This document shows, one piece after another, positions 1 through 64,000 of a DNA stretch of 64,000 bases. The stretch is from an uncultured Gammaproteobacteria bacterium. GTDB lineage: Bacteria; Patescibacteriota; Patescibacteriia; Magasanikbacterales; UBA922. The position numbers and the translations under genes are program-made. Numbering within the stretch: position 1 is the stretch's first letter; each line of letters starts with the position of its first letter. Under the pieces are notes generated by a model, which ran no database searches, was not told the origin of the DNA, and worked only from the letters and a program-made list of their open reading frames with translations. The DNA lies in NCBI GenBank assembly GCA_964565405.1, contig CAZMEW010000001.1, forward strand, positions 59,637-123,636, written 5' to 3'.

Positions 1-189
<189 letters not shown>

Positions 190-260
190 TTACCTCGCGG
201 GATAGTTTCTGATTAAAGAATAATATCGTAGAAAAATTTTTTCTCTACGAATCATAGTCT

Positions 261-1049
261 TTAATGATGCTCTTCTGCTCCATGGGGGGCCTGTCCATTT
301 ACGGTTAAATATACAAGTGTAAGCATCGCAAATACGCTTGCCTGTATTAGGCCGACCAACAATTCAAGCAACATAAATGGCGCAGGCACTACTGCTGCAA
401 CCAGACCGCTCATGACTGAAATCAATACTTCACCGGCAAAAATGTTACCAAACAATCGAAGTGAGAGCGAAAGTACTTTTGCAGCCTCACTTACAATTTC
501 GAGTAGCCCCACACCAAATTCAATGATAGCCTGGAACACCCCCATAGGACCCTTCTTAAAACTTTTGAGCAATCCGCCAATCTGTATAAATTTTCCCAAA
601 TGTGTGAATACACCGATGCTTAAAAATGCGAAAATGTGTGATGACACTACAGCCACTAGCGCCATAACTACAGTGAGATTGAGATCAGAATTTGCAGGTC
701 TAAGTAATGGAGCATGGCCCAGAACAATGCTTCCAGTTCCTGGCAAGAGTCCAAGCCAGTTTGAAAGTAAAATAAAAAAGAAGATCGATCCGACTACTGG
801 TAGAAACCGTATAGTTTTTTTTCGATCTCCGGTCACTTGGTCAAAGTATGGTAATAAAAGTTCAAGTATATATTCAAATCCATTCTGCAATTTTGTTGGA
901 CGAAGAGCAATCTTTCGTTTGATAAAAATTCCAATTACCAGAAAAATGAGTAGCGCAAGCCAGACATTGATCATGGTATTCGTAATCGAAATAGGTCCGA
1001 TATGGAATAAAACATCTGGTGCTAATTCTGGAATATGGATTTCCGCCAT
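261..1049 (-). CDS. atpB: ATP synthase F0 subunit a
   Basis: 262-aa polytopic membrane protein. The C-terminal region (LSLRLFGNIFAGE...) matches the subunit a signature around the conserved Arg. It sits between the atpI-like and atpE genes. Confidence 0.85.
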   Translation of the reverse strand: MAEIHIPELAPDVLFHIGPISITNTMINVWLALLIFLVIGIFIKRKIALRPTKLQNGFEYILELLLPYFDQVTGDRKKTIRFLPVVGSIFFFILLSNWLGLLPGTGSIVLGHAPLLRPANSDLNLTVVMALVAVVSSHIFAFLSIGVFTHLGKFIQIGGLLKSFKKGPMGVFQAIIEFGVGLLEIVSEAAKVLSLSLRLFGNIFAGEVLISVMSGLVAAVVPAPFMLLELLVGLIQASVFAMLTLVYLTVNGQAPHGAEEHH

Positions 1050-1052
1050 AGT

Positions 1053-1328
1053 CTACTGTTGGTCATTCTTATTTTTGTCTAATTCTTGGTATCTTTTACC
1101 GTATTCTTTTGCTTTCTCGTAGATCATCCTGCCTGAGATCGTTGCAGCAAGCACAAACGCGCTTATCGTAATCCAAGGAGCGTGACCATATTTTCTCTCT
1201 AATAATTGGGCAAGTAGTACTAGAACTACCACCGGAATTGCAATGGTTGCCCCAAAATCTCCTACGATCTGGAGTCCTAACAGTACATACTCTCGATCAC
1301 TCGATTTTTTTGGTGTTTGGTTCTCCAT
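1053..1328 (-). CDS. small membrane protein, AtpI/AtpZ-like (ATP synthase protein I candidate)
   Basis: 91 aa with two hydrophobic helices, immediately upstream of atpB in the same orientation. Position-based assignment only. Confidence 0.35.
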   Translation of the reverse strand: MENQTPKKSSDREYVLLGLQIVGDFGATIAIPVVVLVLLAQLLERKYGHAPWITISAFVLAATISGRMIYEKAKEYGKRYQELDKNKNDQQ

Positions 1329-1505
1329 AGAAAGCGCCCTAAATTGTATAGCAAATACTCAGATTTGTCAATACAATTTTGCGTTTATCCCCACATCTCG
1401 GCATCAAACCTAGTCTTCTTAATTACTCTTATACGTTTTTAGGCTCAATAGAGTATAAAAAAAGAGCTTTATTCAAGCTCTTTTGGTTTAGTCGTAAGCT
1501 GTTGT

Positions 1506-2438
1506 TTATGAGGCTTTTGCTTTCTTCTCTGCCATTCTCATTTCTTTTATCGAGAGGAAGAGGAATAGCCCACCAATAATAATAGTATTTGCTGGTGCGA
1601 GCCACGTAGGGACATGCACATGGAATGCTTCGAGTGCCATAATAGTTCCCAATACACCGATCGAATACATGGCACCATTTTTCAAGTATGCGTATTTTGA
1701 AATGAGGTTGATTCCTTTGATGGTAAATTCTCGAACCACAAATGCTCCGATACCATTTCCAATAAGAATGAGAGGTACAGACATAGTGAATGCAAATGCC
1801 CCGATAACCCCATCAATTGAGAATGAAGCATCGAGAATTTCGAGATAGAGAATCTTACTCCACGCACTCATCGTTGAAGTCCCACTCATGAGTTGCTTTT
1901 CTTTCTCTTCAGCATTTCGCTTGAACCCATCGGTCAGGAAGTACGCAGTTGTACCGATTGCAGTCGCGAGCGCGAGCGCTGGATTGGTTTTGAGTGAGAG
2001 CCAGATTACAACAGTAAAGAGGAGTGATGAGAGGAAATAGAACCACATTCCTTGTTTGTGAATAAAATGTTCCACAAGAAATGCATATTTCTTTTCTTCT
2101 AGAAATAGCCAACCGAGGAATACCATGATCAAATACATCCCACCACCAAGTAATAGTAGTGGACGCGATTCATCGAGTGCTTCTTCGCTTCCACCTTCTG
2201 CAAATGCCATGTGCCATACTTCTCCAAGTCCTGTACCTGGATTTGCAATCCAGATAATCAAGAATGGTAGCACGCCACGGACTACAACTACCGCAATGAG
2301 GAGTCCCCATACCAAGAATATTTTTCTATACTTTTCTGGAAGAGTTTTGAGTACATGTGCATTGACAATTGCATTATCAATTGAGCTGATAACTTCGAAT
2401 ACCACGAGACCTAAGATAATCATTATTGCTTCGAGCAT
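1506..2438 (-). CDS. integral membrane protein, TerC/DUF475-like
   Basis: 310 aa, multi-TM. It has the SSIDNAIVNA motif seen in TerC/DUF475 family membrane proteins. Confidence 0.4.
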   Translation of the reverse strand: MLEAIMIILGLVVFEVISSIDNAIVNAHVLKTLPEKYRKIFLVWGLLIAVVVVRGVLPFLIIWIANPGTGLGEVWHMAFAEGGSEEALDESRPLLLLGGGMYLIMVFLGWLFLEEKKYAFLVEHFIHKQGMWFYFLSSLLFTVVIWLSLKTNPALALATAIGTTAYFLTDGFKRNAEEKEKQLMSGTSTMSAWSKILYLEILDASFSIDGVIGAFAFTMSVPLILIGNGIGAFVVREFTIKGINLISKYAYLKNGAMYSIGVLGTIMALEAFHVHVPTWLAPANTIIIGGLFLFLSIKEMRMAEKKAKAS

Positions 2439-2488
2439 AGTTCGTTGTTATGTCATTCCCATGAAAGCGCGAATGACGTTAAGCAAAA

Positions 2489-3346
2489 TCACACTTTAAT
2501 TTTATTGAATAAGTGTACTGTATTTTTGTTGATTTGACTAGTCATCTCAGGAACATCCAATCCTCGAACAACAGCAAACTTCTTGATCACTTCTTCAACC
2601 ATCCACGGTTCTGACTGTTCTCCACGATATGTCTGAGGTGCCAAAAATGGCGCATCAGTCTCAACCAGTATTCTTTCAAGAGGAATATTAGTTATTACTT
2701 TTTCAAGTTCGAGTTGCGGTTCTGGATTGGTCTTTTTTGGGGGAAATGTGACCACACCAGTAAACCCGAGGTTAAAGCCAAGTGCCAAATATTCTTCTGC
2801 CTGTTTCCAATTTCCCGTATAACAATGCACCACACCACGGATGAGTGATCCTTTTTCTTTTTTAATATCTTGAAGAAGCTCAATCATTTCATCATGCGCA
2901 TCACGAACGTGCATCACGAGTGGCAACTCAAATTCCTCTGCTATATCATAATGTTTTCTAAATACTTCTTTTTGTGCGGATAGTATGAGTTCTTCTGATT
3001 CATCTTTTGGAATATGGAACCGATCGAGTCCTGTTTCCCCTACGCCAATTACTTTTGGATGTTTCGCAAGCTCGCGATAAAATTCTGGATCAAAATTTTC
3101 TCCACGCGACGTAAAATTGGTAGTTTCTTCAAATACATCCACCTCGTGAATCTGAATCGGATGAAGACCGATCGTCGCATACATCCAATCATATTGTTCT
3201 GCAAGCTCAACTCCTTTTTTGCTCGTACTTTGCTGAGTGCCGACCAAATTCAAAATCATCCCTTTTTCTTTTGAGCGAGCAATTACTTCGTCTCTATTTT
3301 GTTCAAATGCTTTGAAATGTATGTGGCAATGTGTGTCGATCATCAT
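2489..3346 (-). CDS. tatD: TatD family metal-dependent hydrolase/DNase
   Basis: The N-terminal MIDTHCHI motif and length (about 285 aa) are typical of the TatD/YcfH family. Confidence 0.85.
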   Translation of the reverse strand: MMIDTHCHIHFKAFEQNRDEVIARSKEKGMILNLVGTQQSTSKKGVELAEQYDWMYATIGLHPIQIHEVDVFEETTNFTSRGENFDPEFYRELAKHPKVIGVGETGLDRFHIPKDESEELILSAQKEVFRKHYDIAEEFELPLVMHVRDAHDEMIELLQDIKKEKGSLIRGVVHCYTGNWKQAEEYLALGFNLGFTGVVTFPPKKTNPEPQLELEKVITNIPLERILVETDAPFLAPQTYRGEQSEPWMVEEVIKKFAVVRGLDVPEMTSQINKNTVHLFNKIKV

Positions 3347-3876
3347 AATGACTGTTCTATTTTGTCTACGGTTGTTTCTAGTGCACGTAATGCTTCTGGA
3401 AATAGTGGTATGAGTAGAGACGCAAATGCGATTACCGATGGCGCGAACGTTGACCCAAGTATTGCGTCCATTACCTTGTCTCCGAGTGGGAATTTATCAA
3501 TAAAATAGAGAGAGATACCAACGGTGAACACTCCTTCTGCAGCACCGACGATCATTCCAAGGAACCGGTTGAGAGCTTTCTTGAATGGAATAGGAATCAA
3601 CACTCCTCCAACTTTTCCAATAAGCCAGAACGCAGCACCAATTGCCCGTGTGATAATAAAAAATATTGCGATAAACATGACCACACGCGAGACATTCTCT
3701 CCCCACCCCGTCGTATGTATCAGCCACTGTGCCCCACCCTCGTAATATCTACTCGCAATGTATGTCCCGACTACAGTTCCAAATAGTGAACCAAGGGTAT
3801 GGAATAATCCGAACCATAATCCACCGAGGGCGAATATGGCGACGATGATTATGATTATGATGTCGAGGAAATTCAT
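3343..3876 (-). CDS. CvpA family membrane protein
   Basis: 177 aa with 4 TM helices. The N-terminus (MNFLDIIIIIIVAIFALGGLWFG) resembles CvpA (colicin V production) family proteins. Confidence 0.5.
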   Translation of the reverse strand: MNFLDIIIIIIVAIFALGGLWFGLFHTLGSLFGTVVGTYIASRYYEGGAQWLIHTTGWGENVSRVVMFIAIFFIITRAIGAAFWLIGKVGGVLIPIPFKKALNRFLGMIVGAAEGVFTVGISLYFIDKFPLGDKVMDAILGSTFAPSVIAFASLLIPLFPEALRALETTVDKIEQSL

Positions 3877-4205
3877 AGTTGGGTTAACTGCTTGTTAACT
3901 TTCTTATTTTTAAGCATCCAAAATATATTTCCAAATATATAAAACATAATTGCAAAGAATAATGCTGGTGCTGAAAGTAAGCAAATAAAAGTCTGATATA
4001 CAGCACAGATTTTTCCAATCGTTATTGTAGGTAAATACATGAATACGTAAGTCATGAACGTGCCCAGGTAACACAAAAACATGCTGTCATTTGCAAAACA
4101 CATATTTAGTAAGAGAATCACTAATAATCCTCCAATAATGCCAACTGCTGCGCCAATTATTACGAGCCTTACTTGAAATCTTTTAGGAGGAAAAATTAGT
4201 TTCAT
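3873..4205 (-). CDS. hypothetical small membrane protein
   Basis: 110-aa ORF, hydrophobic, in the same operon orientation. Confidence 0.3.
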   Translation of the reverse strand: MKLIFPPKRFQVRLVIIGAAVGIIGGLLVILLLNMCFANDSMFLCYLGTFMTYVFMYLPTITIGKICAVYQTFICLLSAPALFFAIMFYIFGNIFWMLKNKKVNKQLTQL

Positions 4206-4537
4206 ATCTTTTGATCACTTTTTTGTACTATTCTGTATAAAGTCCAACCTACTGTAGCTCCAATCGTTGCATTTATTACCGAGAATAGAATAAGACTTAG
4301 CACAATATTATCAACAAATTGAGTTAAAAGAAATGTTGGTGGTAATAAAAGAAGACATCCCATTACATTTTCAGATGTATATCCTCCGTCATTTGGAATT
4401 TCAAACGAGCTTGTACAATAATGCATCAGTCCAAGCAAGACAAAGCCAACAGCAATTCCAATTAGCGCACCACCAACAAGATAGCGGGATCTTTTTTTAA
4501 GTAACACTATTTTAACTTCACCATCTTTTGATTCCAT
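4202..4537 (-). CDS. hypothetical small membrane protein
   Basis: 111-aa ORF with 3 predicted TM helices. Its start overlaps the downstream gene by 4 nt. Confidence 0.3.
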   Translation of the reverse strand: MESKDGEVKIVLLKKRSRYLVGGALIGIAVGFVLLGLMHYCTSSFEIPNDGGYTSENVMGCLLLLPPTFLLTQFVDNIVLSLILFSVINATIGATVGWTLYRIVQKSDQKI

Positions 4538-4548
4538 ATATCTCTTCG

Positions 4549-6078
4549 TTACCTCTTTTCGAGGCGTGGAAACACTGGCTCGCCTTTCTTAATTTCCTGC
4601 CCTACTTGTAGATTTCCCCATTTGGTAATTTCAGATAACACTAACTCTTTTGAGTTTACCCCCAGTGAAACAAGAATTTTTTCTACAGCAGTTGGGATTA
4701 ATGGTAGCAATGAAACTCCGAGATGAAATAGTCCTTCAGAAATTTGATACAGATGTCCGTTAATATCTTCTCCCGCTTTTGCTTTTTCCCATGGCTTATA
4801 GGTAGAGATTGCAGTGTCGATTTTTGTCGTCAACTTATTGATATGCTGGATCACTTCATCAAACGAATAATTCTCAAATGAAGAAATGTACTCTTTCCAA
4901 AATATTTCAACACCAAACATATCTTCAGTATTTTTTTCTGGAACTTTATTATCACAATATTTTTCGAGCATGGTAAGAATTCGGTGTGTGAGATTTCCGA
5001 TTCCGTTTGCAAGATGCGCTGTGTAAAATTCTTCGAATCGTGCGTATGAAAAATCTCCATCTTGCGCAGCAGGAATAGCACCGAGCAGATAATATCGTGT
5101 AGCGTCAGTCCCATATTTCTCTACCACCTCACTCGGATCAATCACATTACCCAATGATTTACTAATTTTCTCTCCTTCAACAGTAACATAGCCGTGGATA
5201 AAAATTTCAGTTGGCAATGGAATTCCAGCTGAGAGTAGAAATGCTGGCCAGTAGAGCACATGAAATTTACCAATTCCTTTTCCAATCACATGTGACACTC
5301 GTCTATTCTCATTCTGAACCCAATACGTATCAAACTGTTTTTCGTCGCCACCATATCCAAGCGCCGTAATATAGTTTGACAATGCATCAACCCACACGTA
5401 CATGATCTGCGATTCGTCACTAGGAACTGGTACACCCCAACCATGCGCACGTTCGTGTGAGCGGGAAATACTAAAGTCCTCGAGTCCGCGGTCGATGAAT
5501 GCAAGCCACTCGTTCTTGCGAGCTTCTGGATAGATTTTGATAACATTTTTTTCAACTAATTCGCGAAGTTGTTTTGAATAATTACCAAGTTTGAAAAAAT
5601 AATTTTCTTCCTCAATTGCTTCAAGCGGTTTCTTGTGTTCTGGACAGAGTCCGTCAACCAGTTCTTCCTCGGTATAAAATGCTTCACACCCGACACAATA
5701 TAATCCTTTATAAGTCTTTTTATATACATCTTCTTTTTTAAATGATTCCCATAATTTTTTTGCACCATCAAAATGTCTTTTCTCAGTCGTACGGATAAAG
5801 TCGTCGTAAGAAATATCTAGGACTGTTTTAAATTTTTTGAAATGTTCCGCATTGTCTGCTACAAATTTTTCAGTTGATTCTCCTGCTTTTTCTGCAGCCT
5901 GCACATTCTTAAGTGAATTTTCATCAGTTCCGGTCAAAAAAAATACATCACGACCATTGAGTCGTTCAAATCGTGCCCTGGCATCAGTTTGTACATACTC
6001 AAGAGCATGTCCAATGTGTGGTTTGGCATTCACGTATGGTATTGCTGTTGAAATGTAAAATGGTTTTTTTGTCTTCAT
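4549..6078 (-). CDS. metG: methionine--tRNA ligase
   Basis: Class I signatures are present: PYVNAKPHIGHA (HIGH), KISKSLGN (KMSKS) and a CVGC...CPEH zinc knuckle. 509 aa. Confidence 0.9.
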   Translation of the reverse strand: MKTKKPFYISTAIPYVNAKPHIGHALEYVQTDARARFERLNGRDVFFLTGTDENSLKNVQAAEKAGESTEKFVADNAEHFKKFKTVLDISYDDFIRTTEKRHFDGAKKLWESFKKEDVYKKTYKGLYCVGCEAFYTEEELVDGLCPEHKKPLEAIEEENYFFKLGNYSKQLRELVEKNVIKIYPEARKNEWLAFIDRGLEDFSISRSHERAHGWGVPVPSDESQIMYVWVDALSNYITALGYGGDEKQFDTYWVQNENRRVSHVIGKGIGKFHVLYWPAFLLSAGIPLPTEIFIHGYVTVEGEKISKSLGNVIDPSEVVEKYGTDATRYYLLGAIPAAQDGDFSYARFEEFYTAHLANGIGNLTHRILTMLEKYCDNKVPEKNTEDMFGVEIFWKEYISSFENYSFDEVIQHINKLTTKIDTAISTYKPWEKAKAGEDINGHLYQISEGLFHLGVSLLPLIPTAVEKILVSLGVNSKELVLSEITKWGNLQVGQEIKKGEPVFPRLEKR

Positions 6079-6079
6079 A

Positions 6080-6520
6080 TTATTTTTTTAGCTTTCGATG
6101 GAATTCAAATCCTTTTTTAAGTATTTTTGGCATGTTTGCCCACGCGTATTCGAACTTATCAATTTCACTTTCAGTTATCCATGAATATTGCATATGTTCG
6201 TCACTTAACCGAACTTCATCTACATCATTTTGAATATATCTCACCACTGCCGCTCGTGCTAACCCATCTTCATTATACCAAGTTTCAAAATCTACTATCC
6301 CAATAGTTATAAAATTTTCAAACCCCAATTCTTCTTGCAATTCCCTCTCAAACGCTTCATTACCTTTCTCAGCCTCACCTTCATCAATTCTTCCACCAGG
6401 TAAGCCCCATTTTTCTGAAAACGTAGTCCCTACACTTGCTTGAAGAATCAAGCATTTATTATCTCTGAACAAAAGAGCTGATTGACTAATCACAAATTTT
6501 TCAAACGGCTTTTTATTCAT
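6080..6520 (-). CDS. NUDIX hydrolase
   Basis: Nudix box GGRIDEGEAEKGNEAFERELQEELG (GX5EX7REUXEEXGU). Confidence 0.7.
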   Translation of the reverse strand: MNKKPFEKFVISQSALLFRDNKCLILQASVGTTFSEKWGLPGGRIDEGEAEKGNEAFERELQEELGFENFITIGIVDFETWYNEDGLARAAVVRYIQNDVDEVRLSDEHMQYSWITESEIDKFEYAWANMPKILKKGFEFHRKLKK

Positions 6521-6525
6521 AACTA

Positions 6526-7224
6526 CTATCTTTTTCCTCTCACTACTACGACAAACTCCCCTTTTTCTGAAATATTCATGTCTTTAATTTGTTCGATGGT
6601 ACCTGTATATGTTGTCTCAAATTTTTTTGTCAGCTCTCGACACAAGACCACCTGTCTACTACTTTCCAAAACCTCAGCAAGCTCATCAATACATTTTTTT
6701 ATTCTATGGTTTGATTCGTAAAACGCTACGGTATACTCAGCATTCGCTACTTCCTCAAAAAAAGACTTTCTACCTTTCTTATGCGGAGGAAAACCCAAAA
6801 ATAAAAACTTATCCGTAGGAAATCCTGAAACAGAAAGCGCTGAAATTACGGCACTTGCACCAGGAATTGGAATAATCTGGCACTCTGACAAACTTTCTCG
6901 AACTCTTGAAACGAGGATATTTCCTGGATCACTGATCCCAGGTGTTCCCGCATCAGATACGCACGCGAGTTTTTTTCCACTTCGTAAAAGCTCAATAATT
7001 TCGACAATGACCGCTTCAGAGGAATGATGGTGGTAACTCTTGGTTTCTTTCTTCAGATTATATCGAGTGAGTAGATTTGCAGTAACCCGAGTGTCTTCAC
7101 ACAGAACTAAATCAACAGCCGAAAGTACCTCAAGAGCTCGAGATGAGATATCAGAGAGGTTACCGATGGGCGTTGCGACAATATAGAGAATTCCAGTTTT
7201 TTCCATAGTACAAAGTATCCACAT
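6526..7224 (-). CDS. rsmI: 16S rRNA (cytidine1402-2'-O)-methyltransferase RsmI
   Basis: Tetrapyrrole-methylase fold motifs are present: GILYIVATPIGNLSDIS, CEDTR and DAGTPGISDPG. The true start is likely the internal MEKTG. Confidence 0.8.
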   Translation of the reverse strand: MWILCTMEKTGILYIVATPIGNLSDISSRALEVLSAVDLVLCEDTRVTANLLTRYNLKKETKSYHHHSSEAVIVEIIELLRSGKKLACVSDAGTPGISDPGNILVSRVRESLSECQIIPIPGASAVISALSVSGFPTDKFLFLGFPPHKKGRKSFFEEVANAEYTVAFYESNHRIKKCIDELAEVLESSRQVVLCRELTKKFETTYTGTIEQIKDMNISEKGEFVVVVRGKR

Positions 7225-7286
7225 CGTAACAGAAAAATGGCTTCATGTAAACAAAATACCTGCTACATGGAAGTGACGCTTATTTT

Positions 7287-9605
7287 TTGATATACTTATC
7301 CATGTTCGTAATTAACATTCTTATGCAATTATATAAAAAGGCTTTTTTAGGTTTTATTTCGCTTACACTTACCCTCCCGACCCCCCTTCTTGCCGCAACA
7401 TTTGATCCTAATTACCTTATCTCTGACGAAGAGTTGCAGAATTATCAGAGCATGAACCGAGAAGATATCCAGGCATTTCTGACTGACAAGGGTGGCTATA
7501 TTGCCAACCTCTCAACACCTGATTTTGAGGGAAATAATCGACCTGTGTCTGATATTATTTATCGATCAGCAATTAATAACAAAATTAATCCTAAATACCT
7601 CTTGGTTAAACTCCAAAAAGAGCAAAGTCTGATTTCTGAAGAAAGTCCGACCCAAAAACAACTGGATTGGGCAACGGGGTATGGTGTGTGCGATAGTTGC
7701 TCCATGGATGATCCAAGTATCCAGAAATTCAAAGGTCTTGGAACACAGATCGAAAATGCTGCCGGCATTATGCGGTGGTATTATGATAATGTGAATTCGC
7801 AGGGATGGATTAAAAAACCATCAACTGCATACTTGATTGACGATGTACCTGTCACCCCTGCAAACTATGCGACTGCATTTCTCTACACCTACACTCCACA
7901 TATTCATGGAAATCTCAATTTTTGGAATCTATGGCAACAATGGTTTGACCAAGTATACCCGGATGGATCACTCATTAAGACAGCCGATAGTCCTGATGTG
8001 TATCTGATAGAAGAAGGACAAAAACGAAAATTTACCACGCTTACAGCACTCACAACACGATTTAACCCTAAATTGATTTTACTTGTTCCTTCAAGCGAGC
8101 TCGCTCGTTACCCCGATGGGCCACAAATTTCTTTACCTAATTATTCGATTGTATTTGATGGTTATAATTATTATCTTCTTGATTATGATTACAAACGTCA
8201 ATTTGCAAACGCACAAGTGGTCAAACAAATTGGCTATAACCCTGATGAAATTATCACAGTTAGCGCAAGTGATCTTGATCCATACATCCTCGGAAAGGAA
8301 ATCAGTGCTGAGACTACTGCCCCGCTCGGTCGTGTAGTTGAGGTAACTGAATCAAAAAATCAATATTTTGTTGAAGATGGGGTAATGCACCCGATTCTTG
8401 ATCCGGTTATTCTCAAGGTTAATTTTCCTCACCTAATACTAGAAAAAATTCCCGCTGCACAATTTGCAACTCTCAATCTAAAATTCGGAGAGCCTGTGCA
8501 ATTGAAAGATGGAACCGTATTTGGAATCAAGGGATTCAATGAAATCTATGTTGTTGAAAAAGGAACCAAACGACATATAGCAAGCGAAGACGTGTTCAAT
8601 GGCCTCGGATATTCGTGGAGTAATATTGTGTGGGTGAGCGAATATGTTGGAATGGCACTTCCAGCTGGCGAACCTATCTATCTAAAAACTGATAAATCCT
8701 CATCGGGCTCAGGTATTGCGACTACACCTCCTAAAACACAGTCTACGTCAGTTTCGAAAACCGAAACTGCGATACCCGCAAAACAACCTGTTGATGATAT
8801 GGTCAGGACTCCTGCTGACCAGATTTCTTTTATTGGAGAAAAGTTCGATACTGCGATTGAATCCTATGTTGTAGCGGATCCTGATACTGGTACTATTGTT
8901 GCAGGGAAAAATGTAGACACCGTGCGCCCGCTTGCTTCCCTTTCCAAACTTATGACCGCACATATACTTCTGGATCGTGGAATATCGCTAAGTGCAAGCA
9001 CGGTATACTCCGCGGTAAAGCACAGATCTGATTATCATAATTTTAATGTAGCTGAAGGTGATATACTAACGAATAAAGATATTTTATATTCAATGCTTGT
9101 TGCGTCAAACAATACCGCAGCTGTCATGCTCACTGATGCTCTCGGATACCGCCAATCTGATTTTGTAACACTCATGAATACCGAAGCTTCAACGTTAGGC
9201 CTCACTCACATGACCTTTGCTGATTCCTATGGTTACAACCCACAAAACCAAGGAACTCCACGTGAAGTGGTAACCCTATTCCGTGAGGCACTCAAAAGTG
9301 ATACTATAGCTGCAGCACTTGGTACCAGTAGATATTCGTATACCGAATCAGTAAGTACCGATGGTGTTGTCTCGCACACCGAAGTACACAGTAATGGTTT
9401 GCTCAAACGAACACTCCCCTACACCATACTAGCAAGTAAAACTGGATTCTTGTATGAATCGGGTGCATGCCTTATCATACTTGTTGAGCGACCAAGTGAC
9501 GGCAAAAAATTCCTTCTTCTCACCATGGGTAATCCCGACTTTGGCTCAGATTCACGATTTGATGAGCCGAATCGATTTGCTTCATGGGCTCTCAAAAATT
9601 TTTAA
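7287..9605 (+). CDS. secreted protein with C-terminal D-alanyl-D-alanine carboxypeptidase (peptidase S11, PBP5-like) domain
   Basis: N-terminal signal/TM segment. The C-terminal domain carries SLSK (SxxK), SNN (SxN) and SKTG (KTG) motifs. About 450 aa of the N-terminal region has no family I recognise. Confidence 0.6.
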   Translation: MIYLSMFVINILMQLYKKAFLGFISLTLTLPTPLLAATFDPNYLISDEELQNYQSMNREDIQAFLTDKGGYIANLSTPDFEGNNRPVSDIIYRSAINNKINPKYLLVKLQKEQSLISEESPTQKQLDWATGYGVCDSCSMDDPSIQKFKGLGTQIENAAGIMRWYYDNVNSQGWIKKPSTAYLIDDVPVTPANYATAFLYTYTPHIHGNLNFWNLWQQWFDQVYPDGSLIKTADSPDVYLIEEGQKRKFTTLTALTTRFNPKLILLVPSSELARYPDGPQISLPNYSIVFDGYNYYLLDYDYKRQFANAQVVKQIGYNPDEIITVSASDLDPYILGKEISAETTAPLGRVVEVTESKNQYFVEDGVMHPILDPVILKVNFPHLILEKIPAAQFATLNLKFGEPVQLKDGTVFGIKGFNEIYVVEKGTKRHIASEDVFNGLGYSWSNIVWVSEYVGMALPAGEPIYLKTDKSSSGSGIATTPPKTQSTSVSKTETAIPAKQPVDDMVRTPADQISFIGEKFDTAIESYVVADPDTGTIVAGKNVDTVRPLASLSKLMTAHILLDRGISLSASTVYSAVKHRSDYHNFNVAEGDILTNKDILYSMLVASNNTAAVMLTDALGYRQSDFVTLMNTEASTLGLTHMTFADSYGYNPQNQGTPREVVTLFREALKSDTIAAALGTSRYSYTESVSTDGVVSHTEVHSNGLLKRTLPYTILASKTGFLYESGACLIILVERPSDGKKFLLLTMGNPDFGSDSRFDEPNRFASWALKNF

Positions 9606-10411
9606 TCACGACGTATATGCCTCTCGTATTTGGAGCGATTACCCCTCATTCACCTGTACTCATTCCTGAAATCGGTACTAAAAGTCGAGAGAAAGCAACC
9701 AAGACCATTGAAGCACTGTCTACACTTGAAGAAAATCTTTATCTTGCAAAACCACATTTGGTAATTATTTTTACTCCCCACTCTCAAGCACATTCTGATA
9801 CCTTTGTAATCAATGCACACACTAATTTTAATTCCTCATTCGAAGAATTTGGCGAACACTCACTCAAGAACACCTATGAAGGATCACCCGATTTTGCAGC
9901 AAAAATTTCGCACGAAGCGAATAAACTCAATATACCTGTTAAACTAGTAAGTGAACAAAAACTTGATCACGGATCAAGTGTTCCTTTGTACGCTCTTGCA
10001 GGACATCTCGATCATATTAAAGTTCTCCCTATCAGCCCCTGTGATCTTGATCCCAAAAGTCATCTCAACTTTGGAAATCTAATCAAAGAGTTATGCATGG
10101 AATCAGATAAACGAGTCGCTGTCATTGCATCTTCGAATCTTTCACACGGTATTACTACAGATTCTCCTGCAGGATTTCGCGAAGAAGGAAAAAAGTTTGA
10201 TGAGACGTTGATTCAACTTCTCGAATCCCACAACACAAGTGGTATTGCGACACTTGATCCAGTGCTTATAGAAAACGCCGCTGAAACTGGCTATAAACCG
10301 CTCCTACTGCTTCTTGGTGCGCTCAAAAATATTAATTACGAGTTCAAGCGTCTTGCCTACGAACATCCTTTTGGCGTAGGATACCTCACCGCTGAGTTTA
10401 TTTTTTCATAA
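9584..10411 (+). CDS. class III extradiol dioxygenase (LigB/YgiD/MEMO1-like) family protein
   Basis: ITPHSPVLIP and SSNLSHG motifs resemble the His ligand regions of LigB/YgiD family proteins. The true start is probably the internal MPLVFG. Confidence 0.45.
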   Translation: MGSQKFLITTYMPLVFGAITPHSPVLIPEIGTKSREKATKTIEALSTLEENLYLAKPHLVIIFTPHSQAHSDTFVINAHTNFNSSFEEFGEHSLKNTYEGSPDFAAKISHEANKLNIPVKLVSEQKLDHGSSVPLYALAGHLDHIKVLPISPCDLDPKSHLNFGNLIKELCMESDKRVAVIASSNLSHGITTDSPAGFREEGKKFDETLIQLLESHNTSGIATLDPVLIENAAETGYKPLLLLLGALKNINYEFKRLAYEHPFGVGYLTAEFIFS

Positions 10412-10420
10412 CCTTGCCCT

Positions 10421-12337
10421 GTGATTGCTTCGATTGCACCGCTGAAGCGCTTGCCGCGGTCTTCTTCAATTTTTGATTATGCGGTCCCGCACGATCTTGA
10501 GAAAAATATACAGCCTGGACAGTTGGTTATTGTTGAATTTCGCAAAAAAAAAGAATATGGGATTGTATTGAGTACTTCCACAACCATGAATACTGATTAT
10601 GCATACAAACCCCTTGACTCAATCGTACACACCACACCTCTTTTCTTATTACAACACCGACAGTTACTTCGAGAGATTTCAATTTTGTACGGTGTTTCAA
10701 TTGCCACCTTGTGCAAAACATCGGTTCTACCATTACAAAAAAGAAAACTTAAAAAACTTGAACTCCTGCCTGACAGTGCTCCATTCTCAACAAAACCTGC
10801 CTCTTCTAATTCTTATTTTTTGTATCAAAATGAAGTTGAGCATGCGCTATTGTTTTCACAGATAAAAAATTTTCATACCACTCTCATTCTTGTTCCTGAA
10901 ATTTCAAAATTATCAAGTGTAGAAAAATTTGCAACAAATAATTCGTCAGCAAAAATTATCGTATGGAGATCCGATCTTTCTATAAAAGAAAAATTCGATT
11001 TGTGGTTACAGATCAGAAATAATACCGAACCCCTTATTGTTATTGGAACAAGAAGTGCAATCACTCTTCCCTTCACGCGTTTGGATCAAATTATCATGGA
11101 TTTTGAACATGATGAACAATACAAAAACTATGACCAACAGCCCAAATTTCATACCAGGGATATGGTCGGTATTCTTACTCGGCTCTATGCTTGTAACTGT
11201 ACGTACGCGAGTTTTTCCCCGAGTTTTGAACTCTACTATTCGATAGTCAAAGACACGTTGCTCTGTAATATGGGCACTCGCACATATACTTCTGGACTTT
11301 TGTTTACGACTCAAGGCAGAGCTGACTCTATTCGGATTATCGAGCATACACAATTTTCACAGAAAGATCAGGTTTGTTCAATTACAACCGAAGAAGCCAT
11401 CGTTACCCGCGCGCGAGAGAATACTACAGACATCGTCATACTCGTCCAGCGGAAAGGTTATGCGACCATGGTTATTTGTTCTGACTGCGGACATGTAGAA
11501 ACTTCACTAGACGCTCGACTTCCTATGATCTATCGAAAAGAAACCAAGATGATGTATGCGCCGTATAGCAGTGAAACACGCCCGCTCCCGCTCACATGCA
11601 GTGTCTGCGCATCGACCAAACTTCGACTTCAAGGTATTGGTACTGAGAAAGTTGCCACATATTTTTCCCATCTTTTCAAAAAAGAAGGTATTTCTCTTCC
11701 TGTATTTAGAATCGATGATAATACTGAATCATCAGTATTTGGACATCTTGAGAGCACTGCGCCCCGTCTACTGATCGGTACTGAAAAAGTCTTATCATAT
11801 ATCCGGTATAATCAGACTTCAATCTTTGCAATTTTAGATCTTGATCGTTTTCTCGCAATTCCTGAATATAATTCTTTTGAACATATTGTTCACCTGATTG
11901 ATGAATTCAATTACCACCGCTATGAAAATTCTCAATTACTCTTCGAAGTCTCATCGGGAGAGAAAAATATATTCAAGTTATTCGCCGAGCGTGATCGTGT
12001 TTATCGTACTGAGCTTAGTCTAAGACAAACTCTCAGTTACCCCCCATACCAAAGTATGATAAAATATACCCTATCATCAGTTTCACCTGCTCACGCTCGC
12101 ACTCTCGCGAATAATTTACGACATACTATAGCTCTCCGATTGACAGAGCACCATATACCTGCTACACTCAGCGAAATTTATGAAACCCATCCCAATTTTG
12201 AAAAAAGAAAATATTGGTATGGTATACTTCTAAAAACTGAAGCGAAATATATTCCATCAATTGCTGAGCTTCTACACCCTTTCCTACCTCGTGAATGCAT
12301 AGTCGATATCCATCCACTTTCCGTTCTTTCTCCTTAG
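10421..12337 (+). CDS. priA: primosomal protein N' (PriA) homologue with degenerate ATPase motifs
   Basis: PriA-like N-terminus (IFDYAVPHDL...GQLVIVEF...GIVL). Core blocks ILVPEI, VIGTRSAI and a DFEHDEQYK box are present, plus two CxxC pairs (CSDCGH, CSVCAS). No GxGKT Walker A is present. Confidence 0.55.
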   Translation: MIASIAPLKRLPRSSSIFDYAVPHDLEKNIQPGQLVIVEFRKKKEYGIVLSTSTTMNTDYAYKPLDSIVHTTPLFLLQHRQLLREISILYGVSIATLCKTSVLPLQKRKLKKLELLPDSAPFSTKPASSNSYFLYQNEVEHALLFSQIKNFHTTLILVPEISKLSSVEKFATNNSSAKIIVWRSDLSIKEKFDLWLQIRNNTEPLIVIGTRSAITLPFTRLDQIIMDFEHDEQYKNYDQQPKFHTRDMVGILTRLYACNCTYASFSPSFELYYSIVKDTLLCNMGTRTYTSGLLFTTQGRADSIRIIEHTQFSQKDQVCSITTEEAIVTRARENTTDIVILVQRKGYATMVICSDCGHVETSLDARLPMIYRKETKMMYAPYSSETRPLPLTCSVCASTKLRLQGIGTEKVATYFSHLFKKEGISLPVFRIDDNTESSVFGHLESTAPRLLIGTEKVLSYIRYNQTSIFAILDLDRFLAIPEYNSFEHIVHLIDEFNYHRYENSQLLFEVSSGEKNIFKLFAERDRVYRTELSLRQTLSYPPYQSMIKYTLSSVSPAHARTLANNLRHTIALRLTEHHIPATLSEIYETHPNFEKRKYWYGILLKTEAKYIPSIAELLHPFLPRECIVDIHPLSVLSP

Positions 12338-12346
12338 TTATTCTAT

Positions 12347-12847
12347 ATGCTTCCCATTGTCACCATACCAAACAAAATTCTAGAAACCCGAGCTCGAGAA
12401 CTCACACTCGCTGAAATAAATTCAGCAGAGGTCCAATCGCTTATTGATGAAATGATTCCTACGATGTATACAAGTGAAGGAATCGGTCTTGCTGCGCCCC
12501 AAGTGAATCATTCACTCAGGGTTTGTATTATTGGAAAAGAAGCAGTCAAACTCGACCGAAAAGCCAAACTTCCTCATGATGACCTCGTACTTATTAATCC
12601 AACATGGAGAAAGACCAGTAAGAAGACTAATAATGATCAAGAAGGGTGTCTCTCAATTCCCGGTGTATATGGTAAGGTAAAACGACATTCAGATATACAA
12701 GTCGAAGCACTTGATCGACAAGGTAATAAATTCTCATTTGAAGCACGGAATTTCTTTGCTCGTGTAATACAACATGAAGTCGATCATCTGGATGGGGTAC
12801 TATTCACCAGTAAAGCAACCGACGTCAAGACAATTCCCAAAACGTAA
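12347..12847 (+). CDS. def: peptide deformylase
   Basis: Motifs GIGLAAPQV, EGCLSIPG and QHEVDHLDG are present. Confidence 0.9.
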   Translation: MLPIVTIPNKILETRARELTLAEINSAEVQSLIDEMIPTMYTSEGIGLAAPQVNHSLRVCIIGKEAVKLDRKAKLPHDDLVLINPTWRKTSKKTNNDQEGCLSIPGVYGKVKRHSDIQVEALDRQGNKFSFEARNFFARVIQHEVDHLDGVLFTSKATDVKTIPKT

Positions 12848-12889
12848 TTGACGAGTACACACTTTTGTAGTACACTATGTGCACTATAT

Positions 12890-12964
12890 TCGGCGGTAGC
12901 TCAGTGGTAGAGCAATTGGCTGTTAACCAATGGGTCCTGGGTTCGAGCCCCAGCCGCCGAGCCA
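12890..12964 (+). tRNA. tRNA-Asn (anticodon GUU), CCA encoded
   Basis: Cloverleaf: acceptor TCGGCGG/CCGCCGA, D-arm GCTCAGTGGTAGAGC, anticodon arm ATTGG-CTGTTAA-CCAAT, T-arm CTGGG-TTCGAGC-CCCAG, then G-CCA. Confidence 0.85.
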
Positions 12965-13002
12965 CGAAAAGTGGCTACGCCACAGGGTGGCACTGCCACT
13001 AT

Positions 13003-13033
13003 AAAAAAATTAGCTATATGAGCTAATTTTTTT
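13003..13033. terminator. A-tract/hairpin/T-tract bidirectional terminator-like structure
   Basis: Perfect inverted repeat AAAAAAATTAGCT-atatg-AGCTAATTTTTTT downstream of def and tRNA-Asn. Confidence 0.5.
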
Positions 13034-13077
13034 CTATTACAACGATACAATACTTATCCACCTGATAGCATATTGAC

Positions 13078-13386
13078 GTGCATACCCCCAGGGGGGTATA
13101 CTTTTTGTATATGAAATACATGAACGAAGAAAATAAAGCGAAAGTTATCCGCCGACTCAAGCTTCTTGAGGGGCAAGTACGCGGGCTTCAAAAAATGGTC
13201 GAAAACGATACCTACTGTATTGATGTGATCACGCAAACATCAGCAGTAAAACAAGGTTTGTCGAATGTTGAGGACTTACTTTTGGAAAATCACCTGGATC
13301 ACTGCGTGAGTCACCAAATGAAATCCGGACAAGAAGCTAAAGCAAAGGCTGAAATTATTAAGGTGTATAAACTCAAAAGAAAATAG
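13078..13386 (+). CDS. csoR: CsoR/RcnR family copper-sensing transcriptional repressor (probable start at 13111, MKYMNEENK)
   Basis: Four-helix DUF156 pattern with the conserved metal-ligand context (YCIDV...HLDHCVSHQM). About 85% aa identity to the second copy at 45750..46031. Confidence 0.8.
   Translation: MHTPRGVYFLYMKYMNEENKAKVIRRLKLLEGQVRGLQKMVENDTYCIDVITQTSAVKQGLSNVEDLLLENHLDHCVSHQMKSGQEAKAKAEIIKVYKLKRK
13082..13099. promoter_or_regulatory. putative CsoR operator (GC-rich palindrome) overlapping csoR-I start
   Basis: ATACCCCC-AG-GGGGGTAT inverted repeat just upstream of the probable csoR start (ATG 13111). It is preceded by TTGACG (-35-like). Palindromes of the TACCC-N-GGGTA type are known CsoR sites. 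Confidence 0.5.
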
Positions 13387-13400
13387 TTTGATACACTGGT

Positions 13401-15770
13401 TTGATACATTCACCATTCATTACTATACATAGTATGTATACACAAACGTACAAAGTAAAAGGCATGCATTGTGCCTCATGCTCCTCGGTCATCGAGAAGA
13501 CGTTCAAAAAAGTTGAAGGGGTACAGTCAGCAGAGGTCAACTATGGCACTGAGAAAGCAAAAATTTCTTTTGATCCGTCAAAGACGAATCCTCACGATCT
13601 CTCCAAACACATCGAGCCGTTGGGCTATTCACTGGAGGTTCCACTCAGTGCAGGTGAAATGGGTATGTCTCCTGAAGAACATGCGGCTCACTTGGGACTT
13701 AATCAGTCAAAGAAGGAAAAGCTCGCAGAAGTTGCCGACATGAGAATTAAAGTTCTCTCAGCTACTCCTCTCGCAATTTTTGCTGCACTCGTCATGGGTT
13801 GGGACATTCTTGCAGAGTATCGCGCAGTTCCTGCAATGAGTTATACACTCAAGGAGTTCTTCCACCACCTCCTTCCTATTTTTGCGACATACATTCTCTT
13901 TGTTGTAGGCAAGCCGTATCTCCTTGGTTTTTATAGATTTCTCCGATATGGCAAGGCAAATATGGATACGCTCATTGGTATCGGAACTACTGCCGCCTTT
14001 TTATACAGTTTTGCAGTTACGGCTCTCGAGGAAACGCTGAGTCCTTTTATAAATGTTGAGTATCAATACTACGATGTGACGATCGTGGTTATTACTTTTA
14101 TCGCCCTCGGTAAGTATTTGGAAGCTCGATCGAAAATAAAGACGGGTGACGCTATAGAAAAACTTCTTAATTTGCAAGCCAAGACAGCACTGGTTATCCG
14201 CGACGGTAAAGAAGTAGAAATATCGGTCAATGAGGTAAAACATGGCGACCTGCTTATCGTGAAGCCTGGTGCAAAGATTCCCGTAGACGGCGTGATAACA
14301 GACGGCAGTTCTTTTGTTGATGAATCCATGGTCACAGGGGAACCGATGCCAGCACAGAAAAAGATTGGAGACGGTGTTGTATCGGGAACAATCAATACCA
14401 ATGGTTCGTTTACATTCAAAGCAACAAAAGTTGGATCAGAAACACTCCTCGCCCAGATCATCAAGATGGTTGAAGATGCGCAGGGGAGCAAGGCTCCAAT
14501 CCAGGCACTTGCAGACAAAATTTCTTCAGTCTTTGTACCCATTGTTTTGGTTATCGCTTTTCTCACTCTCGGTGCTTGGCTCATTGTTGGGTACCAGTAT
14601 TTAGGTTTCTCTCAAGCGCTGTCATTTGGTCTCGTTTCGTTTGTAGGCATTCTGGTCATTGCGTGTCCGTGTGCCCTCGGTCTTGCTACTCCGACGGCCA
14701 TTATCGTCGGCGTTGGGAAAGGGGCAAAAGAGGGCATTCTGATCAAAGATGCGGCAACGCTCGAAAAACTCCATAAGGTAAATACAGTTGTAGTTGATAA
14801 AACAGGTACCATAACCCGTGGCAAGCCGACGCTCGTCGATATCCAAAATTTTTCAAAGTTAAAAGACGATGAATTCATATCGATTCTGGCGTCGCTTGAA
14901 AAAAAATCAGAACATCCTATTGCTCACGCGATCTTGAACTATGCACGGGACCTGCCTGCGACTCGAGTGAGCTCGCCGAAATCCGGCAGGCAGGGAAAAA
15001 TAACTCTGCAAGAAGTCTCAAATTTTGAAGCAATACAAGGCAAAGGGCTTAAGGGGACAGTGAACGGGACAGAATATTTTATCGGAAACACAAAACTCAT
15101 AAGTCATCTAAAAGTTTCATTCGATACGACAAAATTGAATGTGTTTACTTCACAAGGCAAAACACCGGTCATTCTTGCAACATCGGAGAAAGTGCTTGGT
15201 TTTGTGATGGTTGCGGATGAAATAAAACCGGAATCAATCGAAGCAGTAAAGAATCTCCGCAAACTTGGAATCAACGTGGTTATGCTTACCGGTGATGATC
15301 AAAAAGCCGCTAAGTACATTGGGTCGCTTGTTGGCATTGATGATGTTGTTGCCCACGTGCTACCACATGATAAGCTCGAAAAGATACAAGAGCTTCAATC
15401 ACAAGGTCGAGTGGTGACTATGGCAGGTGACGGAGTAAACGATGCCCCCGCACTCGCACAAGCCGATGTAGGTATTGCGATGGGGACAGGAACTGATGTA
15501 GCGATAGAGTCGGCCGGCATCACGCTTCTTGGTGGAGATATTTCAAAGCTCGTAAAGGCAATCAAGCTCTCAAAAATAACCATGCGAGGGATTAGGCAGA
15601 ATCTCTTTTGGGCGTTTATCTATAACATCATCGGCATTCCTCTTGCTGCCGGAGTTCTGTATCCGGTATTCGGCTGGCTCCTGAATCCTGTTTTTGCCGG
15701 CTTCGCTATGGCAATGTCGAGTGTCTCTGTTGTGTCGAATTCATTACGAATAAAAAGTAAAAAGTTATAG
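13401..15770 (+). CDS. copA: copper-translocating P1B-type ATPase
   Basis: N-terminal HMA ([13 protein letters not shown]), CPC motif ([10 protein letters not shown]), DKTGTIT phosphorylation site and [11 protein letters not shown] hinge. Confidence 0.9.
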
Positions 15771-15799
15771 TGTGATACACTACTCTCTACAAATACAGT

Positions 15800-16807
15800 A
15801 TGAAAACATATACATTCCATGTTTCCGGCACGCATTGCGCTTCATGTAAAATTTTCATTGAAGATGTTTTGAATGAACACAGTGGTATACAGAACGCGCG
15901 CGTCGATTTAAAACGAGAGATTGTTGAAATTGAAACCGATAGCGATCAAAGCCCTGAAGTATTGGCCCAAGTCCTGACAGAAAAAATTAAAGCAAATGGA
16001 TACAAGGTATCGGTGGAAAAGTCTATCAGAGAAAAACAAAGTACTGACGTTATTTGGCAAGCTGTACCGATAGGGCTTGCGTTTCTCGCGGTATTCTTTC
16101 TTTTGCAAAAATCGGGAATTCTCAATCTCGGTATTGGCGGACAAACGACCCCGGTCACAAGTTTTATCATTGGTCTTATCGCCTCGGTATCAAGTTGTCT
16201 CGCCATCGTTGGCGGTTTGGTCTTGTCCCTTTCAGCCAAAGTATCTCAGGACACTGTAAGCGATACAAAAACGTTCTTGCTTTTCCATACAGGAAGATTG
16301 GTTAGTTTTGCTGTATTAGGCGGAGTTCTCGGAGCGGTCGGCAGTGCAATCGGTATCAATGTTACTTTTACGACAATTCTGGGAATTTTAGCTTCTGTTG
16401 TAATGCTATTGCTCGGTTTAAATTTAATTGGAGTGCTTGCAAAAAATAAAGTTGCGTTACCTTCAGGAATCTTTAATTTCTTCAGAAAAATGGAGCACAA
16501 GACTCTCACGCCGCTCATCATCGGCTTCGCTACATTTTTCTTGCCGTGCGGGTTTACGCAGTCAATGCAGGTTTCCGCACTAGGAAGCGGATCGTTTATG
16601 TCCGGACTTCTTATCATGTTTGCGTTTGCTCTTGGAACGTTACCAATGCTTCTACTTCTTTCTTTCGGATCCGCATCATTTGCACACGGAAAAAATGCGC
16701 CGCTATTTTTTAAATCGGCAGGAGTGGTTGTAATCGGCCTTGGATTGTTTGCACTTCTCGCTGGGCTTGCTGGGCTCGGAATTATTCCTCCGTTATTTAC
16801 TATATAA
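15800..16807 (+). CDS. HMA-domain fused to DsbD_2/UreH-like polytopic permease (putative Cu/metal transporter)
   Basis: N-terminal GTHCASCK HMA motif followed by 6-7 TM helices with an FLPCGFTQ motif. Paralogue of 42451..43443. Confidence 0.55.
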   Translation: MKTYTFHVSGTHCASCKIFIEDVLNEHSGIQNARVDLKREIVEIETDSDQSPEVLAQVLTEKIKANGYKVSVEKSIREKQSTDVIWQAVPIGLAFLAVFFLLQKSGILNLGIGGQTTPVTSFIIGLIASVSSCLAIVGGLVLSLSAKVSQDTVSDTKTFLLFHTGRLVSFAVLGGVLGAVGSAIGINVTFTTILGILASVVMLLLGLNLIGVLAKNKVALPSGIFNFFRKMEHKTLTPLIIGFATFFLPCGFTQSMQVSALGSGSFMSGLLIMFAFALGTLPMLLLLSFGSASFAHGKNAPLFFKSAGVVVIGLGLFALLAGLAGLGIIPPLFTI

Positions 16808-17210
16808 TCACCGTATGAATAAAACTATCTCAATTATCATCACGATCGTACTTATCATAGGCATTGGCATTGTATTTTTTGGACAATCAAGAGAGGACTC
16901 TGATTCGACTGGTGATCAGTCTGCACAAAATGTTGAAATAAGAGATGGTGTCCAATACGTCACGATAACCGCTCGAGGTGGGTATTCGCCCAAAGTATCT
17001 CCCGCACAAGCAAACATCCCAACCAAGTTGATTGTGAAGACAAATGGCACATACGATTGTTCGGCGGCGTTGGTTATTCGATCAATTGGTTATCAAAAAA
17101 TTCTGCCTCAGACGGGTGAGGAAATTATTGATCTGGGCACTCCAGAGAAGGGTATGCTGCAAGGGCTGTGCAGTATGGGAATGTATAATTTTGTCGTCAA
17201 TTTTAACTAG
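16740..17210 (+). CDS. membrane-anchored cupredoxin-like domain protein (probable start 16815, MNKTIS)
   Basis: N-terminal TM anchor. The C-terminal YDCSAAL...GLCSMGMYNFV region matches the C-terminal domain fused to the permease in the second operon (YTCAQSF...FSCSMGMYTGV). Cys/His/Met ligand spacing is cupredoxin-like. Confidence 0.5.
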   Translation: MDCLHFSLGLLGSELFLRYLLYNHRMNKTISIIITIVLIIGIGIVFFGQSREDSDSTGDQSAQNVEIRDGVQYVTITARGGYSPKVSPAQANIPTKLIVKTNGTYDCSAALVIRSIGYQKILPQTGEEIIDLGTPEKGMLQGLCSMGMYNFVVNFN

Positions 17211-17284
17211 TTACTGGTATTTCCTGGATAGTACGGTTCTAACGTCGTCCAGCCGCCCGAGCCAGATGGCGCAGTGTGCCTACG

Positions 17285-17316
17285 AAAGAGAGCTTCAAAG
17301 CTCTCTTTTAGTTTTA
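17285..17316 (+). terminator. Rho-independent terminator-like hairpin after copper operon I
   Basis: AAAGAGAGCTTcaAAGCTCTCTTT hairpin followed by TAGTTTT. Confidence 0.5.
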
Positions 17317-17415
17317 AACTAGCCAAATTTCCACCATGGAAGGTAAGTTCGGTACATACTTGTCGATATTGCTTACCTATTTTATAATTAGTACCGTTTT
17401 GAACTGATACAACCT

Positions 17416-18540
17416 ATGAGACCAAAACAATCCATTGCAGTGTATGTCCCAACCTGGCTCTATCAATTTGATAAAGGTATAACTATCTTTGTGCGAGGTC
17501 TGTATCGTTCGATCAGACAAAGCGGCAAGTATAGACTCCTAAAAATAACACCCTCCATGTGCAGATTTACTTCACGCGAAGAAGCACAGGCATTTGTAAA
17601 AAAACACCACATCCAGCTTGTTATCTACCATAACACCAGAATTCTACCTCAACGTAAATCATGGGAAATAGGACTCGATCATCTTGAATCATGTGTCCCC
17701 TTTCTCAACACAAAAGCAGTACATATTGCTGACGATAAATTTGAGACAAAGCGAATTCTACGTGCAAGGAATCTGCCGGTACTCCCTGATGCTCCAATCA
17801 CCAATCGTACTGAACTTTGGCAATCTATGGAAGAAAATGCGCTTTACGTTGGAAAATTTCATAATTCAGAATCAGGACGAGGAGTAAAATTACTCAAAAG
17901 AACTGCAACTGACTTTTTTGAGTATCTTGACGGATCATGGAGAAAAATTCAGGTACGAGACACAGAAAAGGGGCTCTCAATTTCAGGTAGTCTTGGATTA
18001 TACGCATCCATTGTTATCGGATTATGTATTTTTTCACTTATCCCTCTTATTTTCAACCTATACCCCCTAATTGCTTTATTTGTTATCGCTCTACTAATCA
18101 TCATTATGGGGATCATGCATATCCCCTATAAACTAGACCAAAATTTCACCTATAGTCCACTCATGCTCGAACCTTTCTTTGGTGATGATACTCGCGAATT
18201 CTATTGTTTACGATGTACTGTTATTGGTGATAAGGTCGTTGAATCAGCAAAAAAAACGAACAAAAAAAATGTAACCCCAAACATTTCTCACGGTGGTAAA
18301 GCTACTCATATTACACTTTCGCCAGAACAAATTGATATGGCAATAGCCGCAACCCAGGCGGTCGGCGCAACGTACGCAGGAATTGACCTCCTCTGTTCTC
18401 GTGGCAAGACGGTCATATGTGAAGTTAATGTTGGTCCTATTGGTGTGTACTGTGAACAAACCAAGGTTCCGGTTGGTGAATTACTCGGCGAATATGCGAT
18501 GCATTACTGTGATACATTAGCTTTATCAGGATCTAAATAG
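17416..18540 (+). CDS. RimK-type ATP-grasp protein interrupted by two transmembrane helices
   Basis: The N-terminal half has the Gly-rich ATP-grasp loop (GKFHNSESGRGVKLL). The C-terminal half has ISHGGKATHITLSPEQIDMAIAATQAVGATYAGIDLL...ICEVNVGP (RimK C-terminal signature). Between them are two hydrophobic helices: LGLYASIVIGLCIFSLIPLIF and LYPLIALFVIALLIIIMGIM. Confidence 0.45.
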   Translation: MRPKQSIAVYVPTWLYQFDKGITIFVRGLYRSIRQSGKYRLLKITPSMCRFTSREEAQAFVKKHHIQLVIYHNTRILPQRKSWEIGLDHLESCVPFLNTKAVHIADDKFETKRILRARNLPVLPDAPITNRTELWQSMEENALYVGKFHNSESGRGVKLLKRTATDFFEYLDGSWRKIQVRDTEKGLSISGSLGLYASIVIGLCIFSLIPLIFNLYPLIALFVIALLIIIMGIMHIPYKLDQNFTYSPLMLEPFFGDDTREFYCLRCTVIGDKVVESAKKTNKKNVTPNISHGGKATHITLSPEQIDMAIAATQAVGATYAGIDLLCSRGKTVICEVNVGPIGVYCEQTKVPVGELLGEYAMHYCDTLALSGSK

Positions 18541-18633
18541 AATCAATTATTCACTGCTGTGTACAGCAGGGTATTGCAGTACTCTTTTCTTATATGCTAC
18601 GATGAGTATATTATTTATTAACTGTATTTCTCT

Positions 18634-19287
18634 ATGCAGAAAATGAGCTATACTGTACTCGCTGCAGCAGCCCTCTTATTGATCGGCGCTGGATGTAGCA
18701 AAACACCGTCAGACATGAATACTACTGACTCGATCACGACAGACACCGAAACTGCGACCACAGATGAGGGCAGTACCTCTATGCCTGAGACGACTGATTG
18801 GTCCCTCGGTCAATCAACTGGCGCACAAACAAAAGATGTTCCAAATACTGAAAAAGGAAATGAATACCGCAATACACTTGTTGATAACGAAATCGGTATC
18901 CAGGTAACCTGCCCTCCAGACAAAACATGGAAATGTACACTCGACAGTAGTGGTAAATTCTATATCTATGACTGGAGTTCGAACTATTTTGCACTTCGAG
19001 TGGTGCCCGGCGTATCGAATGCCGACGAAGCAGTTGCACATGAACAGAAGTTCCTTGAGGCAACCTACCCTGGAGTAGTATCAAAAACTTCTTCAGGTGA
19101 TGAAGCAACCTTTACCGTAGGTCCTGATCCAAGTTGGGCAACACAAGTCAACCGAACAGCATGGCTCAAAGTGAAAGAAATAAATGGAAAATTCATCGCA
19201 TGTCATGGTATCAGCTCTGAAGGAAACTTCGAAAATGCTAGTATTGATTATAAGGATATGTGTGATTCTGTGAAAGCAGCCCAATAA
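18634..19287 (+). CDS. hypothetical lipoprotein
   Basis: Signal peptide with lipobox LIGAGC|S, then a Thr/Asp-rich linker. Confidence 0.4.
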   Translation: MQKMSYTVLAAAALLLIGAGCSKTPSDMNTTDSITTDTETATTDEGSTSMPETTDWSLGQSTGAQTKDVPNTEKGNEYRNTLVDNEIGIQVTCPPDKTWKCTLDSSGKFYIYDWSSNYFALRVVPGVSNADEAVAHEQKFLEATYPGVVSKTSSGDEATFTVGPDPSWATQVNRTAWLKVKEINGKFIACHGISSEGNFENASIDYKDMCDSVKAAQ

Positions 19288-19343
19288 TCAAGAAGATAAA
19301 AAACCGAGTATCTCACTCGGTTTTTTGTTTATAATGATTTGTA

Positions 19344-19907
19344 TTATTTTACAATTTTCAATGAGTCGAAGAAACTCTTTGAAGGCAATTCTTTGCCTTC
19401 ATCATAGATATATCCCACTGAGTATAGTTTCCGACCATTAATAATGTTTCTTCCTTTGAATACATACTGTTGTTCAGGAATATTGATCACATAGTCTACT
19501 GAAGGAAACCCCTGATATGTCCCAGTCTCAGTTGAGATAATTTTTCCCGCAACCGAGCTCTCAGTTCCTCTTACAGTATTCAATAATACATTTTCTGGAT
19601 TTGATATGTCAGTGCTTTCCGGATATTCTGTATAAAATACTTGCCAGATACTTTCATCTACGGCTTTATATTGATATAGGTGTGTAGGATATGTCTCACC
19701 TGTAGTCATGGTCAGTGTACCGGGGGTATACTGCGGCATTCCTTCAAAATGAATTGAAAAATTTCCTTTTTCAGAGGTAAAATTTTCATTCAGTACTTCG
19801 GCCACAGTAGCAGATTCTTTATGTGGTGTTTCGATAGTGCTGCCCCACCAAATAAATAAAATAAACATGCCTAGCACTATTCCCATACCTATCAACATTT
19901 TCTTCAT
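19344..19907 (-). CDS. hypothetical secreted/membrane-anchored protein
   Basis: 187 aa with an N-terminal TM/signal segment (MLIGMGIVLGMFILFIWW). Confidence 0.4.
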   Translation of the reverse strand: MKKMLIGMGIVLGMFILFIWWGSTIETPHKESATVAEVLNENFTSEKGNFSIHFEGMPQYTPGTLTMTTGETYPTHLYQYKAVDESIWQVFYTEYPESTDISNPENVLLNTVRGTESSVAGKIISTETGTYQGFPSVDYVINIPEQQYVFKGRNIINGRKLYSVGYIYDEGKELPSKSFFDSLKIVK

Positions 19908-20042
19908 ACGAACATAATAATTATACCCGCGAATAAAAATCGTGATTAGTATACCTAAAGAGGATTTAAAATACTAGGATATTGATACATCGCAAAAATT
20001 GCTATAATAGACTATACTGGATATTGTAATTAACCTACATAT

Positions 20043-21269
20043 ATGAAAAAAATGCTTATTTTGATTATTTTTTGTTATTTACTAAGTCCTATTATCACGC
20101 ATAGTGCGCCCCTGCCGGGTTCGGTTGGTGAGGCTATTGAGGCTGATACTTCCTTCTCCTTTCCATCCGAAAATACTGAAGCAGAGAGCCCTCTTGAGAC
20201 AATTGATGAATTTTATAAAGGAAGAATCACCAAAATTATCAGTGAGGAAGAAAATAGAGGATATGGGCCAGGAAGTGAAATGTACGTCCAAGAACTCGAG
20301 GTAAAAATAATTTCTGGGACCGATAAAAATACGCTTGTAGTAGTAAGCAATGAAATACCACTCAATGAAGCTCACACGAGGAAACTCGAACCAGGAGATA
20401 CCTTACTTATTGGTAAAAGTGTTGTTGGCGATGAAGTGCAATATTATATCAATGATGTATATCGACTGAATGCTTTGTGGATCGTACTTTCAATCTTTGT
20501 CATTATCGTTGTTGTTCTTACAAGGCTACACGGAATACGTGCGTTTGTCGGATTGGGAACTAGCTTTCTCGTCATTATCTGGTTTATTGTCCCGCGCATT
20601 CTTGCTGGTAATAACCCCCTATTAATTAGTCTTATTGGGACTACAGTTATTGCCGCAACCTCAATCTATATCGCGCATGGATTCCATCGAAGAACCACGC
20701 TCGCATTTATCGGTACGATCATTTCAATTGGAATTTCTCTCACGTTATCCTATTTTTTTGTAACATTCACGCACTTGTTTGGTCTCGGCACCGAAGAGGC
20801 ATTCTACCTGCAATTTGCACCAGGCACGTCAATCAATCTGCAGGGATTATTACTTGGGGGTATCATCATCGGTGTCCTTGGAATCCTGGACGATATTACC
20901 ACTGCACAGGCGGCGGTAGTCGAGCAAATACACTATGCAAATCCTGATCTTAATACCAAAGAATTGTACAAACGCGGATCAAGCGTGGGAAGAGAACATA
21001 TTCTCTCTCTTGTAAATACATTAGTACTAGCATACACAGGCGCGTCACTCCCGCTTCTATTGTTATTCAAAGTATATACTCGCCCCATATGGATTACTCT
21101 CAATAGCGAAATCATTATGGAAGAAGTAATCCGTATGATCATCGGGAGTATTACTCTTATTCTGGCCGTTCCTATCACTACTTTCCTTGCTGCGCGCTAT
21201 TACAGTCATACAAAACCAGGAACCAGTGGTGATGTCCCACAGGATGTCGCACACCTCCATATACATTAA
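20043..21269 (+). CDS. YibE/F family membrane protein
   Basis: N-terminal signal plus extracytoplasmic domain followed by multiple TM helices. GVLGILDDITTAQAAVVEQ matches the YibE/F signature region. Confidence 0.65.
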   Translation: MKKMLILIIFCYLLSPIITHSAPLPGSVGEAIEADTSFSFPSENTEAESPLETIDEFYKGRITKIISEEENRGYGPGSEMYVQELEVKIISGTDKNTLVVVSNEIPLNEAHTRKLEPGDTLLIGKSVVGDEVQYYINDVYRLNALWIVLSIFVIIVVVLTRLHGIRAFVGLGTSFLVIIWFIVPRILAGNNPLLISLIGTTVIAATSIYIAHGFHRRTTLAFIGTIISIGISLTLSYFFVTFTHLFGLGTEEAFYLQFAPGTSINLQGLLLGGIIIGVLGILDDITTAQAAVVEQIHYANPDLNTKELYKRGSSVGREHILSLVNTLVLAYTGASLPLLLLFKVYTRPIWITLNSEIIMEEVIRMIIGSITLILAVPITTFLAARYYSHTKPGTSGDVPQDVAHLHIH

Positions 21270-21314
21270 AAATTGATACAAAAAAACTGGCTCACTACCA
21301 GTTTTTTTATTTTT

Positions 21315-21833
21315 CTAATTTAAGCCAAAAATTTGACTCCACGGTTGGGTCATTTTGCTCTCAATTGTACATACATTTCGATACATTACAAATTTGGTAT
21401 ATACATTACCATCGCCAGACTCTTGATTTTCAAGTGTACCCGCGACAATAAATCCGCATTTTTTGTATAGATCAATCGCTGCATCTTGCTTGGTATTCAC
21501 TATAAGTTCGATTTTTTTTGCGCCGTAGAGGTGATCAAGTTTCCACATCATCGCTTCGAGCAATGTTGTTCCAATTCCTTGCTTACGATAACCCGCTCGT
21601 ACGTACACCTCTTTTAGTACCCAGTTGTTTTCCTCTTTCTTACTTGCGCCTACAATTCCGACTACTTTACCCTCATACTTTGCAATAATAAAAAATTCAT
21701 GTGCATTCGGAACACATGAATTAATAATTCTATTTTGCCAATCAGCATCAGTCAATTTTATTTCTTGTTTGAGAGAACCTTTGAATGCTCGTGGTTCTTT
21801 TTCGAGAGCTTCAAGCCTTAGATCTCTGATCAT
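21315..21833 (-). CDS. GNAT family N-acetyltransferase
   Basis: Acetyl-CoA binding motif RKQGIGTTLLEAMM (Q/RxxGxG/A). Confidence 0.7.
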   Translation of the reverse strand: MIRDLRLEALEKEPRAFKGSLKQEIKLTDADWQNRIINSCVPNAHEFFIIAKYEGKVVGIVGASKKEENNWVLKEVYVRAGYRKQGIGTTLLEAMMWKLDHLYGAKKIELIVNTKQDAAIDLYKKCGFIVAGTLENQESGDGNVYTKFVMYRNVCTIESKMTQPWSQIFGLN

Positions 21834-21904
21834 TTTCCAGTCCTCCGCTTTAGGTATTGTAATTTCAAATTTTGGTATAGGCCCGGGATTATTTTTACCG
21901 AGAA

Positions 21905-23791
21905 TTAGTGTATCATATCCTTAATTTTCTTTGCAATAGAGCTGGCATTGATACCTGCTCGTTCATACAGCTCCTCAGCAGTGCCTGAAAGCTGGTATTC
22001 TCGTACCCCCAGACTCTCGAATTGTTTTATCTCCAGACCCCGTAACACACACTCTCGTGAGAGCATAGCACCCAATCCTGAATAGGGATTATGATCTTCA
22101 ACCGTAAGTACTACGTTGGTTTTTTGAATTGAATCAAACAGTGTTTTATCGAACAATTTTATCGAACTTGCAATCACTAATTCTACTGAAATCCCCTGTT
22201 GTTTCAATTGTTCCCACGCACGAAACGCTTCACTCACGACTCCGCCAATTGCTACCAGTGTTATCTGATCACCTTTTCTAAGTATATCAGTTTTCCCATA
22301 CACGTACTCATATTTTTCATCGAAAAATGGTTTTCCATTATCTTTCATGAGAATGGGTATTTTGTGCCTACCCATACGCATATAGACATTTCCCTCGTGA
22401 GATGCTGCAAAACGTACCAATCGATCACAATGATTAGGATCAGCAGGCTCGAGGTGCATGGTATTGAAGAATCCAACAACTGAAGCTGAATCATCAATTG
22501 CTTGGTGAGTCGAACCGTCCTCACCTACTGAAAGTCCACAATGAGTAGCTACCATTTTTACACTTGTTCGATTGATATCGTTCACCCGGGCCTGATCTTT
22601 TGCTCTGCTTGTCATGAAAACTCCAAATGTTGAACAGAATGGCACAAACCCTGCGATTTCCAATCCAGCACTGGCTGAAACCATCAGCTGTTCTGCAACC
22701 CCACATTCGATATGCCGATCCGGAAAGTTTTTTTGTACACCATCAGTTTTTACAGACCCACCGAGATCAGCAGTCAAGGCAATAATATTCTTATTGAGTT
22801 TTGCCAAATCAACTAATGCTGCTCCATATGCGCTTCTACAATCAGTGAGAACTTCTCCTCCGTTTACCCTTGCCTTTCCTGTTCGTATTTTTGTCTTGGT
22901 ACCAAATTCTTCAGGAGAAAAATGATATGGCTTACCAGCTACATTTTTTCTAAATTTGCGTAATACCTGCTCCTCATCAGCTGAAAGTATCAATGTATCT
23001 ATTGCTGTGGTAATTTGTTCACTGGTTGGTGCCTTGCCATGCCATGTTGCTTTGCGCAACTTACCTTCTTCTTCCATAAAATCGACCCCCTTACCCATGA
23101 TTGTATTTGCGCAGATATATGTTGGAAAGCCGTTTTGGTTTTGTGCAATTTCTAGTGCCTCAAAAATATCGTCATAATTATGCCCGTCAATCTCAAGCAC
23201 ATTCCATCCACCAGCTTTGAATATCTCAACCGGATTGTACGGCATGATGTTGCGAATCGAGTCAGAAAGTTGCACCTGATTGAAATCCATTGCGACAATC
23301 AAGTTATCGAGCTTATATTTGTGTGCAAAATTCATGGCTTCGTAAATTTGTCCTTCATTTGCCTCACCATCACCAATAAGAGCATATACTTTTTGTTTGT
23401 GTTTCTTTATCTTATAGCCAAGTGCTGTACCACAAGCAACGCTAAGACCTATCCCCAGGGGACCCGTACCATACCACACCCCTGGAACATGCCTGGTTAC
23501 ATGCCCTTCAAATATTGAGCCCATTTTTCTAAAGTTTTTGATTGCTTCTTTTTTTGAAATCCAACCAAGCTCGCCCAATATTGAATACACGGCGGGTGAA
23601 ATGTGGCCATTGGAAATAAACACCGGCTCACCTGTTTGTGAGATTATTGACGTGTAGAGTGCCGAAAGATAATCAATTGATGACAGTGATCCGCCTGGAT
23701 GTCCACTACCGGCATTCGCGGTCATTTCTAAGATTGACCTGCGGCAAGATTTGGCGAATATTTGAGCAATATTTTTTTTATCAACAGCCAT
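21905..23791 (-). CDS. tkt: transketolase
   Basis: GHPGGSLS TPP-binding motif, GDGEANEGQ and full-length architecture (628 aa). Confidence 0.85.
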   Translation of the reverse strand: MAVDKKNIAQIFAKSCRRSILEMTANAGSGHPGGSLSSIDYLSALYTSIISQTGEPVFISNGHISPAVYSILGELGWISKKEAIKNFRKMGSIFEGHVTRHVPGVWYGTGPLGIGLSVACGTALGYKIKKHKQKVYALIGDGEANEGQIYEAMNFAHKYKLDNLIVAMDFNQVQLSDSIRNIMPYNPVEIFKAGGWNVLEIDGHNYDDIFEALEIAQNQNGFPTYICANTIMGKGVDFMEEEGKLRKATWHGKAPTSEQITTAIDTLILSADEEQVLRKFRKNVAGKPYHFSPEEFGTKTKIRTGKARVNGGEVLTDCRSAYGAALVDLAKLNKNIIALTADLGGSVKTDGVQKNFPDRHIECGVAEQLMVSASAGLEIAGFVPFCSTFGVFMTSRAKDQARVNDINRTSVKMVATHCGLSVGEDGSTHQAIDDSASVVGFFNTMHLEPADPNHCDRLVRFAASHEGNVYMRMGRHKIPILMKDNGKPFFDEKYEYVYGKTDILRKGDQITLVAIGGVVSEAFRAWEQLKQQGISVELVIASSIKLFDKTLFDSIQKTNVVLTVEDHNPYSGLGAMLSRECVLRGLEIKQFESLGVREYQLSGTAEELYERAGINASSIAKKIKDMIH

Positions 23792-23884
23792 ATTTCAAAG
23801 TCAAAGCTAGAAACTCAAAAGTTAAGGCTTTAATGCAAATCTGCCATAAGTATATCATAATTTGTCTTGAGTTTCAGCCTTGAT

Positions 23885-25336
23885 TCAATCAATTGAAACT
23901 GTTTTTACGTTCACAAATTCACGAAGCCCGAAATATGAGAGTTCACGACCAATTCCTGACTTCTTTACTCCACCAAAAGGAAGTCGGGGGTCTGATTTTA
24001 CCATTCCATTTACGAATACACTACCAGCTTCGATCTGAGGAATGATACGCCTGACTTGCTCCACATCATTCGACCACAGCGATGATCCAAGCCCAAATCG
24101 CGTATCATTTGCCACACGAATTGCCTCTTCCTCATCCCTTACCTTGATAACTGATGCGACTGGTCCAAAAATCTCTTCATCGTATGCAGGCATACCTGGT
24201 GCCACATTAATCAAGATGGTAGGGGCATAAAAATACCCTCCATTTGCAATACGAGCACCCCCGACAACAGCACTGGCCCCTTTTTCAATCGAACTTAATA
24301 CTTGTTTTTCAACATCTTCCAAGCTTGATTGCGACGCAACTGGTCCAATTTTTGTATCTTCTTTGGTAGGATCACCGGGGATATATGTCTTAAACTCAGC
24401 AATAAAAATTTCCAAAAATTTATCGTATACAGATTCTTCTATAATAAACCTTTTTGCAGCAATACAACTCTGCCCGCAATTCTGTAGTCGTGCAGCTGTG
24501 GCTATTTTTGCTGCCTTTTCGATATCTGCGCTTGCAAGCACAATGAATGCATCACTCCCACCCAATTCTAATACTGATGGCTTAATCTCATCTCCTGCGA
24601 TTTCTGCGACTTTTCTACCCGCCCATTCACTTCCCGTAAGGGTTACTGCTTTTACACGCGAGTCACGAATAATAATTTCAATTCGTCTTCCGCTTACAAA
24701 TAAATTCTGAAATATTCCTTCTTCGTATCCACATTCAAGAAAAATATTTTCAAGTGCCTCAGCGCATCGTGGTACACTTGATGCATGTTTGAGCAGTGCC
24801 ACATTTCCAGCCATAATAGCCGGTGCAGCGAACCGAAGTACCTGCCAGAATGGAAAATTCCAAGGCATGACCGCAAATACAATTCCCAGCGGTTCGAGCG
24901 TCACATAACTTTCTTTTGCTTCTGTTTGAATAACTTCTTTTTCAAGCATACGTTCTCCGTGGTCAGCATAATATTCGCACACCCACGCACACTTCTCAAT
25001 TTCCGCAATCGATGGAGTAATAGGACGCCCAATTTCCTCAGTAATTAATCTTCCGTACTCTGTCTTATGTTCTCGCAAATGTACCGCGACTTTTCGAAGT
25101 AGTTCCGCTCGTTTCGTAATGGATGTTTTTTTGTACACCTGAAAAGCTATTGTAGCTTTTGCAATTTTTTCTTTGATTTTCACATCAGTCAATTCTTCAA
25201 ACTTCTGTATATCCTGGCCAGTCGCTGGATTATGAGAGATAATAGGCATATACGTAATATTAAACTGGACAAATTTTTTCCTGTAATTCCCTAGTAAACA
25301 CTTTGTAATTTTCACTATAATCAATCGGCACTTCAA
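23885..25336 (-). CDS. NAD(P)-dependent aldehyde dehydrogenase (probable start at internal MPIISHNPATGQ, about 25249)
   Basis: ALDH motifs: ELGGSDAF (catalytic Glu region), GQSCIAAKR (catalytic Cys) and a GSEWAG Rossmann region. Confidence 0.8.
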   Translation of the reverse strand: MKCRLIIVKITKCLLGNYRKKFVQFNITYMPIISHNPATGQDIQKFEELTDVKIKEKIAKATIAFQVYKKTSITKRAELLRKVAVHLREHKTEYGRLITEEIGRPITPSIAEIEKCAWVCEYYADHGERMLEKEVIQTEAKESYVTLEPLGIVFAVMPWNFPFWQVLRFAAPAIMAGNVALLKHASSVPRCAEALENIFLECGYEEGIFQNLFVSGRRIEIIIRDSRVKAVTLTGSEWAGRKVAEIAGDEIKPSVLELGGSDAFIVLASADIEKAAKIATAARLQNCGQSCIAAKRFIIEESVYDKFLEIFIAEFKTYIPGDPTKEDTKIGPVASQSSLEDVEKQVLSSIEKGASAVVGGARIANGGYFYAPTILINVAPGMPAYDEEIFGPVASVIKVRDEEEAIRVANDTRFGLGSSLWSNDVEQVRRIIPQIEAGSVFVNGMVKSDPRLPFGGVKKSGIGRELSYFGLREFVNVKTVSID

Positions 25337-26897
25337 TTATATGCACTCCTGATGATACGAGTGTTTTTTCTAATAATGATTTCAGAGATTCAGTCTCTGA
25401 CACTCTATAACCACTGGCTCCATAACTCTCAGCATATTTTACAAAATCAGGATTATTGAAGCTCAAACCAAAATCCACCATCTTTTGGCTCTTTTGTTTC
25501 CACTTGATCATGCCATATCCATTGTCATTGAGAATTAGGATAACCAGATCAAGCTTCAATCTCAGTGCGGTTTCCAATTCTTGCGAATTCATCATGAATC
25601 CACCATCTCCCGCCACAACTAACACTTTTTTTTCTGGATTTACCAATTTTGCCGCAATACCAGCGGGTAATCCCGCACCCATTGTAGCGAGCGCGTTATC
25701 AAGGAGAATGGTGTTTCTCTCATATGTCTTGAAATACCGTGCAAACCATAATTTGTACATCCCATTATCAAGAGACAAAATACCGTCCCGTGGCAATACT
25801 TCTCGCACCGTTTTCACTATTGATTGGGGCTTTGGTGGAAAGGAGTCCCCATTCATTTCGCGTGCCATGTGTTCGTCTAACTTTGCCTTTACTTTGAGCG
25901 CGTAACTCGTATCCCATTGCTGAGGTGAGATTTTTTCTGTCATCTGCCAGAGCGCGTTTCCAATATCTCCTACCACTTCCCATTGTGGGAAATAAATACT
26001 ATCAATACGTGCCGCACAAAAATTAACATGAATCACCGATTGTTCTTTATTCATGAAAAATGGCGGTTTCTCGATAACATCATGCCCCACATTGATAATC
26101 ATGTCTGCTCGATCAACAGCACAATGCACATAATCATTCCCTGACAATGCAGCACACCCAATATACAGGGGATGAGATTCATCGATTACTCCTTTCCCCA
26201 TTTGAGTCGTAAAAAATGGTATCTTTGTTTTTTCAATAAATTGCAGAAGTAATTTACTTACTAATTTTCGATTTGCGCCAGCACCAATCAAAATTAAAGG
26301 ATTTTTTGCGTGCTCGATCATTTCAACTGCGCGAGTAATTGCCTTTTCTTCTGCTGCAGGACGTCTTAGTTGATTAATTTCAAACAACGCTCGCTCACCG
26401 ACTTCTTCCGCTGCAATATCTTCTGGTAACTCTAGATGTACCGCACCGGGTCTCTCCTCTATCGCAATTCTAAAAGATTCGCGTACCAGACTTGGGATAT
26501 TTTCTGCATGCACTATTTGTTTGGTAAATTTAGTCAGTGGACGCATCATCTGAACCGTATCAATAATCTGAAAATGTCCTTGTTTACTTTTCTTTATTGG
26601 TTTTTGCCCAGTAATCATAAGCATAGGCATAGCACCAAGCTCTGCATATGCGGCAGCGGTTACCAAATTGGTCGCGCCCGGACCAAGTGTTGAGAGACAA
26701 ATCCCCACTTTGCCTGTAAGCCGCCCGTAGGTCGAAGCCATAAAACCCGCACTTTGTTCATGCCGTGTAACAATAAGCTTGATTGAAGAATGGCTCAATG
26801 CTTCCAGAAAATCCAAATTTTCTTCTCCAGGTATCCCAAAGATATAGGTGACACCTTCATGCTCAAGTGCCTTCACCAATAATTCCGCCGCTTTCAT
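25260..26897 (-). CDS. thiamine-diphosphate enzyme, acetolactate synthase large-subunit-like
   Basis: N-terminal TPP-Pyr domain (GVTYIFGIPGEENL), central domain and C-terminal GDGGFMMNSQELETA TPP-binding motif. Confidence 0.8.
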   Translation of the reverse strand: MKAAELLVKALEHEGVTYIFGIPGEENLDFLEALSHSSIKLIVTRHEQSAGFMASTYGRLTGKVGICLSTLGPGATNLVTAAAYAELGAMPMLMITGQKPIKKSKQGHFQIIDTVQMMRPLTKFTKQIVHAENIPSLVRESFRIAIEERPGAVHLELPEDIAAEEVGERALFEINQLRRPAAEEKAITRAVEMIEHAKNPLILIGAGANRKLVSKLLLQFIEKTKIPFFTTQMGKGVIDESHPLYIGCAALSGNDYVHCAVDRADMIINVGHDVIEKPPFFMNKEQSVIHVNFCAARIDSIYFPQWEVVGDIGNALWQMTEKISPQQWDTSYALKVKAKLDEHMAREMNGDSFPPKPQSIVKTVREVLPRDGILSLDNGMYKLWFARYFKTYERNTILLDNALATMGAGLPAGIAAKLVNPEKKVLVVAGDGGFMMNSQELETALRLKLDLVILILNDNGYGMIKWKQKSQKMVDFGLSFNNPDFVKYAESYGASGYRVSETESLKSLLEKTLVSSGVHIIEVPIDYSENYKVFTRELQEKICPV

Positions 26898-26963
26898 AGA
26901 TATAACGTAAAAGCCCGTAATAGGGCTTTTGTAGTATAGTTCAAATAGTATCGGTACACAAGC

Positions 26964-27377
26964 TTATTTTTTCTTGAGCAAATCTCGGATTTCTTCCAAC
27001 AATATTTCCTGTTTTGGTGGAGTTGTAGGTTTCGGATCCTCTTTTTTTGCGAGCTTATTTATCACTCGAACCATCACAAAGATTGCAAGAGCAATAATGA
27101 GAAAATCAATAATGTTTTGAATAAACGCACCATAATTAAATGCAACTTCTGGATTTATGATCTCTCCTGCGGTGCCCATTTCGGCGGCTTTTAACACTAC
27201 TTTTAGATCCTTGAAATTTACCCCACCAATCAGTAATCCTAGTGGTGGCATGATAATATCGTTTACGAGTGAGGTTACTATTTTGCCAAACGCTCCACCT
27301 ACAATAATACCAATCGTCATGTCCATCACATTCCCACGCATTGCAAACTTTTTGAATTCACTAAAAAACTTTGGCAT
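26964..27377 (-). CDS. mscL: large-conductance mechanosensitive channel
   Basis: [27 protein letters not shown]...[13 protein letters not shown] matches the MscL TM1/periplasmic loop signature. Confidence 0.85.
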
Positions 27378-27400
27378 AATTTATTTTAACTATGCGATAT

Positions 27401-27814
27401 TTATTGAGTAAGTGTACCTATTTTAAATGAACTAAGTTCGTTTTCAGGTCGTGGTTGTCCACCATGTTTTCCCTCGAACTGTGCCGTACCATCCTTTCCG
27501 CATATAGACAGTATCGCCTTTTCACCTCCTGGATGTTTCGAAATCCATGCAGTTACATCATATACTGAACCACGCACCGCAGTATAACAATCATCTTTTG
27601 AACCATGCTTTTCAACATCTTCAAGGGTAAACATTATATCTCCTGTTACCGTATCCCCAGATGCTTTATTGTCAACTGTATTTCCCTCTGGCGATACTTC
27701 TTTTGCCCCACCCACGGAGTCAGGTGATTCTGATCGCGTACCCGTCTCTACATACGATGAACATCCTGCACCAATGAGTAGGAGTCCTGCTAGTAAAATA
27801 TACATTCTTTTCAT
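27401..27814 (-). CDS. exported lipoprotein with cytochrome b5-like heme-binding domain
   Basis: Lipobox LLIGAGC|S. C-terminal HGSKDDCYTAVRGSVYDVTAWISKHPGG...FEGKHG matches the cyt b5 heme-binding HPGG pattern. Confidence 0.55.
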   Translation of the reverse strand: MKRMYILLAGLLLIGAGCSSYVETGTRSESPDSVGGAKEVSPEGNTVDNKASGDTVTGDIMFTLEDVEKHGSKDDCYTAVRGSVYDVTAWISKHPGGEKAILSICGKDGTAQFEGKHGGQPRPENELSSFKIGTLTQ

Positions 27815-27880
27815 ATAAATATTCGATAAGAAAATAAATTATTTGAGTAGTATACTGATACTACATCTCAAGTCTCAATA

Positions 27881-29050
27881 TTATTTCATTGGCATAACAG
27901 TTTTTGTATCATCCTTAAATATACTCACTGCGAGCACACCCTTTTCTATCGATTCTATGAAAAATCTATCACCAATCGACGCTCGCGCAACTGAGGCCAG
28001 TATTGAATCCCGTTCAATCGTACCTGTAAGTGCAGGCTGACTCTCTCTACTTATATGAATAGGCATTAGTCGTATCTCTGCTTCGACACTTGCGGTGGTC
28101 TTTTCCAACAAGATATTGAGTAAAAGCCCCTGCATAGTCTCAAGAGAAAAGTACTGATCAAACACAAAATTTCCCAAACTATAAAAGATTGGCTTACCCT
28201 GATACATCTCAATTGGCTGAATTACATGTGGATGTGCGCCAATAACTATATCAACCCCCGCATCAATAAGCGCATGACCTTCTTTTTTCTGAAGCATCGA
28301 CGGAGTATGAGTGACATATTCAATTCCCCAGTGTGGATAAGCAATAACCACATCAACATGTGGACGGATTTTTTTCACTTCAGTAATAACATTTTCAAAG
28401 CCAGTTTCCACCAACTGGTGGTATCCGACCAACCCGATTTTGATCCCATTTTTTTCCATGATTTCTGATATTTTTTCTCCTCGCCGATTATTCGGGTCAC
28501 CAAACCAACCTATCCCCGCGCTATCAAGAAATTCATGTGTTTGTTCGAGACCTTCAAACCCAAAATTGGTCGTATGATTATTCGCCAGACTTACTACATC
28601 AAAGTTTGTTTTGAGCGATGAAGTTACTTTTGGGGAAAAGGTAAAACTAAATCTCGCCCCTCCTTCGCCATTTGAAATTGATTTATTCGTAGTGATAGGC
28701 CCCTCAAGATTTGCAACTCGAAGATCAGCCTGGCTCAATGTTGAGGAAATCATCTGAAACGCATAACCGAAATCATTATTTTTTTGAGCAAGTAATAGCA
28801 TGGTGCGATCGAGCATGATATCCCCTGCTGCAAGTAGGGTGAGTCTATCTTTTCCTGGAATTATAGGCTCTTTTTCTACTTTTTCTTCAACCACTTCATT
28901 TTTCTGAGTAAAGTTCCTTGTTTCAGATTCAGTTGAGCTCGATGGCCAGAGTAGCCACGTCACGATAGTAGCAACACAAGTTGCTGCTATACTCACGATT
29001 GCAAAATATTTCCAGAAGTTTGGGTGCATAGTATGGTAACAGACTAGCAT
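27881..29050 (-). CDS. CapA family (poly-gamma-glutamate synthesis-type) metallophosphoesterase, membrane anchored
   Basis: GDIMLDR, NNHTTNFG and GAHPHVIQPIE...SLGNFVFDQ motifs after an N-terminal TM anchor. Confidence 0.7.
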   Translation of the reverse strand: MLVCYHTMHPNFWKYFAIVSIAATCVATIVTWLLWPSSSTESETRNFTQKNEVVEEKVEKEPIIPGKDRLTLLAAGDIMLDRTMLLLAQKNNDFGYAFQMISSTLSQADLRVANLEGPITTNKSISNGEGGARFSFTFSPKVTSSLKTNFDVVSLANNHTTNFGFEGLEQTHEFLDSAGIGWFGDPNNRRGEKISEIMEKNGIKIGLVGYHQLVETGFENVITEVKKIRPHVDVVIAYPHWGIEYVTHTPSMLQKKEGHALIDAGVDIVIGAHPHVIQPIEMYQGKPIFYSLGNFVFDQYFSLETMQGLLLNILLEKTTASVEAEIRLMPIHISRESQPALTGTIERDSILASVARASIGDRFFIESIEKGVLAVSIFKDDTKTVMPMK

Positions 29051-29089
29051 AAAAACACACGATATTCAACCGTGTGTTTTTTATTCTTG

Positions 29090-30676
29090 CTACATTCTTG
29101 GCTCGACTGCCGGCTCTGACATGGGCACAGGATTAATCACCGCGTCCTTCATAATCGTTGGGTCGTATGGCATGATATGAATCGGCTCTTCTGACTGTTT
29201 TTCAAGCTCGGTCAGCATTTCGTCTGCAAGCGGAATAATAACCGTATTCTGCCACAATCCTTCACTCTGTAGCGACTCAAAATCTTTTACATCGAGTACT
29301 AGGGCTGGGACAAAAAGTTCACTTGAGTTTCCATTACTCTCATTATACTGCCATTTTTGCATATACCCTATGCGCGCGTTTTCAAGCACTACATCAACCG
29401 TCTTCGTAGGTTCGGCATATACTGCCATTCGGCCTTTTTTAATCATTGCTTTCAGACGTGTCTCGTCAGTAACCCCTGTGTAGTCCGACCCACTAAACGT
29501 TTTAGTCATAATTCCCTCAACACCGGTTACCTTCATCTCTTTCACATTGATATTCACGCGGATCCCCATTATTCCACCATATTCCTCATATACTGGCTTA
29601 CCGTTGATCATGAATTGATACAGGACTGTATGAATATTCGAAATATAGAACTCACCCTTATCCTCTGCTCTTTCATATCCAATCTTCCAGCTGGTATCCA
29701 CTTTTCCCTCTGCATATTCACTCATATCAATTCCATATTCCGCCAAGAAGTCGTTGGCAATATTCACCAATTCACTTTCCGAAGGAACTTCATCAATAGT
29801 AATTCTGTTGGGGTCAACTCCACAACCACCCATTCTGCAATCATACTCTGTAGGGATTGCGTGCCATTTACTATAATTCTCAGAAATCGATACTACACCA
29901 CCCACCATATCCACATTTACAACGTAGCCCTGGTTCCTATCCTCAGCAAGCGAAAAATTTTGAACATATGTATTTCTTAATTTGGAGAGATCGAACACGC
30001 CTAATTGCAATTTCTGAAGTACACTCGCGTACTGTTTTGCAGCGTCAAGACCCGATTCACGTTTCAATACCTCGACAGTTTCACTCAATTGAGGAAGCTC
30101 ACCTATCAAATCAAAATCGTAATTAACGTAGACTGGGTTATAGATGAGAGAAGTCGCAGCTATTTTTGCACTCTCTCCTCCCATGCCGAATGCCATATTT
30201 GCGACCCCAGCATTGGCTTGGGCACTTTCAGCATTACCACTCGCATTCCAATTCAAGGTAATAGGATCCAGTGGACCAAAAGCATTGGCAGCAGCCTTTA
30301 CCACACGGGTACCTCTAGTAAAACTATTATCCATAACCTGTGAGGATAAATTGGAGCTCAGATAGACTACCGGAAGTGCAATTATGAGAGTTGCAAGTGC
30401 GCCACCTAATGTGTATACCAATCTGGATTTGAAAAATGAAAATATTGGTTTCTTTTCCTCCATTGATGCATGTGAGAATTTCTCAAGTACGCGTGTTTTG
30501 AGTTCACGAGCAAACTGTTCATCAAATTGCGTATTGGGTTTATTTTTTATCATACTCTCGATAATCTGTGCGATTTCTATTTCGTGGTTTCTGAGCTCAG
30601 AATCTATCATGTAGAGCTCTTCTAATATGTGCTGAATATTTTTTTCCATACTGACGACTAAATTATAGTTAAACAT
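29090..30676 (-). CDS. putative anti-sigma factor / membrane-anchored protein with large extracytoplasmic domain
   Basis: Immediately downstream of, and co-oriented with, an ECF sigma gene. About 90-aa cytoplasmic N-terminus, single TM (LGGALATLIIALPVVYL) and an extracytoplasmic domain of about 420 aa. Confidence 0.35.
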   Translation of the reverse strand: MFNYNLVVSMEKNIQHILEELYMIDSELRNHEIEIAQIIESMIKNKPNTQFDEQFARELKTRVLEKFSHASMEEKKPIFSFFKSRLVYTLGGALATLIIALPVVYLSSNLSSQVMDNSFTRGTRVVKAAANAFGPLDPITLNWNASGNAESAQANAGVANMAFGMGGESAKIAATSLIYNPVYVNYDFDLIGELPQLSETVEVLKRESGLDAAKQYASVLQKLQLGVFDLSKLRNTYVQNFSLAEDRNQGYVVNVDMVGGVVSISENYSKWHAIPTEYDCRMGGCGVDPNRITIDEVPSESELVNIANDFLAEYGIDMSEYAEGKVDTSWKIGYERAEDKGEFYISNIHTVLYQFMINGKPVYEEYGGIMGIRVNINVKEMKVTGVEGIMTKTFSGSDYTGVTDETRLKAMIKKGRMAVYAEPTKTVDVVLENARIGYMQKWQYNESNGNSSELFVPALVLDVKDFESLQSEGLWQNTVIIPLADEMLTELEKQSEEPIHIMPYDPTIMKDAVINPVPMSEPAVEPRM

Positions 30677-30703
30677 TGGATATCCTTACAACAGTACTAC
30701 GCA

Positions 30704-31270
30704 TTATTTCAACTGGAGTAACAGCGCAATATAGAGGGCTATTGGTAATTGTGTTCGAAGCGCTCTCAGTGCTCGTGAAGCAGCCATTTTCAGACTTGCC
30801 TCACTCTTCCCTAATACTTGAGCAATTTCTTTATATGAGAGTTCATCCCACACACGCAATACAATAATTTCACGTTCTTTTTCTGAAAGTTTTTGCAGCG
30901 CATGTTCGACTTTATACAACATATCCTTATTCTCCATGTCTATTTTCAAACTTGACGTATCAGCAATGTCGAAATCCTCAGGAAACTGCGTGGTTTTTTT
31001 GTGTGACCGATAGTAATCAACAAGTGTATTTCTTGCAATGCGATAGAGCCAGGAAGCGGCGCTCCCTTTGGTCGGGTCAAACGATCCCACATGCTCAAGT
31101 GCTTTCATAAAAGTGTCCGATACAATATCCTCTGCGGCTTGTTTATCTTTAATTCTAAAAAATGAATAATCGTAGAGTTTTTTTACAAATCCATCATACA
31201 CTTCGCCAAAAGCTGCTTGATTGCCTTTTTGTGCACTTAGCAACTTTTCCTCAAAAAAACCTATAGCCAT
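30704..31270 (-). CDS. ECF-type RNA polymerase sigma-70 factor
   Basis: Region 2 (DIVSDTFMKALEH...ASWLYRIARNTLVDYYR) and region 4 HTH (SYKEIAQVLGKSEASLKMAASRALRAL). Confidence 0.8.
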   Translation of the reverse strand: MAIGFFEEKLLSAQKGNQAAFGEVYDGFVKKLYDYSFFRIKDKQAAEDIVSDTFMKALEHVGSFDPTKGSAASWLYRIARNTLVDYYRSHKKTTQFPEDFDIADTSSLKIDMENKDMLYKVEHALQKLSEKEREIIVLRVWDELSYKEIAQVLGKSEASLKMAASRALRALRTQLPIALYIALLLQLK

Positions 31271-31359
31271 ATAGATCGGTTATAATTCTTGTATAGTATA
31301 CGACAATTTTTGCAAAAAGTAACATATACACATCTACATATTTTCTCACACCATATAAC

Positions 31360-31815
31360 GTGCTACGCTACTATCCTTCTGGGTTTTACGGCATACCTGG
31401 AAAAAGAGTTCGTATAAATAATGCCGTCCAAGGAGAGAGTGGCCGCATGGCCTATGTGTTTACGATGCTGATTGAGGGCAAGCAAAACCCGAGCGAAGCT
31501 GACCTCATTCTCCGCCTCGCAAAGTCTCGCGACTTCTTCGGCGAGTGCATGGAAACCTTCTACGGCAGAGATTCTGTCACCGACGAACCTGTTCAACATT
31601 CGTTCCTTATCACGAGTGTAGGGTGGGTCCCGAAGTCGATGAATCAACTGCGGATCGAAGGATGCTACCGCATCACCGATGACAGTCCGTCTGTTCTGAT
31701 CGAGAAATACGACTTCTCGAGCAAAACCGGCACGATGACTTACCGACTCCCCAAATCGAATCCTGGGGAGATGGTGAATGATGTGGGCTCTGGAAAAGGA
31801 TTTGCAGCAGCCTAA
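31360..31815 (+). CDS. hypothetical protein within GC-rich island (start possibly ATG 31446, preceded by AAGGAG)
   Basis: Long ORF in a roughly 550-bp segment of about 50% GC. An equally long antisense ORF (31363..31908) exists, so coding status is uncertain. Confidence 0.25.
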   Translation: MLRYYPSGFYGIPGKRVRINNAVQGESGRMAYVFTMLIEGKQNPSEADLILRLAKSRDFFGECMETFYGRDSVTDEPVQHSFLITSVGWVPKSMNQLRIEGCYRITDDSPSVLIEKYDFSSKTGTMTYRLPKSNPGEMVNDVGSGKGFAAA

Positions 31816-31954
31816 TCCTCGATGACCAAGCGTCGTTATCCACGCCCGTATAGTTCTATCTTCACAGATGGTTCTATCGGGTGTGGATCCTTTCATATTG
31901 CCAAACACATTGCTCTAGTATATACTATTCTCCTTATATTCCACTCCGTATCAT

Positions 31955-32641
31955 ATGTACGAAAAAAAGAAAAAAGTAGCTGTTTTTGATATTGACGGTA
32001 CGATATTCCGTTCCAATCTTCATTTTGAACTTTTTAAGGGTCTTGTCCAATATGATATTTTCCCTTCGATTGTACTCAAAGAAATTGAAGAATATCATGA
32101 TGACTGGATCAATCGACGTGGACATTATCGAGATTTTGAGCAGTCTCTTATTAAGTCATATCAAAATCGTATACGAAGAAAAGTAGTTGAAGATATAGAA
32201 AAAGTGAGTCGATATGTAGTTGCTGACAAAACAGAGCATGTATATGTATATACAAGAAATCTGATAGAAGGGCTGAGAAAAGATTACGTATTACTTGCAA
32301 TTTCCGGTTCTCCTCGTGAAGTTGTTGATGTATTCACAGATAATTGGAAATTCGATAAAGCGTACGGCACGATCTATGGCTCAGAAGATGGAATCTATAC
32401 TGGAGAAGTCGTATTCCCGTCATATGAAGTTAAAGATACTACACTTAAAAATTTTTGTGCTGAACACAATCTCACTCTCGAGGGATCAATCGGTGTTGGT
32501 GATACTAGTGGAGATGTCGCCTTCCTCAATCTCGTCGAACATCCGATCGCATTTAACCCAAGCCAAGAATTATTTGAAACTGCAAAACAGCGAGGATGGA
32601 AAGACGTGATTGAACGCAAAGATGCGGAATGCGAAAGATAG
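31955..32641 (+). CDS. HAD-IB family hydrolase (phosphoserine-phosphatase-like)
   Basis: Motif I VFDIDGTI, motif IV GVGDTSGD, and a cap region typical of HAD-IB. Confidence 0.7.
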   Translation: MYEKKKKVAVFDIDGTIFRSNLHFELFKGLVQYDIFPSIVLKEIEEYHDDWINRRGHYRDFEQSLIKSYQNRIRRKVVEDIEKVSRYVVADKTEHVYVYTRNLIEGLRKDYVLLAISGSPREVVDVFTDNWKFDKAYGTIYGSEDGIYTGEVVFPSYEVKDTTLKNFCAEHNLTLEGSIGVGDTSGDVAFLNLVEHPIAFNPSQELFETAKQRGWKDVIERKDAECER

Positions 32642-32702
32642 ATAAATTACAAAAGTCCCGATTTACAGTCGGGACTTTTTTTATTCCAACACGTACTCAC
32701 TC

Positions 32703-33173
32703 TTAGAATCTTCCTCCGAAGAAACCCCCTTCATGCGGTCTGTCAGATCCACCCTTGCCCATTCCAGTTTTCATTTCTGCAGCCTTAGCCTGCATGGTAC
32801 TTAATCGAGTATCTGCCTGCGCCTGGGTAATGACTCCTTGACTCACCAATGTCTGTAATTCTTCCTTCATACGCGCTTCAGCTTGTGTTTTCATTTTTGT
32901 CTTTATCACTTCTTCATCAATTCCTTTTTCTTCAATCAGTTCTTTCATTCCTTTACCCTCTGCCCAAGCCTGTTTTACCTCACCCACACTAATACCTAGC
33001 AGTTCAGCCTGGTTTGCAAACATCTCTGTCTGATGAGCCGCGATTTCTTCTGGTGTTGCTTTGTTGAATATTCGACCGAACGCTCCCTGTGCCGAAGCGG
33101 TCTGAGAAAGTCCCAATACCCCTAGCCCCAAGACTGGGAGTGCTGCGAGTGCAGCTATTTTCGCATATTTCAT
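32703..33173 (-). CDS. hypothetical secreted protein
   Basis: Signal peptide (AALAALPVLGLGVLGLSQTASA); helical, Glu/Lys-rich. Confidence 0.4.
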   Translation of the reverse strand: MKYAKIAALAALPVLGLGVLGLSQTASAQGAFGRIFNKATPEEIAAHQTEMFANQAELLGISVGEVKQAWAEGKGMKELIEEKGIDEEVIKTKMKTQAEARMKEELQTLVSQGVITQAQADTRLSTMQAKAAEMKTGMGKGGSDRPHEGGFFGGRF

Positions 33174-33247
33174 AGATGTAGATTTTATGATTAAGGTTGC
33201 TTCTTGTTTCCCCGGGTTACATTAGTACTACCACATCGGATCAAAAT

Positions 33248-33949
33248 TTATTTCATTTTTGGAATTTCTCTAATCCCAAACGCCTCAACCATATCTCCAA
33301 TACGAGGCCCAATAACCATTACATAATCTCCACGCTTCAATTGTACCTGCCGAAATATCCGAGTATTCGGTGTTACTGACACAATAATTATTTCTTTTCT
33401 AGGATTTTCCATATCAAAACCCATGGGGGTTATCACCATAATTTTCCCCATCTCCGCATCATGAAACATAGGTTCTCGAATATCTCTATACGCATGACCT
33501 ACAACCGGAATATTGAAATGATCCATTCGTTGCATAATTGCGCCATGCATGGGAGTTCTCGTCAATACCCAACCCGTGATACATACTACAGCCAAAATTC
33601 CACACACAGAAAATAGTAACGGCTTTCGATACGCAAATGAATATTTTTTTACCAACAGTTCAAGCACAATCAAAAATATTCCTACTAATATAATTAGCAC
33701 CCATGGTAATGCTCGAGCAAATACGAATAACCCTCTCAGACCAAGACCAGGTGCAAAAATAATTCCAGTCTCGCGAAGTCCAAATATAATAAGACTGGTT
33801 AGGTAAATCGTGACCAGCGATAGAATAACGACCCCAAGTGTTATGAGAATCGTCTTCAATACGAAATGCCACCGCGGACGCATGACCACTTCACCCTTTT
33901 TGATGGCATCGAATATTTTATCTTGTAATTTTTTTGACTTTTCATCCAT
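33248..33949 (-). CDS. membrane protein, putative anti-sigma factor partner of adjacent ECF sigma
   Basis: Downstream of an ECF sigma gene, with multiple TM helices. Position-based assignment. Confidence 0.3.
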   Translation of the reverse strand: MDEKSKKLQDKIFDAIKKGEVVMRPRWHFVLKTILITLGVVILSLVTIYLTSLIIFGLRETGIIFAPGLGLRGLFVFARALPWVLIILVGIFLIVLELLVKKYSFAYRKPLLFSVCGILAVVCITGWVLTRTPMHGAIMQRMDHFNIPVVGHAYRDIREPMFHDAEMGKIMVITPMGFDMENPRKEIIIVSVTPNTRIFRQVQLKRGDYVMVIGPRIGDMVEAFGIREIPKMK

Positions 33950-33955
33950 ATCCCT

Positions 33956-34507
33956 TTATTTAGAAATTTCTTTTTTGAGCATTGCACGACCTCTGGCAAT
34001 CCGAACTCCAACGGTTGAAATCGGTATCGCGAGCACCTCAGCAATTTCTTTATACTCCATTTCTTCAAAATAATATAGCACCAGAACTTCACGATATTTG
34101 GGCGATACACCCATCAACATTTTTTCAAGTTCATCCCGATCCTCTTTTTTGAGCAAATCATCCTCAAGCGTAGGCGATGGTTTGGTTGGAATATTGATCA
34201 AGGTATCAAAATCAAAAAAGCTAACCTGCTCTCTTCCCCTTTTTTTGATTACGTTGATAAAGGTGTTATGTGCAATCCGATAGAGCCATGTTGAGAATTT
34301 TCTTTCTACCTGAAAGCTCTGAATATTTTGGTATGCTTTGATAAAAACTTCTTGTACCGCATCTTCAAGATCTTCGTAGGTAAATAAAAACCGCCTCCCA
34401 TACCGAAGCATCTTTTGCTCATAACGATTGAATAAGGCCGTATAGGCTTCTGTTTTTCCCTGCTGAACCTCACGAGCCAATGCTTCATCAGTTGGTATTT
34501 CCACCAT
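33956..34507 (-). CDS. ECF-type RNA polymerase sigma-70 factor
   Basis: Region 2 (DAVQEVFIKAYQN...STWLYRIAHNTFINVIK) and region 4 (EYKEIAEVLAIPISTVGVRIARGR). Confidence 0.8.
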   Translation of the reverse strand: MVEIPTDEALAREVQQGKTEAYTALFNRYEQKMLRYGRRFLFTYEDLEDAVQEVFIKAYQNIQSFQVERKFSTWLYRIAHNTFINVIKKRGREQVSFFDFDTLINIPTKPSPTLEDDLLKKEDRDELEKMLMGVSPKYREVLVLYYFEEMEYKEIAEVLAIPISTVGVRIARGRAMLKKEISK

Positions 34508-34909
34508 ACAGTAATTCTCAATAGCTACTATCTAATACAATCCTATGTCACACTTTATTTCAAATATGCATAACTAGCCCAATACGGGCTAGCTTGGAGA
34601 ATCAGTCTCACACTATGAAGAAGAGTTATGATGAGACTCCGCCTTCTTCTCTATCTCATCATGGACTCTCTTTTGTTCAGCCTTTTTTTCGTCTCTCTTT
34701 TCCTTGGCATCATCCATACCAGCCTTGACTGACCCAAAAAATAAACCAGCTCTTTTTCCCATATAGATATAATTAGATAAATAAAGAAGTACAATTGTGC
34801 TTACCCATATTTTTACTATAGACTCATCTTGTATACATGTCAACCACTAGTTGACTACTCATCAAAATCTCTGCTACATTGAGTAGTACCTGTATGAGCA
34901 AACATATAT

Positions 34910-35413
34910 ATGCAACTCCCATATCGAAAACCCGGAAAATTCAGTACCCCCTCTTCAGATCCTTATTTGACGCAAAAAAAATTTGACGAGTTGACGCAGA
35001 AGCTCGAACGGCTAAAAAAAATAACTCAACCCCATGCAGCACGCGAAGTTGCTCGATTAGCTGAATTTGGAGATTTTTCTGAAAATGCAGAATATCAACT
35101 CGCAAAAGGAAAATTGAGGAGTATTAATTCTACTATCCTTCTACTCGAGCATCGACTAAATCAGGCTGAAGTCATTCCCAAACACCGTACAGCACAGACG
35201 ATCCGTGTGGGACATACAGTAACTCTCACGATAGACGGAGTGGTAAAAAAATATCAAATACTTGGCTCGACAGAAACCAAGCCTGAAGGAGGTATCATTT
35301 CACATGCGTCACCATTGGGTACTGCTCTCATGGGTAGATCGATCGGGGATAAATTCACACTCCATATAGCCAACAAAGATACCCTATGTGAAATAATAGC
35401 GATTGAGTATTAG
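34910..35413 (+). CDS. greA: transcription elongation factor GreA
   Basis: N-terminal coiled coil with DFSENAEYQLAKGKL and a C-terminal FKBP-like domain (TLTIDGV...ISHASPLGTALMG). Confidence 0.8.
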   Translation: MQLPYRKPGKFSTPSSDPYLTQKKFDELTQKLERLKKITQPHAAREVARLAEFGDFSENAEYQLAKGKLRSINSTILLLEHRLNQAEVIPKHRTAQTIRVGHTVTLTIDGVVKKYQILGSTETKPEGGIISHASPLGTALMGRSIGDKFTLHIANKDTLCEIIAIEY

Positions 35414-36625
35414 CTATTTCTTTTCAAGAATCTGAGCGAGCAATTGTTTTCCTTTTTCTTTCCACTTTTCTTCTCCTTGATGTTCCATTTCGAGTATGTA
35501 ATCAGAAACTAGAGTCTTTTTTTCTGCGACATCATCGAGATATGACACATACTTTTCAATACATTCATACTCAAATTCGAGTCGCTTTGGATCATCTTCA
35601 ATCTGAAGCCACAGATTGTTTTCGTAAGCCCATACAATAAATTCTTTATTATTTTTCTTCTCATCGATCAACTGCAATAACCCCTTCTGGACTTCTTCAG
35701 TGTTTGAACCACTAAAATCATTTTTTGAAAGGTAGTTTTTTATCGGATTCAAAGTTTTTTCCAAATACTTAGTTAATTCCTCAGGAACGTAAGGTATATC
35801 CGCAACGCTGTGTGCTGGACGCATAGACAATCGTATGCGTTCGGGGTGTTTTGATATATCAATTTTTACCAACGCTTGTACGATTGCTTCTGCTTCGTCA
35901 AAACTCAAATCAGTTTTAACAATTTTATAGACGATATAGTGAAGCGCAGTGTCAATTTTTGAAATATCAGTATCTGATAAATATTTTATCATCATTTGCT
36001 TTAAGAATGTCGAATGGTTATGCGCACGTTGAGGCTCACCTATCGAATATACATGCCGCTGGCGCAACCACTGCAGTGTTTCGGTGGTGGGGAGTTTAAG
36101 GGTACGTAGAATACCCAGCGTTTCTGAAAACCCAACGATTACGAGATAATCTGCCTTCATTCCTAATATTTTTTCTATCTGATTGATTCCGTATTCAATT
36201 CCCGCAAGTCCACACGCATTCGACACATAATAATCACTTGTTGTCACTCCCATTCCTGGAGGAAGCGGAGAATAAGTGCCTCGAGGTACGGCAGTAATGG
36301 TAACTTCTTGTTTTTTTGTATTAATCTCAATCATCTGAATCACATCACAATGGCCGCTGGTCTGTCCCACCCGCTTGTCGAGTCCAATCAACAATACACG
36401 GACTACCTGGTCCTCTCCGATTGGATCACTGTTGCTGCCATTTTCAACCTCTGCTTCTAGACGTTTTCGTCTAACCCCAAGCACGCGGTCAACCGCTTCA
36501 TTATGAGCAGCAGCCTCAGCACGAGCTACATCATGCGCTCGAGAATTCACGATCAAATCCTTGATAAGCCAACCCAAAGAACCAATGGCTATCATACTGC
36601 CCAGAATAAATAGGGTTTTTTTCAT
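35414..36625 (-). CDS. LytR-CpsA-Psr (LCP) family protein with C-terminal extension
   Basis: N-terminal TM, then LLIGLDKR...HCDVIQMIEINTKKQEVTITAVPRGT...ADYLVIVGFS, resembling the LCP core. About 150 extra C-terminal residues. Confidence 0.45.
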   Translation of the reverse strand: MKKTLFILGSMIAIGSLGWLIKDLIVNSRAHDVARAEAAAHNEAVDRVLGVRRKRLEAEVENGSNSDPIGEDQVVRVLLIGLDKRVGQTSGHCDVIQMIEINTKKQEVTITAVPRGTYSPLPPGMGVTTSDYYVSNACGLAGIEYGINQIEKILGMKADYLVIVGFSETLGILRTLKLPTTETLQWLRQRHVYSIGEPQRAHNHSTFLKQMMIKYLSDTDISKIDTALHYIVYKIVKTDLSFDEAEAIVQALVKIDISKHPERIRLSMRPAHSVADIPYVPEELTKYLEKTLNPIKNYLSKNDFSGSNTEEVQKGLLQLIDEKKNNKEFIVWAYENNLWLQIEDDPKRLEFEYECIEKYVSYLDDVAEKKTLVSDYILEMEHQGEEKWKEKGKQLLAQILEKK

Positions 36626-36733
36626 AGTACATTTGTTTCAGAAATCAATAAAATAATTGCGGGCTGTATTGTACTGGTTTCCCAAAAAAAAGACAATGTG
36701 CGCTGTATGGGACGCACTACAGTAACAATACCA

Positions 36734-37426
36734 TTAGGTTGTTTTTGTTCGATATAAAAAAATCTTTACTAATCGCATACGAACATAACGCAGACTCTCT
36801 ATAGCGTGCGTAGTTACAAAAAATGTTCCTGCTGCAACCACTAACATATAGACAGGCCATAACAGTGTGTAATGCCATTCGGGTATCAAAGCTGCACACG
36901 GTCGAAAGACACAGTTCATATTTTTAGAATTCGGACTAAAGAGTACCGTGAGTACATATAGGGCAGTACTATACAGTACCGAATATACTATTGCTTTTTT
37001 TGTAACATGTTTTTTACTTATCAAATATAGGGCGTAGGTCGGAAGAATTGCATGCAGGAATAGAGAAACTAATTTATTGTAATCAAAACTTCCTTCAAAC
37101 ATATAATCGACTACGTGGAGTATATGTATACCAAACAATCGTGTGATGAAATCAACAAGCCACAACAACTGCACGATAAGCCCAACGCACGTAACTCCCA
37201 TCATGAGTTCAGGATTTTCTCTATACCATGCGTATGCATAGACCAAAGAAATATGGTTACAAAACCAAAATATATTGGGCCAGAGTACTGGATTCGTTAC
37301 AAACGCACTAATGATCAATCCTTGCACGAACAAAAATATGATTGTCGGTGTGAGAATTTGCTTTCGATATATTTGTAATTGATGTGTTTGAGACCATAGA
37401 TTGTAGACGAGGGTAGGAGTGAACAT
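36734..37426 (-). CDS. hypothetical polytopic membrane protein
   Basis: 230 aa with about 6 TM helices. Confidence 0.35.
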   Translation of the reverse strand: MFTPTLVYNLWSQTHQLQIYRKQILTPTIIFLFVQGLIISAFVTNPVLWPNIFWFCNHISLVYAYAWYRENPELMMGVTCVGLIVQLLWLVDFITRLFGIHILHVVDYMFEGSFDYNKLVSLFLHAILPTYALYLISKKHVTKKAIVYSVLYSTALYVLTVLFSPNSKNMNCVFRPCAALIPEWHYTLLWPVYMLVVAAGTFFVTTHAIESLRYVRMRLVKIFLYRTKTT

Positions 37427-37550
37427 ATATGAACGTTAATAATACCCTTTATTTTTACCTTACACCGGCATCACAGATTTGTCCAGCTTTTTTCTATATA
37501 AAAAAAGATGACCTAAGTCATCTGATATAAAACCATCCACACCGTATGTC

Positions 37551-37868
37551 TTATGGGGCGTTGGTTTTTTTCTTTTTCAATTCTGTACCTGTGACAATTA
37601 AATAAATCAAAACGCTTACTATTGCAGCAAAAAAACACCATACTGATGTAAAATTTTCGTAATACAACCAGGAAGCGATAAACGCAAGAAAGGCAATGAG
37701 ACCGAACAATATCTTGACCATGTATCTACCAGACAATGCTCCTGCCCCGACGACAATCGCAATATATACTGCAGCCGCTGCCGTACCAAAAGGAGCAGTG
37801 TATTCGTAATAGATACAATGATTCATGATTGAGGCAGGTTGTGGGTGTATAAGAAAATTCGTATACAA
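37551..37868 (-). CDS. hypothetical membrane protein
   Basis: 105 aa with 3 TM helices. Confidence 0.3.
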   Translation of the reverse strand: MYTNFLIHPQPASIMNHCIYYEYTAPFGTAAAAVYIAIVVGAGALSGRYMVKILFGLIAFLAFIASWLYYENFTSVWCFFAAIVSVLIYLIVTGTELKKKKTNAP

Positions 37869-38237
37869 CTATACTCCAAGTACAATTCCGGCCAGACAAA
37901 ACATTGTCAGTATCCGGCGCCTCAACCCAAAAGATTCAAGGCTTCGAATAGCAAATGGTACAAATGCTGGCCACCAAAAAAGAGCAAAGAATAAAAATAA
38001 CGCGCTCAGCAGTATCACTACTTGTCTCGAATTCTGTATATTCAACCAGAGCATTCCTTCAATTGCCTGTTGGATTGCAAAAATGATTGGAATCGTGGCC
38101 AGTGGAAGGAATTTTTTATTTTTTGTTTTTGCAATTGATGCGACACCGGTTACGCCGAGTAGTGCGCTTGCAGTGAAACTAGCTGTTGCTGAAAAACACA
38201 TATTATTCCGTAGTTTTTCCGTCAAAGTGTTCATCAT
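37869..38237 (-). CDS. hypothetical membrane protein
   Basis: 122 aa with 3-4 TM helices, contiguous with the previous ORF. Confidence 0.3.
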   Translation of the reverse strand: MMNTLTEKLRNNMCFSATASFTASALLGVTGVASIAKTKNKKFLPLATIPIIFAIQQAIEGMLWLNIQNSRQVVILLSALFLFFALFWWPAFVPFAIRSLESFGLRRRILTMFCLAGIVLGV

Positions 38238-38598
38238 CCGCTTCAGCTTCTAGTTTTGTTCGATGGACTACCTTATCTCGATGATGAGGTGGTGTATAGA
38301 GCGTATAGAGCTTCATGGAATCCGTACTTGAGTTAATGATATTATGCGTAGTTCCTGCAGGAACAATAATTACACTCCCATCCTGTATATCATGTTCAAT
38401 ATCGTTAATTATTGCTCGCACCTCACCCTTTTCAACACGCAAAAATTGATCGACATCATGGACTTCTTCCCCGATTTCTTCGTGACCCACTAGCGACATT
38501 ACCACCAACTGGCATTTCTTATCCGTATATAATACTTTTCGAAAGTTATCATTCTCGAGCGTTAACTTTTCTATATTTTCTACGTATCCTTTTTTCAT
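38203..38598 (-). CDS. cupin domain protein
   Basis: GSVIIVPAGTTHNIINSS...LYTLYTPPHH matches cupin_2 motifs. Confidence 0.6.
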   Translation of the reverse strand: MKKGYVENIEKLTLENDNFRKVLYTDKKCQLVVMSLVGHEEIGEEVHDVDQFLRVEKGEVRAIINDIEHDIQDGSVIIVPAGTTHNIINSSTDSMKLYTLYTPPHHRDKVVHRTKLEAEADDEHFDGKTTE

Positions 38599-38686
38599 AT
38601 AATTTACTCAATATTAATCTAATATAATGTACCTATAATTTATCGCACATACCTACTTGCTGACGCGACTCCCTATCATGTGAATA

Positions 38687-40426
38687 TCAACCCGGAACAA
38701 CGGTTTGACAATATTGTCCCGTAAATTCGGTAGGACACGAACATTCGTATTCACCATACACTCCGCCCCATGCCGGTCTCATCATGACACCATGGTTAGC
38801 GCAGAAATTGCCGACCGGATCATCTTGAACCAGGTTCATAATAATGGTGAAAGTAGTAGAAGCTGCATTGTAGTTCATAGTCGCAGCCTGGTACAATGTC
38901 GCAGTTGCGGTAAATGGTCCAGGCGTGAGTAAATTAAACAAATCAAATGCTAGCGACCCAAAATAGAATGAAGAATCTATAACGGGGTAACCGAGAACAT
39001 GTTCGACTGCTTCTGTACTAGTAGGAATCACATCGCTATTAAGTGCAGCCAACGATGTAAACAAACCATTACTGGTCGAAGTAGGAAGGTCTAGTATGAG
39101 TGCTCCGCTATCAGGCGCACAATACGGTACCGGCGTATCAGTATCTTCAAAACAAATTCCGGAGTAGTCACTCGAATCAAATGTAAAATTGCTCAATGCT
39201 GTTATAACTGGGTTAGCTTTCCCGACCGTAAGTATTGCTGTCGTTGATGTTGCGGCATACGTCGCGGTTGCCGCCTGTGTCGCAGTGATGGTGGTAGAGC
39301 CGGCATTTACCATAGTAACCGTGTTTCCACTAATCGTCGCTGTCGAGGTATTACTGCTCGTATAGGTAATCACTCCATCACTAGTACTTGTGATCGATAT
39401 AGAGAACGGACTATCTCCATATGTTTTTGATATACTTGCCAGTTCAATCGTTGGGATACTGATACAGGAGACTGAAATCGATGTAACATCGCCCTGCATT
39501 GTTCCACTGCCATTGGAAATACTGCACGTCTGTGCAGGAACTGTTGGATGGGTCTCAACAATGACTGAATAGATACTTCCTTTTGAAATACGTGAACCGA
39601 ATTCAAAGACTCCATCTGCTGTCAGTGTAAGTACTTGTCCAGTATTTAGTCGTAACACTAGAGTTCCGAGTAAGCCAGACGCTGTACCCCCAAGCGTATA
39701 GCTCTGTGATCCACCGCCCGTAAAAATACTTTCAAATGGATTTGCGAATGGCGTTGGTCCACACTGCACTTGAATCGTATTGATCGAATGATCCGCTACT
39801 ACACCACTCCCATTTTTTGACACATAGCAGAGTTGTTTGCCTGGCACGAGTGGTTTTGCTGTTACCCTATACTCATCACCCGAGGCAAGTAAGTGTGAAA
39901 AGTTGAATTGCGCTGTATCTTCAGGATGTATCATGAGTTGCTCTCCCCCATTGTTTGACACAATAACTTGATCAACAATACCCGAGATAGTTCCGCCAAT
40001 AGTATATTTATTTTTTTGTGATTGCGTCTCTGGGCTTCGTAATAATTGCCCGTACGTTAATACATCACCGGTAGTCACTGTATTTACGAGATTTCTTGTT
40101 GATGAAAAAAAATTACCTGTTCCCACTGAAAGACCAAGCGGTTCAAGAATGATACTTTGATTTAATTCTTGAAATATTTTTACAGCCCTAAATGTCTTTG
40201 TTCCAAAAAAATCTGTCTCATTTCCATGAGACCCCGGTCCTGTATCCGAAACCGGCGCACCATGGCGATTTAGGAACTCTTGCAGCCGTTGTACATCCTG
40301 ACCTTGGTCTCCGAATCGCAAATTTCTCTCGAATAATTCCTGACTGTGAACAGCACTCATCATTCCAAAAACAGAGAGTATGATAATTGTTAGGTTGATT
40401 ATCGAAAAATGGCGGTATTCGCGCAT
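38687..40426 (-). CDS. secreted protein with peptidoglycan-binding domain, Ser/Thr-rich repeats and C-terminal EGF-like Cys motif
   Basis: Signal peptide. PG_binding_1-like GDQGQDVQRLQEFLNRHGAPVSD...FGTKTFRAVKIFQ, then a long S/T-rich beta region. C-terminal YECSCPTEFTGQYCQ fits CxCx5Gx2C. Confidence 0.5.
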   Translation of the reverse strand: MREYRHFSIINLTIIILSVFGMMSAVHSQELFERNLRFGDQGQDVQRLQEFLNRHGAPVSDTGPGSHGNETDFFGTKTFRAVKIFQELNQSIILEPLGLSVGTGNFFSSTRNLVNTVTTGDVLTYGQLLRSPETQSQKNKYTIGGTISGIVDQVIVSNNGGEQLMIHPEDTAQFNFSHLLASGDEYRVTAKPLVPGKQLCYVSKNGSGVVADHSINTIQVQCGPTPFANPFESIFTGGGSQSYTLGGTASGLLGTLVLRLNTGQVLTLTADGVFEFGSRISKGSIYSVIVETHPTVPAQTCSISNGSGTMQGDVTSISVSCISIPTIELASISKTYGDSPFSISITSTSDGVITYTSSNTSTATISGNTVTMVNAGSTTITATQAATATYAATSTTAILTVGKANPVITALSNFTFDSSDYSGICFEDTDTPVPYCAPDSGALILDLPTSTSNGLFTSLAALNSDVIPTSTEAVEHVLGYPVIDSSFYFGSLAFDLFNLLTPGPFTATATLYQAATMNYNAASTTFTIIMNLVQDDPVGNFCANHGVMMRPAWGGVYGEYECSCPTEFTGQYCQTVVPG

Positions 40427-40534
40427 ATTAATATGTGTGTAAGTATATTAAATTTTAATATACTGTACAAGCTATATCCATTCATACCTATATTTGAATA
40501 AAAAAATACCGCTTTGTTAAACGATATTTTTTTG

Positions 40535-40565
40535 GCTCGGGGACAGGGTGCTATGCTATTCGAAC
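40535..40565. repeat. tRNA-Gln 3'-end fragment (candidate att core, direct repeat of 56103..56123)
   Basis: GCTCGGGGACAGGG (14/14) and ATTCGAAC (8/8) are identical to the acceptor-3'/T-arm of tRNA-Gln at 56103..56123. The two blocks are split by a 9-nt insertion, in the same orientation. Confidence 0.45.
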
Positions 40566-40570
40566 ATCTC

Positions 40571-40628
40571 ACGAAAACCTTCGGGTTTTCGTGTACTTTC
40601 CTCAGAATGTGAAACCTCACGGTTTCAC
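40571..40628. other. two adjacent perfect hairpins (ACGAAAACC-ttcg-GGTTTTCGT and GTGAAACC-tcac-GGTTTCAC)
   Basis: Read directly from the sequence. The stems share GAAAACC/GGTTTTC-type arms; one has a UUCG tetraloop. Confidence 0.5.
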
Positions 40629-40663
40629 CCTTCCCTCGTTCGAATCTCCTTTAATCTCCAATA

Positions 40664-40701
40664 TAATAATAACTCCCGGCTTAAGCCGGGAGTTATTATT
40701 A
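40664..40701. terminator. 17-bp perfect hairpin TAATAATAACTCCCGGC-ttaa-GCCGGGAGTTATTATTA (bidirectional terminator-like)
   Basis: Perfect inverted repeat flanked by A/T runs, downstream of the minus-strand gene 40847..41728. Confidence 0.5.
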
Positions 40702-40846
40702 GCTCCCGACCCCGGTCTAGAACACTGGAAATAACCAATCAACCGTGAGATTTTTAGGAGTCCAGTATACCATACTTCTGGACGGGGGTCGATCAGAGGG
40801 AAAAAGAGACAAATGAGACACTATAGAGGGGTCTTTTAGGACTGTC

Positions 40847-41728
40847 TCATTTTGACTGTTTTTCGAGGATCTCCTCCCTCTTTTTCTCAAGCTGTCCTGC
40901 TTCTAAAAGCATCTGAACGCCATTCGGAGTTTCATGCTTTTTAAGGATCGCTTCATACTCGTATTTGTCTTGCCCCTTATATCCCACTGGAATGCGTCGA
41001 ATATAGTTAGCTTCACTCCCGTTGATATAATGGAACATGTATTGATGGAATACTTGTCCAGAATCATCGGTAAAGTTCTCGAGCTTGGATGCAAAGCCAT
41101 TATCTATGTGTTGATTCATCGCAAGACAGAGAAACTCTTCTTTGCCTTTGCCATCTGCATGATCCCAGACTTCAGAGATAAGCTGTGCCCGCATCCAGAT
41201 AAAATCTCGATGCCCGTTGTTATTCATGAGTAATTCCCATGCTTGCTTACGCGCAGTTTCATTGTCACTAATAATCATCTGAATGAGCATGTTGTATATC
41301 TCATTGTATCCCATGCCTGCATATTTCCTGATCGCTGCTACACCTTTTTCATTATCCTCTCTAATTTTCTCCGCAAGAGTCGTGATTTCTTTGAATACTA
41401 CTCTATGTCTTTCTTTTTTCTCTTCAGCGGTTGCTTTGCGATGAAATACACCCCCAGGAGAATCGACGACGTATAAGAAGGCATCCTTTTTATATTCTTT
41501 AATTGAATGCGCTTCTACTTGATTAAAGGTAACAATAAAAAATGGGTTTACCTTGTCTAGGATATCTCGGTAGTTTTCGTACTCGGTATAATGAACTTCA
41601 CCAATATCGTATTCAGCGATGAGCTTAGTAAAGTACTCGTTTTCTTTGATCTGACGAGGCTTTGCTTGGGAAGTGTCTTTGAGAGGTGTGAATCCGATAA
41701 TAACCGTATGGATGGTAGGCATAGGCAT
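40847..41728 (-). CDS. hypothetical protein
   Basis: 293 aa, soluble, no motif I recognise. Confidence 0.4.
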   Translation of the reverse strand: MPMPTIHTVIIGFTPLKDTSQAKPRQIKENEYFTKLIAEYDIGEVHYTEYENYRDILDKVNPFFIVTFNQVEAHSIKEYKKDAFLYVVDSPGGVFHRKATAEEKKERHRVVFKEITTLAEKIREDNEKGVAAIRKYAGMGYNEIYNMLIQMIISDNETARKQAWELLMNNNGHRDFIWMRAQLISEVWDHADGKGKEEFLCLAMNQHIDNGFASKLENFTDDSGQVFHQYMFHYINGSEANYIRRIPVGYKGQDKYEYEAILKKHETPNGVQMLLEAGQLEKKREEILEKQSK

Positions 41729-41745
41729 ATATTAAGGATATATAC

Positions 41746-42228
41746 CTAGCTTATACCTGAAGGATTATTTTTTGCAATACATCTTTTTAAAAAAAGATAC
41801 ACGCTACTTACGACAAAAATGGAAATTATAATACTCCCCAAGATATCTAAAATATGATGTACTCCAGTCAAAATCCTTCCCACTCCTACCAATACTCCTA
41901 AAATAAGTAATAAGATGCCAACTTTTTTATTAACATAATAAACGCTTAATGCAAGAGTAAATACTAACAATGCATGTTCAGAGGGAAATCCATTGTTTGG
42001 GATATGAGAAACAAGTGGTAAAAAATTCCCTTCTACAAAAGGACGTGGGTTGATAATAAATATACTCAAAACCCTGCCAACCATAAAGGCAACTAACAAA
42101 GAAAGTATGGTTAAAAGTATGAATTGTAATCTTACCTTTTTTGGCGAAAACAAAATAAAAAGAAATGTTATTCCTATAACAATAAGATAAAGATATTTAG
42201 CTAGAAAAATAATTATACTTTCTGTCAT
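41746..42228 (-). CDS. PAP2 family membrane phosphatase
   Basis: PAP2 motifs present: INPRPF (KX6RP), GFPSEHA (PSGH) and GRILTGVHHILD (SRX5HX3D). Confidence 0.55.
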   Translation of the reverse strand: MTESIIIFLAKYLYLIVIGITFLFILFSPKKVRLQFILLTILSLLVAFMVGRVLSIFIINPRPFVEGNFLPLVSHIPNNGFPSEHALLVFTLALSVYYVNKKVGILLLILGVLVGVGRILTGVHHILDILGSIIISIFVVSSVYLFLKRCIAKNNPSGIS

Positions 42229-42233
42229 ACATA

Positions 42234-42449
42234 CTATGCCCCAAGCTTTACCTCATACCCTAATTTTTGAATAACTCCAAAAATAATTTCAATTGAAATA
42301 TTACTCTCATCAAACGTCACGTTCGTCTCATTTTTTGCATAACTTGTTTTAGATTCTTTCACACCCATATCTTCAAGCTCACCATCAATATTCATGGCAC
42401 AACTGGTACAATGCATGCCGTTAATTTTTAGTTTTATTGTTTTTTCCAT
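42234..42449 (-). CDS. copZ: copper chaperone CopZ-like HMA protein
   Basis: 71 aa with a GMHCTSCAMNI metal-binding motif. Confidence 0.8.
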   Translation of the reverse strand: MEKTIKLKINGMHCTSCAMNIDGELEDMGVKESKTSYAKNETNVTFDESNISIEIIFGVIQKLGYEVKLGA

Positions 42450-42450
42450 A

Positions 42451-43443
42451 CTATAAGATATTGATTACTCCCGTGTACATTCCCATACTACATGAGAACA
42501 CAAGTTTTCCTGGTTTGCTTGGGGCAGTAAATTCGACTACACCTTCTTCTCCTGGCGCCACGACTTTCTGTATACCAAGCTTAGGAATCGTAAATGACTG
42601 AGCACAAGTATACCCATTGATATTTTTTAAGTTTATTTTTACTTTTTCACCAGCTTTTACCGATAGACTTCTAGGGCTATATCCCGATGGGCCAATTTGA
42701 ATGGTAAGATCAGAATTTGAAGTAACTGTAGTAGAAGTTACAGGCTCTGAAGACAAATTTAGACTTGTTCCACTAAGTACAATCGCTCCTTTAAGATTGT
42801 AGAGTGCTAAGAGAATAATAGCGACAGCAGCTACTTTGAAGAACTTTTTTTGATATGCGTCACCAAGTTTGGTCGCAAAGTACCCAAGGATAAAAAACAG
42901 TGGTGAAGTTCCAAGTATAAAAGCAAAAAGTACTGCTGCACCGTACCATGGGCTTCCTGAGGCAATCGAGAGAGCCATCATACCCTGTGTAATGCCACAG
43001 GGAATAAATACCGTAAACGCACCAAGTAGGGCTGGCGCAAACATATCTTTACTCTTTGACTGATTTCGTACCAGACGCGTAAGGAATTTTGGTGGTTGAA
43101 TCACAAAATAACGAAAAAAAGGATGGACATTGAGAAGATTGAGAGCAGTACCGATCATAAAAATCGCAACTACAAACTGCATAATTGCTTGAGCCTTCAC
43201 TGAAAGCTGAAAAATTGATCCGAACCACCCAAGAAGGAAACCAAGTATTGTATAGGCGACAAGTTTTGCGGCAATAAAGAAAAGGATCGGCTTTGCATTT
43301 CCTTTATTAGCTCCTTCTTGCAGTCGTTCTTGTTCACGCTCAGCAATCGTGGTTGCCAGAAGTCCTCCTTGTACTGCGAGACACGTGAGTCCGCCGGTAA
43401 TCAGTCCTGTGAAAAAAATTACTAACAAATTTGATTGTCCCAT
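42451..43443 (-). CDS. DsbD_2/UreH-like permease fused to C-terminal cupredoxin-like domain
   Basis: TM core with FIPCGITQG (compare FLPCGFTQS in 15800..16807). C-terminal YTCAQSF...FSCSMGMYTGV is homologous to the separate ORF 16815..17210. Confidence 0.55.
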   Translation of the reverse strand: MGQSNLLVIFFTGLITGGLTCLAVQGGLLATTIAEREQERLQEGANKGNAKPILFFIAAKLVAYTILGFLLGWFGSIFQLSVKAQAIMQFVVAIFMIGTALNLLNVHPFFRYFVIQPPKFLTRLVRNQSKSKDMFAPALLGAFTVFIPCGITQGMMALSIASGSPWYGAAVLFAFILGTSPLFFILGYFATKLGDAYQKKFFKVAAVAIILLALYNLKGAIVLSGTSLNLSSEPVTSTTVTSNSDLTIQIGPSGYSPRSLSVKAGEKVKINLKNINGYTCAQSFTIPKLGIQKVVAPGEEGVVEFTAPSKPGKLVFSCSMGMYTGVINIL

Positions 43444-43453
43444 AGTGAAAATA

Positions 43454-45748
43454 TTATAATTTCATGCTTTTAATTCGGAGTGAATTCGTGACGACGGTCA
43501 CGCTTTCAAATGCCATAATCGCCCCAGCGATTGCAGGACTGAGTGTCCACCCAAAGAATGGGTAGAGAATGCCCGCTGCAACCGGAATGCCGAATGAGTT
43601 ATATGCAAATGACCAGGTCAGGTTCTGCCAAATCGTCTTATTAGTTCTTTGTGCCAGATGAATTGCTTCAGCGACTTTTACAATATCGCCCTTCAGAAGC
43701 ACAATGTCAGAGCTTTCGATTGCAATATCTGATCCATCACTCATAGAAATTGCAACATCAGCTTGGGCTAGTGCCGGAGCATCATTTACCCCGTCCCCAA
43801 TCATTGCTACTTTATGACCTTTCTTTTGCAACTCTTTAATGATATTTAGTTTATCTTCGGGCTGTACCCCGGCATAGACTTCATCAATGCCGAGACCTTT
43901 GGCAACGGCCTCACCAGTTGTTTTATTATCTCCTGTTGCCATGACAACTTTTAGTCCGAGTTTTTTGAGTTTGGTAATTTCTGCTTGAGCTTCTATTTTT
44001 ATTTGGTCATGAATTTTAATCAGTGAAAGCACTTCTCGGTCGTCTGAAAGATACAGCTCGCGACCTTTTTCAAAACGTGTACCATCAAAATCTTTTTGTA
44101 CGCTTGCTTCTGACTGTTTAATAACTTCAGCAATAAATGAACGAGAACCTAGATAATACTTTTTACCCTGATACTCTGCAGTCACTCCTTTACCCGCAAC
44201 CTCTACTACATGAGTAATCGGCAGCGCAGGTACCTTATTTTCTTTCATCCACGATGCGACACTTTCAGAAACCGGATGTTTTGAAGATTTGGTGATTGCG
44301 TAAATAAGTGATTGTTTGAACGAGATGTCCTTGAGATCGCACGTGTGATTTTTGTCTTTACAATACACCCCCTCAATTCCAAGTGTATTATGTGTAAGAG
44401 TTCCAGTTTTATCAAAGACAAGTGCCGTAACTTTGGCGAGTTTTTCCAAGCTTTCTGCGTTTTTGATAAGTATCCCTCGTTCAGCTCCTCGGCCAACACC
44501 GGTAATGATTGCGGTAGGAGTAGCAAGCCCGAGCGAGCACGGACATGCGATCACCAAGACAGCCATGGTAGTAGAAATCGCAAATGCTAGAGCGTGGGTT
44601 AATCCAAGAGTTGCGGGTCCGAATATCATCCATGATGCGAAGGTAATAACTGCAAGCCCAAGTACTACATAGACAAATATGCCAGATATTTTATCTGCAA
44701 TACGCTCAATCGGTGCTTTGGAGTTTTGAGCATTTTCAACAATAGAAATAATATGAGCCAAGGCAGTATCTTTCGGGTCTTTCGTAACTTTGATATGAAG
44801 TATTCCCTGAAAATTCTGTGTTCCTGCGAATACCGTATCTTTTGGTCCTTTGTCTACGGGAATTGATTCACCAGTTAAAGTTGCTTCATCAATCGAACTC
44901 GACCCCTCGATAATACTCCCATCAAGTGGAATGCGCTCATGTGGTTTTACAATAATAATATCTCCAATGGTTACTTTTTCAATTGAGACACTCATTTCTT
45001 TTCCCTTACGGATGACGGTTGCCGTTTTACTCGTAAGTCCTGCGAGTTTTTGTAGAGCATCATTTGTCTTTTTCTTTGCCCGATCTTCGAGATGTTGTCC
45101 AAGAGCAATCAGACCAATGACCACGATAACAACATCATAAAAATTAGAGGTAACATCAATATATGGCGCAAGAACGTTTTCAAACGCAGTTACGATAAAC
45201 GAATAGATAAAAGCGACGATAGTTGAAACACCGACCAGGGTATCCATGTTTGCAGTGCCGGTTTTTAGAAATATCCATACTGCTTTGATGTACTTTCTTC
45301 CAATACCAAATAACACAAACGAAGCGAAAATAGGCATCAGATGATGAAATACCTCATAAATGTTTTCTGACATCATGGGAATAATGTTGTTTTGTGAAAG
45401 TACTTCCCACAACATCATCACAAAAGAAAAGAATATCATCGGAATGACGAATTTCATTTCAAACCCCACATTTCCTTTTTCTGAAGCCGAACCTTCATGA
45501 TGATGCTCAGTACTAGTGGACATAGATTTTTCACCTACGTCTTCAAGGGTGTAGCCAAATGGAGAAATCACTCCCGAGAGTTTTACAGTATCCATAGGAG
45601 CTTCAGTAAAATTAACGATTGCTTTTTCTTGATTGAGTTTTACTGAAACAGAGGTGATCCCAGGAACTTTACGGAGTTTTCTTTCTATCAGCGACACACA
45701 ACTTGCGCAAGTCATGCCATTTACTTTATACACGTGCTCTACTGCCAT
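43454..45748 (-). CDS. copA: copper-translocating P1B-type ATPase
   Basis: HMA (GMTCASCVSLIE), CPCSLGLATP, DKTGTLT and [11 protein letters not shown] motifs. Confidence 0.9.
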   Translation of the reverse strand: MAVEHVYKVNGMTCASCVSLIERKLRKVPGITSVSVKLNQEKAIVNFTEAPMDTVKLSGVISPFGYTLEDVGEKSMSTSTEHHHEGSASEKGNVGFEMKFVIPMIFFSFVMMLWEVLSQNNIIPMMSENIYEVFHHLMPIFASFVLFGIGRKYIKAVWIFLKTGTANMDTLVGVSTIVAFIYSFIVTAFENVLAPYIDVTSNFYDVVIVVIGLIALGQHLEDRAKKKTNDALQKLAGLTSKTATVIRKGKEMSVSIEKVTIGDIIIVKPHERIPLDGSIIEGSSSIDEATLTGESIPVDKGPKDTVFAGTQNFQGILHIKVTKDPKDTALAHIISIVENAQNSKAPIERIADKISGIFVYVVLGLAVITFASWMIFGPATLGLTHALAFAISTTMAVLVIACPCSLGLATPTAIITGVGRGAERGILIKNAESLEKLAKVTALVFDKTGTLTHNTLGIEGVYCKDKNHTCDLKDISFKQSLIYAITKSSKHPVSESVASWMKENKVPALPITHVVEVAGKGVTAEYQGKKYYLGSRSFIAEVIKQSEASVQKDFDGTRFEKGRELYLSDDREVLSLIKIHDQIKIEAQAEITKLKKLGLKVVMATGDNKTTGEAVAKGLGIDEVYAGVQPEDKLNIIKELQKKGHKVAMIGDGVNDAPALAQADVAISMSDGSDIAIESSDIVLLKGDIVKVAEAIHLAQRTNKTIWQNLTWSFAYNSFGIPVAAGILYPFFGWTLSPAIAGAIMAFESVTVVTNSLRIKSMKL

Positions 45749-45749
45749 A

Positions 45750-46031
45750 TTACTTTCGTTTTAATTTATACACTTTTAAAACTTCTTCTTGTGCTTTACC
45801 AACCTGCCCTGAAGACATTTGATGATGCACACAATGCCCTAAATGATTTTCAAGGAGCGCATCTTCAACACCTGAAAGACCCTGCTTTACGGCAGATGTT
45901 TGAGTGATTACGTCTATGCAGTAGGTATCATTCTCAATCAACTTTTGTAGTCCACGAACTTGCCCTTCTATGAGTTTGAGACGACGAATTATTTTTGCTT
46001 TACTTTTTTCATTCATGTATTTCATATACAT
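45750..46031 (-). CDS. csoR: CsoR/RcnR family metal-sensing repressor
   Basis: 93 aa, about 85% identical to the first CsoR. Same YCIDV...H.HCVHHQM ligand context. Confidence 0.8.
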   Translation of the reverse strand: MYMKYMNEKSKAKIIRRLKLIEGQVRGLQKLIENDTYCIDVITQTSAVKQGLSGVEDALLENHLGHCVHHQMSSGQVGKAQEEVLKVYKLKRK

Positions 46032-46036
46032 CGTAG

Positions 46037-46055
46037 TATACCCCTAGGGGGTATA
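46037..46055. promoter_or_regulatory. putative CsoR operator palindrome upstream of csoR-II
   Basis: TATACCCC-TA-GGGGGTATA, 6 nt upstream of the csoR-II start codon. Same architecture as 13082..13099. Confidence 0.5.
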
Positions 46056-46361
46056 CTTATCAAAGCCAGGGGTGTGGACAACCCATATTTAACCAAAATC
46101 TAAAAAGTGCTATTATGAATTTACCAGTCCTTTTAACGGTTATTATATTGCAATCCCCCCTCGGGCTGACTCTAAAGGGTCGCTAAATGGGCGTACACTA
46201 CTAAGATTGTCACAATGGACAATTTCATAGAACAATCGCAAGACGAGGAAATATACAAGCTTAGCTTGTTATTTCTTTGATCTGCGATTTTAAAAAATCA
46301 ACTATCAAAAATACCAGGCTTTACTTAAGAGCCTGGTATTTTATTTCTAACTCACCCTGCT

Positions 46362-47633
46362 ATGCCCAAATTAGTTTGGCACACAGAAAAGCGTACGGTT
46401 AATGACCTTATACCTTACGAACAGAATCCTCGGACCTTGAGTGACACACAACTCAAAGGTTTGAAACGCAGTCTCACAAAGTTCAATCTCGTAGAAATTC
46501 CCGCAATTGATCTGGATGGCAAGATTCTTGCTGGTCATCAAAGAATAAAAGTATTGCAACTCTTGGGACGTGGAGATGAAGAAATCGAAGTACGTGTCCC
46601 TAGTCGAAAACTCTCTGAAGAAGAATTTCGAGATTATCTCTTAACTTCCAATCGCTCAGGTGGTTCCTGGGATTGGGAGAAGCTTGCGTCTGACTTTGAT
46701 TTACAGGAAATCCTCATTGCTGGATTTGATGCGGTCGACCTTGCAACTATCTTTGATAGTAACCTAACCATTCACGATGATGAATTCAATGAAGAGAAAG
46801 AATTGAAGAAGGCACAGAATACAAAGATTAAACCCGGAGACATGTTTGCATTAGGCAGACATCGGCTGATTTGTGGCAGTTCACTTGATCTCAGTGTAGT
46901 CAAAAGACTTATAGGTAATGCCCACGTTGATCTTATTAACACCGACACCCCATATAACATAAACCTAAGCTATGACAAAGGTGTTGGGAATCGGAGCAGC
47001 TATGGAGGATCAACAAAAGATAATAAGTCAGATGAGGAGTACCGGGTATTCGTTAAAACCATTATGGAGAATGCATTAGCTGTAGCGAAACCAGATTGTC
47101 ATGCATTCTTCTGGTGTGATGAGCGGTATGTCTGGTTATTCCAAGAACTGTACAAAGAACTCGGACTCGATTCAAAACGCTTATGTATCTGGATCAAGGA
47201 TAATGCGTCTCCCACACCGAACGTCGCATTTAACAAGGTAACTGAGTTTGCAGTATACGGAACCCGAGGAAGACCGTTTCTCGCGAAAGGTGTAACTAGC
47301 TACAATGAGATTCAGAACAAAGAAATGGGAACAGGTAATCAACTGACTGAAGACATATTGGATCAACTGAACATTTGGCTCATTAAACGACTGCCTGGTA
47401 ATCAATATTCACATCCCACTCAGAAGCCCCCTACTCTGCATGAAAAGGCTCTACGTCGTTGTAGTAAGCCAGGAGACATTGTACTCGATCTGACTGCTGG
47501 ATCAGGAAGTATTCTTTCAGCATGTGAACAGCTTAAACGAACCGCGTATCTCTGTGAGCTTGAACCCGTATTTTGTCAGCTCATAATAAACAGATTCAAA
47601 GCATTGACTAATCTTAATGTACAAAAGATATGA
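46362..47633 (+). CDS. ParB-like nuclease domain fused to beta-class N6A/N4C DNA methyltransferase
   Basis: N-terminal ParB/Srx-like region (LVEIPAIDLDGKILAGHQRIKV), then motif IV DTPYN followed by motif I LDLTAGSGS. The IV-before-I order indicates the beta class. Confidence 0.7.
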   Translation: MPKLVWHTEKRTVNDLIPYEQNPRTLSDTQLKGLKRSLTKFNLVEIPAIDLDGKILAGHQRIKVLQLLGRGDEEIEVRVPSRKLSEEEFRDYLLTSNRSGGSWDWEKLASDFDLQEILIAGFDAVDLATIFDSNLTIHDDEFNEEKELKKAQNTKIKPGDMFALGRHRLICGSSLDLSVVKRLIGNAHVDLINTDTPYNINLSYDKGVGNRSSYGGSTKDNKSDEEYRVFVKTIMENALAVAKPDCHAFFWCDERYVWLFQELYKELGLDSKRLCIWIKDNASPTPNVAFNKVTEFAVYGTRGRPFLAKGVTSYNEIQNKEMGTGNQLTEDILDQLNIWLIKRLPGNQYSHPTQKPPTLHEKALRRCSKPGDIVLDLTAGSGSILSACEQLKRTAYLCELEPVFCQLIINRFKALTNLNVQKI

Positions 47634-48061
47634 AACCATCTTCATCAATCGCTCGACGCCAAGCACGAGAAAAGCAAGCACTCCTTGAGCAACTTACTCG
47701 GACGCCAACGATCGAGGTTGCGTGCCAAAAAGTTGGTATTGCACGCGCAACCTTCTATCGCTGGAGAAAAGCAAGCAAACAGTTTGCTCAGGATGTAGAG
47801 GAAGCACAACAACGTGGTCGAGAGTTTATAACCGATGTTGCTGAATCCAATCTGATTGCACTCATCGGTGAAAAGAAGTTTGAAGCAATCAGACTATGGC
47901 TTACCAACCACTCACCTCGATTTGCGAATAAACTTGAATTATCTGGCACGGTGAATCATACGGATGTACCACTCACCAAAGAACAGAAAGCAATTGTGAG
48001 ACAAGCGCTTAAGTTATCTAGCCTTAACACCTATGAGGCAAAACCTCCAAAAACTCGTTGA
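47630..48061 (+). CDS. phage terminase small subunit-like HTH protein
   Basis: HTH segment IEVACQKVGIARATFYRWRK. Its end overlaps the start of the large-subunit gene, as in phage packaging modules. Confidence 0.5.
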   Translation: MKPSSSIARRQAREKQALLEQLTRTPTIEVACQKVGIARATFYRWRKASKQFAQDVEEAQQRGREFITDVAESNLIALIGEKKFEAIRLWLTNHSPRFANKLELSGTVNHTDVPLTKEQKAIVRQALKLSSLNTYEAKPPKTR

Positions 48062-49469
48062 GAAAGTACTGAAAGACCCAGATGTTCGACGTGCGGTTGT
48101 TACCAAAAATTTTGAATGGTTTTTCTCAATTTACTTTCATGCGTATATCAAATACGAAACTGCTCCGTTCCAGCGGGAGATCTTTCGTATTGCAGAAGAC
48201 CTGCGTACCCGACTCTCGGTTATTGTTGCATTCAGAGGCTCGGCAAAATCTACGATTATTACGACTGCCTATCCACTCTGGGCGATTCTTGGGGTGCAGA
48301 AAAAGCACTTTGTGGTTATCTTGAGCCAAACGCAAACCCAGGCACGACAACATCTAGCAAACATTAAATATGAACTGGAACAAAATGAGTTACTACGGAA
48401 AGATTTAGGACCATTCAAAGAAGAACCTCCTGATGAATGGGGTCGATCAGCGATTGTCATTCCTAAATACCGGGCAAAAATTATTGCAGCGTCAGTCGAA
48501 CAAAGTATTCGTGGTATCCGATACTTGGAGTATCGCCCTGACCTTATTATTGCTGACGATATTGAAGACTTAGACTCCGTACGAACGCTTGAGAGTAGAA
48601 ATAAAACATACGACTGGTTCAAGGGTGATGTGCTTCCTTCAGGAGACAAGAATCTCAAGACCATTATTGTAGGAAATCTATTGCATGAGGATTCAGTTTT
48701 AAAAAGACTGCAACAAGAGATTGAATCAGGCGTGCTTACCGGTATATACCGAGAATATCCCCTCGTAACCGATGAAGATACAATTTTATGGCCAGGTAAA
48801 TTTCCAACTATGCAAGACGTAGAGATCGAGCGAAAAAAATTCGGTAATGATCTTAGTTGGCATCGAGAATTCTTACTAAAGATACTCCCGAGCGATGGGC
48901 AAGTAGTGTATCATGAATGGATTCAGTATTATGATACTCTTCCTACGAACATGTATGCCGTATGGACAAAAACCGGCATTGATTTAGCAATTTCAAAACG
49001 AGATACTGCTGACTTTACCGCGATGGTTACGGGTACTCTGTATCGACGAGGTAACGAATTATTTCTCTACATCCATCCGTATCCCATTAATGAACGGATG
49101 GATTTCCCAGAAACCCTTGAGAAAGCAAAATTAGTAGCGGGTACCGGTAAAAGAAACGAACTCTTGATTGAAGAAGTGGCATACCAAACTTCATTGCATC
49201 AGCAATTAAGCAAAGAATGGTACTTTGCTCGAGGTGTTCAGACCCGTGGCTTAGATAAACGAACACGATTAGCCTACATCTCAAACTTCATCAAGAACGG
49301 CAATATCCTCTTCCCTGAGAAAGGATGCGAGACACTTATTGCCCAAATTGTCGGGTTTGGAGTGGAAAAACACGACGATCTTATGGATGCGTTTGTGATC
49401 CTCGTGAATGAGGCTATGAATCAACGGAGAGTGTTTCCGGGCTTTGTGGAGAAACCTGATCGAATTTAA
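48033..49469 (+). CDS. phage terminase large subunit
   Basis: Walker A-like RGSAKSTI, Walker B LIIADDIEDLD and a C-terminal RNaseH-like nuclease region with acidic residues (DDLMDAFV). Confidence 0.6.
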   Translation: MRQNLQKLVEKVLKDPDVRRAVVTKNFEWFFSIYFHAYIKYETAPFQREIFRIAEDLRTRLSVIVAFRGSAKSTIITTAYPLWAILGVQKKHFVVILSQTQTQARQHLANIKYELEQNELLRKDLGPFKEEPPDEWGRSAIVIPKYRAKIIAASVEQSIRGIRYLEYRPDLIIADDIEDLDSVRTLESRNKTYDWFKGDVLPSGDKNLKTIIVGNLLHEDSVLKRLQQEIESGVLTGIYREYPLVTDEDTILWPGKFPTMQDVEIERKKFGNDLSWHREFLLKILPSDGQVVYHEWIQYYDTLPTNMYAVWTKTGIDLAISKRDTADFTAMVTGTLYRRGNELFLYIHPYPINERMDFPETLEKAKLVAGTGKRNELLIEEVAYQTSLHQQLSKEWYFARGVQTRGLDKRTRLAYISNFIKNGNILFPEKGCETLIAQIVGFGVEKHDDLMDAFVILVNEAMNQRRVFPGFVEKPDRI

Positions 49470-49602
49470 GTTATCAACAACTTACCTGGACTTACTAAAG
49501 AGCATGCGTCATCAGTAAACCTGGAACAAAATATGGATTGACCGACCATGCTCTTTATAGTACACTTTTTGTGCTGCCTATATTAACTGAATTTTAACCA
49601 AA

Positions 49603-50391
49603 ATGGACGACTGTCTAACTGGCCAATTGTGCCTAGAGATGGACAGTCGTACCTCCACAATTGAGTCCTTTTGGGATTCAGTTAATGTGGGCAGCAGGTT
49701 CGGCTGTCCTTTTTTGTTTTTATACACACCCAAAGGTCGAAAATATACTCATTTTAATATAACTAATTCTATGGATGAGAAACGAACGTTTTTTAAGACT
49801 CCTACTGGCAAGTCAATAATCGTTATTATTATTCTAGCCATTGGATTCTTTGCGGGAATGGAATATAAGGCGTATCAGATACGATCAGTCATTAATAAGG
49901 CGGAAAAAGAAATCGGTGCTTTATTTACTGGAGGAACCACTACTGCTTCTGATGAAGAAACTAAAAAAGCTCCTGAGGAGGAAAAATTTATTGATAAAGC
50001 TGTAGGAGATGAAGTTACGTTGCGTACAGTAAAAATTCAAGTTAACAAATTCAAAGAACAGGAAGATATCTCAAATAGTTACGGTTCAATGAAGGTAGCT
50101 GCGAACGGAGCAAAGTTTGTGGTGATAACTATGACGGTAACTAATTTAACCAACTCGAGCATATCATTTGGTTCTGAACCATTCCCGCTCTTTGATAGTC
50201 AGGGACGAAAGTTCACGACGTATAGCGAAACTATTGGAAATATCGATAACTATCTTGATGTGGCAGATTTTGCACCAGGTATTCCAAAACAAGGTGTATA
50301 TGTGTACGAAGTACCTCTAGATTCAACAGGAATGTACATTGGAGCATCTAAAGCTGGGACAGACGAGGCGTACCGTATAAACTTAAGATAA
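49603..50391 (+). CDS. membrane-anchored DUF4352-like protein (probable start near 49770, MDEKRTFFK)
   Basis: TM anchor followed by a beta-rich domain (KFVVITMTVTNLTNSSISF...) resembling DUF4352 lipoproteins. Confidence 0.35.
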   Translation: MDDCLTGQLCLEMDSRTSTIESFWDSVNVGSRFGCPFLFLYTPKGRKYTHFNITNSMDEKRTFFKTPTGKSIIVIIILAIGFFAGMEYKAYQIRSVINKAEKEIGALFTGGTTTASDEETKKAPEEEKFIDKAVGDEVTLRTVKIQVNKFKEQEDISNSYGSMKVAANGAKFVVITMTVTNLTNSSISFGSEPFPLFDSQGRKFTTYSETIGNIDNYLDVADFAPGIPKQGVYVYEVPLDSTGMYIGASKAGTDEAYRINLR

Positions 50392-50423
50392 TACTACTTA
50401 AGAGCGACATAAAAAGCCAAGAT

Positions 50424-51593
50424 TTAATCCTGGCTTTTTTCTTTATCCTTCGCAAACCCTGCCCACCTATCTATTGGATATTCAATAACTGGCACGCCTG
50501 GAATAATGAAAGATCTCCATTCGCCAAATGGATAGCGACCCGTGAACGTCTGGGCAACTGATTTTGTACGTTCATACGCATCTCTGTGACACTTCTTATA
50601 CTTCTTCTCACTACCACACGGACAAGGCTTATTAACCTCTACCTTTTTGTATCTTTCAAAAAGTGCATAATGCAACAAATCATCAGTCTTAGTCTCTGTA
50701 TCAGTGAGAAATACTTCCTTTTTTACTACAGCACCCATTGAAAATCCATCCGGATTTCCTCCCGCAAATATTTGCGATGGGTATTGTTGATTAAACGCAC
50801 CTACAACTTCTTGCAATCGTTCTGTCTTTTGAGCTACGCACTTAACATAAGAATTATTGATTATAGCTCGATTTATGAGATGTAAAAGTTTTTCATCTAC
50901 TTCATGAACAGTATTTGGTTTTACTCCAAATCCATTCTTTGAATTCCATAAAGCAATATAGTGACTAGAAGAAATTGGTATGAGTACTAACGTTTCTTGA
51001 AGACCAATATTCCTGTTACTTACATCATGGAAGCGGCTTTTAACCTGAAGAGCGACAGTTGATACGCACTGATCACTTAATAAAAAATCACCATTACTTT
51101 TTAAGACCGTAAAATTATATCCACGCTTCATTGTTTCTGCAAGCGCATCAATGTATCTCGAATCAAATATTTTCTGCGTGAGGAGAGGTATCTTGTCTTC
51201 CTTTTTGAACATAGAAGATTCAGCGAGGAGTGCGCCACTACGATAGTACGAGAGAATGTAAAATTTATATAGACTTTCAGCTCTTTTCTTAAGATCTGTA
51301 ATATTCATCGTCCCTTTATCAACCGCCTCAGCATTTTCTCTTAGTCTTTTTACCGTAGGCGCAGTTACATCTTCAATACGGCTTAATAAATCTTCTATAC
51401 TGTTTTCCTGAATATCTGGATGTTCATATGTATGGTTTTCGGTCATGGCATTAGCCGGACTTGTAGGGTAAATCGCTTCCTTTGGTATAAACAGCTCGAT
51501 CACTTGGTCGTCAGCGTTCAAAAAGCCATCTAGGATAAATTGTGGAATATAATGTTGATTTTTCTTCCTCATATGCTTCAAAACATAACACAA
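50424..51593 (-). CDS. DUF4238-like protein with C-terminal SEC-C zinc-binding motif
   Basis: N-terminal HYIPQF motif, typical of the DUF4238 start. C-terminal KPCPCGSEKKYKKCH is a SEC-C metal-binding motif. Confidence 0.45.
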   Translation of the reverse strand: MCYVLKHMRKKNQHYIPQFILDGFLNADDQVIELFIPKEAIYPTSPANAMTENHTYEHPDIQENSIEDLLSRIEDVTAPTVKRLRENAEAVDKGTMNITDLKKRAESLYKFYILSYYRSGALLAESSMFKKEDKIPLLTQKIFDSRYIDALAETMKRGYNFTVLKSNGDFLLSDQCVSTVALQVKSRFHDVSNRNIGLQETLVLIPISSSHYIALWNSKNGFGVKPNTVHEVDEKLLHLINRAIINNSYVKCVAQKTERLQEVVGAFNQQYPSQIFAGGNPDGFSMGAVVKKEVFLTDTETKTDDLLHYALFERYKKVEVNKPCPCGSEKKYKKCHRDAYERTKSVAQTFTGRYPFGEWRSFIIPGVPVIEYPIDRWAGFAKDKEKSQD

Positions 51594-51690
51594 AAACCAA
51601 TCAATTCAAACACCTAAGTTACCAACAGCTCGGGTCTAGACGGGCTTGGGTCGGGTGCGTCATTAATGTAGTAGTAATAACTAAGGTTAT

Positions 51691-52986
51691 ATGGAAACTA
51701 CAGCGCAACCTATTGTACGGTATTGTCTCTATGCTCGTAAGAGTACGGAACAAGATGAATACCAAGCACTCTCTATTGATTCTCAAATTAAGGAAATGAC
51801 TGACATGGCACATCATGAAGGTCTCTACATTTCTGAAGTACGAAAAGAAGCTCATTCAGCCAAAGAATCCGGACAACGTCCGGTTTTTTTGCAATTACTC
51901 CAAGATATTAAGCAAGGATTATTCAATGGAATTATTGCCTGGGATCCATCTCGCATTAGTAGAAACGCTGGAGATTTAGGAAGTGTTGTCGATTTGATGG
52001 ATCAAAAACTCATTGTCGACATACGAACACATGGGCAGCGATTTACCAATTCACCGAATGAAAAGTTCTTACTTATGATTCTGTGTAGCCAAGCAAAACT
52101 TGAAAATGATCATAAAGGAGAAAATGTAAAACGAGGACTACGAGCAAAATGCGAACAAGGATGGAGACCTGGGCTTGCACCCATTGGTTACTACCACGAT
52201 AAATATGCAGACAAAGGAAGTAAGCGAGTGATGACTGACCCTGAACGAGCTCCCGTCATTCGTAAAATGTTTGAGAAAGTTGCGTATGAAAACTGGAGTG
52301 GCAGAACTATTTCAAAGTGGCTGAACGAACAAATGGACTTTACTACGCGCAAAGGCAAGCGAATGACCTTGAGCATGATTTACCGAGCGCTTAAAGAACC
52401 GTTCTATTACGGGGTGTTTGAGTTTCCGGTCGGGAGTGGAAAGTTCTATTCTGGTAATCATGAGCCTATTGTTAAGAAAGATCTCTTCGATTTAGCCCAA
52501 GCTAATCTACTCGCACCTGCACGGAGGCATCCCGGAAGTGTTGAGTATGAGTTTACGAATCTCCTGTATTGCGGAGCGTGTGGATCTGGTATCTGTGCTG
52601 AAGAGAAGTTCAAACACCAACAGAATGGGAATACTCATCGATACGTGTATTATCACTGCACCAGAGGCAAAAATCGGGACTGTAAGGAGGGCGCGATACG
52701 AGAAGAGGAGTTGTTGAGGCAGATCCTGCAATTGATGGATAATATGGAGTTTGATGAGGCTATTTTACATGAACGTATTAGGGATGAGGTTTTGAAACTA
52801 AAAAAGTTCGCTCTTGGGGTGTTTGGGAAAGAAAGCGAACTGTTTGAGAATCTCACGTCAGGAGATATTCGGAACTACGCGAAGTATATTTTGAGAGAAG
52901 GAACGAAGGATCAGAAACGAGAGTTATTGAAATGTTTGAAGAGTAAGTTGGAATTGAAAGAAAAAATAATAAATTTGTCGAGTTAA
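51691..52986 (+). CDS. large serine recombinase (resolvase/integrase family)
   Basis: N-terminal catalytic domain (YARKSTEQ with the nucleophile Ser), recombinase domain, and a C-terminal Zn ribbon CGACGSG...YYHC. Confidence 0.8.
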   Translation: METTAQPIVRYCLYARKSTEQDEYQALSIDSQIKEMTDMAHHEGLYISEVRKEAHSAKESGQRPVFLQLLQDIKQGLFNGIIAWDPSRISRNAGDLGSVVDLMDQKLIVDIRTHGQRFTNSPNEKFLLMILCSQAKLENDHKGENVKRGLRAKCEQGWRPGLAPIGYYHDKYADKGSKRVMTDPERAPVIRKMFEKVAYENWSGRTISKWLNEQMDFTTRKGKRMTLSMIYRALKEPFYYGVFEFPVGSGKFYSGNHEPIVKKDLFDLAQANLLAPARRHPGSVEYEFTNLLYCGACGSGICAEEKFKHQQNGNTHRYVYYHCTRGKNRDCKEGAIREEELLRQILQLMDNMEFDEAILHERIRDEVLKLKKFALGVFGKESELFENLTSGDIRNYAKYILREGTKDQKRELLKCLKSKLELKEKIINLSS

Positions 52987-53421
52987 TCATTCCTTATTTA
53001 TAAGATATGCAACTTTACTTGACAACAAGATTGTTAGTAATACAAACGGGGAAATTAGCAGACCCCACAGTGAACCTTGGAGTCCTATATAATCAAACCA
53101 TCCAGAGATTTTTCCATCTAGTTTTGAAGCAGAAACAATTAAAATGGGTAGAATAAAAAGGCTTAATCCAATGAGAAGTATTCTATTTATCCATTTATAT
53201 GAACAATTTGTTAATTTATTTTTTGTCACTGAAAAGAAAATATAGTCCAATAAATACACTCCTATTAAAAATGACCATGCGAGTGTTGTTTGTGCTACTT
53301 GTGTACCTGAGTTTTCAATCCTTTGAAATATTGTTGCCAAGAAAGTTGGAAATAAAATTGATATCGTTAAGGCTAACTGGAATCTTGAATCTATCTCATG
53401 AATTATATCTTTTACACTCAT
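52987..53421 (-). CDS. hypothetical 4-TM membrane protein (candidate effector)
   Basis: 144 aa with four hydrophobic helices. Terminal gene of a co-oriented helicase cluster. Confidence 0.4.
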   Translation of the reverse strand: MSVKDIIHEIDSRFQLALTISILFPTFLATIFQRIENSGTQVAQTTLAWSFLIGVYLLDYIFFSVTKNKLTNCSYKWINRILLIGLSLFILPILIVSASKLDGKISGWFDYIGLQGSLWGLLISPFVLLTILLSSKVAYLINKE

Positions 53422-53451
53422 AGTTTCTTATTTTTACTTTAAATTAACTAA

Positions 53452-54162
53452 CTATTCTAAATTTGTTTTTTCGCGGTTTAATTCAATATATTTAATCATT
53501 TCTTCAATGTACTTATCAAGCAAATCTTTTACCTGATGAATGTCCTTACTTTCCTCCTGTACATCTTTTTCCGTTGGGTAAAGTCTTACAGTGCTGATGG
53601 TTGCGGTTTTGCTTCTTAGACTAAAAGAAGTACCTCTAATAGTTCTTGGGCTTTTTTCATGGCTAATTTGATAATCACGATAGTCTGAAATATCTTGCTT
53701 TGCTTTTGCAATCAAATCTTTAAGGTTAGGCGGCAAAGGTGATAAGGATTTATCTTTGATGTACTTTTCTAAGTTTTTACTTAAATCATCGTGAGAGTCT
53801 AGGGGCAAACCTCTCGATGGTCCAAAATAAAACTCTATCGATCTAGCTATCTTATCTAGAAGTATTTTTGCAAATAAATAAAAAGATTCAATTTCTAAAT
53901 GAAGAATCTCGGTAAACTCCTCGCTCTCCTTCAAGAGGTTCAGTTCTTTTTCATCAAGTGTGTGGTTTCCTGGTTGGAAGATTGTCTGTAACTTATCTCT
54001 GTTATTTGAGTAATCTCTACAGGCTTTTTCGTATCTAGTCATTATAATAACTAAAAACTTGTAATACCTAACTATCTGGGCAAAAGAATTAGCAAATAAA
54101 TTATTATGTCTTGTAGAAAATTTCTCTCGTTCTCTACCTATAAAACTACTTAGGATCTCCAT
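53452..54162 (-). CDS. hypothetical protein (helical, Glu/Lys-rich)
   Basis: 236 aa, no recognisable motif. Middle gene of the cluster. Confidence 0.4.
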   Translation of the reverse strand: MEILSSFIGREREKFSTRHNNLFANSFAQIVRYYKFLVIIMTRYEKACRDYSNNRDKLQTIFQPGNHTLDEKELNLLKESEEFTEILHLEIESFYLFAKILLDKIARSIEFYFGPSRGLPLDSHDDLSKNLEKYIKDKSLSPLPPNLKDLIAKAKQDISDYRDYQISHEKSPRTIRGTSFSLRSKTATISTVRLYPTEKDVQEESKDIHQVKDLLDKYIEEMIKYIELNREKTNLE

Positions 54163-54181
54163 ATGTCTAATTAATTTTATC

Positions 54182-55957
54182 TTAGCTTATATCTCCAACC
54201 ACACACAACTCCTTCATGGCTCGCGTTAAAGCCACATACAACAAATCACGGTTTATTTTCTCTTTTTCTTTTCTCAATTCTACTGGATAGTTTGCAGTAC
54301 TCCACGTATTTTCAGTATTTCCTACCAAAAATACCGTATCAAATTCCACTCCTTGCGCTTCGCGTACTGGCATTACCTTTACCCATCCACATTTTTTGAG
54401 TGCCTGATAGGGTTCCAATGAAGACTCGTCTTTTGCAAGTACACCGATCAATCGGTCAGTATTTTTCTCTACAAACGAATTAATAAATTCTTCTGTCTCC
54501 TTTGTATCACTCATTACTTCAACCGTCTTACCTTCTTCAAGAGATGGTGGAATTTCTACTATATATCCCAACGATTGAATAAACTTTAATATTTCTTTGG
54601 TATTTCGATAGACTTTTTCAAGTGTAATATGCCGAGCGGTAGGAATTTGCTCGTTGAAATCATTCCAGGACTGTAGAGTACCTAGTTTCGTTTGCTGACG
54701 AAGATCGCCGACATATACAGCAGCGTTCGTATCTTCACTTACACAACCTTTGATCAACTGGAGCTGTTCGGGCAGATAATTTTGGAATTCATCAATAATA
54801 CAGAGATTATAAACTGCCTGAAACTTTCCTTTTTTACGCTTTACTTCGAAAGAGTTTCGCTGTTGTACCAAAAATTCACGTGTTTCATCCAATACTTTAT
54901 TCTGCTTTTTGTAGTGTGTAAGCATGATCGTGAGATCAACCTCGTCATATACTTTCTGATTCAAACGGTCGAGTACCAGATCTACATGAGATGTTACATG
55001 TTTCTTATACACTTTGTATAGCCAATCAGCTGGTTTATCATTAGGAAAATCAGGTACAGACCGAAGAATACGTAATTTTTGGTGCCTGATTACATCTTCA
55101 GTTATATCGTCAAATCTTTTATCCTCCACCCCTTTAGTATCTATTCCAAGGATGTCGGTAGCCCAATCAGTAAATGTAACAATTGCCACATTCTCGATTC
55201 CCAGCTCGGGCAAGAGTGAACTAAAATATGATTTCGTACCATTGTCCTGTACAAACACTTTAATTCGATGTCCTGGAAAATGTTCAGATATTTCAGGAAC
55301 TTGCATCAGATATGCAACCCGATGCAGAGCAAGCGTTGTCTTTCCTGATCCAGCTGGACCTGAAATAACCATCGGACCTTTCCATGATGAGCGTATGACT
55401 CGATCCTGTGCTTCTTCCATCTGTGACACAATTTCAGGAAGTATAAATCCTGTTTTACGGTTTGAAAAATTTTCTTGATAGACTAAGGTACGAGGTGCGT
55501 TACTGGTTTCTGTTGCGAAAAACATGACCTTACCATCTTTTATGAGATATTCATCTTTTCGGGTAAGTTCTACTTTTCTTTTTTCTCTATTTGGCATGAT
55601 ATACTCAGCCGTCCCAGGATGTGAGAATCTGAGAGTTGCAACTGGAGAAATCCATGAAACAATTGATTCTTCAGAATACGCAAATTTTCCTATGTATACC
55701 TGTGAAAATTTATGTTCGGAATTGAAATTGCAACGTGAAAAATATGGCGACGGATGCAGTGCCGATAATTCGTGCTGACGTTTTTTTGTGTACTGCAAAA
55801 GCGTGTGAAGTGTGAGCTTCTCAGCACCTTCAGCTTTTACATACTGCTGCCCCATTTTCTTATATTGTTCTTCTAGCTTTTCTCCAGTTTTCTGAAGGGA
55901 CGCTTGAATGACTGCAATATGTTCGCGTGCTTCTTCTAATAATTGTGTTGAAGACAT
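54182..55957 (-). CDS. SF1 UvrD/HelD-like helicase with uncharacterised N-terminal domain
   Basis: Walker A GPAGSGKTT, Walker B IIDEFQN, and a UvrD_C-like tail (GVEFDTVFLVG...YVALTRAMKELCVV). The N-terminal region of about 190 aa is unassigned. Confidence 0.7.
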   Translation of the reverse strand: MSSTQLLEEAREHIAVIQASLQKTGEKLEEQYKKMGQQYVKAEGAEKLTLHTLLQYTKKRQHELSALHPSPYFSRCNFNSEHKFSQVYIGKFAYSEESIVSWISPVATLRFSHPGTAEYIMPNREKRKVELTRKDEYLIKDGKVMFFATETSNAPRTLVYQENFSNRKTGFILPEIVSQMEEAQDRVIRSSWKGPMVISGPAGSGKTTLALHRVAYLMQVPEISEHFPGHRIKVFVQDNGTKSYFSSLLPELGIENVAIVTFTDWATDILGIDTKGVEDKRFDDITEDVIRHQKLRILRSVPDFPNDKPADWLYKVYKKHVTSHVDLVLDRLNQKVYDEVDLTIMLTHYKKQNKVLDETREFLVQQRNSFEVKRKKGKFQAVYNLCIIDEFQNYLPEQLQLIKGCVSEDTNAAVYVGDLRQQTKLGTLQSWNDFNEQIPTARHITLEKVYRNTKEILKFIQSLGYIVEIPPSLEEGKTVEVMSDTKETEEFINSFVEKNTDRLIGVLAKDESSLEPYQALKKCGWVKVMPVREAQGVEFDTVFLVGNTENTWSTANYPVELRKEKEKINRDLLYVALTRAMKELCVVGDIS

Positions 55958-56103
55958 AAAACACTCTACTTAATAATAGAGGGATGATGTTGAGTGGCAA
56001 CACCTAGAATGCTCCCTTGGCACTGCCAAGGGGCTGGTGTTTTGAAGAAGCTACAAACTGATGTTTTCGGATAGAGTCGGGTCACTTTCACAAGACTCAT
56101 GTG

Positions 56104-56174
56104 CTCGGGGACAGGGATTCGAACCCCGATAGTTGGGACCAAAACCCAAAGTCCTACCATTAGACGATCCCCGA
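56104..56174 (-). tRNA. tRNA-Gln (anticodon UUG), no encoded CCA
   Basis: Acceptor TCGGGGA/TCCCCGA (U1:A72, G73 as in bacterial tRNA-Gln). D-arm GTCT-AATGGTA-GGAC. Anticodon arm TTGGG-TTTTGGT-CCCAA. T-arm CGGGG-TTCGAAT-CCCTG. Confidence 0.8.
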
Positions 56175-56420
56175 ATCTTTAAGAATATTTACTTTTTCTT
56201 CGCGTCCATAACCGGACTTCAAAAATAATTCACGTTTATAAGCTTCTTCCCTAGAGCTATATTCTTCAGTATGAATTACTTTTAATGGCCGATGCCCCTT
56301 TGTCGATCTTGTCTTTCCTGCATTATGATCTTTGATTCGCTGTAGCAAGTCAGACGTACTGCCAACATACGACCAATCTGATTTGATAGTGCTTATCAAA
56401 ATGTATACATAATGCTTCAT
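56160..56420 (-). CDS. GIY-YIG nuclease family protein (small, stand-alone)
   Basis: N-terminal HYVYIL...YVGSTSDLLQRIKDHN matches the GIY-YIG motif. The last 5 codons plus the stop are encoded by the first 15 nt of tRNA-Gln. Confidence 0.7.
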   Translation of the reverse strand: MKHYVYILISTIKSDWSYVGSTSDLLQRIKDHNAGKTRSTKGHRPLKVIHTEEYSSREEAYKRELFLKSGYGREEKVNILKDSGIV

Positions 56421-56471
56421 AAGCCCCCACTTATGTTACATTGAAATGGAACCCCTGCCTGCCGGCAGGTG

Positions 56472-56493
56472 GACCATTAGACAATCCCCGAAT
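56472..56493. repeat. 22-nt direct repeat of tRNA-Gln 5' segment (matches 56155..56176 with 1 mismatch)
   Basis: ACCATTAGACaATCCCCGAAT versus ACCATTAGACgATCCCCGAAT. It lies immediately after the ftsX stop and upstream of the GIY-YIG gene, followed by the palindrome CCTGCCGGCAGG. Confidence 0.55.
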
Positions 56494-57417
56494 TTATGTC
56501 CGCAAATACCTACGCATTGCGAGCATACTCGAGAACAGTGTGAGAAAAAATACTGACCCAAACTGGATTCCGAGTAAAAAGAGTATATGGGACGTGAAGT
56601 AATTTGTCAAGATACTACTAGATTCAAAAATCACACTCATATAGGGATCTAAAAACTTGAGTGTGAACCAGACGACTACCGATGTAATCAGGATACTTAG
56701 AACACTAAAAATAAATGATTCAAAGAGATATGGCCCGCTAATAAACCAGTTTGTCGCTCCGACAAGTCTCTTAATCCCAATCTCAGCTCGCTGAGTGTAG
56801 ATTGCAACCCGAATGGTATTGAAGATAATCACGAACGCGATAATTGCAAATAATGCAGTGAGCGCATAGGTAAACCTCTCTACTTGTAAGGTGATCGTCT
56901 GAATTCGATCAATCGCGGTCTCTGTGTCCCCGAACGTCTTGGCTTCAATAATACTTTCATACTCAGGCACCGAGAGTGCTGTAATAATTTTTTCATAATC
57001 TTTTGGCTCTCTAGTCTTTACAATGAGAGTCGAGCCGAGCGGATTACCACCCAGTTCATTGAGCGAGTCAATAATTTCTGTATTTCCAGAATAGGTTTTT
57101 TTGAAATCTTCGAGCACTTCTTCTCGAGAAAGATATCTCTCTTCGGTGACTTCTGGTAATGATGATACAAAATCACGTACTTCTTTTATCTTCTCTTCAG
57201 TCGCTGTCGGATCAAAATAGATACTCACATCAATCTGATCTTTGACTGATCGGATCGATTGATTGGTTAGCACACGCACGATAATCAGCGTATTAATCGA
57301 GAGTAACATCAAAATTAAAATAAGCACTGTCATAAACGACAGGCTCATATTTCGTATGATATCTTGAAATGAAAATTTGATAATACGACTGACAGACATA
57401 GAAAAATGAAAACTCAA
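56494..57417 (-). CDS. ftsX: cell division ABC transporter permease FtsX
   Basis: 4-TM topology with a large periplasmic loop. KRLVGATNWFISGPYLFE matches the FtsX signature. It is downstream of ftsE. Confidence 0.75.
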   Translation of the reverse strand: MSFHFSMSVSRIIKFSFQDIIRNMSLSFMTVLILILMLLSINTLIIVRVLTNQSIRSVKDQIDVSIYFDPTATEEKIKEVRDFVSSLPEVTEERYLSREEVLEDFKKTYSGNTEIIDSLNELGGNPLGSTLIVKTREPKDYEKIITALSVPEYESIIEAKTFGDTETAIDRIQTITLQVERFTYALTALFAIIAFVIIFNTIRVAIYTQRAEIGIKRLVGATNWFISGPYLFESFIFSVLSILITSVVVWFTLKFLDPYMSVIFESSSILTNYFTSHILFLLGIQFGSVFFLTLFSSMLAMRRYLRT

Positions 57418-57433
57418 TAATCAAAACTAAAAA

Positions 57434-58270
57434 CTAAATACGATATTTTCCTTCACGTTCGTCTGAGACTACACGGCCATCATGGAGTACCACGACTCGA
57501 CGACGAAGCTGATTTACGATTTCTCGATTGTGAGTTACCAAGAGAATCGTGGTGCCGAATTCATTTATTTTTTTCAAAATTTCAATAATTTCCTGAGTAT
57601 TGATCGAATCCAGATTACCTGTGGGCTCATCTGCCACGAGAATCTTGGGGCGATGCACGAGTGAGCGAGCAATTGCAACGCGTTGTTGCTCCCCCCCAGA
57701 AAGCTGATGCGGATATCGATCGAGTTTATGGGATAATCCCACAATTTCGAGTACTCGCGGTACAATCTGTTTGATCCTATTTTTCCTCTCTCCCGCAACT
57801 TCAAGCGCGAATGATACATTTTCCAAGACCGTCCTCTTTGGCAATAGTTTGAAATCCTGAAAAATAACTCCGATTTGTCGACGTAGCAATGGGATATCTC
57901 GGACATGAATTTTGGTAATATCCCATCCCCCAATTTCAATTGTTCCTGAGGTTGGCTTCTCTTCTGCGATCAATACTTTGACGAGCGTTGTCTTTCCTGT
58001 TCCGCTTTGTCCTACAACAGATACGAATTCTCCCGGCTCAATATGCAGACTTACCTCGCTCAATCCCACACTGTCGTGAGAATAGTATTTGCTTATGTTT
58101 TTGAGAGTGATCATAATATATACACAAGTGAGATACAGTATAACACACTCCAAAAAAGAGAACAAAATAATATACCCCCACGCTTCTCTCACAATATGTA
58201 GCCATACGTAAAAAGTCAATGTATTCCACTGACTTTCTAATCTCCTGTTCTCTTTTATTTTATTGGACAA
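57434..58270 (-). CDS. ftsE: cell division ATP-binding protein FtsE (probable start at internal [11 protein letters not shown])
   Basis: Walker [14 protein letters not shown] signature [15 protein letters not shown] and Walker [13 protein letters not shown]. Confidence 0.85.
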
Positions 58271-59126
58271 TCTGGCTCAGCAACTCATGTTTACCCTGAA
58301 GAATATGGTATATTGTTTTGAGCAGTGGAAATGAGCTAATATCACCCAACAATTCAACTACAGTAGGGGTCGAAATAACACCTTCACACGGTGAAGGTGT
58401 ATTGCCTTGCGCTATTGAACGCCCTTCTGATCGGTGTCTCGAATGATCGCTCATACCAGTCGCAACAAAATCACCTATACCCGCAAGTGTGTATGCAGTT
58501 TTACTTCTCCCACCCAATATTTCGATTTCACGTGACATCTCTTCTATCGCCTTGGTTACATACCAACCCCGAGCATTTGTACCCATTCCTTGCTCATCAA
58601 GCATACCGAATCCCATCGCATATATATTTTTCAATACTCCGGCCAAGACTGTTCCACGTACATCAGTCACATGATTCAATAACACTTTACTCCCAACAAA
58701 TAATGAGGACACAGTAGTATATGTTTCGACTGTTTTTGTCGCTACCACACCAAACGCATATCTACCTTCTTCAACTTCTGTCGCAACAACAGGCCCTCCA
58801 AAAAACACGAAGGGGTGATGCGGTACCACTTCTTCAACAATCTGTTCAGCGGTTTTCATAGTTTTTTCTTCAAATCCTTTTGCCACAGAAACCACAATCA
58901 TACCTTTTTTGAGGTACGATTCGATCCGGTTCAGTGTCTCACGTATAACCCACGAGTGAACGCACAAAAACACGATATCAGCGTGTGCGGTCCTTTCTTC
59001 CAAAGTTTCTGTGCCCGAGTATTTGCTCGGGTCAATATCCCACCACATGACTTCGTTTCCACTTTTGAGCATAGCATTACCTATGGCGCTTCCGATTTTT
59101 CCGGCTCCGATTATGAGTACTTTCAT
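58260..59126 (-). CDS. gpsA: NAD(P)H-dependent glycerol-3-phosphate dehydrogenase-like
   Basis: N-terminal Rossmann motif MKVLIIGAGKIGSAIG. LKNIYAMGFGMLDEQGMGTNARG resembles the GpsA substrate-binding region. Shorter than typical (288 aa). Confidence 0.6.
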   Translation of the reverse strand: MKVLIIGAGKIGSAIGNAMLKSGNEVMWWDIDPSKYSGTETLEERTAHADIVFLCVHSWVIRETLNRIESYLKKGMIVVSVAKGFEEKTMKTAEQIVEEVVPHHPFVFFGGPVVATEVEEGRYAFGVVATKTVETYTTVSSLFVGSKVLLNHVTDVRGTVLAGVLKNIYAMGFGMLDEQGMGTNARGWYVTKAIEEMSREIEILGGRSKTAYTLAGIGDFVATGMSDHSRHRSEGRSIAQGNTPSPCEGVISTPTVVELLGDISSFPLLKTIYHILQGKHELLSQIVQ

Positions 59127-59242
59127 ATATTTCCATTATTTGTTGAAACTGTATCATACTAGTATACTAGTAATCAATTAATATGCAATCCCACATTACA
59201 AGCCAAAAAATTAATAACCCCTAAATGGGGTTATTAATTTTG

Positions 59243-59315
59243 AGCCGACATCGGGGATCGAACCCGAGACCTACAGTTTACGATACTGTCGCTCTACCAG
59301 CTGAGCTATGTCGGC
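59243..59315 (-). tRNA. tRNA-Thr (anticodon CGU)
   Basis: Reverse complement reads GCCGACATAGCTCAGCTGGTAGAGCGACAGTATCGTAAACTGTAGGTCTCGGGTTCGATCCCCGATGTCGGCT. The anticodon loop ATCGTAA gives CGT. Confidence 0.85.
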
Positions 59316-59360
59316 GTATAATTTGTTTGAAATTTTAGCTAATTGTACGCATTTTGTCAA

Positions 59361-60500
59361 TTATACCCGATGATAAATTCCCACTGCTTCACTGATATTT
59401 TTATACCCATCCTGCTTGAGGAATTCAACAAGCCCTTCATTAATTTCCCCAATCAATTGTGGCCCTTCATAAATCATACCCGTAATCAATTCGACCAATG
59501 TAGCGCCTCGTTTGATTTTCTCATACGCATCTGCGGCTGAAAAAATGCCCCCAGTACCAATAATTACCATCTTGTGACCACAGTACACGTACGTTCGTGA
59601 AATAAGATCATTTGAAAGTTCCCAAGTAGATTTTCCACTCAGAGATCCCTTGATTTCTTCTGGAACCACTTCTTTTAGCGATGGATCGTTCCGATTCTTA
59701 TTCAAATTACCAATATTTACCGCATGTATATTATACTGCATTGCAACATCTAGAAGCGGACGAAATTCTTCCCAATCGAGATTGATGGGCATTTTTAGAA
59801 TTATCGGTTTTCCAATCTTTTGCACATTAAGTGCCGTGAGTAATTTTTGTAACTTTTCGGGCGTAGTAAATGGTTCTCCCCCGAACGTATTGGGGCATGA
59901 AATGTTCAATTCGTAGGCATCGCCAATGCTGGCATTTTCAAATATAGACAACCCATTTTTGTAGTCATCTATTGCTTTTACTTCTTCAGCAGTTCTCACA
60001 CAATTGGTCTTACCTATGGAGATTATTTGCGGTATTTTTTTTGGTTGTTTTTTTAGATATTCAACTATTGCGCGTGCGCCCCGATTCTTGAGACCATAAT
60101 AAACTAACAAACTACGTGATTTTGGAAGACGATAAAGTCTGGGTTTTGGGTTCCCTTCATATGATCCGAACGTTACCGTGCCAACCTCAGCGAAGCCAAA
60201 CCCGACACTTCCCAATACACCATAGACCACACCTTCTTTATCGAATCCTGCAGCCAGACCTACTGGATTTGAAAAATGTATGTCCCATACCTGCTGTTCA
60301 AGCGAGGGATGGTGGTATCCAAAACAGAGACGAATCACTGCATTCCCTACCCGACTTCTACCCAATCGTTCACCAATAGCAGTCATGCGATCATGGATAT
60401 ATTCCGGATCTTGCGCGAAAAAAAAGGGTTTCAATAATACCCGATACAAAAAATGAAACAATATACCTCGAAATCGCATAAGGATGGAGTCTGATATCAA
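59361..60500 (-). CDS. pyrD: dihydroorotate dehydrogenase (quinone), class 2
   Basis: N-terminal membrane-association helix. FSNPVGLAAGFDKEG signature and C-terminal GASLVELITGMIYEGP. Confidence 0.8.
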   Translation of the reverse strand: MISDSILMRFRGILFHFLYRVLLKPFFFAQDPEYIHDRMTAIGERLGRSRVGNAVIRLCFGYHHPSLEQQVWDIHFSNPVGLAAGFDKEGVVYGVLGSVGFGFAEVGTVTFGSYEGNPKPRLYRLPKSRSLLVYYGLKNRGARAIVEYLKKQPKKIPQIISIGKTNCVRTAEEVKAIDDYKNGLSIFENASIGDAYELNISCPNTFGGEPFTTPEKLQKLLTALNVQKIGKPIILKMPINLDWEEFRPLLDVAMQYNIHAVNIGNLNKNRNDPSLKEVVPEEIKGSLSGKSTWELSNDLISRTYVYCGHKMVIIGTGGIFSAADAYEKIKRGATLVELITGMIYEGPQLIGEINEGLVEFLKQDGYKNISEAVGIYHRV

Positions 60501-60585
60501 CTACTAAGACTTATCGTACAGAGCACGGCACCTCCATTCTCATTGCCATAGAATCACTGACCTACAGAGAAAACTGCTCATGATG

Positions 60586-60657
60586 AGCGAGTGAGGGGAA
60601 TCGAACCCCCTTCCCATGCTTGGGAAGCATGAATAATAACCATTATACGACACTCGC
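60586..60657 (-). tRNA. tRNA-Gly (anticodon CCC)
   Basis: Reverse complement reads GCGAGTGTCGTATAATGGTTATTATTCATGCTTCCCAAGCATGGGAAGGGGGTTCGATTCCCCTCACTCGCT. Anticodon arm CATGC-TTCCCAA-GCATG. Confidence 0.8.
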
Positions 60658-60712
60658 GTGAAAAACAGTCCCACCCTTTACGAGGGGTAGGACTGTCATA
60701 TTACTTAGGTGA

Positions 60713-61816
60713 TTATTGTTCTGTTGTACTTGCGCTAGGAGCGGGTTCTGTTTCTAGCACCTCAGCTGAGTTTCCCATTTCTTCAAACGGATTGCGGAGA
60801 CCTTTTGACACTTTGATTTCTGAAGAAAGTAAGCGCTGATTCATATACGTCGCGAATTTTGAGGTATCCTGGTCATCAGTTTTGAACAAGATATGACTCG
60901 CTTTTATCTCTTCAACTTCATCGCCATTCTGATCCTTGGTAACTCTTTGATCGGTCTTTTTGATAATATGGTATCCGAATTGGCTTTCTACCAAATTTTC
61001 TGCGAGTTCGCCCTTTTTGAGCGCAAATGCAGCAGCCTCAAATTCTGGAACTTTTTTAATGATACGGCGACCACCGAGATCTACACCTGATTCAGCTGTA
61101 CTATCAGAACCAAATTCTTTTGCTAGTTTTTCAAATGATTCACCTTTCTTGATTCGATCAAGGACAGTCTGTGCTTGGGTACGTACTGCTTCTTTTTTTG
61201 CAGGATCCTTAGTTGCTTCGAGATATGCATTGCTTAATTTTTGCTCAAGCTCAGTAGGTGCTACGATCTTTTGTACAAATTCATCAAGTGTCCATCCATA
61301 ACGTTTCATAATTTCCTCCTCTGCTTTTTCTCGACTTTCAAAACTTACCAAAAGCTTGGTATTCACAATTGTATCAATATCTTCCTGTGTTAGAGCGGTT
61401 TTATATTCTTTTGCAACCTGATCAACCAGATGATTAATGAGTAGACGACTGATAATGTAATCAGACATTTCCGCATCAGTGGGTCGAGGTGTACCTTCAG
61501 CCTCAGTATTATAGAATGTCTTCATTGCACGCAATTTGTCTACGTACTTAGTGTATTGAATTTTCTCACCGTTCATTGATGCTACCGGTATTCTAAAAAT
61601 CCGTGCGGTAGTTACCGCAAAAGGAGATTCTGAGAGGGCTCGGACACTCTGAATTCCGACTACATACCAGATAATAACACCGACTACCACTGCCACACTT
61701 ACACCAGCAACCAAAAGCGAACCTGCTTTTGATGATTTTGTTTTAGGCTCAGGTGTTTCATTGGTGGTGGGAGCTCCAGACACTTCTGTATTATCTATTA
61801 CAGGCTTCTCTTCCAT
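60713..61816 (-). CDS. membrane-anchored parvulin-type peptidyl-prolyl isomerase (PrsA/SurA-like)
   Basis: N-terminal TM, chaperone-like helical domain, and a C-terminal PpiC domain (ASHILFK...FGYHIIKK). Confidence 0.7.
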   Translation of the reverse strand: MEEKPVIDNTEVSGAPTTNETPEPKTKSSKAGSLLVAGVSVAVVVGVIIWYVVGIQSVRALSESPFAVTTARIFRIPVASMNGEKIQYTKYVDKLRAMKTFYNTEAEGTPRPTDAEMSDYIISRLLINHLVDQVAKEYKTALTQEDIDTIVNTKLLVSFESREKAEEEIMKRYGWTLDEFVQKIVAPTELEQKLSNAYLEATKDPAKKEAVRTQAQTVLDRIKKGESFEKLAKEFGSDSTAESGVDLGGRRIIKKVPEFEAAAFALKKGELAENLVESQFGYHIIKKTDQRVTKDQNGDEVEEIKASHILFKTDDQDTSKFATYMNQRLLSSEIKVSKGLRNPFEEMGNSAEVLETEPAPSASTTEQ

Positions 61817-61827
61817 ATCTTAATAAA

Positions 61828-62253
61828 TTAGTGCCCATTAGTATCGGGCGATTGGTGAATAAAATAATACCACCATTTTAGCGGATTGGAAATAGGTTGT
61901 CCACCAGCCCCTTCGGTTTCTTCTACTACCCTCCCCTGTTCTGCAGTTAACGTATTATCAATAAAGAGCACGTGTTCACCTGGCTTTTTCATATTCAGAT
62001 CGACTCTTGCCGTATCCTCAAGATAGCTTGTACTCGAGACATATTTTAAGAGCTCGAGCGACTCAAGCTTTTTTTTCTCTAATTTATCAATTTCCCCCTC
62101 CAAACGCTTCACCTCTTCCCTAAATGCATAATCCTTGAAATATGCACGCGCAAATCCGAACGCAAATGCGAGGGTCAACAAAAAAGCACAACCCAAAAAT
62201 ATTTTTGAGCCAAAAAACGTACGTACACGGGACGGGTTATCATTGCGATTCAT
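61828..62253 (-). CDS. FtsB/DivIC-like septum formation initiator
   Basis: N-terminal TM followed by a coiled coil (EEVKRLEGEIDKLEKKKLESLEL) and a short C-terminal domain. Confidence 0.4.
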   Translation of the reverse strand: MNRNDNPSRVRTFFGSKIFLGCAFLLTLAFAFGFARAYFKDYAFREEVKRLEGEIDKLEKKKLESLELLKYVSSTSYLEDTARVDLNMKKPGEHVLFIDNTLTAEQGRVVEETEGAGGQPISNPLKWWYYFIHQSPDTNGH

Positions 62254-62281
62254 AACACGATCTAGTATAGCACGAGGTTGC

Positions 62282-62890
62282 TTAGCTTCTCAATTGTTTG
62301 AGTCTTGTCTCAATAATTTTTTTTAAGTACAAGAGATCTTCTGAGTCGAGTTCGGTAATACTTTTATGAATCTCGTTTAAGGAGTATTGCGGCTTGCTAC
62401 TTCCCACATCGCTATATTGTTTTTTTAGTTCATTGATCAATCTCTGAACACCAATTGGTCGTTTGACATATTCCACATCAATCCTCACCTTTGATTCTCT
62501 AATCCTAATTTCTATCGTCCCATAATTGGACATCATTCGCCAGACCCCCCGTTGACGCACCACCACTTCTTCCACATCTCCAAGCTCCGCTTCAGAAATA
62601 GTTCTTCCAAAAATTCCATCTTTTGCAACATCTACAATTCTATAATTGGTCAGGATAAGCACCGTGCCCTTAAAGCGAACATAATTTGAAATACACCCCG
62701 CGCTCCCCATAATAAGTAGGGTTACAAATCCAATCGTACCCCACGTACCATGTCGAAATAACCAAAACATGTATAATCCAGCCACAACAAATGGAATAAG
62801 AGCGCCTACCCATCTCCATACATAGGTAAACCCAAAACGACGGATTTCAGCAACAATTTGTTCGTCGGTACGCAGAGGAATGCGTGGCAT
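62282..62890 (-). CDS. bacterial PH domain (bPH_2/YdbS-like) membrane protein
   Basis: Two N-terminal TM helices followed by ILTNYRIVDVAKDGIF...VEEVVVRQ, matching the bPH_2 domain. Confidence 0.6.
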   Translation of the reverse strand: MPRIPLRTDEQIVAEIRRFGFTYVWRWVGALIPFVVAGLYMFWLFRHGTWGTIGFVTLLIMGSAGCISNYVRFKGTVLILTNYRIVDVAKDGIFGRTISEAELGDVEEVVVRQRGVWRMMSNYGTIEIRIRESKVRIDVEYVKRPIGVQRLINELKKQYSDVGSSKPQYSLNEIHKSITELDSEDLLYLKKIIETRLKQLRS

Positions 62891-62929
62891 AGTGATAAAT
62901 AAAAAAGAAAAAAGATAATAAAAAATCGC

Positions 62930-63961
62930 CTAAATCCAAGGCTTTATTTTCTCAAGCTGGACACGTGGAATAAATATTTCTTCTACGCGTTTTTTTCCTG
63001 CAGCACCAAATCTCATAGATGCTTCCCGATCCGACAGAAGGTCGGACACAGCATCAACCACTTTATTTGCCTCATGATATACATCAAGCACACGACCGGT
63101 TTCACCATCAATCACCGCTTCAGAGACGCCACCACTTTTCCCCGCAACTACCGGCAGTCCAGAGAGTGATGCTTCGAGGAACACCAATCCCAATCCTTCT
63201 TCCCGACCATTATCCGGATGAGTCAGTAATACGAATATATCAGCAAGATGATAGTAAATAGATAATTGCTCATGTGGGATAGACCCCATATATCTAATCA
63301 CATTCTGAAGTGAACGGTTTTGAATTTCCTTTAGTAATTCTTCTTTCTTCGGCCCATCGCCGATTATAATCCATACTGCATGCGGTTCTCGTTCCAAGAT
63401 CTCACTGAACGCACGAATCATGTGGGGATACCCTTTGCCTTCGTCCAATCGGCCTACAGACAATATGACTTTTTTTCCTTGCAAGGCAAGTGTGTGTCTC
63501 AGTGTCTCTATTTTTTCCCTATCAGGAGGCGTCCCGAATGATGCATCAGGCCATGGATACATGACGGTACATTTATTCTCAAATTGAGGAAGAATTTCCA
63601 AAAATCGACGCTTGAGCGATTCACTATTAAAAATTACCTGTTCTGAATCTCGTATGATTTTTTTGAGCCAATACTTTTTCCATTTGTTTTTTGTTCCATA
63701 GATTATATCGGTACCATGAGAAATAATACAATATGGAATTCGGTTTCTTTTCTTCGCGTACCACGCTGCATACCCAAGCGGCAATACATGATTTACCAAA
63801 ATGACTTCTATTTTTTCTTTTTTTATGATGGATACAAATTGAAATGCTGCACGTATCCACCGAGGCCAGAATAGCGGAGGTGTGAGTGCTTTTTTTCTAA
63901 GAATCTTATAATTTTGAGTTGCATCAAATTTGGCGTCATTCGGCTGTCTGAGTGCATACAC
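62930..63961 (-). CDS. glycosyltransferase family 4 (N-terminus may extend beyond the listed start)
   Basis: C-terminal GT4 core RLDEGKGYPHMI...EGLGLVFLEASLSGLPVVAGKSGGVSEAV (EX7E motif). Confidence 0.75.
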   Translation of the reverse strand: MYALRQPNDAKFDATQNYKILRKKALTPPLFWPRWIRAAFQFVSIIKKEKIEVILVNHVLPLGYAAWYAKKRNRIPYCIISHGTDIIYGTKNKWKKYWLKKIIRDSEQVIFNSESLKRRFLEILPQFENKCTVMYPWPDASFGTPPDREKIETLRHTLALQGKKVILSVGRLDEGKGYPHMIRAFSEILEREPHAVWIIIGDGPKKEELLKEIQNRSLQNVIRYMGSIPHEQLSIYYHLADIFVLLTHPDNGREEGLGLVFLEASLSGLPVVAGKSGGVSEAVIDGETGRVLDVYHEANKVVDAVSDLLSDREASMRFGAAGKKRVEEIFIPRVQLEKIKPWI

Positions 63962-64000
63962 TACGACTTTTTCTGGTTCAAGTGCGCGTGCACATTGTTG

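Follow-up and report, generated by a model that had tools for sequence, protein, structure and literature searches.

The window analysed here, a stretch of 64,000 nucleotides, carries an island of 15,401 bp (positions 40702–56102) adjoining a tRNA-Gln(UUG) gene on the minus strand (56103–56174; ARAGORN, 58.5 bits with the Rfam tRNA model). The island is wedged exactly between the 3' end of the tRNA (..GAGC) and the displaced native terminator of that tRNA (40664–40701). Genomes related through ftsX are metagenome-assembled genomes of Candidatus Magasanikbacteria, within the candidate phyla radiation (CPR), and the host is a Candidatus Magasanikbacteria bacterium. The gene order ftsX–tRNA-Gln is kept in about 25 Magasanikbacteria loci, and all close relatives show ftsE–ftsX–tRNA-Gln, then 0.9–8 kb of variable DNA, and then homologues of 38237–37551 and 36625–35414, with the genes left of 38.3 kb retained. 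The preliminary description had suggested checking composition, which gave a split answer: the tetranucleotide distance between the island and the remaining window is 0.150, against at most 0.071 for host pieces of the same size, whereas the GC content of the island (0.392) is not distinct from that of the host (about 0.40).

The gene content listed in the preliminary description was correct by Pfam and PHROGs. The presumed integrase is a large serine recombinase of 431 amino acids (51691–52986, plus strand), comprising Resolvase (PF00239), Recombinase (PF07508) and Zn_ribbon_recom (PF13408) domains, with a match to the phrog_95 integrase family at 1e-68. Its catalytic motif, YARKS18T, contains the catalytic serine, and its relatives in the PDB are YokA of the SPbeta prophage and the TP901-1 integrase. 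The protein therefore has the resolvase domain with catalytic serine, recombinase domain and zinc ribbon of a large serine recombinase, and supplies the site-specific recombinase of an integrative island. More than 8000 homologues were found at E ≤ 1e-20, and the best matches with an organism name are all from CPR. Homologues that are 66–70% identical sit 3–4 kb from tRNA-Asn genes in the same geometry, where the tRNA ends in ..GGAGC with a similar arm next to it (see below), and more distant recombinases adjoin tRNA-Gln (L001) and tRNA-Gly (L036). The position of the recombinase gene, 3.1 kb away from the tRNA end and not at the end of the island, counts against our main reading, and no recombination directionality factor was identified in the island.

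Upstream lies a phage-derived module on the plus strand (46362–50391, PHROGs), comprising a ParB-DNA methyltransferase fusion (ParB-MTase, 46362–47633), TerS (47630–48061), TerL (48033–49469; phrog_38, 7e-78) and a DUF4352/phrog_806 protein (49603–50391). This packaging module is also present in L054, L056, L055 and L062. Purifying selection acts on the terminase genes, which are intact (dN/dS about 0.1): compared with L056, dN/dS was 0.05 for the MTase, 0.14 for TerS, 0.09 for TerL and 0.11 for DUF4352, with no internal stops. Neither Pfam nor PHROGs revealed the capsid, portal, tail or lysis genes of a prophage, or remnants of them, in the island, and the IMG/VR relative L055 is also without capsid genes in the 14.4 kb examined. 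Pfam gave no primase or replication initiator, only a UvrD-like helicase, and neither a helper phage nor a replication module was identified for the island. Recombinase, TerS and TerL without a virion set are the gene complement of a phage satellite. Of the two descriptions offered earlier, 'degraded prophage or satellite-like island', the second stands, while the first is at odds with intact, selected packaging genes and with the 9.75 kb of sequence identity described below.

The remaining genes, all on the minus strand, are largely cargo. Beside the tRNA, a variable segment (52987–55957, Pfam) encodes a UvrD-like helicase (54182–55957; Pfam, with only generic helicase matches in PADLOC), a 236-residue protein (53452–54162) and a 144-residue protein (52987–53421) whose gene is kept in L005; other genes occupy this slot in L056 and L005. 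An accessory DUF4238/SEC-C protein (50424–51593, Pfam) is missing from the L056 element. The copper-resistance cargo (41746–46031, Pfam) encodes CsoR, CopA, DsbD_2-cupredoxin, CopZ and a PAP2 protein, with the csoR-copA-DsbD_2/cupredoxin-copZ operon at 42234–46031. As the preliminary description had noted, the window holds two divergent copper operons, the other being at 13105–17210 (81% amino-acid identity for CsoR and 44% for CopA). Near the left end is a conserved 293-residue protein (40847–41728), for which a homologue search returned 85 proteins, every named one from CPR. It has no Pfam family, and its AlphaFold model (pLDDT 92) gave no Foldseek match in the PDB at E ≤ 0.001. We considered whether it could be a capsid or portal protein, but the modelled fold and the Foldseek result do not fit.

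The preliminary description placed the element between two copies of the tRNA-Gln 3' end. The window has exactly two copies of the sequence GCTCGGGGACAGGG, at 40535–40548 and 56103–56116, both on the plus strand and therefore forming a direct repeat. No further copy is present in the window at up to two mismatches, with 0.12 expected from dinucleotide shuffles, and the repeat is, as claimed, beyond chance. A second segment, ATTCGAAC, follows at 40558–40565 after a 9-nt insertion (TGCTATGCT), while in the tRNA it directly adjoins the first (56117–56124), so that the left site reproduces 22 nt of the tRNA, taken from its T-loop and acceptor 3' strand.

The left copy is part of a larger structure, which we call module B (40535–40660, minus strand, about 125 nt, 85.5 bits with a covariance model). 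The module consists of a closing stem, hairpin 1 (GGTGAAACC-GTGA-GGTTTCAC), an GAGGAAAG junction, hairpin 2 and the terminal 14-nt tRNA-Gln copy (40548–40535). Its core of about 95 nt has a conserved four-way junction and covarying hairpins, hairpin 2 showing compensatory changes, and on its 5' side the module has a segment that is complementary to the copy. The covariance model yielded 22 matches above 45 bits, representing about 20 distinct copies, which are uniform in size and contain no gene remnants. Module B corresponds to no Rfam family (only terminator-like chance matches, for the window copy and the canonical copy). It is found after at least 11 other tRNA species, including those for Thr, Lys, Arg, Phe, Gly, Ser, Asp and Cys, and every time it terminates in the 3' end of the tRNA concerned; closing helix and 3' tail together equal the neighbouring tRNA from T-loop to 3' end, starting at about position 58/59 and reaching the discriminator or CCA. 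The attB half-site of published large serine recombinases is about 20 bp, and the segment copied in B is about as long, taking the length expected from those other families. Every module has a terminator hairpin before it, and in L005 and L007 it occurs without the island, in the layout tRNA, terminator, B, copy. Module B is a structured module of these bacteria that was previously undescribed.

These observations bear on the model in which a 15.6 kb element is bounded by the 14-nt copies as attL and attR, with B and the hairpin as its distal arm. The exactness and direct orientation of the repeat, beyond chance, speak for it, as does L005, where B, copy and G (the tRNA-proximal island end, described below) directly adjoin one another in the manner of a B-core-G attP. 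However, the terminator-B-copy unit stands directly behind cargo-free tRNAs of many isotypes in at least 14 loci, L054 has the same island and left end but no B, a terminator hairpin and junction sequence always part B from cargo (in the window, L007, L041, L046 and L047), and the element in L005 has been cut down by deletion and joined to a chromosomal gene. The repeat thus belongs to a family dispersed over many tRNAs, the very finding that the preliminary description had set against its own model, and it fails as a signature of integration. We regard this att model as largely refuted and very improbable; the left copy of the 14-nt repeat is instead the tail of a resident module B, older than the island, and not the island's att scar.

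The actual left junction lies at 40701/40702, 167 bp to the right of that repeat. In L054, the hairpin following ..GGGAGC is the orthologue of the L002 terminator, which lies directly 3' of tRNA-Gln, and through these two hairpins the segment TAATAATAACTCCCGGCTTAAGCCGGGAGTTATTATTA (40664–40701, minus strand) was recognised as the displaced native terminator of tRNA-Gln. Comparison with L054 defines the left end of the island (40702–40846, minus strand; junction ..GACCGGGGTCGGGAGC, with GAGC at 40705–40702), which is 80% identical to L054 638–805 with the same end point and carries an outward-facing promoter-like site in a promoter scan (40792–40764). At this junction, GAGC is all that the island has in common with the 3' end of the tRNA. 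Compared over 23 nt, they match at 13 positions, which is chance level (73 positions in the window score 13/23 and about 94 score at least 13), and integration created no direct repeat around the island from the 3' segment of the tRNA. At the other end, the last base of tRNA-Gln (..CCCCGAGC) abuts the island, and the terminator and B behind it are displaced by 15.4 kb. The tRNA 3' end, ..CCCTGTCCCCGAGC (56116–56103), would be the integration target and the left half of attB.

Directly abutting GAGC is the island end G (ACATGAGTCTTGTGAAAGTGACCCGACTCTATCCGAAAAC; 56063–56102, minus strand), which is conserved at 100% identity in L054, 97% in L056 and 89% in L005. In L057 and L060, whose recombinases are the 66–70% identical homologues, a tRNA-Asn ending in ..GGAGC is followed by a G-like arm (AGATAAAYTTGGTGAAAGYGACC), so that the shared GAGC and the conserved arm are found at five loci and two different tRNAs. 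G would be the P' arm bound by the recombinase. The G sequence was absent from the viral contigs searched.

An empty site is provided by L005 together with the synteny across relatives. There, tRNA-Gln, terminator, B and copy are all contiguous, and in-silico deletion of 40702–56102 from the window leaves a 257-nt sequence colinear with L005 (214 of 256 positions identical), as the comparison proposed in the preliminary description had envisaged. Its claim of an integrated element at tRNA-Gln consequently holds for the acquired island, given the synteny, L005 and two genomes with the element, but not for the bounds, which are not the repeats. A related element does follow directly after the tRNA copy of B in L005, where the remnant comprises G, the 144-residue gene and recombinase residues 226–410, a deletion derivative fused to a chromosomal gene.

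Blastn and a per-base difference list revealed that 46378–56131 (9,754 bp) is without any difference from L054, a contig of a second Magasanikbacteria genome, although both contigs are metagenome assemblies and a shared assembly-graph node could mask small differences; the chromosomal ftsX/ftsE flank is only 78% identical, which suggests that the block was transferred recently. The left limit of this block falls inside the MTase gene and not at an att site, so that this boundary, at least, is attributable to homologous recombination. In a third genome (L056, recombinase 87% identical), an element of the same architecture, copper operon included, abuts tRNA-Gln via G in the order CopA, CsoR, MTase, TerS, TerL, DUF4352, recombinase, other cargo, G, tRNA-Gln. 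Two Taylorbacteria loci (L062 and L063) link MTase-TerS-TerL with the 293-residue protein and CsoR-CopA-DsbD_2.

Because L054 lacks the copper operon, with other genes in its place, a composite origin is conceivable, in which a recent phage-like element (about 9.8 kb long, at about 46.3–56.1 kb) inserted at the tRNA before an older and independent copper/PAP2 island (40.7–46.3 kb), as in tandem accretion, where new arrivals move earlier elements further from the tRNA. The end of the identity block at 46378 would fit, the left-end region and 293-residue gene are only 76–80% identical to L054 (a chromosome-like value), and tandem arrays are known at such sites (L007 and L011), with accretion documented in tycheposons (10.1101/2020.12.28.424599). 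Yet there is no junction or terminator scar at 46.0–46.4 kb, and homology to L054 runs on at about 65% identity past the start of the MTase gene, as far as about 46230, indicating a breakpoint of homologous recombination. Furthermore, this MTase module has CsoR-CopA next to it in L056 (88% nucleotide identity) and again linked with it in Taylorbacteria, and we consider the composite origin unlikely.

Still less probable is a prophage remnant that no longer moves and lies in a variable region of the chromosome, with differences among genomes arising by DNA uptake and homologous recombination instead of site-specific integration. The missing capsid, portal, tail and lysis genes, the identity-block end within a gene and the failure to find an attP are all compatible with such a remnant; the intact frames and strong purifying selection of the packaging genes, the conservation of G at precise tRNA-end junctions in two different tRNAs, and the repeated occurrence of the same recombinase family beside tRNA 3' ends are not.

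We conclude that the island is integrative and satellite-like, a member of a CPR-wide family, and that 40702–56102 is probably one modular integrative island of an element family spread over several CPR lineages. Its genes range over Magasanikbacteria and Taylorbacteria, the recombinase also occurring in other named CPR groups. The conserved backbone comprises G, the recombinase, DUF4352-TerL-TerS-ParB-MTase, the 293-residue gene and the left end with its outward promoter, with two cargo slots filled here by the helicase cluster and the copper-resistance operon.

In the mechanism we propose, the 431-residue recombinase would join an attP (..GACCGGGGTCGGGAGC meeting ACATGAGTCTTGTGAAAGTGACC..) to an attB formed by the tRNA T-arm/acceptor (..CCCCGAGC) and the TAATAA-terminator. 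The crossover would lie inside the common GAGC, and the tRNA would for that reason stay intact. The expected attP junction is ..GGGAGC joined to ACATGAGTCTTG.., and the expected empty attB is ..CCCCGAGC joined to TAATAATAACTCC... As neither an excised circle nor an attP junction was found, we infer where the crossover lies and what the recombinase does; no dyad symmetry was apparent by eye around the junction in the proposed attP. Spread would most likely be satellite-like, by packaging into helper-phage particles, given that selected TerS and TerL are retained without capsid, portal and tail genes. After entry, homologous recombination with resident relatives may produce the mosaic pattern. 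Module B duplicates the left half-site of attB and could be used as a second landing site, as in L005.

The large serine recombinases of known prophages and islands (SPbeta SprA/YokA, TP901-1, A118, SCCmec Ccr) mostly target protein-coding genes. These systems share with the island the three-domain enzyme with its catalytic serine, a very short element-target identity (here GAGC) and a target gene left functional. Unlike in those elements, the target here is the extreme 3' end of a tRNA, common to a very large CPR recombinase family, and the recombinase gene is internal. Tycheposons of Prochlorococcus are likewise cargo-bearing or satellite-like and insert into streamlined genomes at tRNA genes; the islands they build grow as each new arrival shifts its predecessors outward, partial tRNAs being left behind, and 27 of 937 use a large serine recombinase (10.1101/2020.12.28.424599). 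The island shares their tRNA-gene integration and cargo or satellite-like nature, but is without the hallmark tyrosine recombinase and replication genes, has both TerS and TerL, and its 'partial tRNA' belongs to the structured module B. Like PICIs and cf-PICIs, it combines an integrase and packaging genes with an incomplete virion set, bears accessory cargo and shows signs of having spread horizontally not long ago. Typical of PICIs are TerS or capsid-remodelling genes, and of cf-PICIs a capsid gene set, whereas the island has TerS with TerL, no capsid or portal gene, and no replication or primase module.

Module B itself invites comparison with the direct repeats of tRNA 3' fragments at islands of tyrosine integrases and with integrase-less cis-mobilizable elements (CIMEs), being a tRNA 3'-end copy downstream of an intact tRNA that was used as an integration site in L005; it differs in its four-way-junction core of about 95 nt, its covarying hairpins, the complementary 5' segment, its uniform size and its lack of gene remnants. 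Scaffolds with a 3' guide are also found in TnpB omega RNA and in the tRNA-matching homing crRNA of type V-K CRISPR-associated transposons. As a lead, B resembles these in its scaffold of about 100 nt, 14–23 nt of tRNA 3'-end identity and terminator, but no TnpB, Cas12 or transposase gene lies near it and part of the 'guide' is tied up by the 5' segment. We tentatively raise the possibility, which we hold to be somewhat doubtful, that B is a new structured RNA class or a non-autonomous mobile module of CPR, acting as a duplicate or decoy landing pad or spreading by copying of tRNA 3' ends. If this reading of B is true, the island family would belong, as one participant among others, to an integration system at tRNA ends that is peculiar to these reduced genomes.

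The tRNA-Gln(UUG) gene occupies 56103-56174 on the minus strand (ARAGORN and Rfam). A 14-mer from its 3' end, GCTCGGGGACAGGG, is present in the window only at 56103-56116 and 40535-40548, in direct orientation, with no extra window copies at up to two mismatches (0.12 expected from shuffles). A further part of the tRNA, ATTCGAAC, lies at 40558-40565, separated from the 14-mer by a 9-nt insertion, and thus 22 nt of the tRNA T-loop and acceptor 3' strand are duplicated. The preliminary description had read the two 14-nt copies as the ends of an integrated element of ~15.6 kb. While the exact repeat and the listed gene content (Pfam, PHROGs) proved right, the left copy is neither product nor boundary of integration; it belongs to a structured module, here called B (40660-40535, read on the minus strand), which relatives carry without the island. 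The integrated island is real; its limits are here redrawn and the repeat is reinterpreted.

Module B begins on the minus strand with the 5' segment GGAGATTCGAAC and the junction GAGGGAAG, followed by hairpin 1 (GGTGAAACC-GTGA-GGTTTCAC), the junction CTGAGGAAAG, hairpin 2 (CACGAAAACC-CGAA-GGTTTTCGTG) and a 3' part made up of GTTCGAAT, a 9-nt mini-hairpin and lastly CCCTGTCCCCGAGC. Scanning metagenomes with hairpin 1 returned 17 more loci with B-type matches (some redundant) and three others that are chance hairpins. A covariance model built from 15 copies gave 22 matches above 45 bits in the loci examined, representing ~20 distinct copies. Their order is constant: tRNA, terminator hairpin, B and usually then another terminator. 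At its 3' end, B carries a tail (the copy) that repeats 13-23 nt of the adjoining tRNA, starting near T-loop position 58 and running up to the discriminator, or through CCA where encoded. This tail is matched by a complementary 5' segment, and in most predicted folds the two form a closing helix. The tRNAs carrying B are those for Gln, Thr, Lys, Arg (two isoacceptors), Phe, Gly (two), Ser, Asp and Cys, often within tRNA clusters. In the related locus L005, tRNA-Gln, terminator, B and copy are directly contiguous, in L007 terminator, B and copy are set off from the tRNA by a 0.7 kb insert with the gene for a hydrophobic protein of 154 aa, and in L004 B stands behind tRNA-Thr and ends in the tRNA-Thr 3' end, CCCCGATGTCGGCTCA. 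Since B is found in relatives without the island and behind many other tRNAs, the left repeat is part of a dispersed, pre-existing module, the alternative that the preliminary description had itself named.

Hairpin 2 has six pairs changed on both sides, hairpin 1 does not vary apart from two G-U pairs, and hairpin 3 has a Watson-Crick stem in some copies and a stem of tandem G-A pairs in others; B is assigned to its strand by two G-U pairs only. Searched against Rfam, the window (at gathering scores) and both its own B and a canonical B (by E-value) returned only terminator-like chance matches, and hammerhead, RNase P, tmRNA and SRP RNA were each rejected on comparison by eye. The B hairpin has no matches in viral contigs, and literature searches on tRNA-adjacent structured RNAs, candidate phyla radiation (CPR) islands and tRNA-targeting serine integrases turned up neither B nor the island family. 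The gap between terminator and B is too short for a promoter. B could be expressed as an RNA resembling a tRNA minihelix, could serve as a decoy or additional attB, or could represent a small element that moves non-autonomously.

The copy in locus L034 is 41 nt long and includes the terminator. There, at 5900-6131, B is bracketed by two copies of one stretch, 41 nt or longer (tRNA-Arg 3' end and terminator); this looks like a recent duplication upon arrival of B, and the contig ends at this point. More distant Magasanikbacteria (L027 10985-11220; L025 10960-11195) have a different scaffold of ~115 nt behind tRNA-Gln that also ends in a tRNA 3'-end copy, and the lineage-specific substitution CCCTGTCTCCGAGC, common to copy and tRNA, indicates their concerted evolution. 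Small cassettes with one hydrophobic protein each, single or tandem, sit between tRNAs and B at L011 14230-16370, L007 11086-11745, L041 and L046; they end in AAAAGTT(C/T)G, the last bases of a tRNA and a hairpin, L011 has two of them along with two B modules, and they look like a family of miniature integrated cassettes.

The host flank identifies the lineage, as relatives of the adjoining ftsX (81-89% amino acid identity) were found solely in Candidatus Magasanikbacteria MAGs of the CPR. In these relatives, 0.9-8 kb of unrelated DNA separates ftsE-ftsX-tRNA-Gln from homologues of 38237-37551 and 36625-35414. The site is therefore a hotspot of variation, and the relatives lack most of 38.3-56.1 kb. 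Within the flank, the DUF6629 gene (37551-38237, minus strand) has an in-frame TAG at 37871-37869 that splits it into ORFs of 122 and 105 aa, where L007 has one 235-aa ORF; the interruption is a nonsense mutation, marks a pseudogene or reflects an error in the sequence. Immediately downstream of B and likewise on the minus strand, 38687-40426 encodes a 579-aa protein with a weak peptidoglycan-binding match and, lacking a homologue in the related loci, adds one more variable gene to the stretch that separates B from the conserved genes. On the other side, an 86-aa stand-alone GIY-YIG gene (56160-56420, minus) overlaps the tRNA-Gln 5' end by 15 nt, with homologues at the same position in L006 and L029 and another near a tRNA-Asn in L057.

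The limits of the island follow from comparison. Where B lies away from its tRNA (the window, L007, L041, L046, L047 and L011), a short junction sequence with a tRNA-like end precedes the terminator hairpin; in the window it reads ..GTTCTAGACCGGGGTCGGGAGC|TAATAATAAC-hairpin, with GAGC at 40705-40702. A second Magasanikbacteria genome, L054, carries the same island, whose left end is 80% identical and stops at the same point, and the hairpin past it is the orthologue of the L002 terminator directly behind tRNA-Gln. When 40702-56102 is removed in silico, what remains is tRNA, terminator, B and copy in a row, and this sequence is colinear with L005 (214 of 256 positions identical). The shared left end, the orthologous terminator and this colinearity place the island at 40702-56102 (15,401 bp). 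A scan with the tRNA 3' 23-mer for a further att scar within the island matched the junction at 13 of 23 positions; 73 other window positions also score 13 and ~94 score at least 13, and this chance-level match therefore carries no statistical weight, the limits being argued from position and comparison. By eye, the sole inverted repeat noticed at the proposed attP is GTCGGG...CCCGAC, centred 9 nt off the junction. Tetranucleotide composition sets the island apart from its host, but GC content does not.

The 431-aa recombinase (51691-52986) has resolvase, recombinase and zinc-ribbon domains and a YARKS18T motif; its relatives of solved structure are YokA of the SPbeta prophage and the TP901-1 integrase. 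Its family exceeds 8000 members at E<=1e-20, the best 120 being 61-87% identical, and the top matches with a source organism name are all from CPR lineages. In L057 and L060, recombinases 66-70% identical are arranged in the same way relative to a tRNA-Asn, at a distance of 3-4 kb, and there the sequence past ..GGAGC, AGATAAAYTTGGTGAAAGYGACC, is homologous at equal offset to the island end abutting the tRNA, G (ACATGAGTCTTGTGAAAGTGACC). Junctions are precise at GAGC, the element arm is conserved at two different tRNAs, and relatives have empty sites. Serine recombinases of other clades (29-38% identity) at L001 11015-12655 and L036 11746-12684 lie within 0.6 kb of tRNA-Gln and tRNA-Gly 3' ends and are oriented toward the tRNA, and serine recombinases may generally target tRNA ends in these bacteria.

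We infer that the recombinase would catalyse exchange inside GAGC between an attP of the form ...GTGTTCTAGACCGGGGTCGGGAGC|ACATGAGTCTTGTGAAAGTGACC... and an empty attB of the form ...AATCCCTGTCCCCGAGC|TAATAATAACTCCCGGCTTAAG..., with the tRNA T-arm and acceptor as one putative attB half and the terminator as the other. The copy of B with its terminator would mimic attB, which would account for the insertion in L005, where an island remnant (G, a 144-aa gene and recombinase residues 226-410, deletion-fused to a chromosomal gene) is placed directly behind the copy of B rather than the tRNA. An outward-facing promoter-like site at the left end (40764-40792, minus, TCGACC-17-TGgTATACT) is conserved in L054 at ~700-740; in an excised circle, transcription from it would cross the junction and enter G and the helicase operon. 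Neither an attP nor a circular form turned up, and no recombination directionality factor, replication module or helper phage was identified for the island.

The island has moved recently. An exact match to the recombinase led to L054, whose ftsX/ftsE flank is 78% identical to that of the window, while 46378-56131 (9,754 bp) is without any difference between these two metagenome assemblies; all 34 differences in the alignment fall within 46312-46377 or the tRNA anticodon stem. To the left, L054 has other genes in place of the copper operon but shares the left end and a conserved 293-aa gene (76% identical). The block's left limit lies inside the ParB-DNA methyltransferase (MTase) gene and diverged homology goes on to ~46230, the pattern expected if an arriving element had undergone homologous recombination with a relative already in place, and the island may be composite. 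A third genome, L056 (recombinase 87% identical), has CopA-CsoR-MTase-TerS-TerL-DUF4352-recombinase followed by other cargo and by G; the contig ends within tRNA-Gln, whose 3' part it still includes. Between window and L056, reading frames are intact and dN/dS is 0.05 for the MTase, 0.14 for TerS, 0.09 for TerL and 0.11 for DUF4352. Since the terminase genes are selected and structural genes absent, TerS and TerL would package the island into helper-phage particles.

The same genes recur more widely. In Taylorbacteria (L062/L063), MTase-TerS-TerL (50-53% identity) is linked with the 293-aa protein (55%) and CsoR-CopA-DsbD_2. In viral contig L055 (IMGVR_UViG_3300032024_000414, 531-13265), a ParB-MTase, a second MTase, TerS and TerL are 42-54% identical to those of the island and are followed by reverse transcriptase and MoxR-like ATPase/vWA genes; capsid genes are absent from the 14.4 kb examined, and it may be another terminase-only element with defence-like cargo. 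Viral contigs contain no matches to G and no relatives of the 293-aa protein, for which exact look-up gave no record and whose model (pLDDT 92), considered as a hidden capsid or portal, shows neither of these folds and has no PDB match at E<=0.001. Known defence systems were likewise rejected for the cargo, PADLOC giving only generic helicase and MTase matches.

The second, divergent copper operon was confirmed at 13105-17210, 140 bp after a tRNA-Asn (12890-12964) that likewise ends ..CCGAGC. Its CsoR and CopA are 81% and 44% identical in amino acids to the island copies, and RimK-like and YibE/F genes lie behind it. The region 12890-21300, with a tetranucleotide deviation from the host of 0.148 and no recombinase found, may represent an earlier insertion of an island, at another tRNA.

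The island works as serine-integrase islands or phage satellites do, the closest ecological parallel being the tycheposons of Prochlorococcus (10.1101/2020.12.28.424599). It differs from known systems in targeting the last bases of a tRNA gene with only ~4 nt of identity, in carrying TerS and TerL without capsid genes, in its recurrent copper-resistance cargo and in its CPR host. To our knowledge, the mobile elements of CPR bacteria are poorly known. This locus is a delimited, recently transferred CPR island, 9.75 kb being identical in two genomes whose flanks are 78% identical, and terminase genes and copper resistance are recurrently linked across CPR classes. B is an undescribed structured element with a built-in tRNA 3'-end copy and ~20 distinct copies to study. 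The proposed att half-sites are directly testable, integrases as small as 431 aa are of practical interest, and the final bases of tRNA genes appear to be the target of a very large serine integrase family in CPR bacteria.

Follow-up and report, generated by a model that had tools for sequence, protein, structure and literature searches.

How does a nuclease gene come to end inside a tRNA gene, and what kind of unit does it belong to? In the window, the 64-kb stretch of DNA analysed here, a reading frame of 86 codons with a GIY-YIG nuclease domain lies between the host gene ftsX and tRNA-Gln and runs into the tRNA itself. A preliminary description had taken it for a small cassette inserted into the 5' region of the tRNA gene and flanked by a target-site duplication, an arrangement thought atypical for stand-alone GIY-YIG genes. 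The features of the locus are as follows.

56103/56104–56174, minus strand: intact tRNA-Gln(UUG) (ARAGORN; Rfam RF00005, 58.5 bits).
56156–56176, minus strand: right copy of the direct repeat, 21 nt, tRNA positions -2 to 19 within the functional tRNA.
56160–56420, minus strand: GIY-YIG ORF, 86 aa, single domain (Pfam PF01541, E = 2e-16).
56421–56453, minus strand: leader from the palindrome to the ATG, holding GGTTCCATTTC (sequence reading and RNA fold).
56454–56469, no strand: truncated palindrome copy, 16 of the 20 nt of CCTGCCTGCCGGCAGGCAGG (sequence and fold).
56473–56493, minus strand: left copy of the direct repeat, a truncated pseudo-tRNA-Gln 5' fragment (positions -2 to 19, C9>T).
56494–57417, minus strand: ftsX, the upstream host gene and left boundary of the insertion (Pfam FtsX and FtsX_ECD).
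56582–56610, minus strand: promoter-like TTGACA-17-TATACT inside the 3' end of ftsX (11 of 12 matches).

The last codons of the ORF, TCG GGG ATC GTC TAA (SGIV*), are tRNA-Gln positions 1–15, the 15-nt overlap that had been read originally; the stop codon does not belong to the ORF alone, its TAA being supplied by tRNA positions 13–15. The two repeat copies were also correctly described as differing by one mismatch, as separated by 296 nt and as directly abutting, on the left, the ftsX stop codon; their starts are 317 nt apart, and their length is 21 nt rather than the 22 nt given before. The mismatch is a T at position 9 of the upstream copy against C9 in tRNA-Gln, and because C9 is present in the tRNA-Gln of all relatives, the mutation arose in the upstream copy. 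To judge from the sequence, the left copy is what remains of the 5' end that the tRNA gene originally had. A complete tRNA-Gln stands downstream of the cassette, in line with the idea that an intact tRNA had been regenerated.

The segment between the repeats (56177–56472, about 296 nt) contains one ORF. The palindrome already noted beyond the upstream repeat copy, CCTGCCGGCAGG, lies 3 nt past the repeat (56458–56469), occurs once in the 64-kb window and is part of the element; it belongs to a 16-nt hairpin (56454–56469) with a 6-bp stem and a 4-nt loop, in which AATGG/CCATT flanks extend the pairing. In the leader, the degenerate stretch GGTTCCATTTC pairs with the D-loop remnant (RNA fold of 56415–56500, z = -2.7), and there is also an SD-like GGGGG (56424–56428) and a small hairpin predicted to sequester the AUG. 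The promoter-like site is located ~90 nt upstream of the pseudo-tRNA, and is kept in the related loci L002 and L115 despite divergence of the ftsX DNA around it; a single transcript starting from it probably spans pseudo-tRNA, ORF and tRNA-Gln. A selfish-looking element of ~300 bases stands, then, between the promoter and the body of the tRNA-Gln gene.

Within the window the element is alone. No further copy of the ORF was found there by tblastn, none of the other three tRNAs (Asn, Thr, Gly) carries the element, and a scan of the whole window at Rfam gathering thresholds for a group I intron or other known RNA returned the four tRNAs only. Six short GC hairpins occur in the 64 kb (0–3 in shuffled sequence) and form no recurring family; the hairpin of the element is unique among them.

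The protein scores 60.5 bits with Pfam PF01541, for which the cut-off is 22.6, and its residues 2–75 cover profile positions 1–75 of 78. R28, H32 and E64 are invariant in 21 homologues, and Y6 and Y18 nearly so; by analogy with GIY-YIG enzymes, Y6 and Y18 as the tyrosines of the GIY and YIG motifs, R28, and E64 as the metal ligand would have catalytic roles. The AlphaFold2 model (pLDDT 92.8) shows the three-stranded sheet with helices on its flanks that is expected of the superfamily, in the predicted order E-E-H-H-E-H-H, and a Foldseek search with it gave GIY-YIG structures only at the top of the list, with matches to BH0048/UPF0213 and to the SLX1 nuclease domain at TM 0.68–0.71 (rmsd 2.1–2.7 Å to SLX1). 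Profile searches of the PDB gave 1zg2 (E = 1e-10), 1ywl (E = 1.5e-9) and SLX1 (E = 1.5e-3); 1zg2 is BH0048 from B. halodurans and 1ywl is EF2693 from E. faecalis. B. subtilis yazA was matched by tblastn at 37% identity. These UPF0213 proteins and eukaryotic SLX1 are the best sequence and fold matches and share the same minimal catalytic domain, although identity is just 30–46%. On sequence and model together, we place the 86-aa protein in the GIY-YIG superfamily, in the SLX1/UPF0213 lineage.

It consists of the bare catalytic domain, without the separate DNA-binding domain of homing endonucleases. The ORF is under purifying selection, with dN/dS of 0.01–0.24 across the family (the L034 pair, which is mis-registered, is to be disregarded). 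SLX1 cuts branched and stem-loop DNA, which, by analogy, would fit an enzyme guided by the structure of hairpins or of tDNA cloverleaves. We know of no report of a tRNA-gene-linked, hairpin-associated or multi-copy UPF0213 gene. Searches against the PADLOC defence families and PHROGs phage families gave noise-level matches only, and NCBIfam a single sub-threshold match, to a group I intron endonuclease. A search for carriage on plasmids and phages returned only weak matches (34–46% identity), to Firmicutes genes of the UPF0213/yazA type and a few phage GIY-YIG genes.

Association with tRNA genes turned out to be the rule for these GIY-YIG genes and not the exception, contrary to what had been supposed. 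Among about 80–85 homologous loci from Patescibacteria, Bacteroidota, Ignavibacteriota, Planctomycetota and others, we found 70 ORF-tRNA pairs, all on the same strand and involving at least 15 isotypes; the ORF lies directly upstream of the tRNA in 47 pairs and directly downstream in 23. At least 552 relatives are present in species-representative genomes. In most pairs a partial copy of the adjacent tRNA, usually identical to it, lies at the opposite end of the ORF: a 5' fragment where the ORF is upstream, a 3' fragment where it is downstream. The duplication often begins 0–6 nt from tRNA position 1, and its junctions are located around the D, anticodon and T loops. The pseudo-copy retains the native flank upstream together with its promoter, and promoter boxes were found there both in Bacteroidota loci (TAnnTTTG) and in the window and its relatives (TTGACA/TATACT inside ftsX). 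Tandem arrays occur at L015 (period 313 nt), L034 and L068, L062 has three tandem pseudo-tRNA units of 108 nt, and one genome bin has copies at different tRNAs (L056 and L067). Nuclease clades mostly keep to one tRNA isotype; near relatives are found in different phyla.

The second recurring component is the palindrome. CCTGCCTGCCGGCAGGCAGG is a perfect 20-nt palindrome, identical in Patescibacteria, Bacteroidota and Planctomycetota, that splits the pseudo-tRNA copy within a tRNA loop; in 23 of 81 loci it stands right after the tRNA 5' fragment, 20–45 nt ahead of the GIY ATG. The element consists of one SLX1/UPF0213-type GIY-YIG gene and this one conserved cis element. Hairpins, which occupy tRNA loops or replace tRNA arms, follow the nuclease clade in their type (type A is present in 34 of the 45 terminals belonging to one clade and in 3 of the 44 others). 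At L105, where the nuclease gene is present, there are three precise hairpin insertions that are missing from the homologous region of L107, a locus with no GIY gene. The palindrome is found also far from any GIY gene or tRNA, and as 41 of 42 copies in an IMG/VR scan have no GIY gene within 500 nt, its link to the nuclease is correlative. The window holds a truncated copy, and the element here may no longer be mobile.

Comparison of 31 ftsX orthologue loci shows the junction between ftsX and tRNA-Gln in three states: empty, occupied by a remnant without the ORF, and filled. In empty sites ftsX is followed directly by tRNA-Gln without cassette or repeat (L112, with a 14-nt gap, L108, L095, L084/L097, L106 and L094), as the preliminary description had anticipated for relatives lacking the gene; this places the cassette as an insertion between the two host genes. 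Pseudo-tRNA and hairpin units without the ORF are found at L090, L082, L037 and L062, so the duplication does not depend strictly on there being an ORF. Presence/absence polymorphism was also seen for L037 vs L026. The extent of the pseudo-copy varies within the Gln-linked clade, reaching tRNA position 34–35 (L002/L109), 38 (L101), 53 (L003) or 65 (L117), so that the duplicated, hairpin-interrupted segment measures 19 to 65 nt within a single clade. A target-site duplication of fixed length, made by a staggered cut, is rejected by this variation. The 21-nt repeat of the window is best read instead as the stump of a longer pseudo-tRNA copy, a deletion derivative.

Synonymous divergence was compared between the ORF and its flanks. 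For the window and its closest relative, L115, pS is 0.17–0.27 in the ORF and 0.69–0.74 in ftsE/ftsX, and the similarity between the two stops right after the tRNA. The corresponding values are 0.23 vs 0.43–0.57 for L026/L037, and 0.54 vs 0.78–0.89 for L020/L075. The ORF thus lies below its flanks in three of four informative pairs, with the large sampling error of a short ORF; the exception is L018/L028, where it is no less diverged. Constraint on synonymous sites in so short an ORF (~45 synonymous sites) could account for part of the low pS. Between the window and L101 or L109, GIY divergence is similar to FtsX divergence. In L115 the ORF is truncated, having lost its first ~21 codons with the GIY and YIG motifs.

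Based on this, we suggest, with a probability of roughly 0.6, that the locus is a nuclease-only mobile mini-element resident in tRNA transcription units, here that of tRNA-Gln. On entry, the original 5' part of the tRNA would be left upstream as a dead pseudo-copy that retains the native promoter, while a complete tRNA would be reconstituted right downstream of the ORF. The pseudo-copy would later gain hairpin insertions in its loops and then be eroded by deletion, the window presumably representing a late stage with 21 nt left. The tRNA promoter would drive the ORF, which would form the leader of the precursor tRNA; as its stop codon lies inside the tRNA, cleavage by RNase P would leave a non-stop mRNA, and expression is thus probably low. 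By analogy with SLX1 and with the Ssn nucleases discussed below, the enzyme probably acts on single-stranded hairpin or cloverleaf DNA, and would cut its cognate palindrome, DNA close to it, or the loops of tRNA genes. The break would then be repaired by homologous recombination with the tRNA sequence as homology, which would copy the block of ORF and tRNA into empty alleles of the same isotype and occasionally into other tRNAs, and the same route would give rise to tandem arrays.

Some observations sit less easily with a mobile element. A bare 86-aa domain would be an unusual homing enzyme, and because the intact downstream tRNA retains any site that is cut in empty alleles, self-immunity is unexplained. 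Isotype fidelity and the L018/L028 pair could both be produced by long vertical residence or by a host function. More tentatively still, at somewhat below even odds, we propose an unrecognised class of nuclease-only elements, in which an SLX1-like GIY-YIG enzyme and the 20-nt palindrome it recognises colonise tRNA genes across phyla. The enzyme would cut single-stranded hairpin or cloverleaf loops, and recombination would copy an "ORF + replacement tRNA" unit; the host would then rely on the tRNA of the element and express the element from the tRNA promoter. At 20 nt, the palindrome, which would lodge in loops of further hairpins, would rank as the smallest mobile insertion module known.

A host function deserves to be weighed at this point. 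The nuclease could be a domesticated, vertically inherited housekeeping or stress enzyme, with tRNA or tRNA genes as a conceivable substrate, linked to tRNA genes and co-transcribed with them for regulation, with the partial tRNAs arising as by-products of local recombination. The strong purifying selection, the largely one-isotype clades and the similar GIY and FtsX divergence between the window and L101 or L109 all fit such a factor, as do the COG4123 and TrmH-like tRNA methyltransferases to which Slx1-like GIY-YIG domains of prokaryotes are fused or linked (Dunin-Horkawicz 2006, PMC1564403). We nevertheless consider it unlikely, given the patchy presence and absence among equally related genomes, the truncated ORF of the closest relative, the tandem arrays and ORF-less derivatives, a pS three- to four-fold under that of flanking genes, near relatives in different phyla with an identical 20-nt palindrome, and the single bin with copies at different tRNAs (L056 and L067).

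Less probable again is a system working at the level of RNA, in which the nuclease targets tRNA or another RNA, and the pseudo-tRNA and hairpin RNA serve as a decoy or antitoxin-like partner, cf. type III toxin-antitoxin systems. Pseudo-tRNA units do lie upstream in the same transcription unit, sometimes as arrays (L062), with hairpins in tRNA loops or in place of arms, and the methyltransferase links of Slx1-like domains could be read in this way too. However, characterised GIY-YIG enzymes, SLX1 and Ssn included, act on DNA, and Ssn neither bound nor cut RNA (PMC11893778). The pseudo-copy in the window has moreover eroded to 21 nt with the ORF still intact, the palindrome also occurs far from GIY genes and tRNAs, and the PADLOC search gave no defence-family match above noise.

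A relic of classical integration, with the repeats as the attL/attR scar of an island or prophage in tRNA-Gln and the GIY-YIG gene as left-over cargo, appears highly improbable. The topology, a complete and a partial tRNA copy, is identical, and the anticodon- and T-loops are classical crossover sublocations of integrases. A complete plus a partial tRNA around an insert is indeed the classical signature (bioRxiv 10.1101/2022.07.05.498093), but the integrated elements described in that study are about 9–23 kb in size, and the insert here, just ~300 nt, is smaller by a factor of 30 to 70. An insert of this same ORF size is found at ~70 independent loci, the ~296-nt element has no integrase, nothing integrase-like appears in the Pfam listings of neighbouring genes at the loci looked at, and it is the 5' part of the tRNA that is duplicated in most copies, an unusual outcome for integrases. 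That the repeat matches by chance, or serves tRNA-Gln as a conserved promoter or processing signal with no relation to the ORF, has only its position upstream of the tRNA in its favour and can practically be dismissed, since none of 100 dinucleotide-preserving shuffles gave a match and the repeat is missing upstream of tRNA-Gln in element-less relatives, which have ordinary TTGACA/TATAAT-type promoters there.

The mobile mini-element that we favour has partial counterparts among known systems. The Seg and Tev enzymes, which phage genomes encode, exceed 200 aa and have separate DNA-binding domains. One of them, SegB of phage T4, is a free-standing GIY-YIG homing endonuclease in a tRNA gene cluster (PMC2330249; PMC13096335). 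The likeness lies in a GIY-YIG gene among tRNA genes and in presence/absence polymorphism, and extends to the tRNA region next to the gene, which is preferentially inherited and undergoes segmental amplification. To our knowledge, no Seg or Tev enzyme has been reported to make partial tRNA duplications or to carry a palindrome. REP/RAYT and IS200/IS605 systems likewise combine a small nuclease gene with short palindromic hairpins that spread through the genome and are recognised single-stranded; there, HUH Y1 transposases carry out both cleavage and rejoining. Rejoining is beyond a GIY-YIG hydrolase, and host repair must therefore complete any movement.

The element also resembles Ssn (cd10448), a recently discovered family of nucleases that cut ssDNA site-specifically and come with NTS/SRM hairpin repeats. 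The paper on them (Chenal et al. 2025, Nat Commun, PMC11893778) remarks on an IS-like "hairpin-gene-hairpin" layout and cites REP/RAYT and IS200/IS605 as well. Both have a single-domain GIY-YIG protein of about 90 aa (SsnA 94 aa; here 86 aa), a gene that has its cognate hairpin, a GC-rich inverted repeat, beside it, a correspondence between variants of the hairpin and of the protein, and dispersed solo hairpins. They differ in that the hairpin here is another sequence, a perfect 20-nt palindrome, and that the gene sits inside tRNA transcription units with partial tRNA duplication; tRNA is unmentioned in PMC11893778. The Ssn SRM motif HGTCWYN(0-2)YYVSBRHN(0-5)WNVSBRGN(0-2)RNCYNB was found neither within 200 nt of the ORFs (55 kb of flanks) nor in the window. 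In an indirect comparison of the proteins, a tblastn search of PLSDB with the window protein (E <= 1e-3) and protein P0020 (E <= 1e-2) gave no match in Neisseria, of which the database holds two N. gonorrhoeae chromosomes with unconfirmed ssnA content. In an NTS search of PLSDB, the two single-copy sites inspected (Azospirillum) had no GIY-YIG gene near them.

The design thus recurs beside many different tRNA genes in several phyla and is apparently undescribed: in the full text of the searchable literature, searches that paired GIY-YIG with tRNA or partial tRNA, with Patescibacteria, with target-site duplication or with the palindrome, whose sequence was searched too, found no account of the arrangement. 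If the mobile-element reading is correct, a selfish gene inhabits an essential, highly expressed gene without intron or integrase, by leaving the tRNA promoter upstream, rebuilding the tRNA downstream and riding the precursor transcript. It would give a first biological context to an orphan family whose relatives (at least 552) are mostly labelled "GIY-YIG nuclease family protein", and would bring Patescibacteria and Bacteroidota into the range of systems that, like Ssn, combine a nuclease with hairpins. Mini-nucleases specific for hairpins, each with its own cognate sequence, would also be candidate ssDNA tools. On a practical note, partial copies and hairpin-split pseudo-tRNAs confuse tRNA annotation, and ORFs that terminate inside tRNAs confuse gene callers.

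On the minus strand of the window, the GIY-YIG nuclease ORF runs from a site downstream of ftsX into tRNA-Gln, with a partial tRNA copy on its other side.

Features of the ftsX to tRNA-Gln locus, in minus-strand order
57417..56494, minus strand: ftsX
56582-56610, minus strand: promoter-like TTGACA-17-TATACT, near-consensus sigma-70 type, inside the 3' coding end of ftsX
56493..56473, minus strand: tRNA-like segment of 21 nt directly after ftsX, then the palindrome
56420..56160, minus strand: GIY-YIG ORF, 86 aa (Pfam GIY-YIG, E=2e-16)
56174..56103, minus strand: tRNA-Gln(UUG), called by both ARAGORN and Rfam

As the preliminary description stated, the last codons and stop of the ORF (TCG GGG ATC GTC TAA) are tRNA-Gln positions 1-15. 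The direct repeat it reported at the ftsX stop codon is also real, with one mismatch, but its length is 21 nt (tRNA -2..19; start-to-start distance 317 nt) and not 22 nt; no match was obtained in 100 shuffles. The upstream copy, hereafter the pseudo-copy, touches the ftsX stop codon and retains 19 tRNA positions plus 2 nt ahead of them; after these come CCA, 16 of the palindrome's 20 bases and a degenerate stretch. The mismatch (T9) is located in this copy. The palindrome described after it, CCTGCCGGCAGG, is indeed present and unique in the window. A small hairpin (CAUAAGU-GGGG-GCUUAUG, window 56415-56437, minus strand), in which the ORF's AUG is paired and an SD-like GGGGG lies in the loop, may provide translational control of the nuclease.

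The repeat could alternatively be a promoter element of tRNA-Gln. Four states were found among 31 FtsX orthologue loci from metagenomes (54-74% identity). Clean empty sites, with ftsX followed by tRNA-Gln and neither ORF nor pseudo-tRNA, as had been predicted for relatives without the nuclease gene, occur at L112 (14-nt gap) and at L108, L095, L084/L097, L106 and L094, where the gap holds ordinary promoters. ORF-less remnants are seen at L090 (-8..11, a 16-nt hairpin and 23..35, directly repeated ahead of the real tRNA) and at L082 (two hairpin inserts); L101 and L109 are filled, and the remaining loci have no tRNA-Gln after ftsX. Because these states are interspersed among genomes that are all equally close to the window, and orthologous empty sites carry no pseudo-tRNA, the promoter-element alternative is refuted.

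The preliminary description did not know the arrangement as typical of stand-alone GIY-YIG genes; it is in fact the rule for this gene family. Close homologues from Patescibacteria (60-81% identity) mostly end in ...SGIV-stop, ...SRIV-stop or ...SEIV-stop, and their ORFs therefore also run into tRNA-Gln. A pattern scan of species-representative genomes yielded at least 552 tblastn-confirmed relatives; in the best 80 loci, together with loci fetched later, we counted 70 ORF-tRNA pairs. ORF and tRNA are co-oriented in all 70, with the ORF immediately upstream of the tRNA in 47 and immediately downstream in 23. The tRNA isotypes occupied are Gln, Arg (five anticodons), Leu, Met, Asn, Pro, Cys, Ser, Ala, Gly, Ile, Lys, Phe, Tyr and His, and the hosts belong to Patescibacteria, Bacteroidota, Ignavibacteriota, Planctomycetota and Omnitrophota; since cultured isolates (Namhaeicola, Winogradskyella, Algoriphagus) are among them, the arrangement is no assembly artefact. 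Of the 47 upstream-type loci, 33 have the ORF's stop codon within the tRNA, often as the conserved U8-A9-G10 read as TAG, and cleavage by RNase P at the 5' end of the tRNA would therefore yield a non-stop mRNA, which suggests a built-in limit on nuclease expression, possibly with tmRNA tagging.

Many contigs with Patescibacteria-like elements bear the title 'uncultured Gammaproteobacteria bacterium' (bins from binchicken co-assembly: L002, L024, L032, L043, L045, L047, L051, L056, L061, L065, L067, L073, L078), and these taxonomic labels look unreliable. L002 has window-like FtsX synteny, and its GIY protein is 100% identical to that of metagenome contig L109.

In most of the 70 pairs a partial copy of the adjacent tRNA lies on the opposite side of the ORF, as a 5' fragment for upstream ORFs and a 3' fragment for downstream ORFs, usually identical to the tRNA over 14-59 nt. 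The commonest upstream layout is native promoter, tRNA 1..22, a 20-nt palindrome, tRNA 23..~34, a spacer of 0-15 nt, the ORF with its ATG, and the full tRNA. At single-copy loci the identity usually starts 0-6 nt from tRNA position 1; it extends further upstream only where a truncated earlier ORF copy is present, i.e. in decayed tandem arrays. Within the Gln-linked clade the pseudo-copy reaches position 65 in L117 (with a D-arm hairpin and a perfect anticodon-loop palindrome), 53 in L003 (three hairpin insertions), about 45 in L002/L109 and 38 in L101 (perfect palindrome between G22 and G23). Given these varied extents, the window repeat is the stump of a longer duplicated tRNA and not a target-site duplication of fixed length; the window copy is a decayed version of the element. 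At L062 (2569-2894), the real tRNA-Pro, which has a GIY ORF downstream, is preceded by three tandem ORF-less pseudo-tRNA-Pro units with a period of 108 nt; in all three the hairpin GTCGCCTAAGGCGAC takes the place of the anticodon arm. At L033 (2810-2885), another pseudo-tRNA-Gln, older and more degraded and with a hairpin insertion of its own, lies upstream of the first pseudo-copy, which suggests repeated insertion rounds at one tRNA.

TAnnTTTG boxes, the Bacteroidetes -7 promoter consensus, stand ahead of the pseudo-copy in Bacteroidota. The TTGACA-17-TATACT site of the window is kept in L002 and in L115 (GCA_002293825.1), the window's closest relative with the same ftsE-ftsX synteny, while the surrounding ftsX DNA and codons have diverged; the promoter of tRNA-Gln probably lies here, within a protein-coding gene. 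With promoter boxes ahead of it in both settings, the pseudo-copy is therefore the original tRNA 5' end with its promoter, and the ORF and working tRNA downstream are probably on one transcript.

In 23 of 81 loci, the perfect 20-nt palindrome CCTGCCTGCCGGCAGGCAGG (type A) or a close variant comes next after the tRNA 5' fragment, 20-45 nt upstream of the ATG; the palindrome sequence is identical in Patescibacteria, Bacteroidota and Planctomycetota. It is placed in the D loop between A21 and G22 (GGTA/GAGC), or more rarely in the T or anticodon loop. Different hairpins accompany the other nuclease clades (TGCGCCAAAGGCGCA plus TCCGCCTCTGGCGGA; GTCGCCTAAGGCGAC); in a crude neighbour-joining tree of this short protein, built with no bootstrap, type A is found at 34 of 45 terminals of the window's clade vs 3 of 44 elsewhere. 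Compared with L107, whose locus has no GIY gene, the homologous intergenic region of L105, which has one, contains three additional, precise hairpin insertions (2491-2510, about 2590-2625 and 2645-2664; two 20-nt palindromes and one hairpin of ~34 nt), with no target duplication visible; both palindromes are lodged in the loops of non-tRNA hairpins that were already there. Exact matching against IMG/VR returned 42 palindrome copies, just one adjoining a GIY gene, and thus the palindrome is also a dispersed solo mini-insertion. Solo copies in viral-classified contigs (L120-L154; e.g. L128 8396, L122 1660, L138 3391, L147 447, L142 7303) are far from any GIY gene or tRNA, while the copy in L144 lies inside a tRNA-Met call; many IMG/VR copies are centred within another inverted repeat, and direct repeats of 7-14 nt flank some of them.

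The GIY ORF has dN/dS values of 0.01-0.24 in informative pairs. Between the window and L115, pS for the ORF is 0.17 over 65 retained codons (0.27 over a 73-codon BLAST alignment), compared with 0.69-0.74 for the flanks (ftsE, ftsX and one more); the corresponding values are 0.23 and 0.43-0.57 for L026/L037, 0.54 and 0.78-0.89 for L020/L075, and 0.33 and 0.13-0.27 for L018/L028. DNA identity of the window with L115 is ~93% from mid-ORF to the tRNA end, and similarity stops right after the tRNA; in L115, unrelated DNA stands in place of the element's left third, so that the palindrome, the pseudo-tRNA and the initial ~21 codons with the GIY and YIG motifs are gone. Tandem arrays occur at L015 (two ORFs, period 313 nt), L034 (three) and L068 (two), and an ORF-less unit present in Algoriphagus limi (L037) is absent from A. 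kandeliae (L026). Selection, divergence, decay and arrays together fit a cycle of gain, spread, decay and loss. Nuclease clades mostly stay with a single isotype, also where one ORF is upstream and the other downstream of the tRNA (L006 vs L010, both Cys, 81%), with some switches (L005, Ala, vs L049, Gly, 81%); spread would run mainly through recombination into the same tRNA gene, and occasionally by a jump to a different tRNA.

The confident AF2 model of the protein (pLDDT 92.8) is a bare catalytic domain with no additional domain; structurally it comes closest to UPF0213 BH0048 and to the SLX1 nuclease domain (TM 0.68-0.71), in agreement with profile-to-PDB hits. We infer, with reasonable support, that the element would insert downstream of a tRNA promoter and reconstitute the tRNA, that the ORF would be expressed on the tRNA precursor, and that the ORF+tRNA block would spread through recombination. 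The nuclease substrate can be guessed at from the SLX1 lineage and by analogy with the Ssn nucleases, which cut ssDNA a few nucleotides upstream of a hairpin that they bind (PMC11893778).

Ssn/NTS is the closest described system, and the relation of the solo palindrome to the nuclease resembles that of NTS repeats to ssnA. The Ssn paper, however, nowhere mentions tRNA (PMC11893778), whereas the elements here sit in tRNA genes, and the published SRM motif gave no hit within 200 nt of these GIY-YIG ORFs. T4 SegB, a GIY-YIG homing enzyme likewise encoded within a tRNA cluster, is a phage protein of larger size with several domains. The signature of a complete plus a partial tRNA is classical for integrase-borne islands; here, in contrast, the insert measures 300 nt and carries no integrase gene. 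We found no description of the arrangement, palindrome sequence included, in open-access papers and bioRxiv, and an earlier description elsewhere is possible. We rate the element as of a known kind, a nuclease-plus-hairpin selfish system or homing-type element, with the tRNA-gene lifestyle as its distinctive feature.

A hairpin of the Neisseria Ssn type, NTS/SRM-like (CGTCATTCCTGTGAAAGTGGGAATCTGG), lies at L115 2421-2448 (also in L114 and L116), in the DNA replacing the element's left third, with similar motifs at L045 1464-1491 and L029 2803-2826; Ssn-type repeats therefore seemingly occur in these genomes too. Two PLSDB entries of ~2.17 Mb labelled as N. gonorrhoeae plasmids (NZ_CP119140.1, NZ_CP119142.1) are evidently whole chromosomes, with at least 40 NTS matches each.
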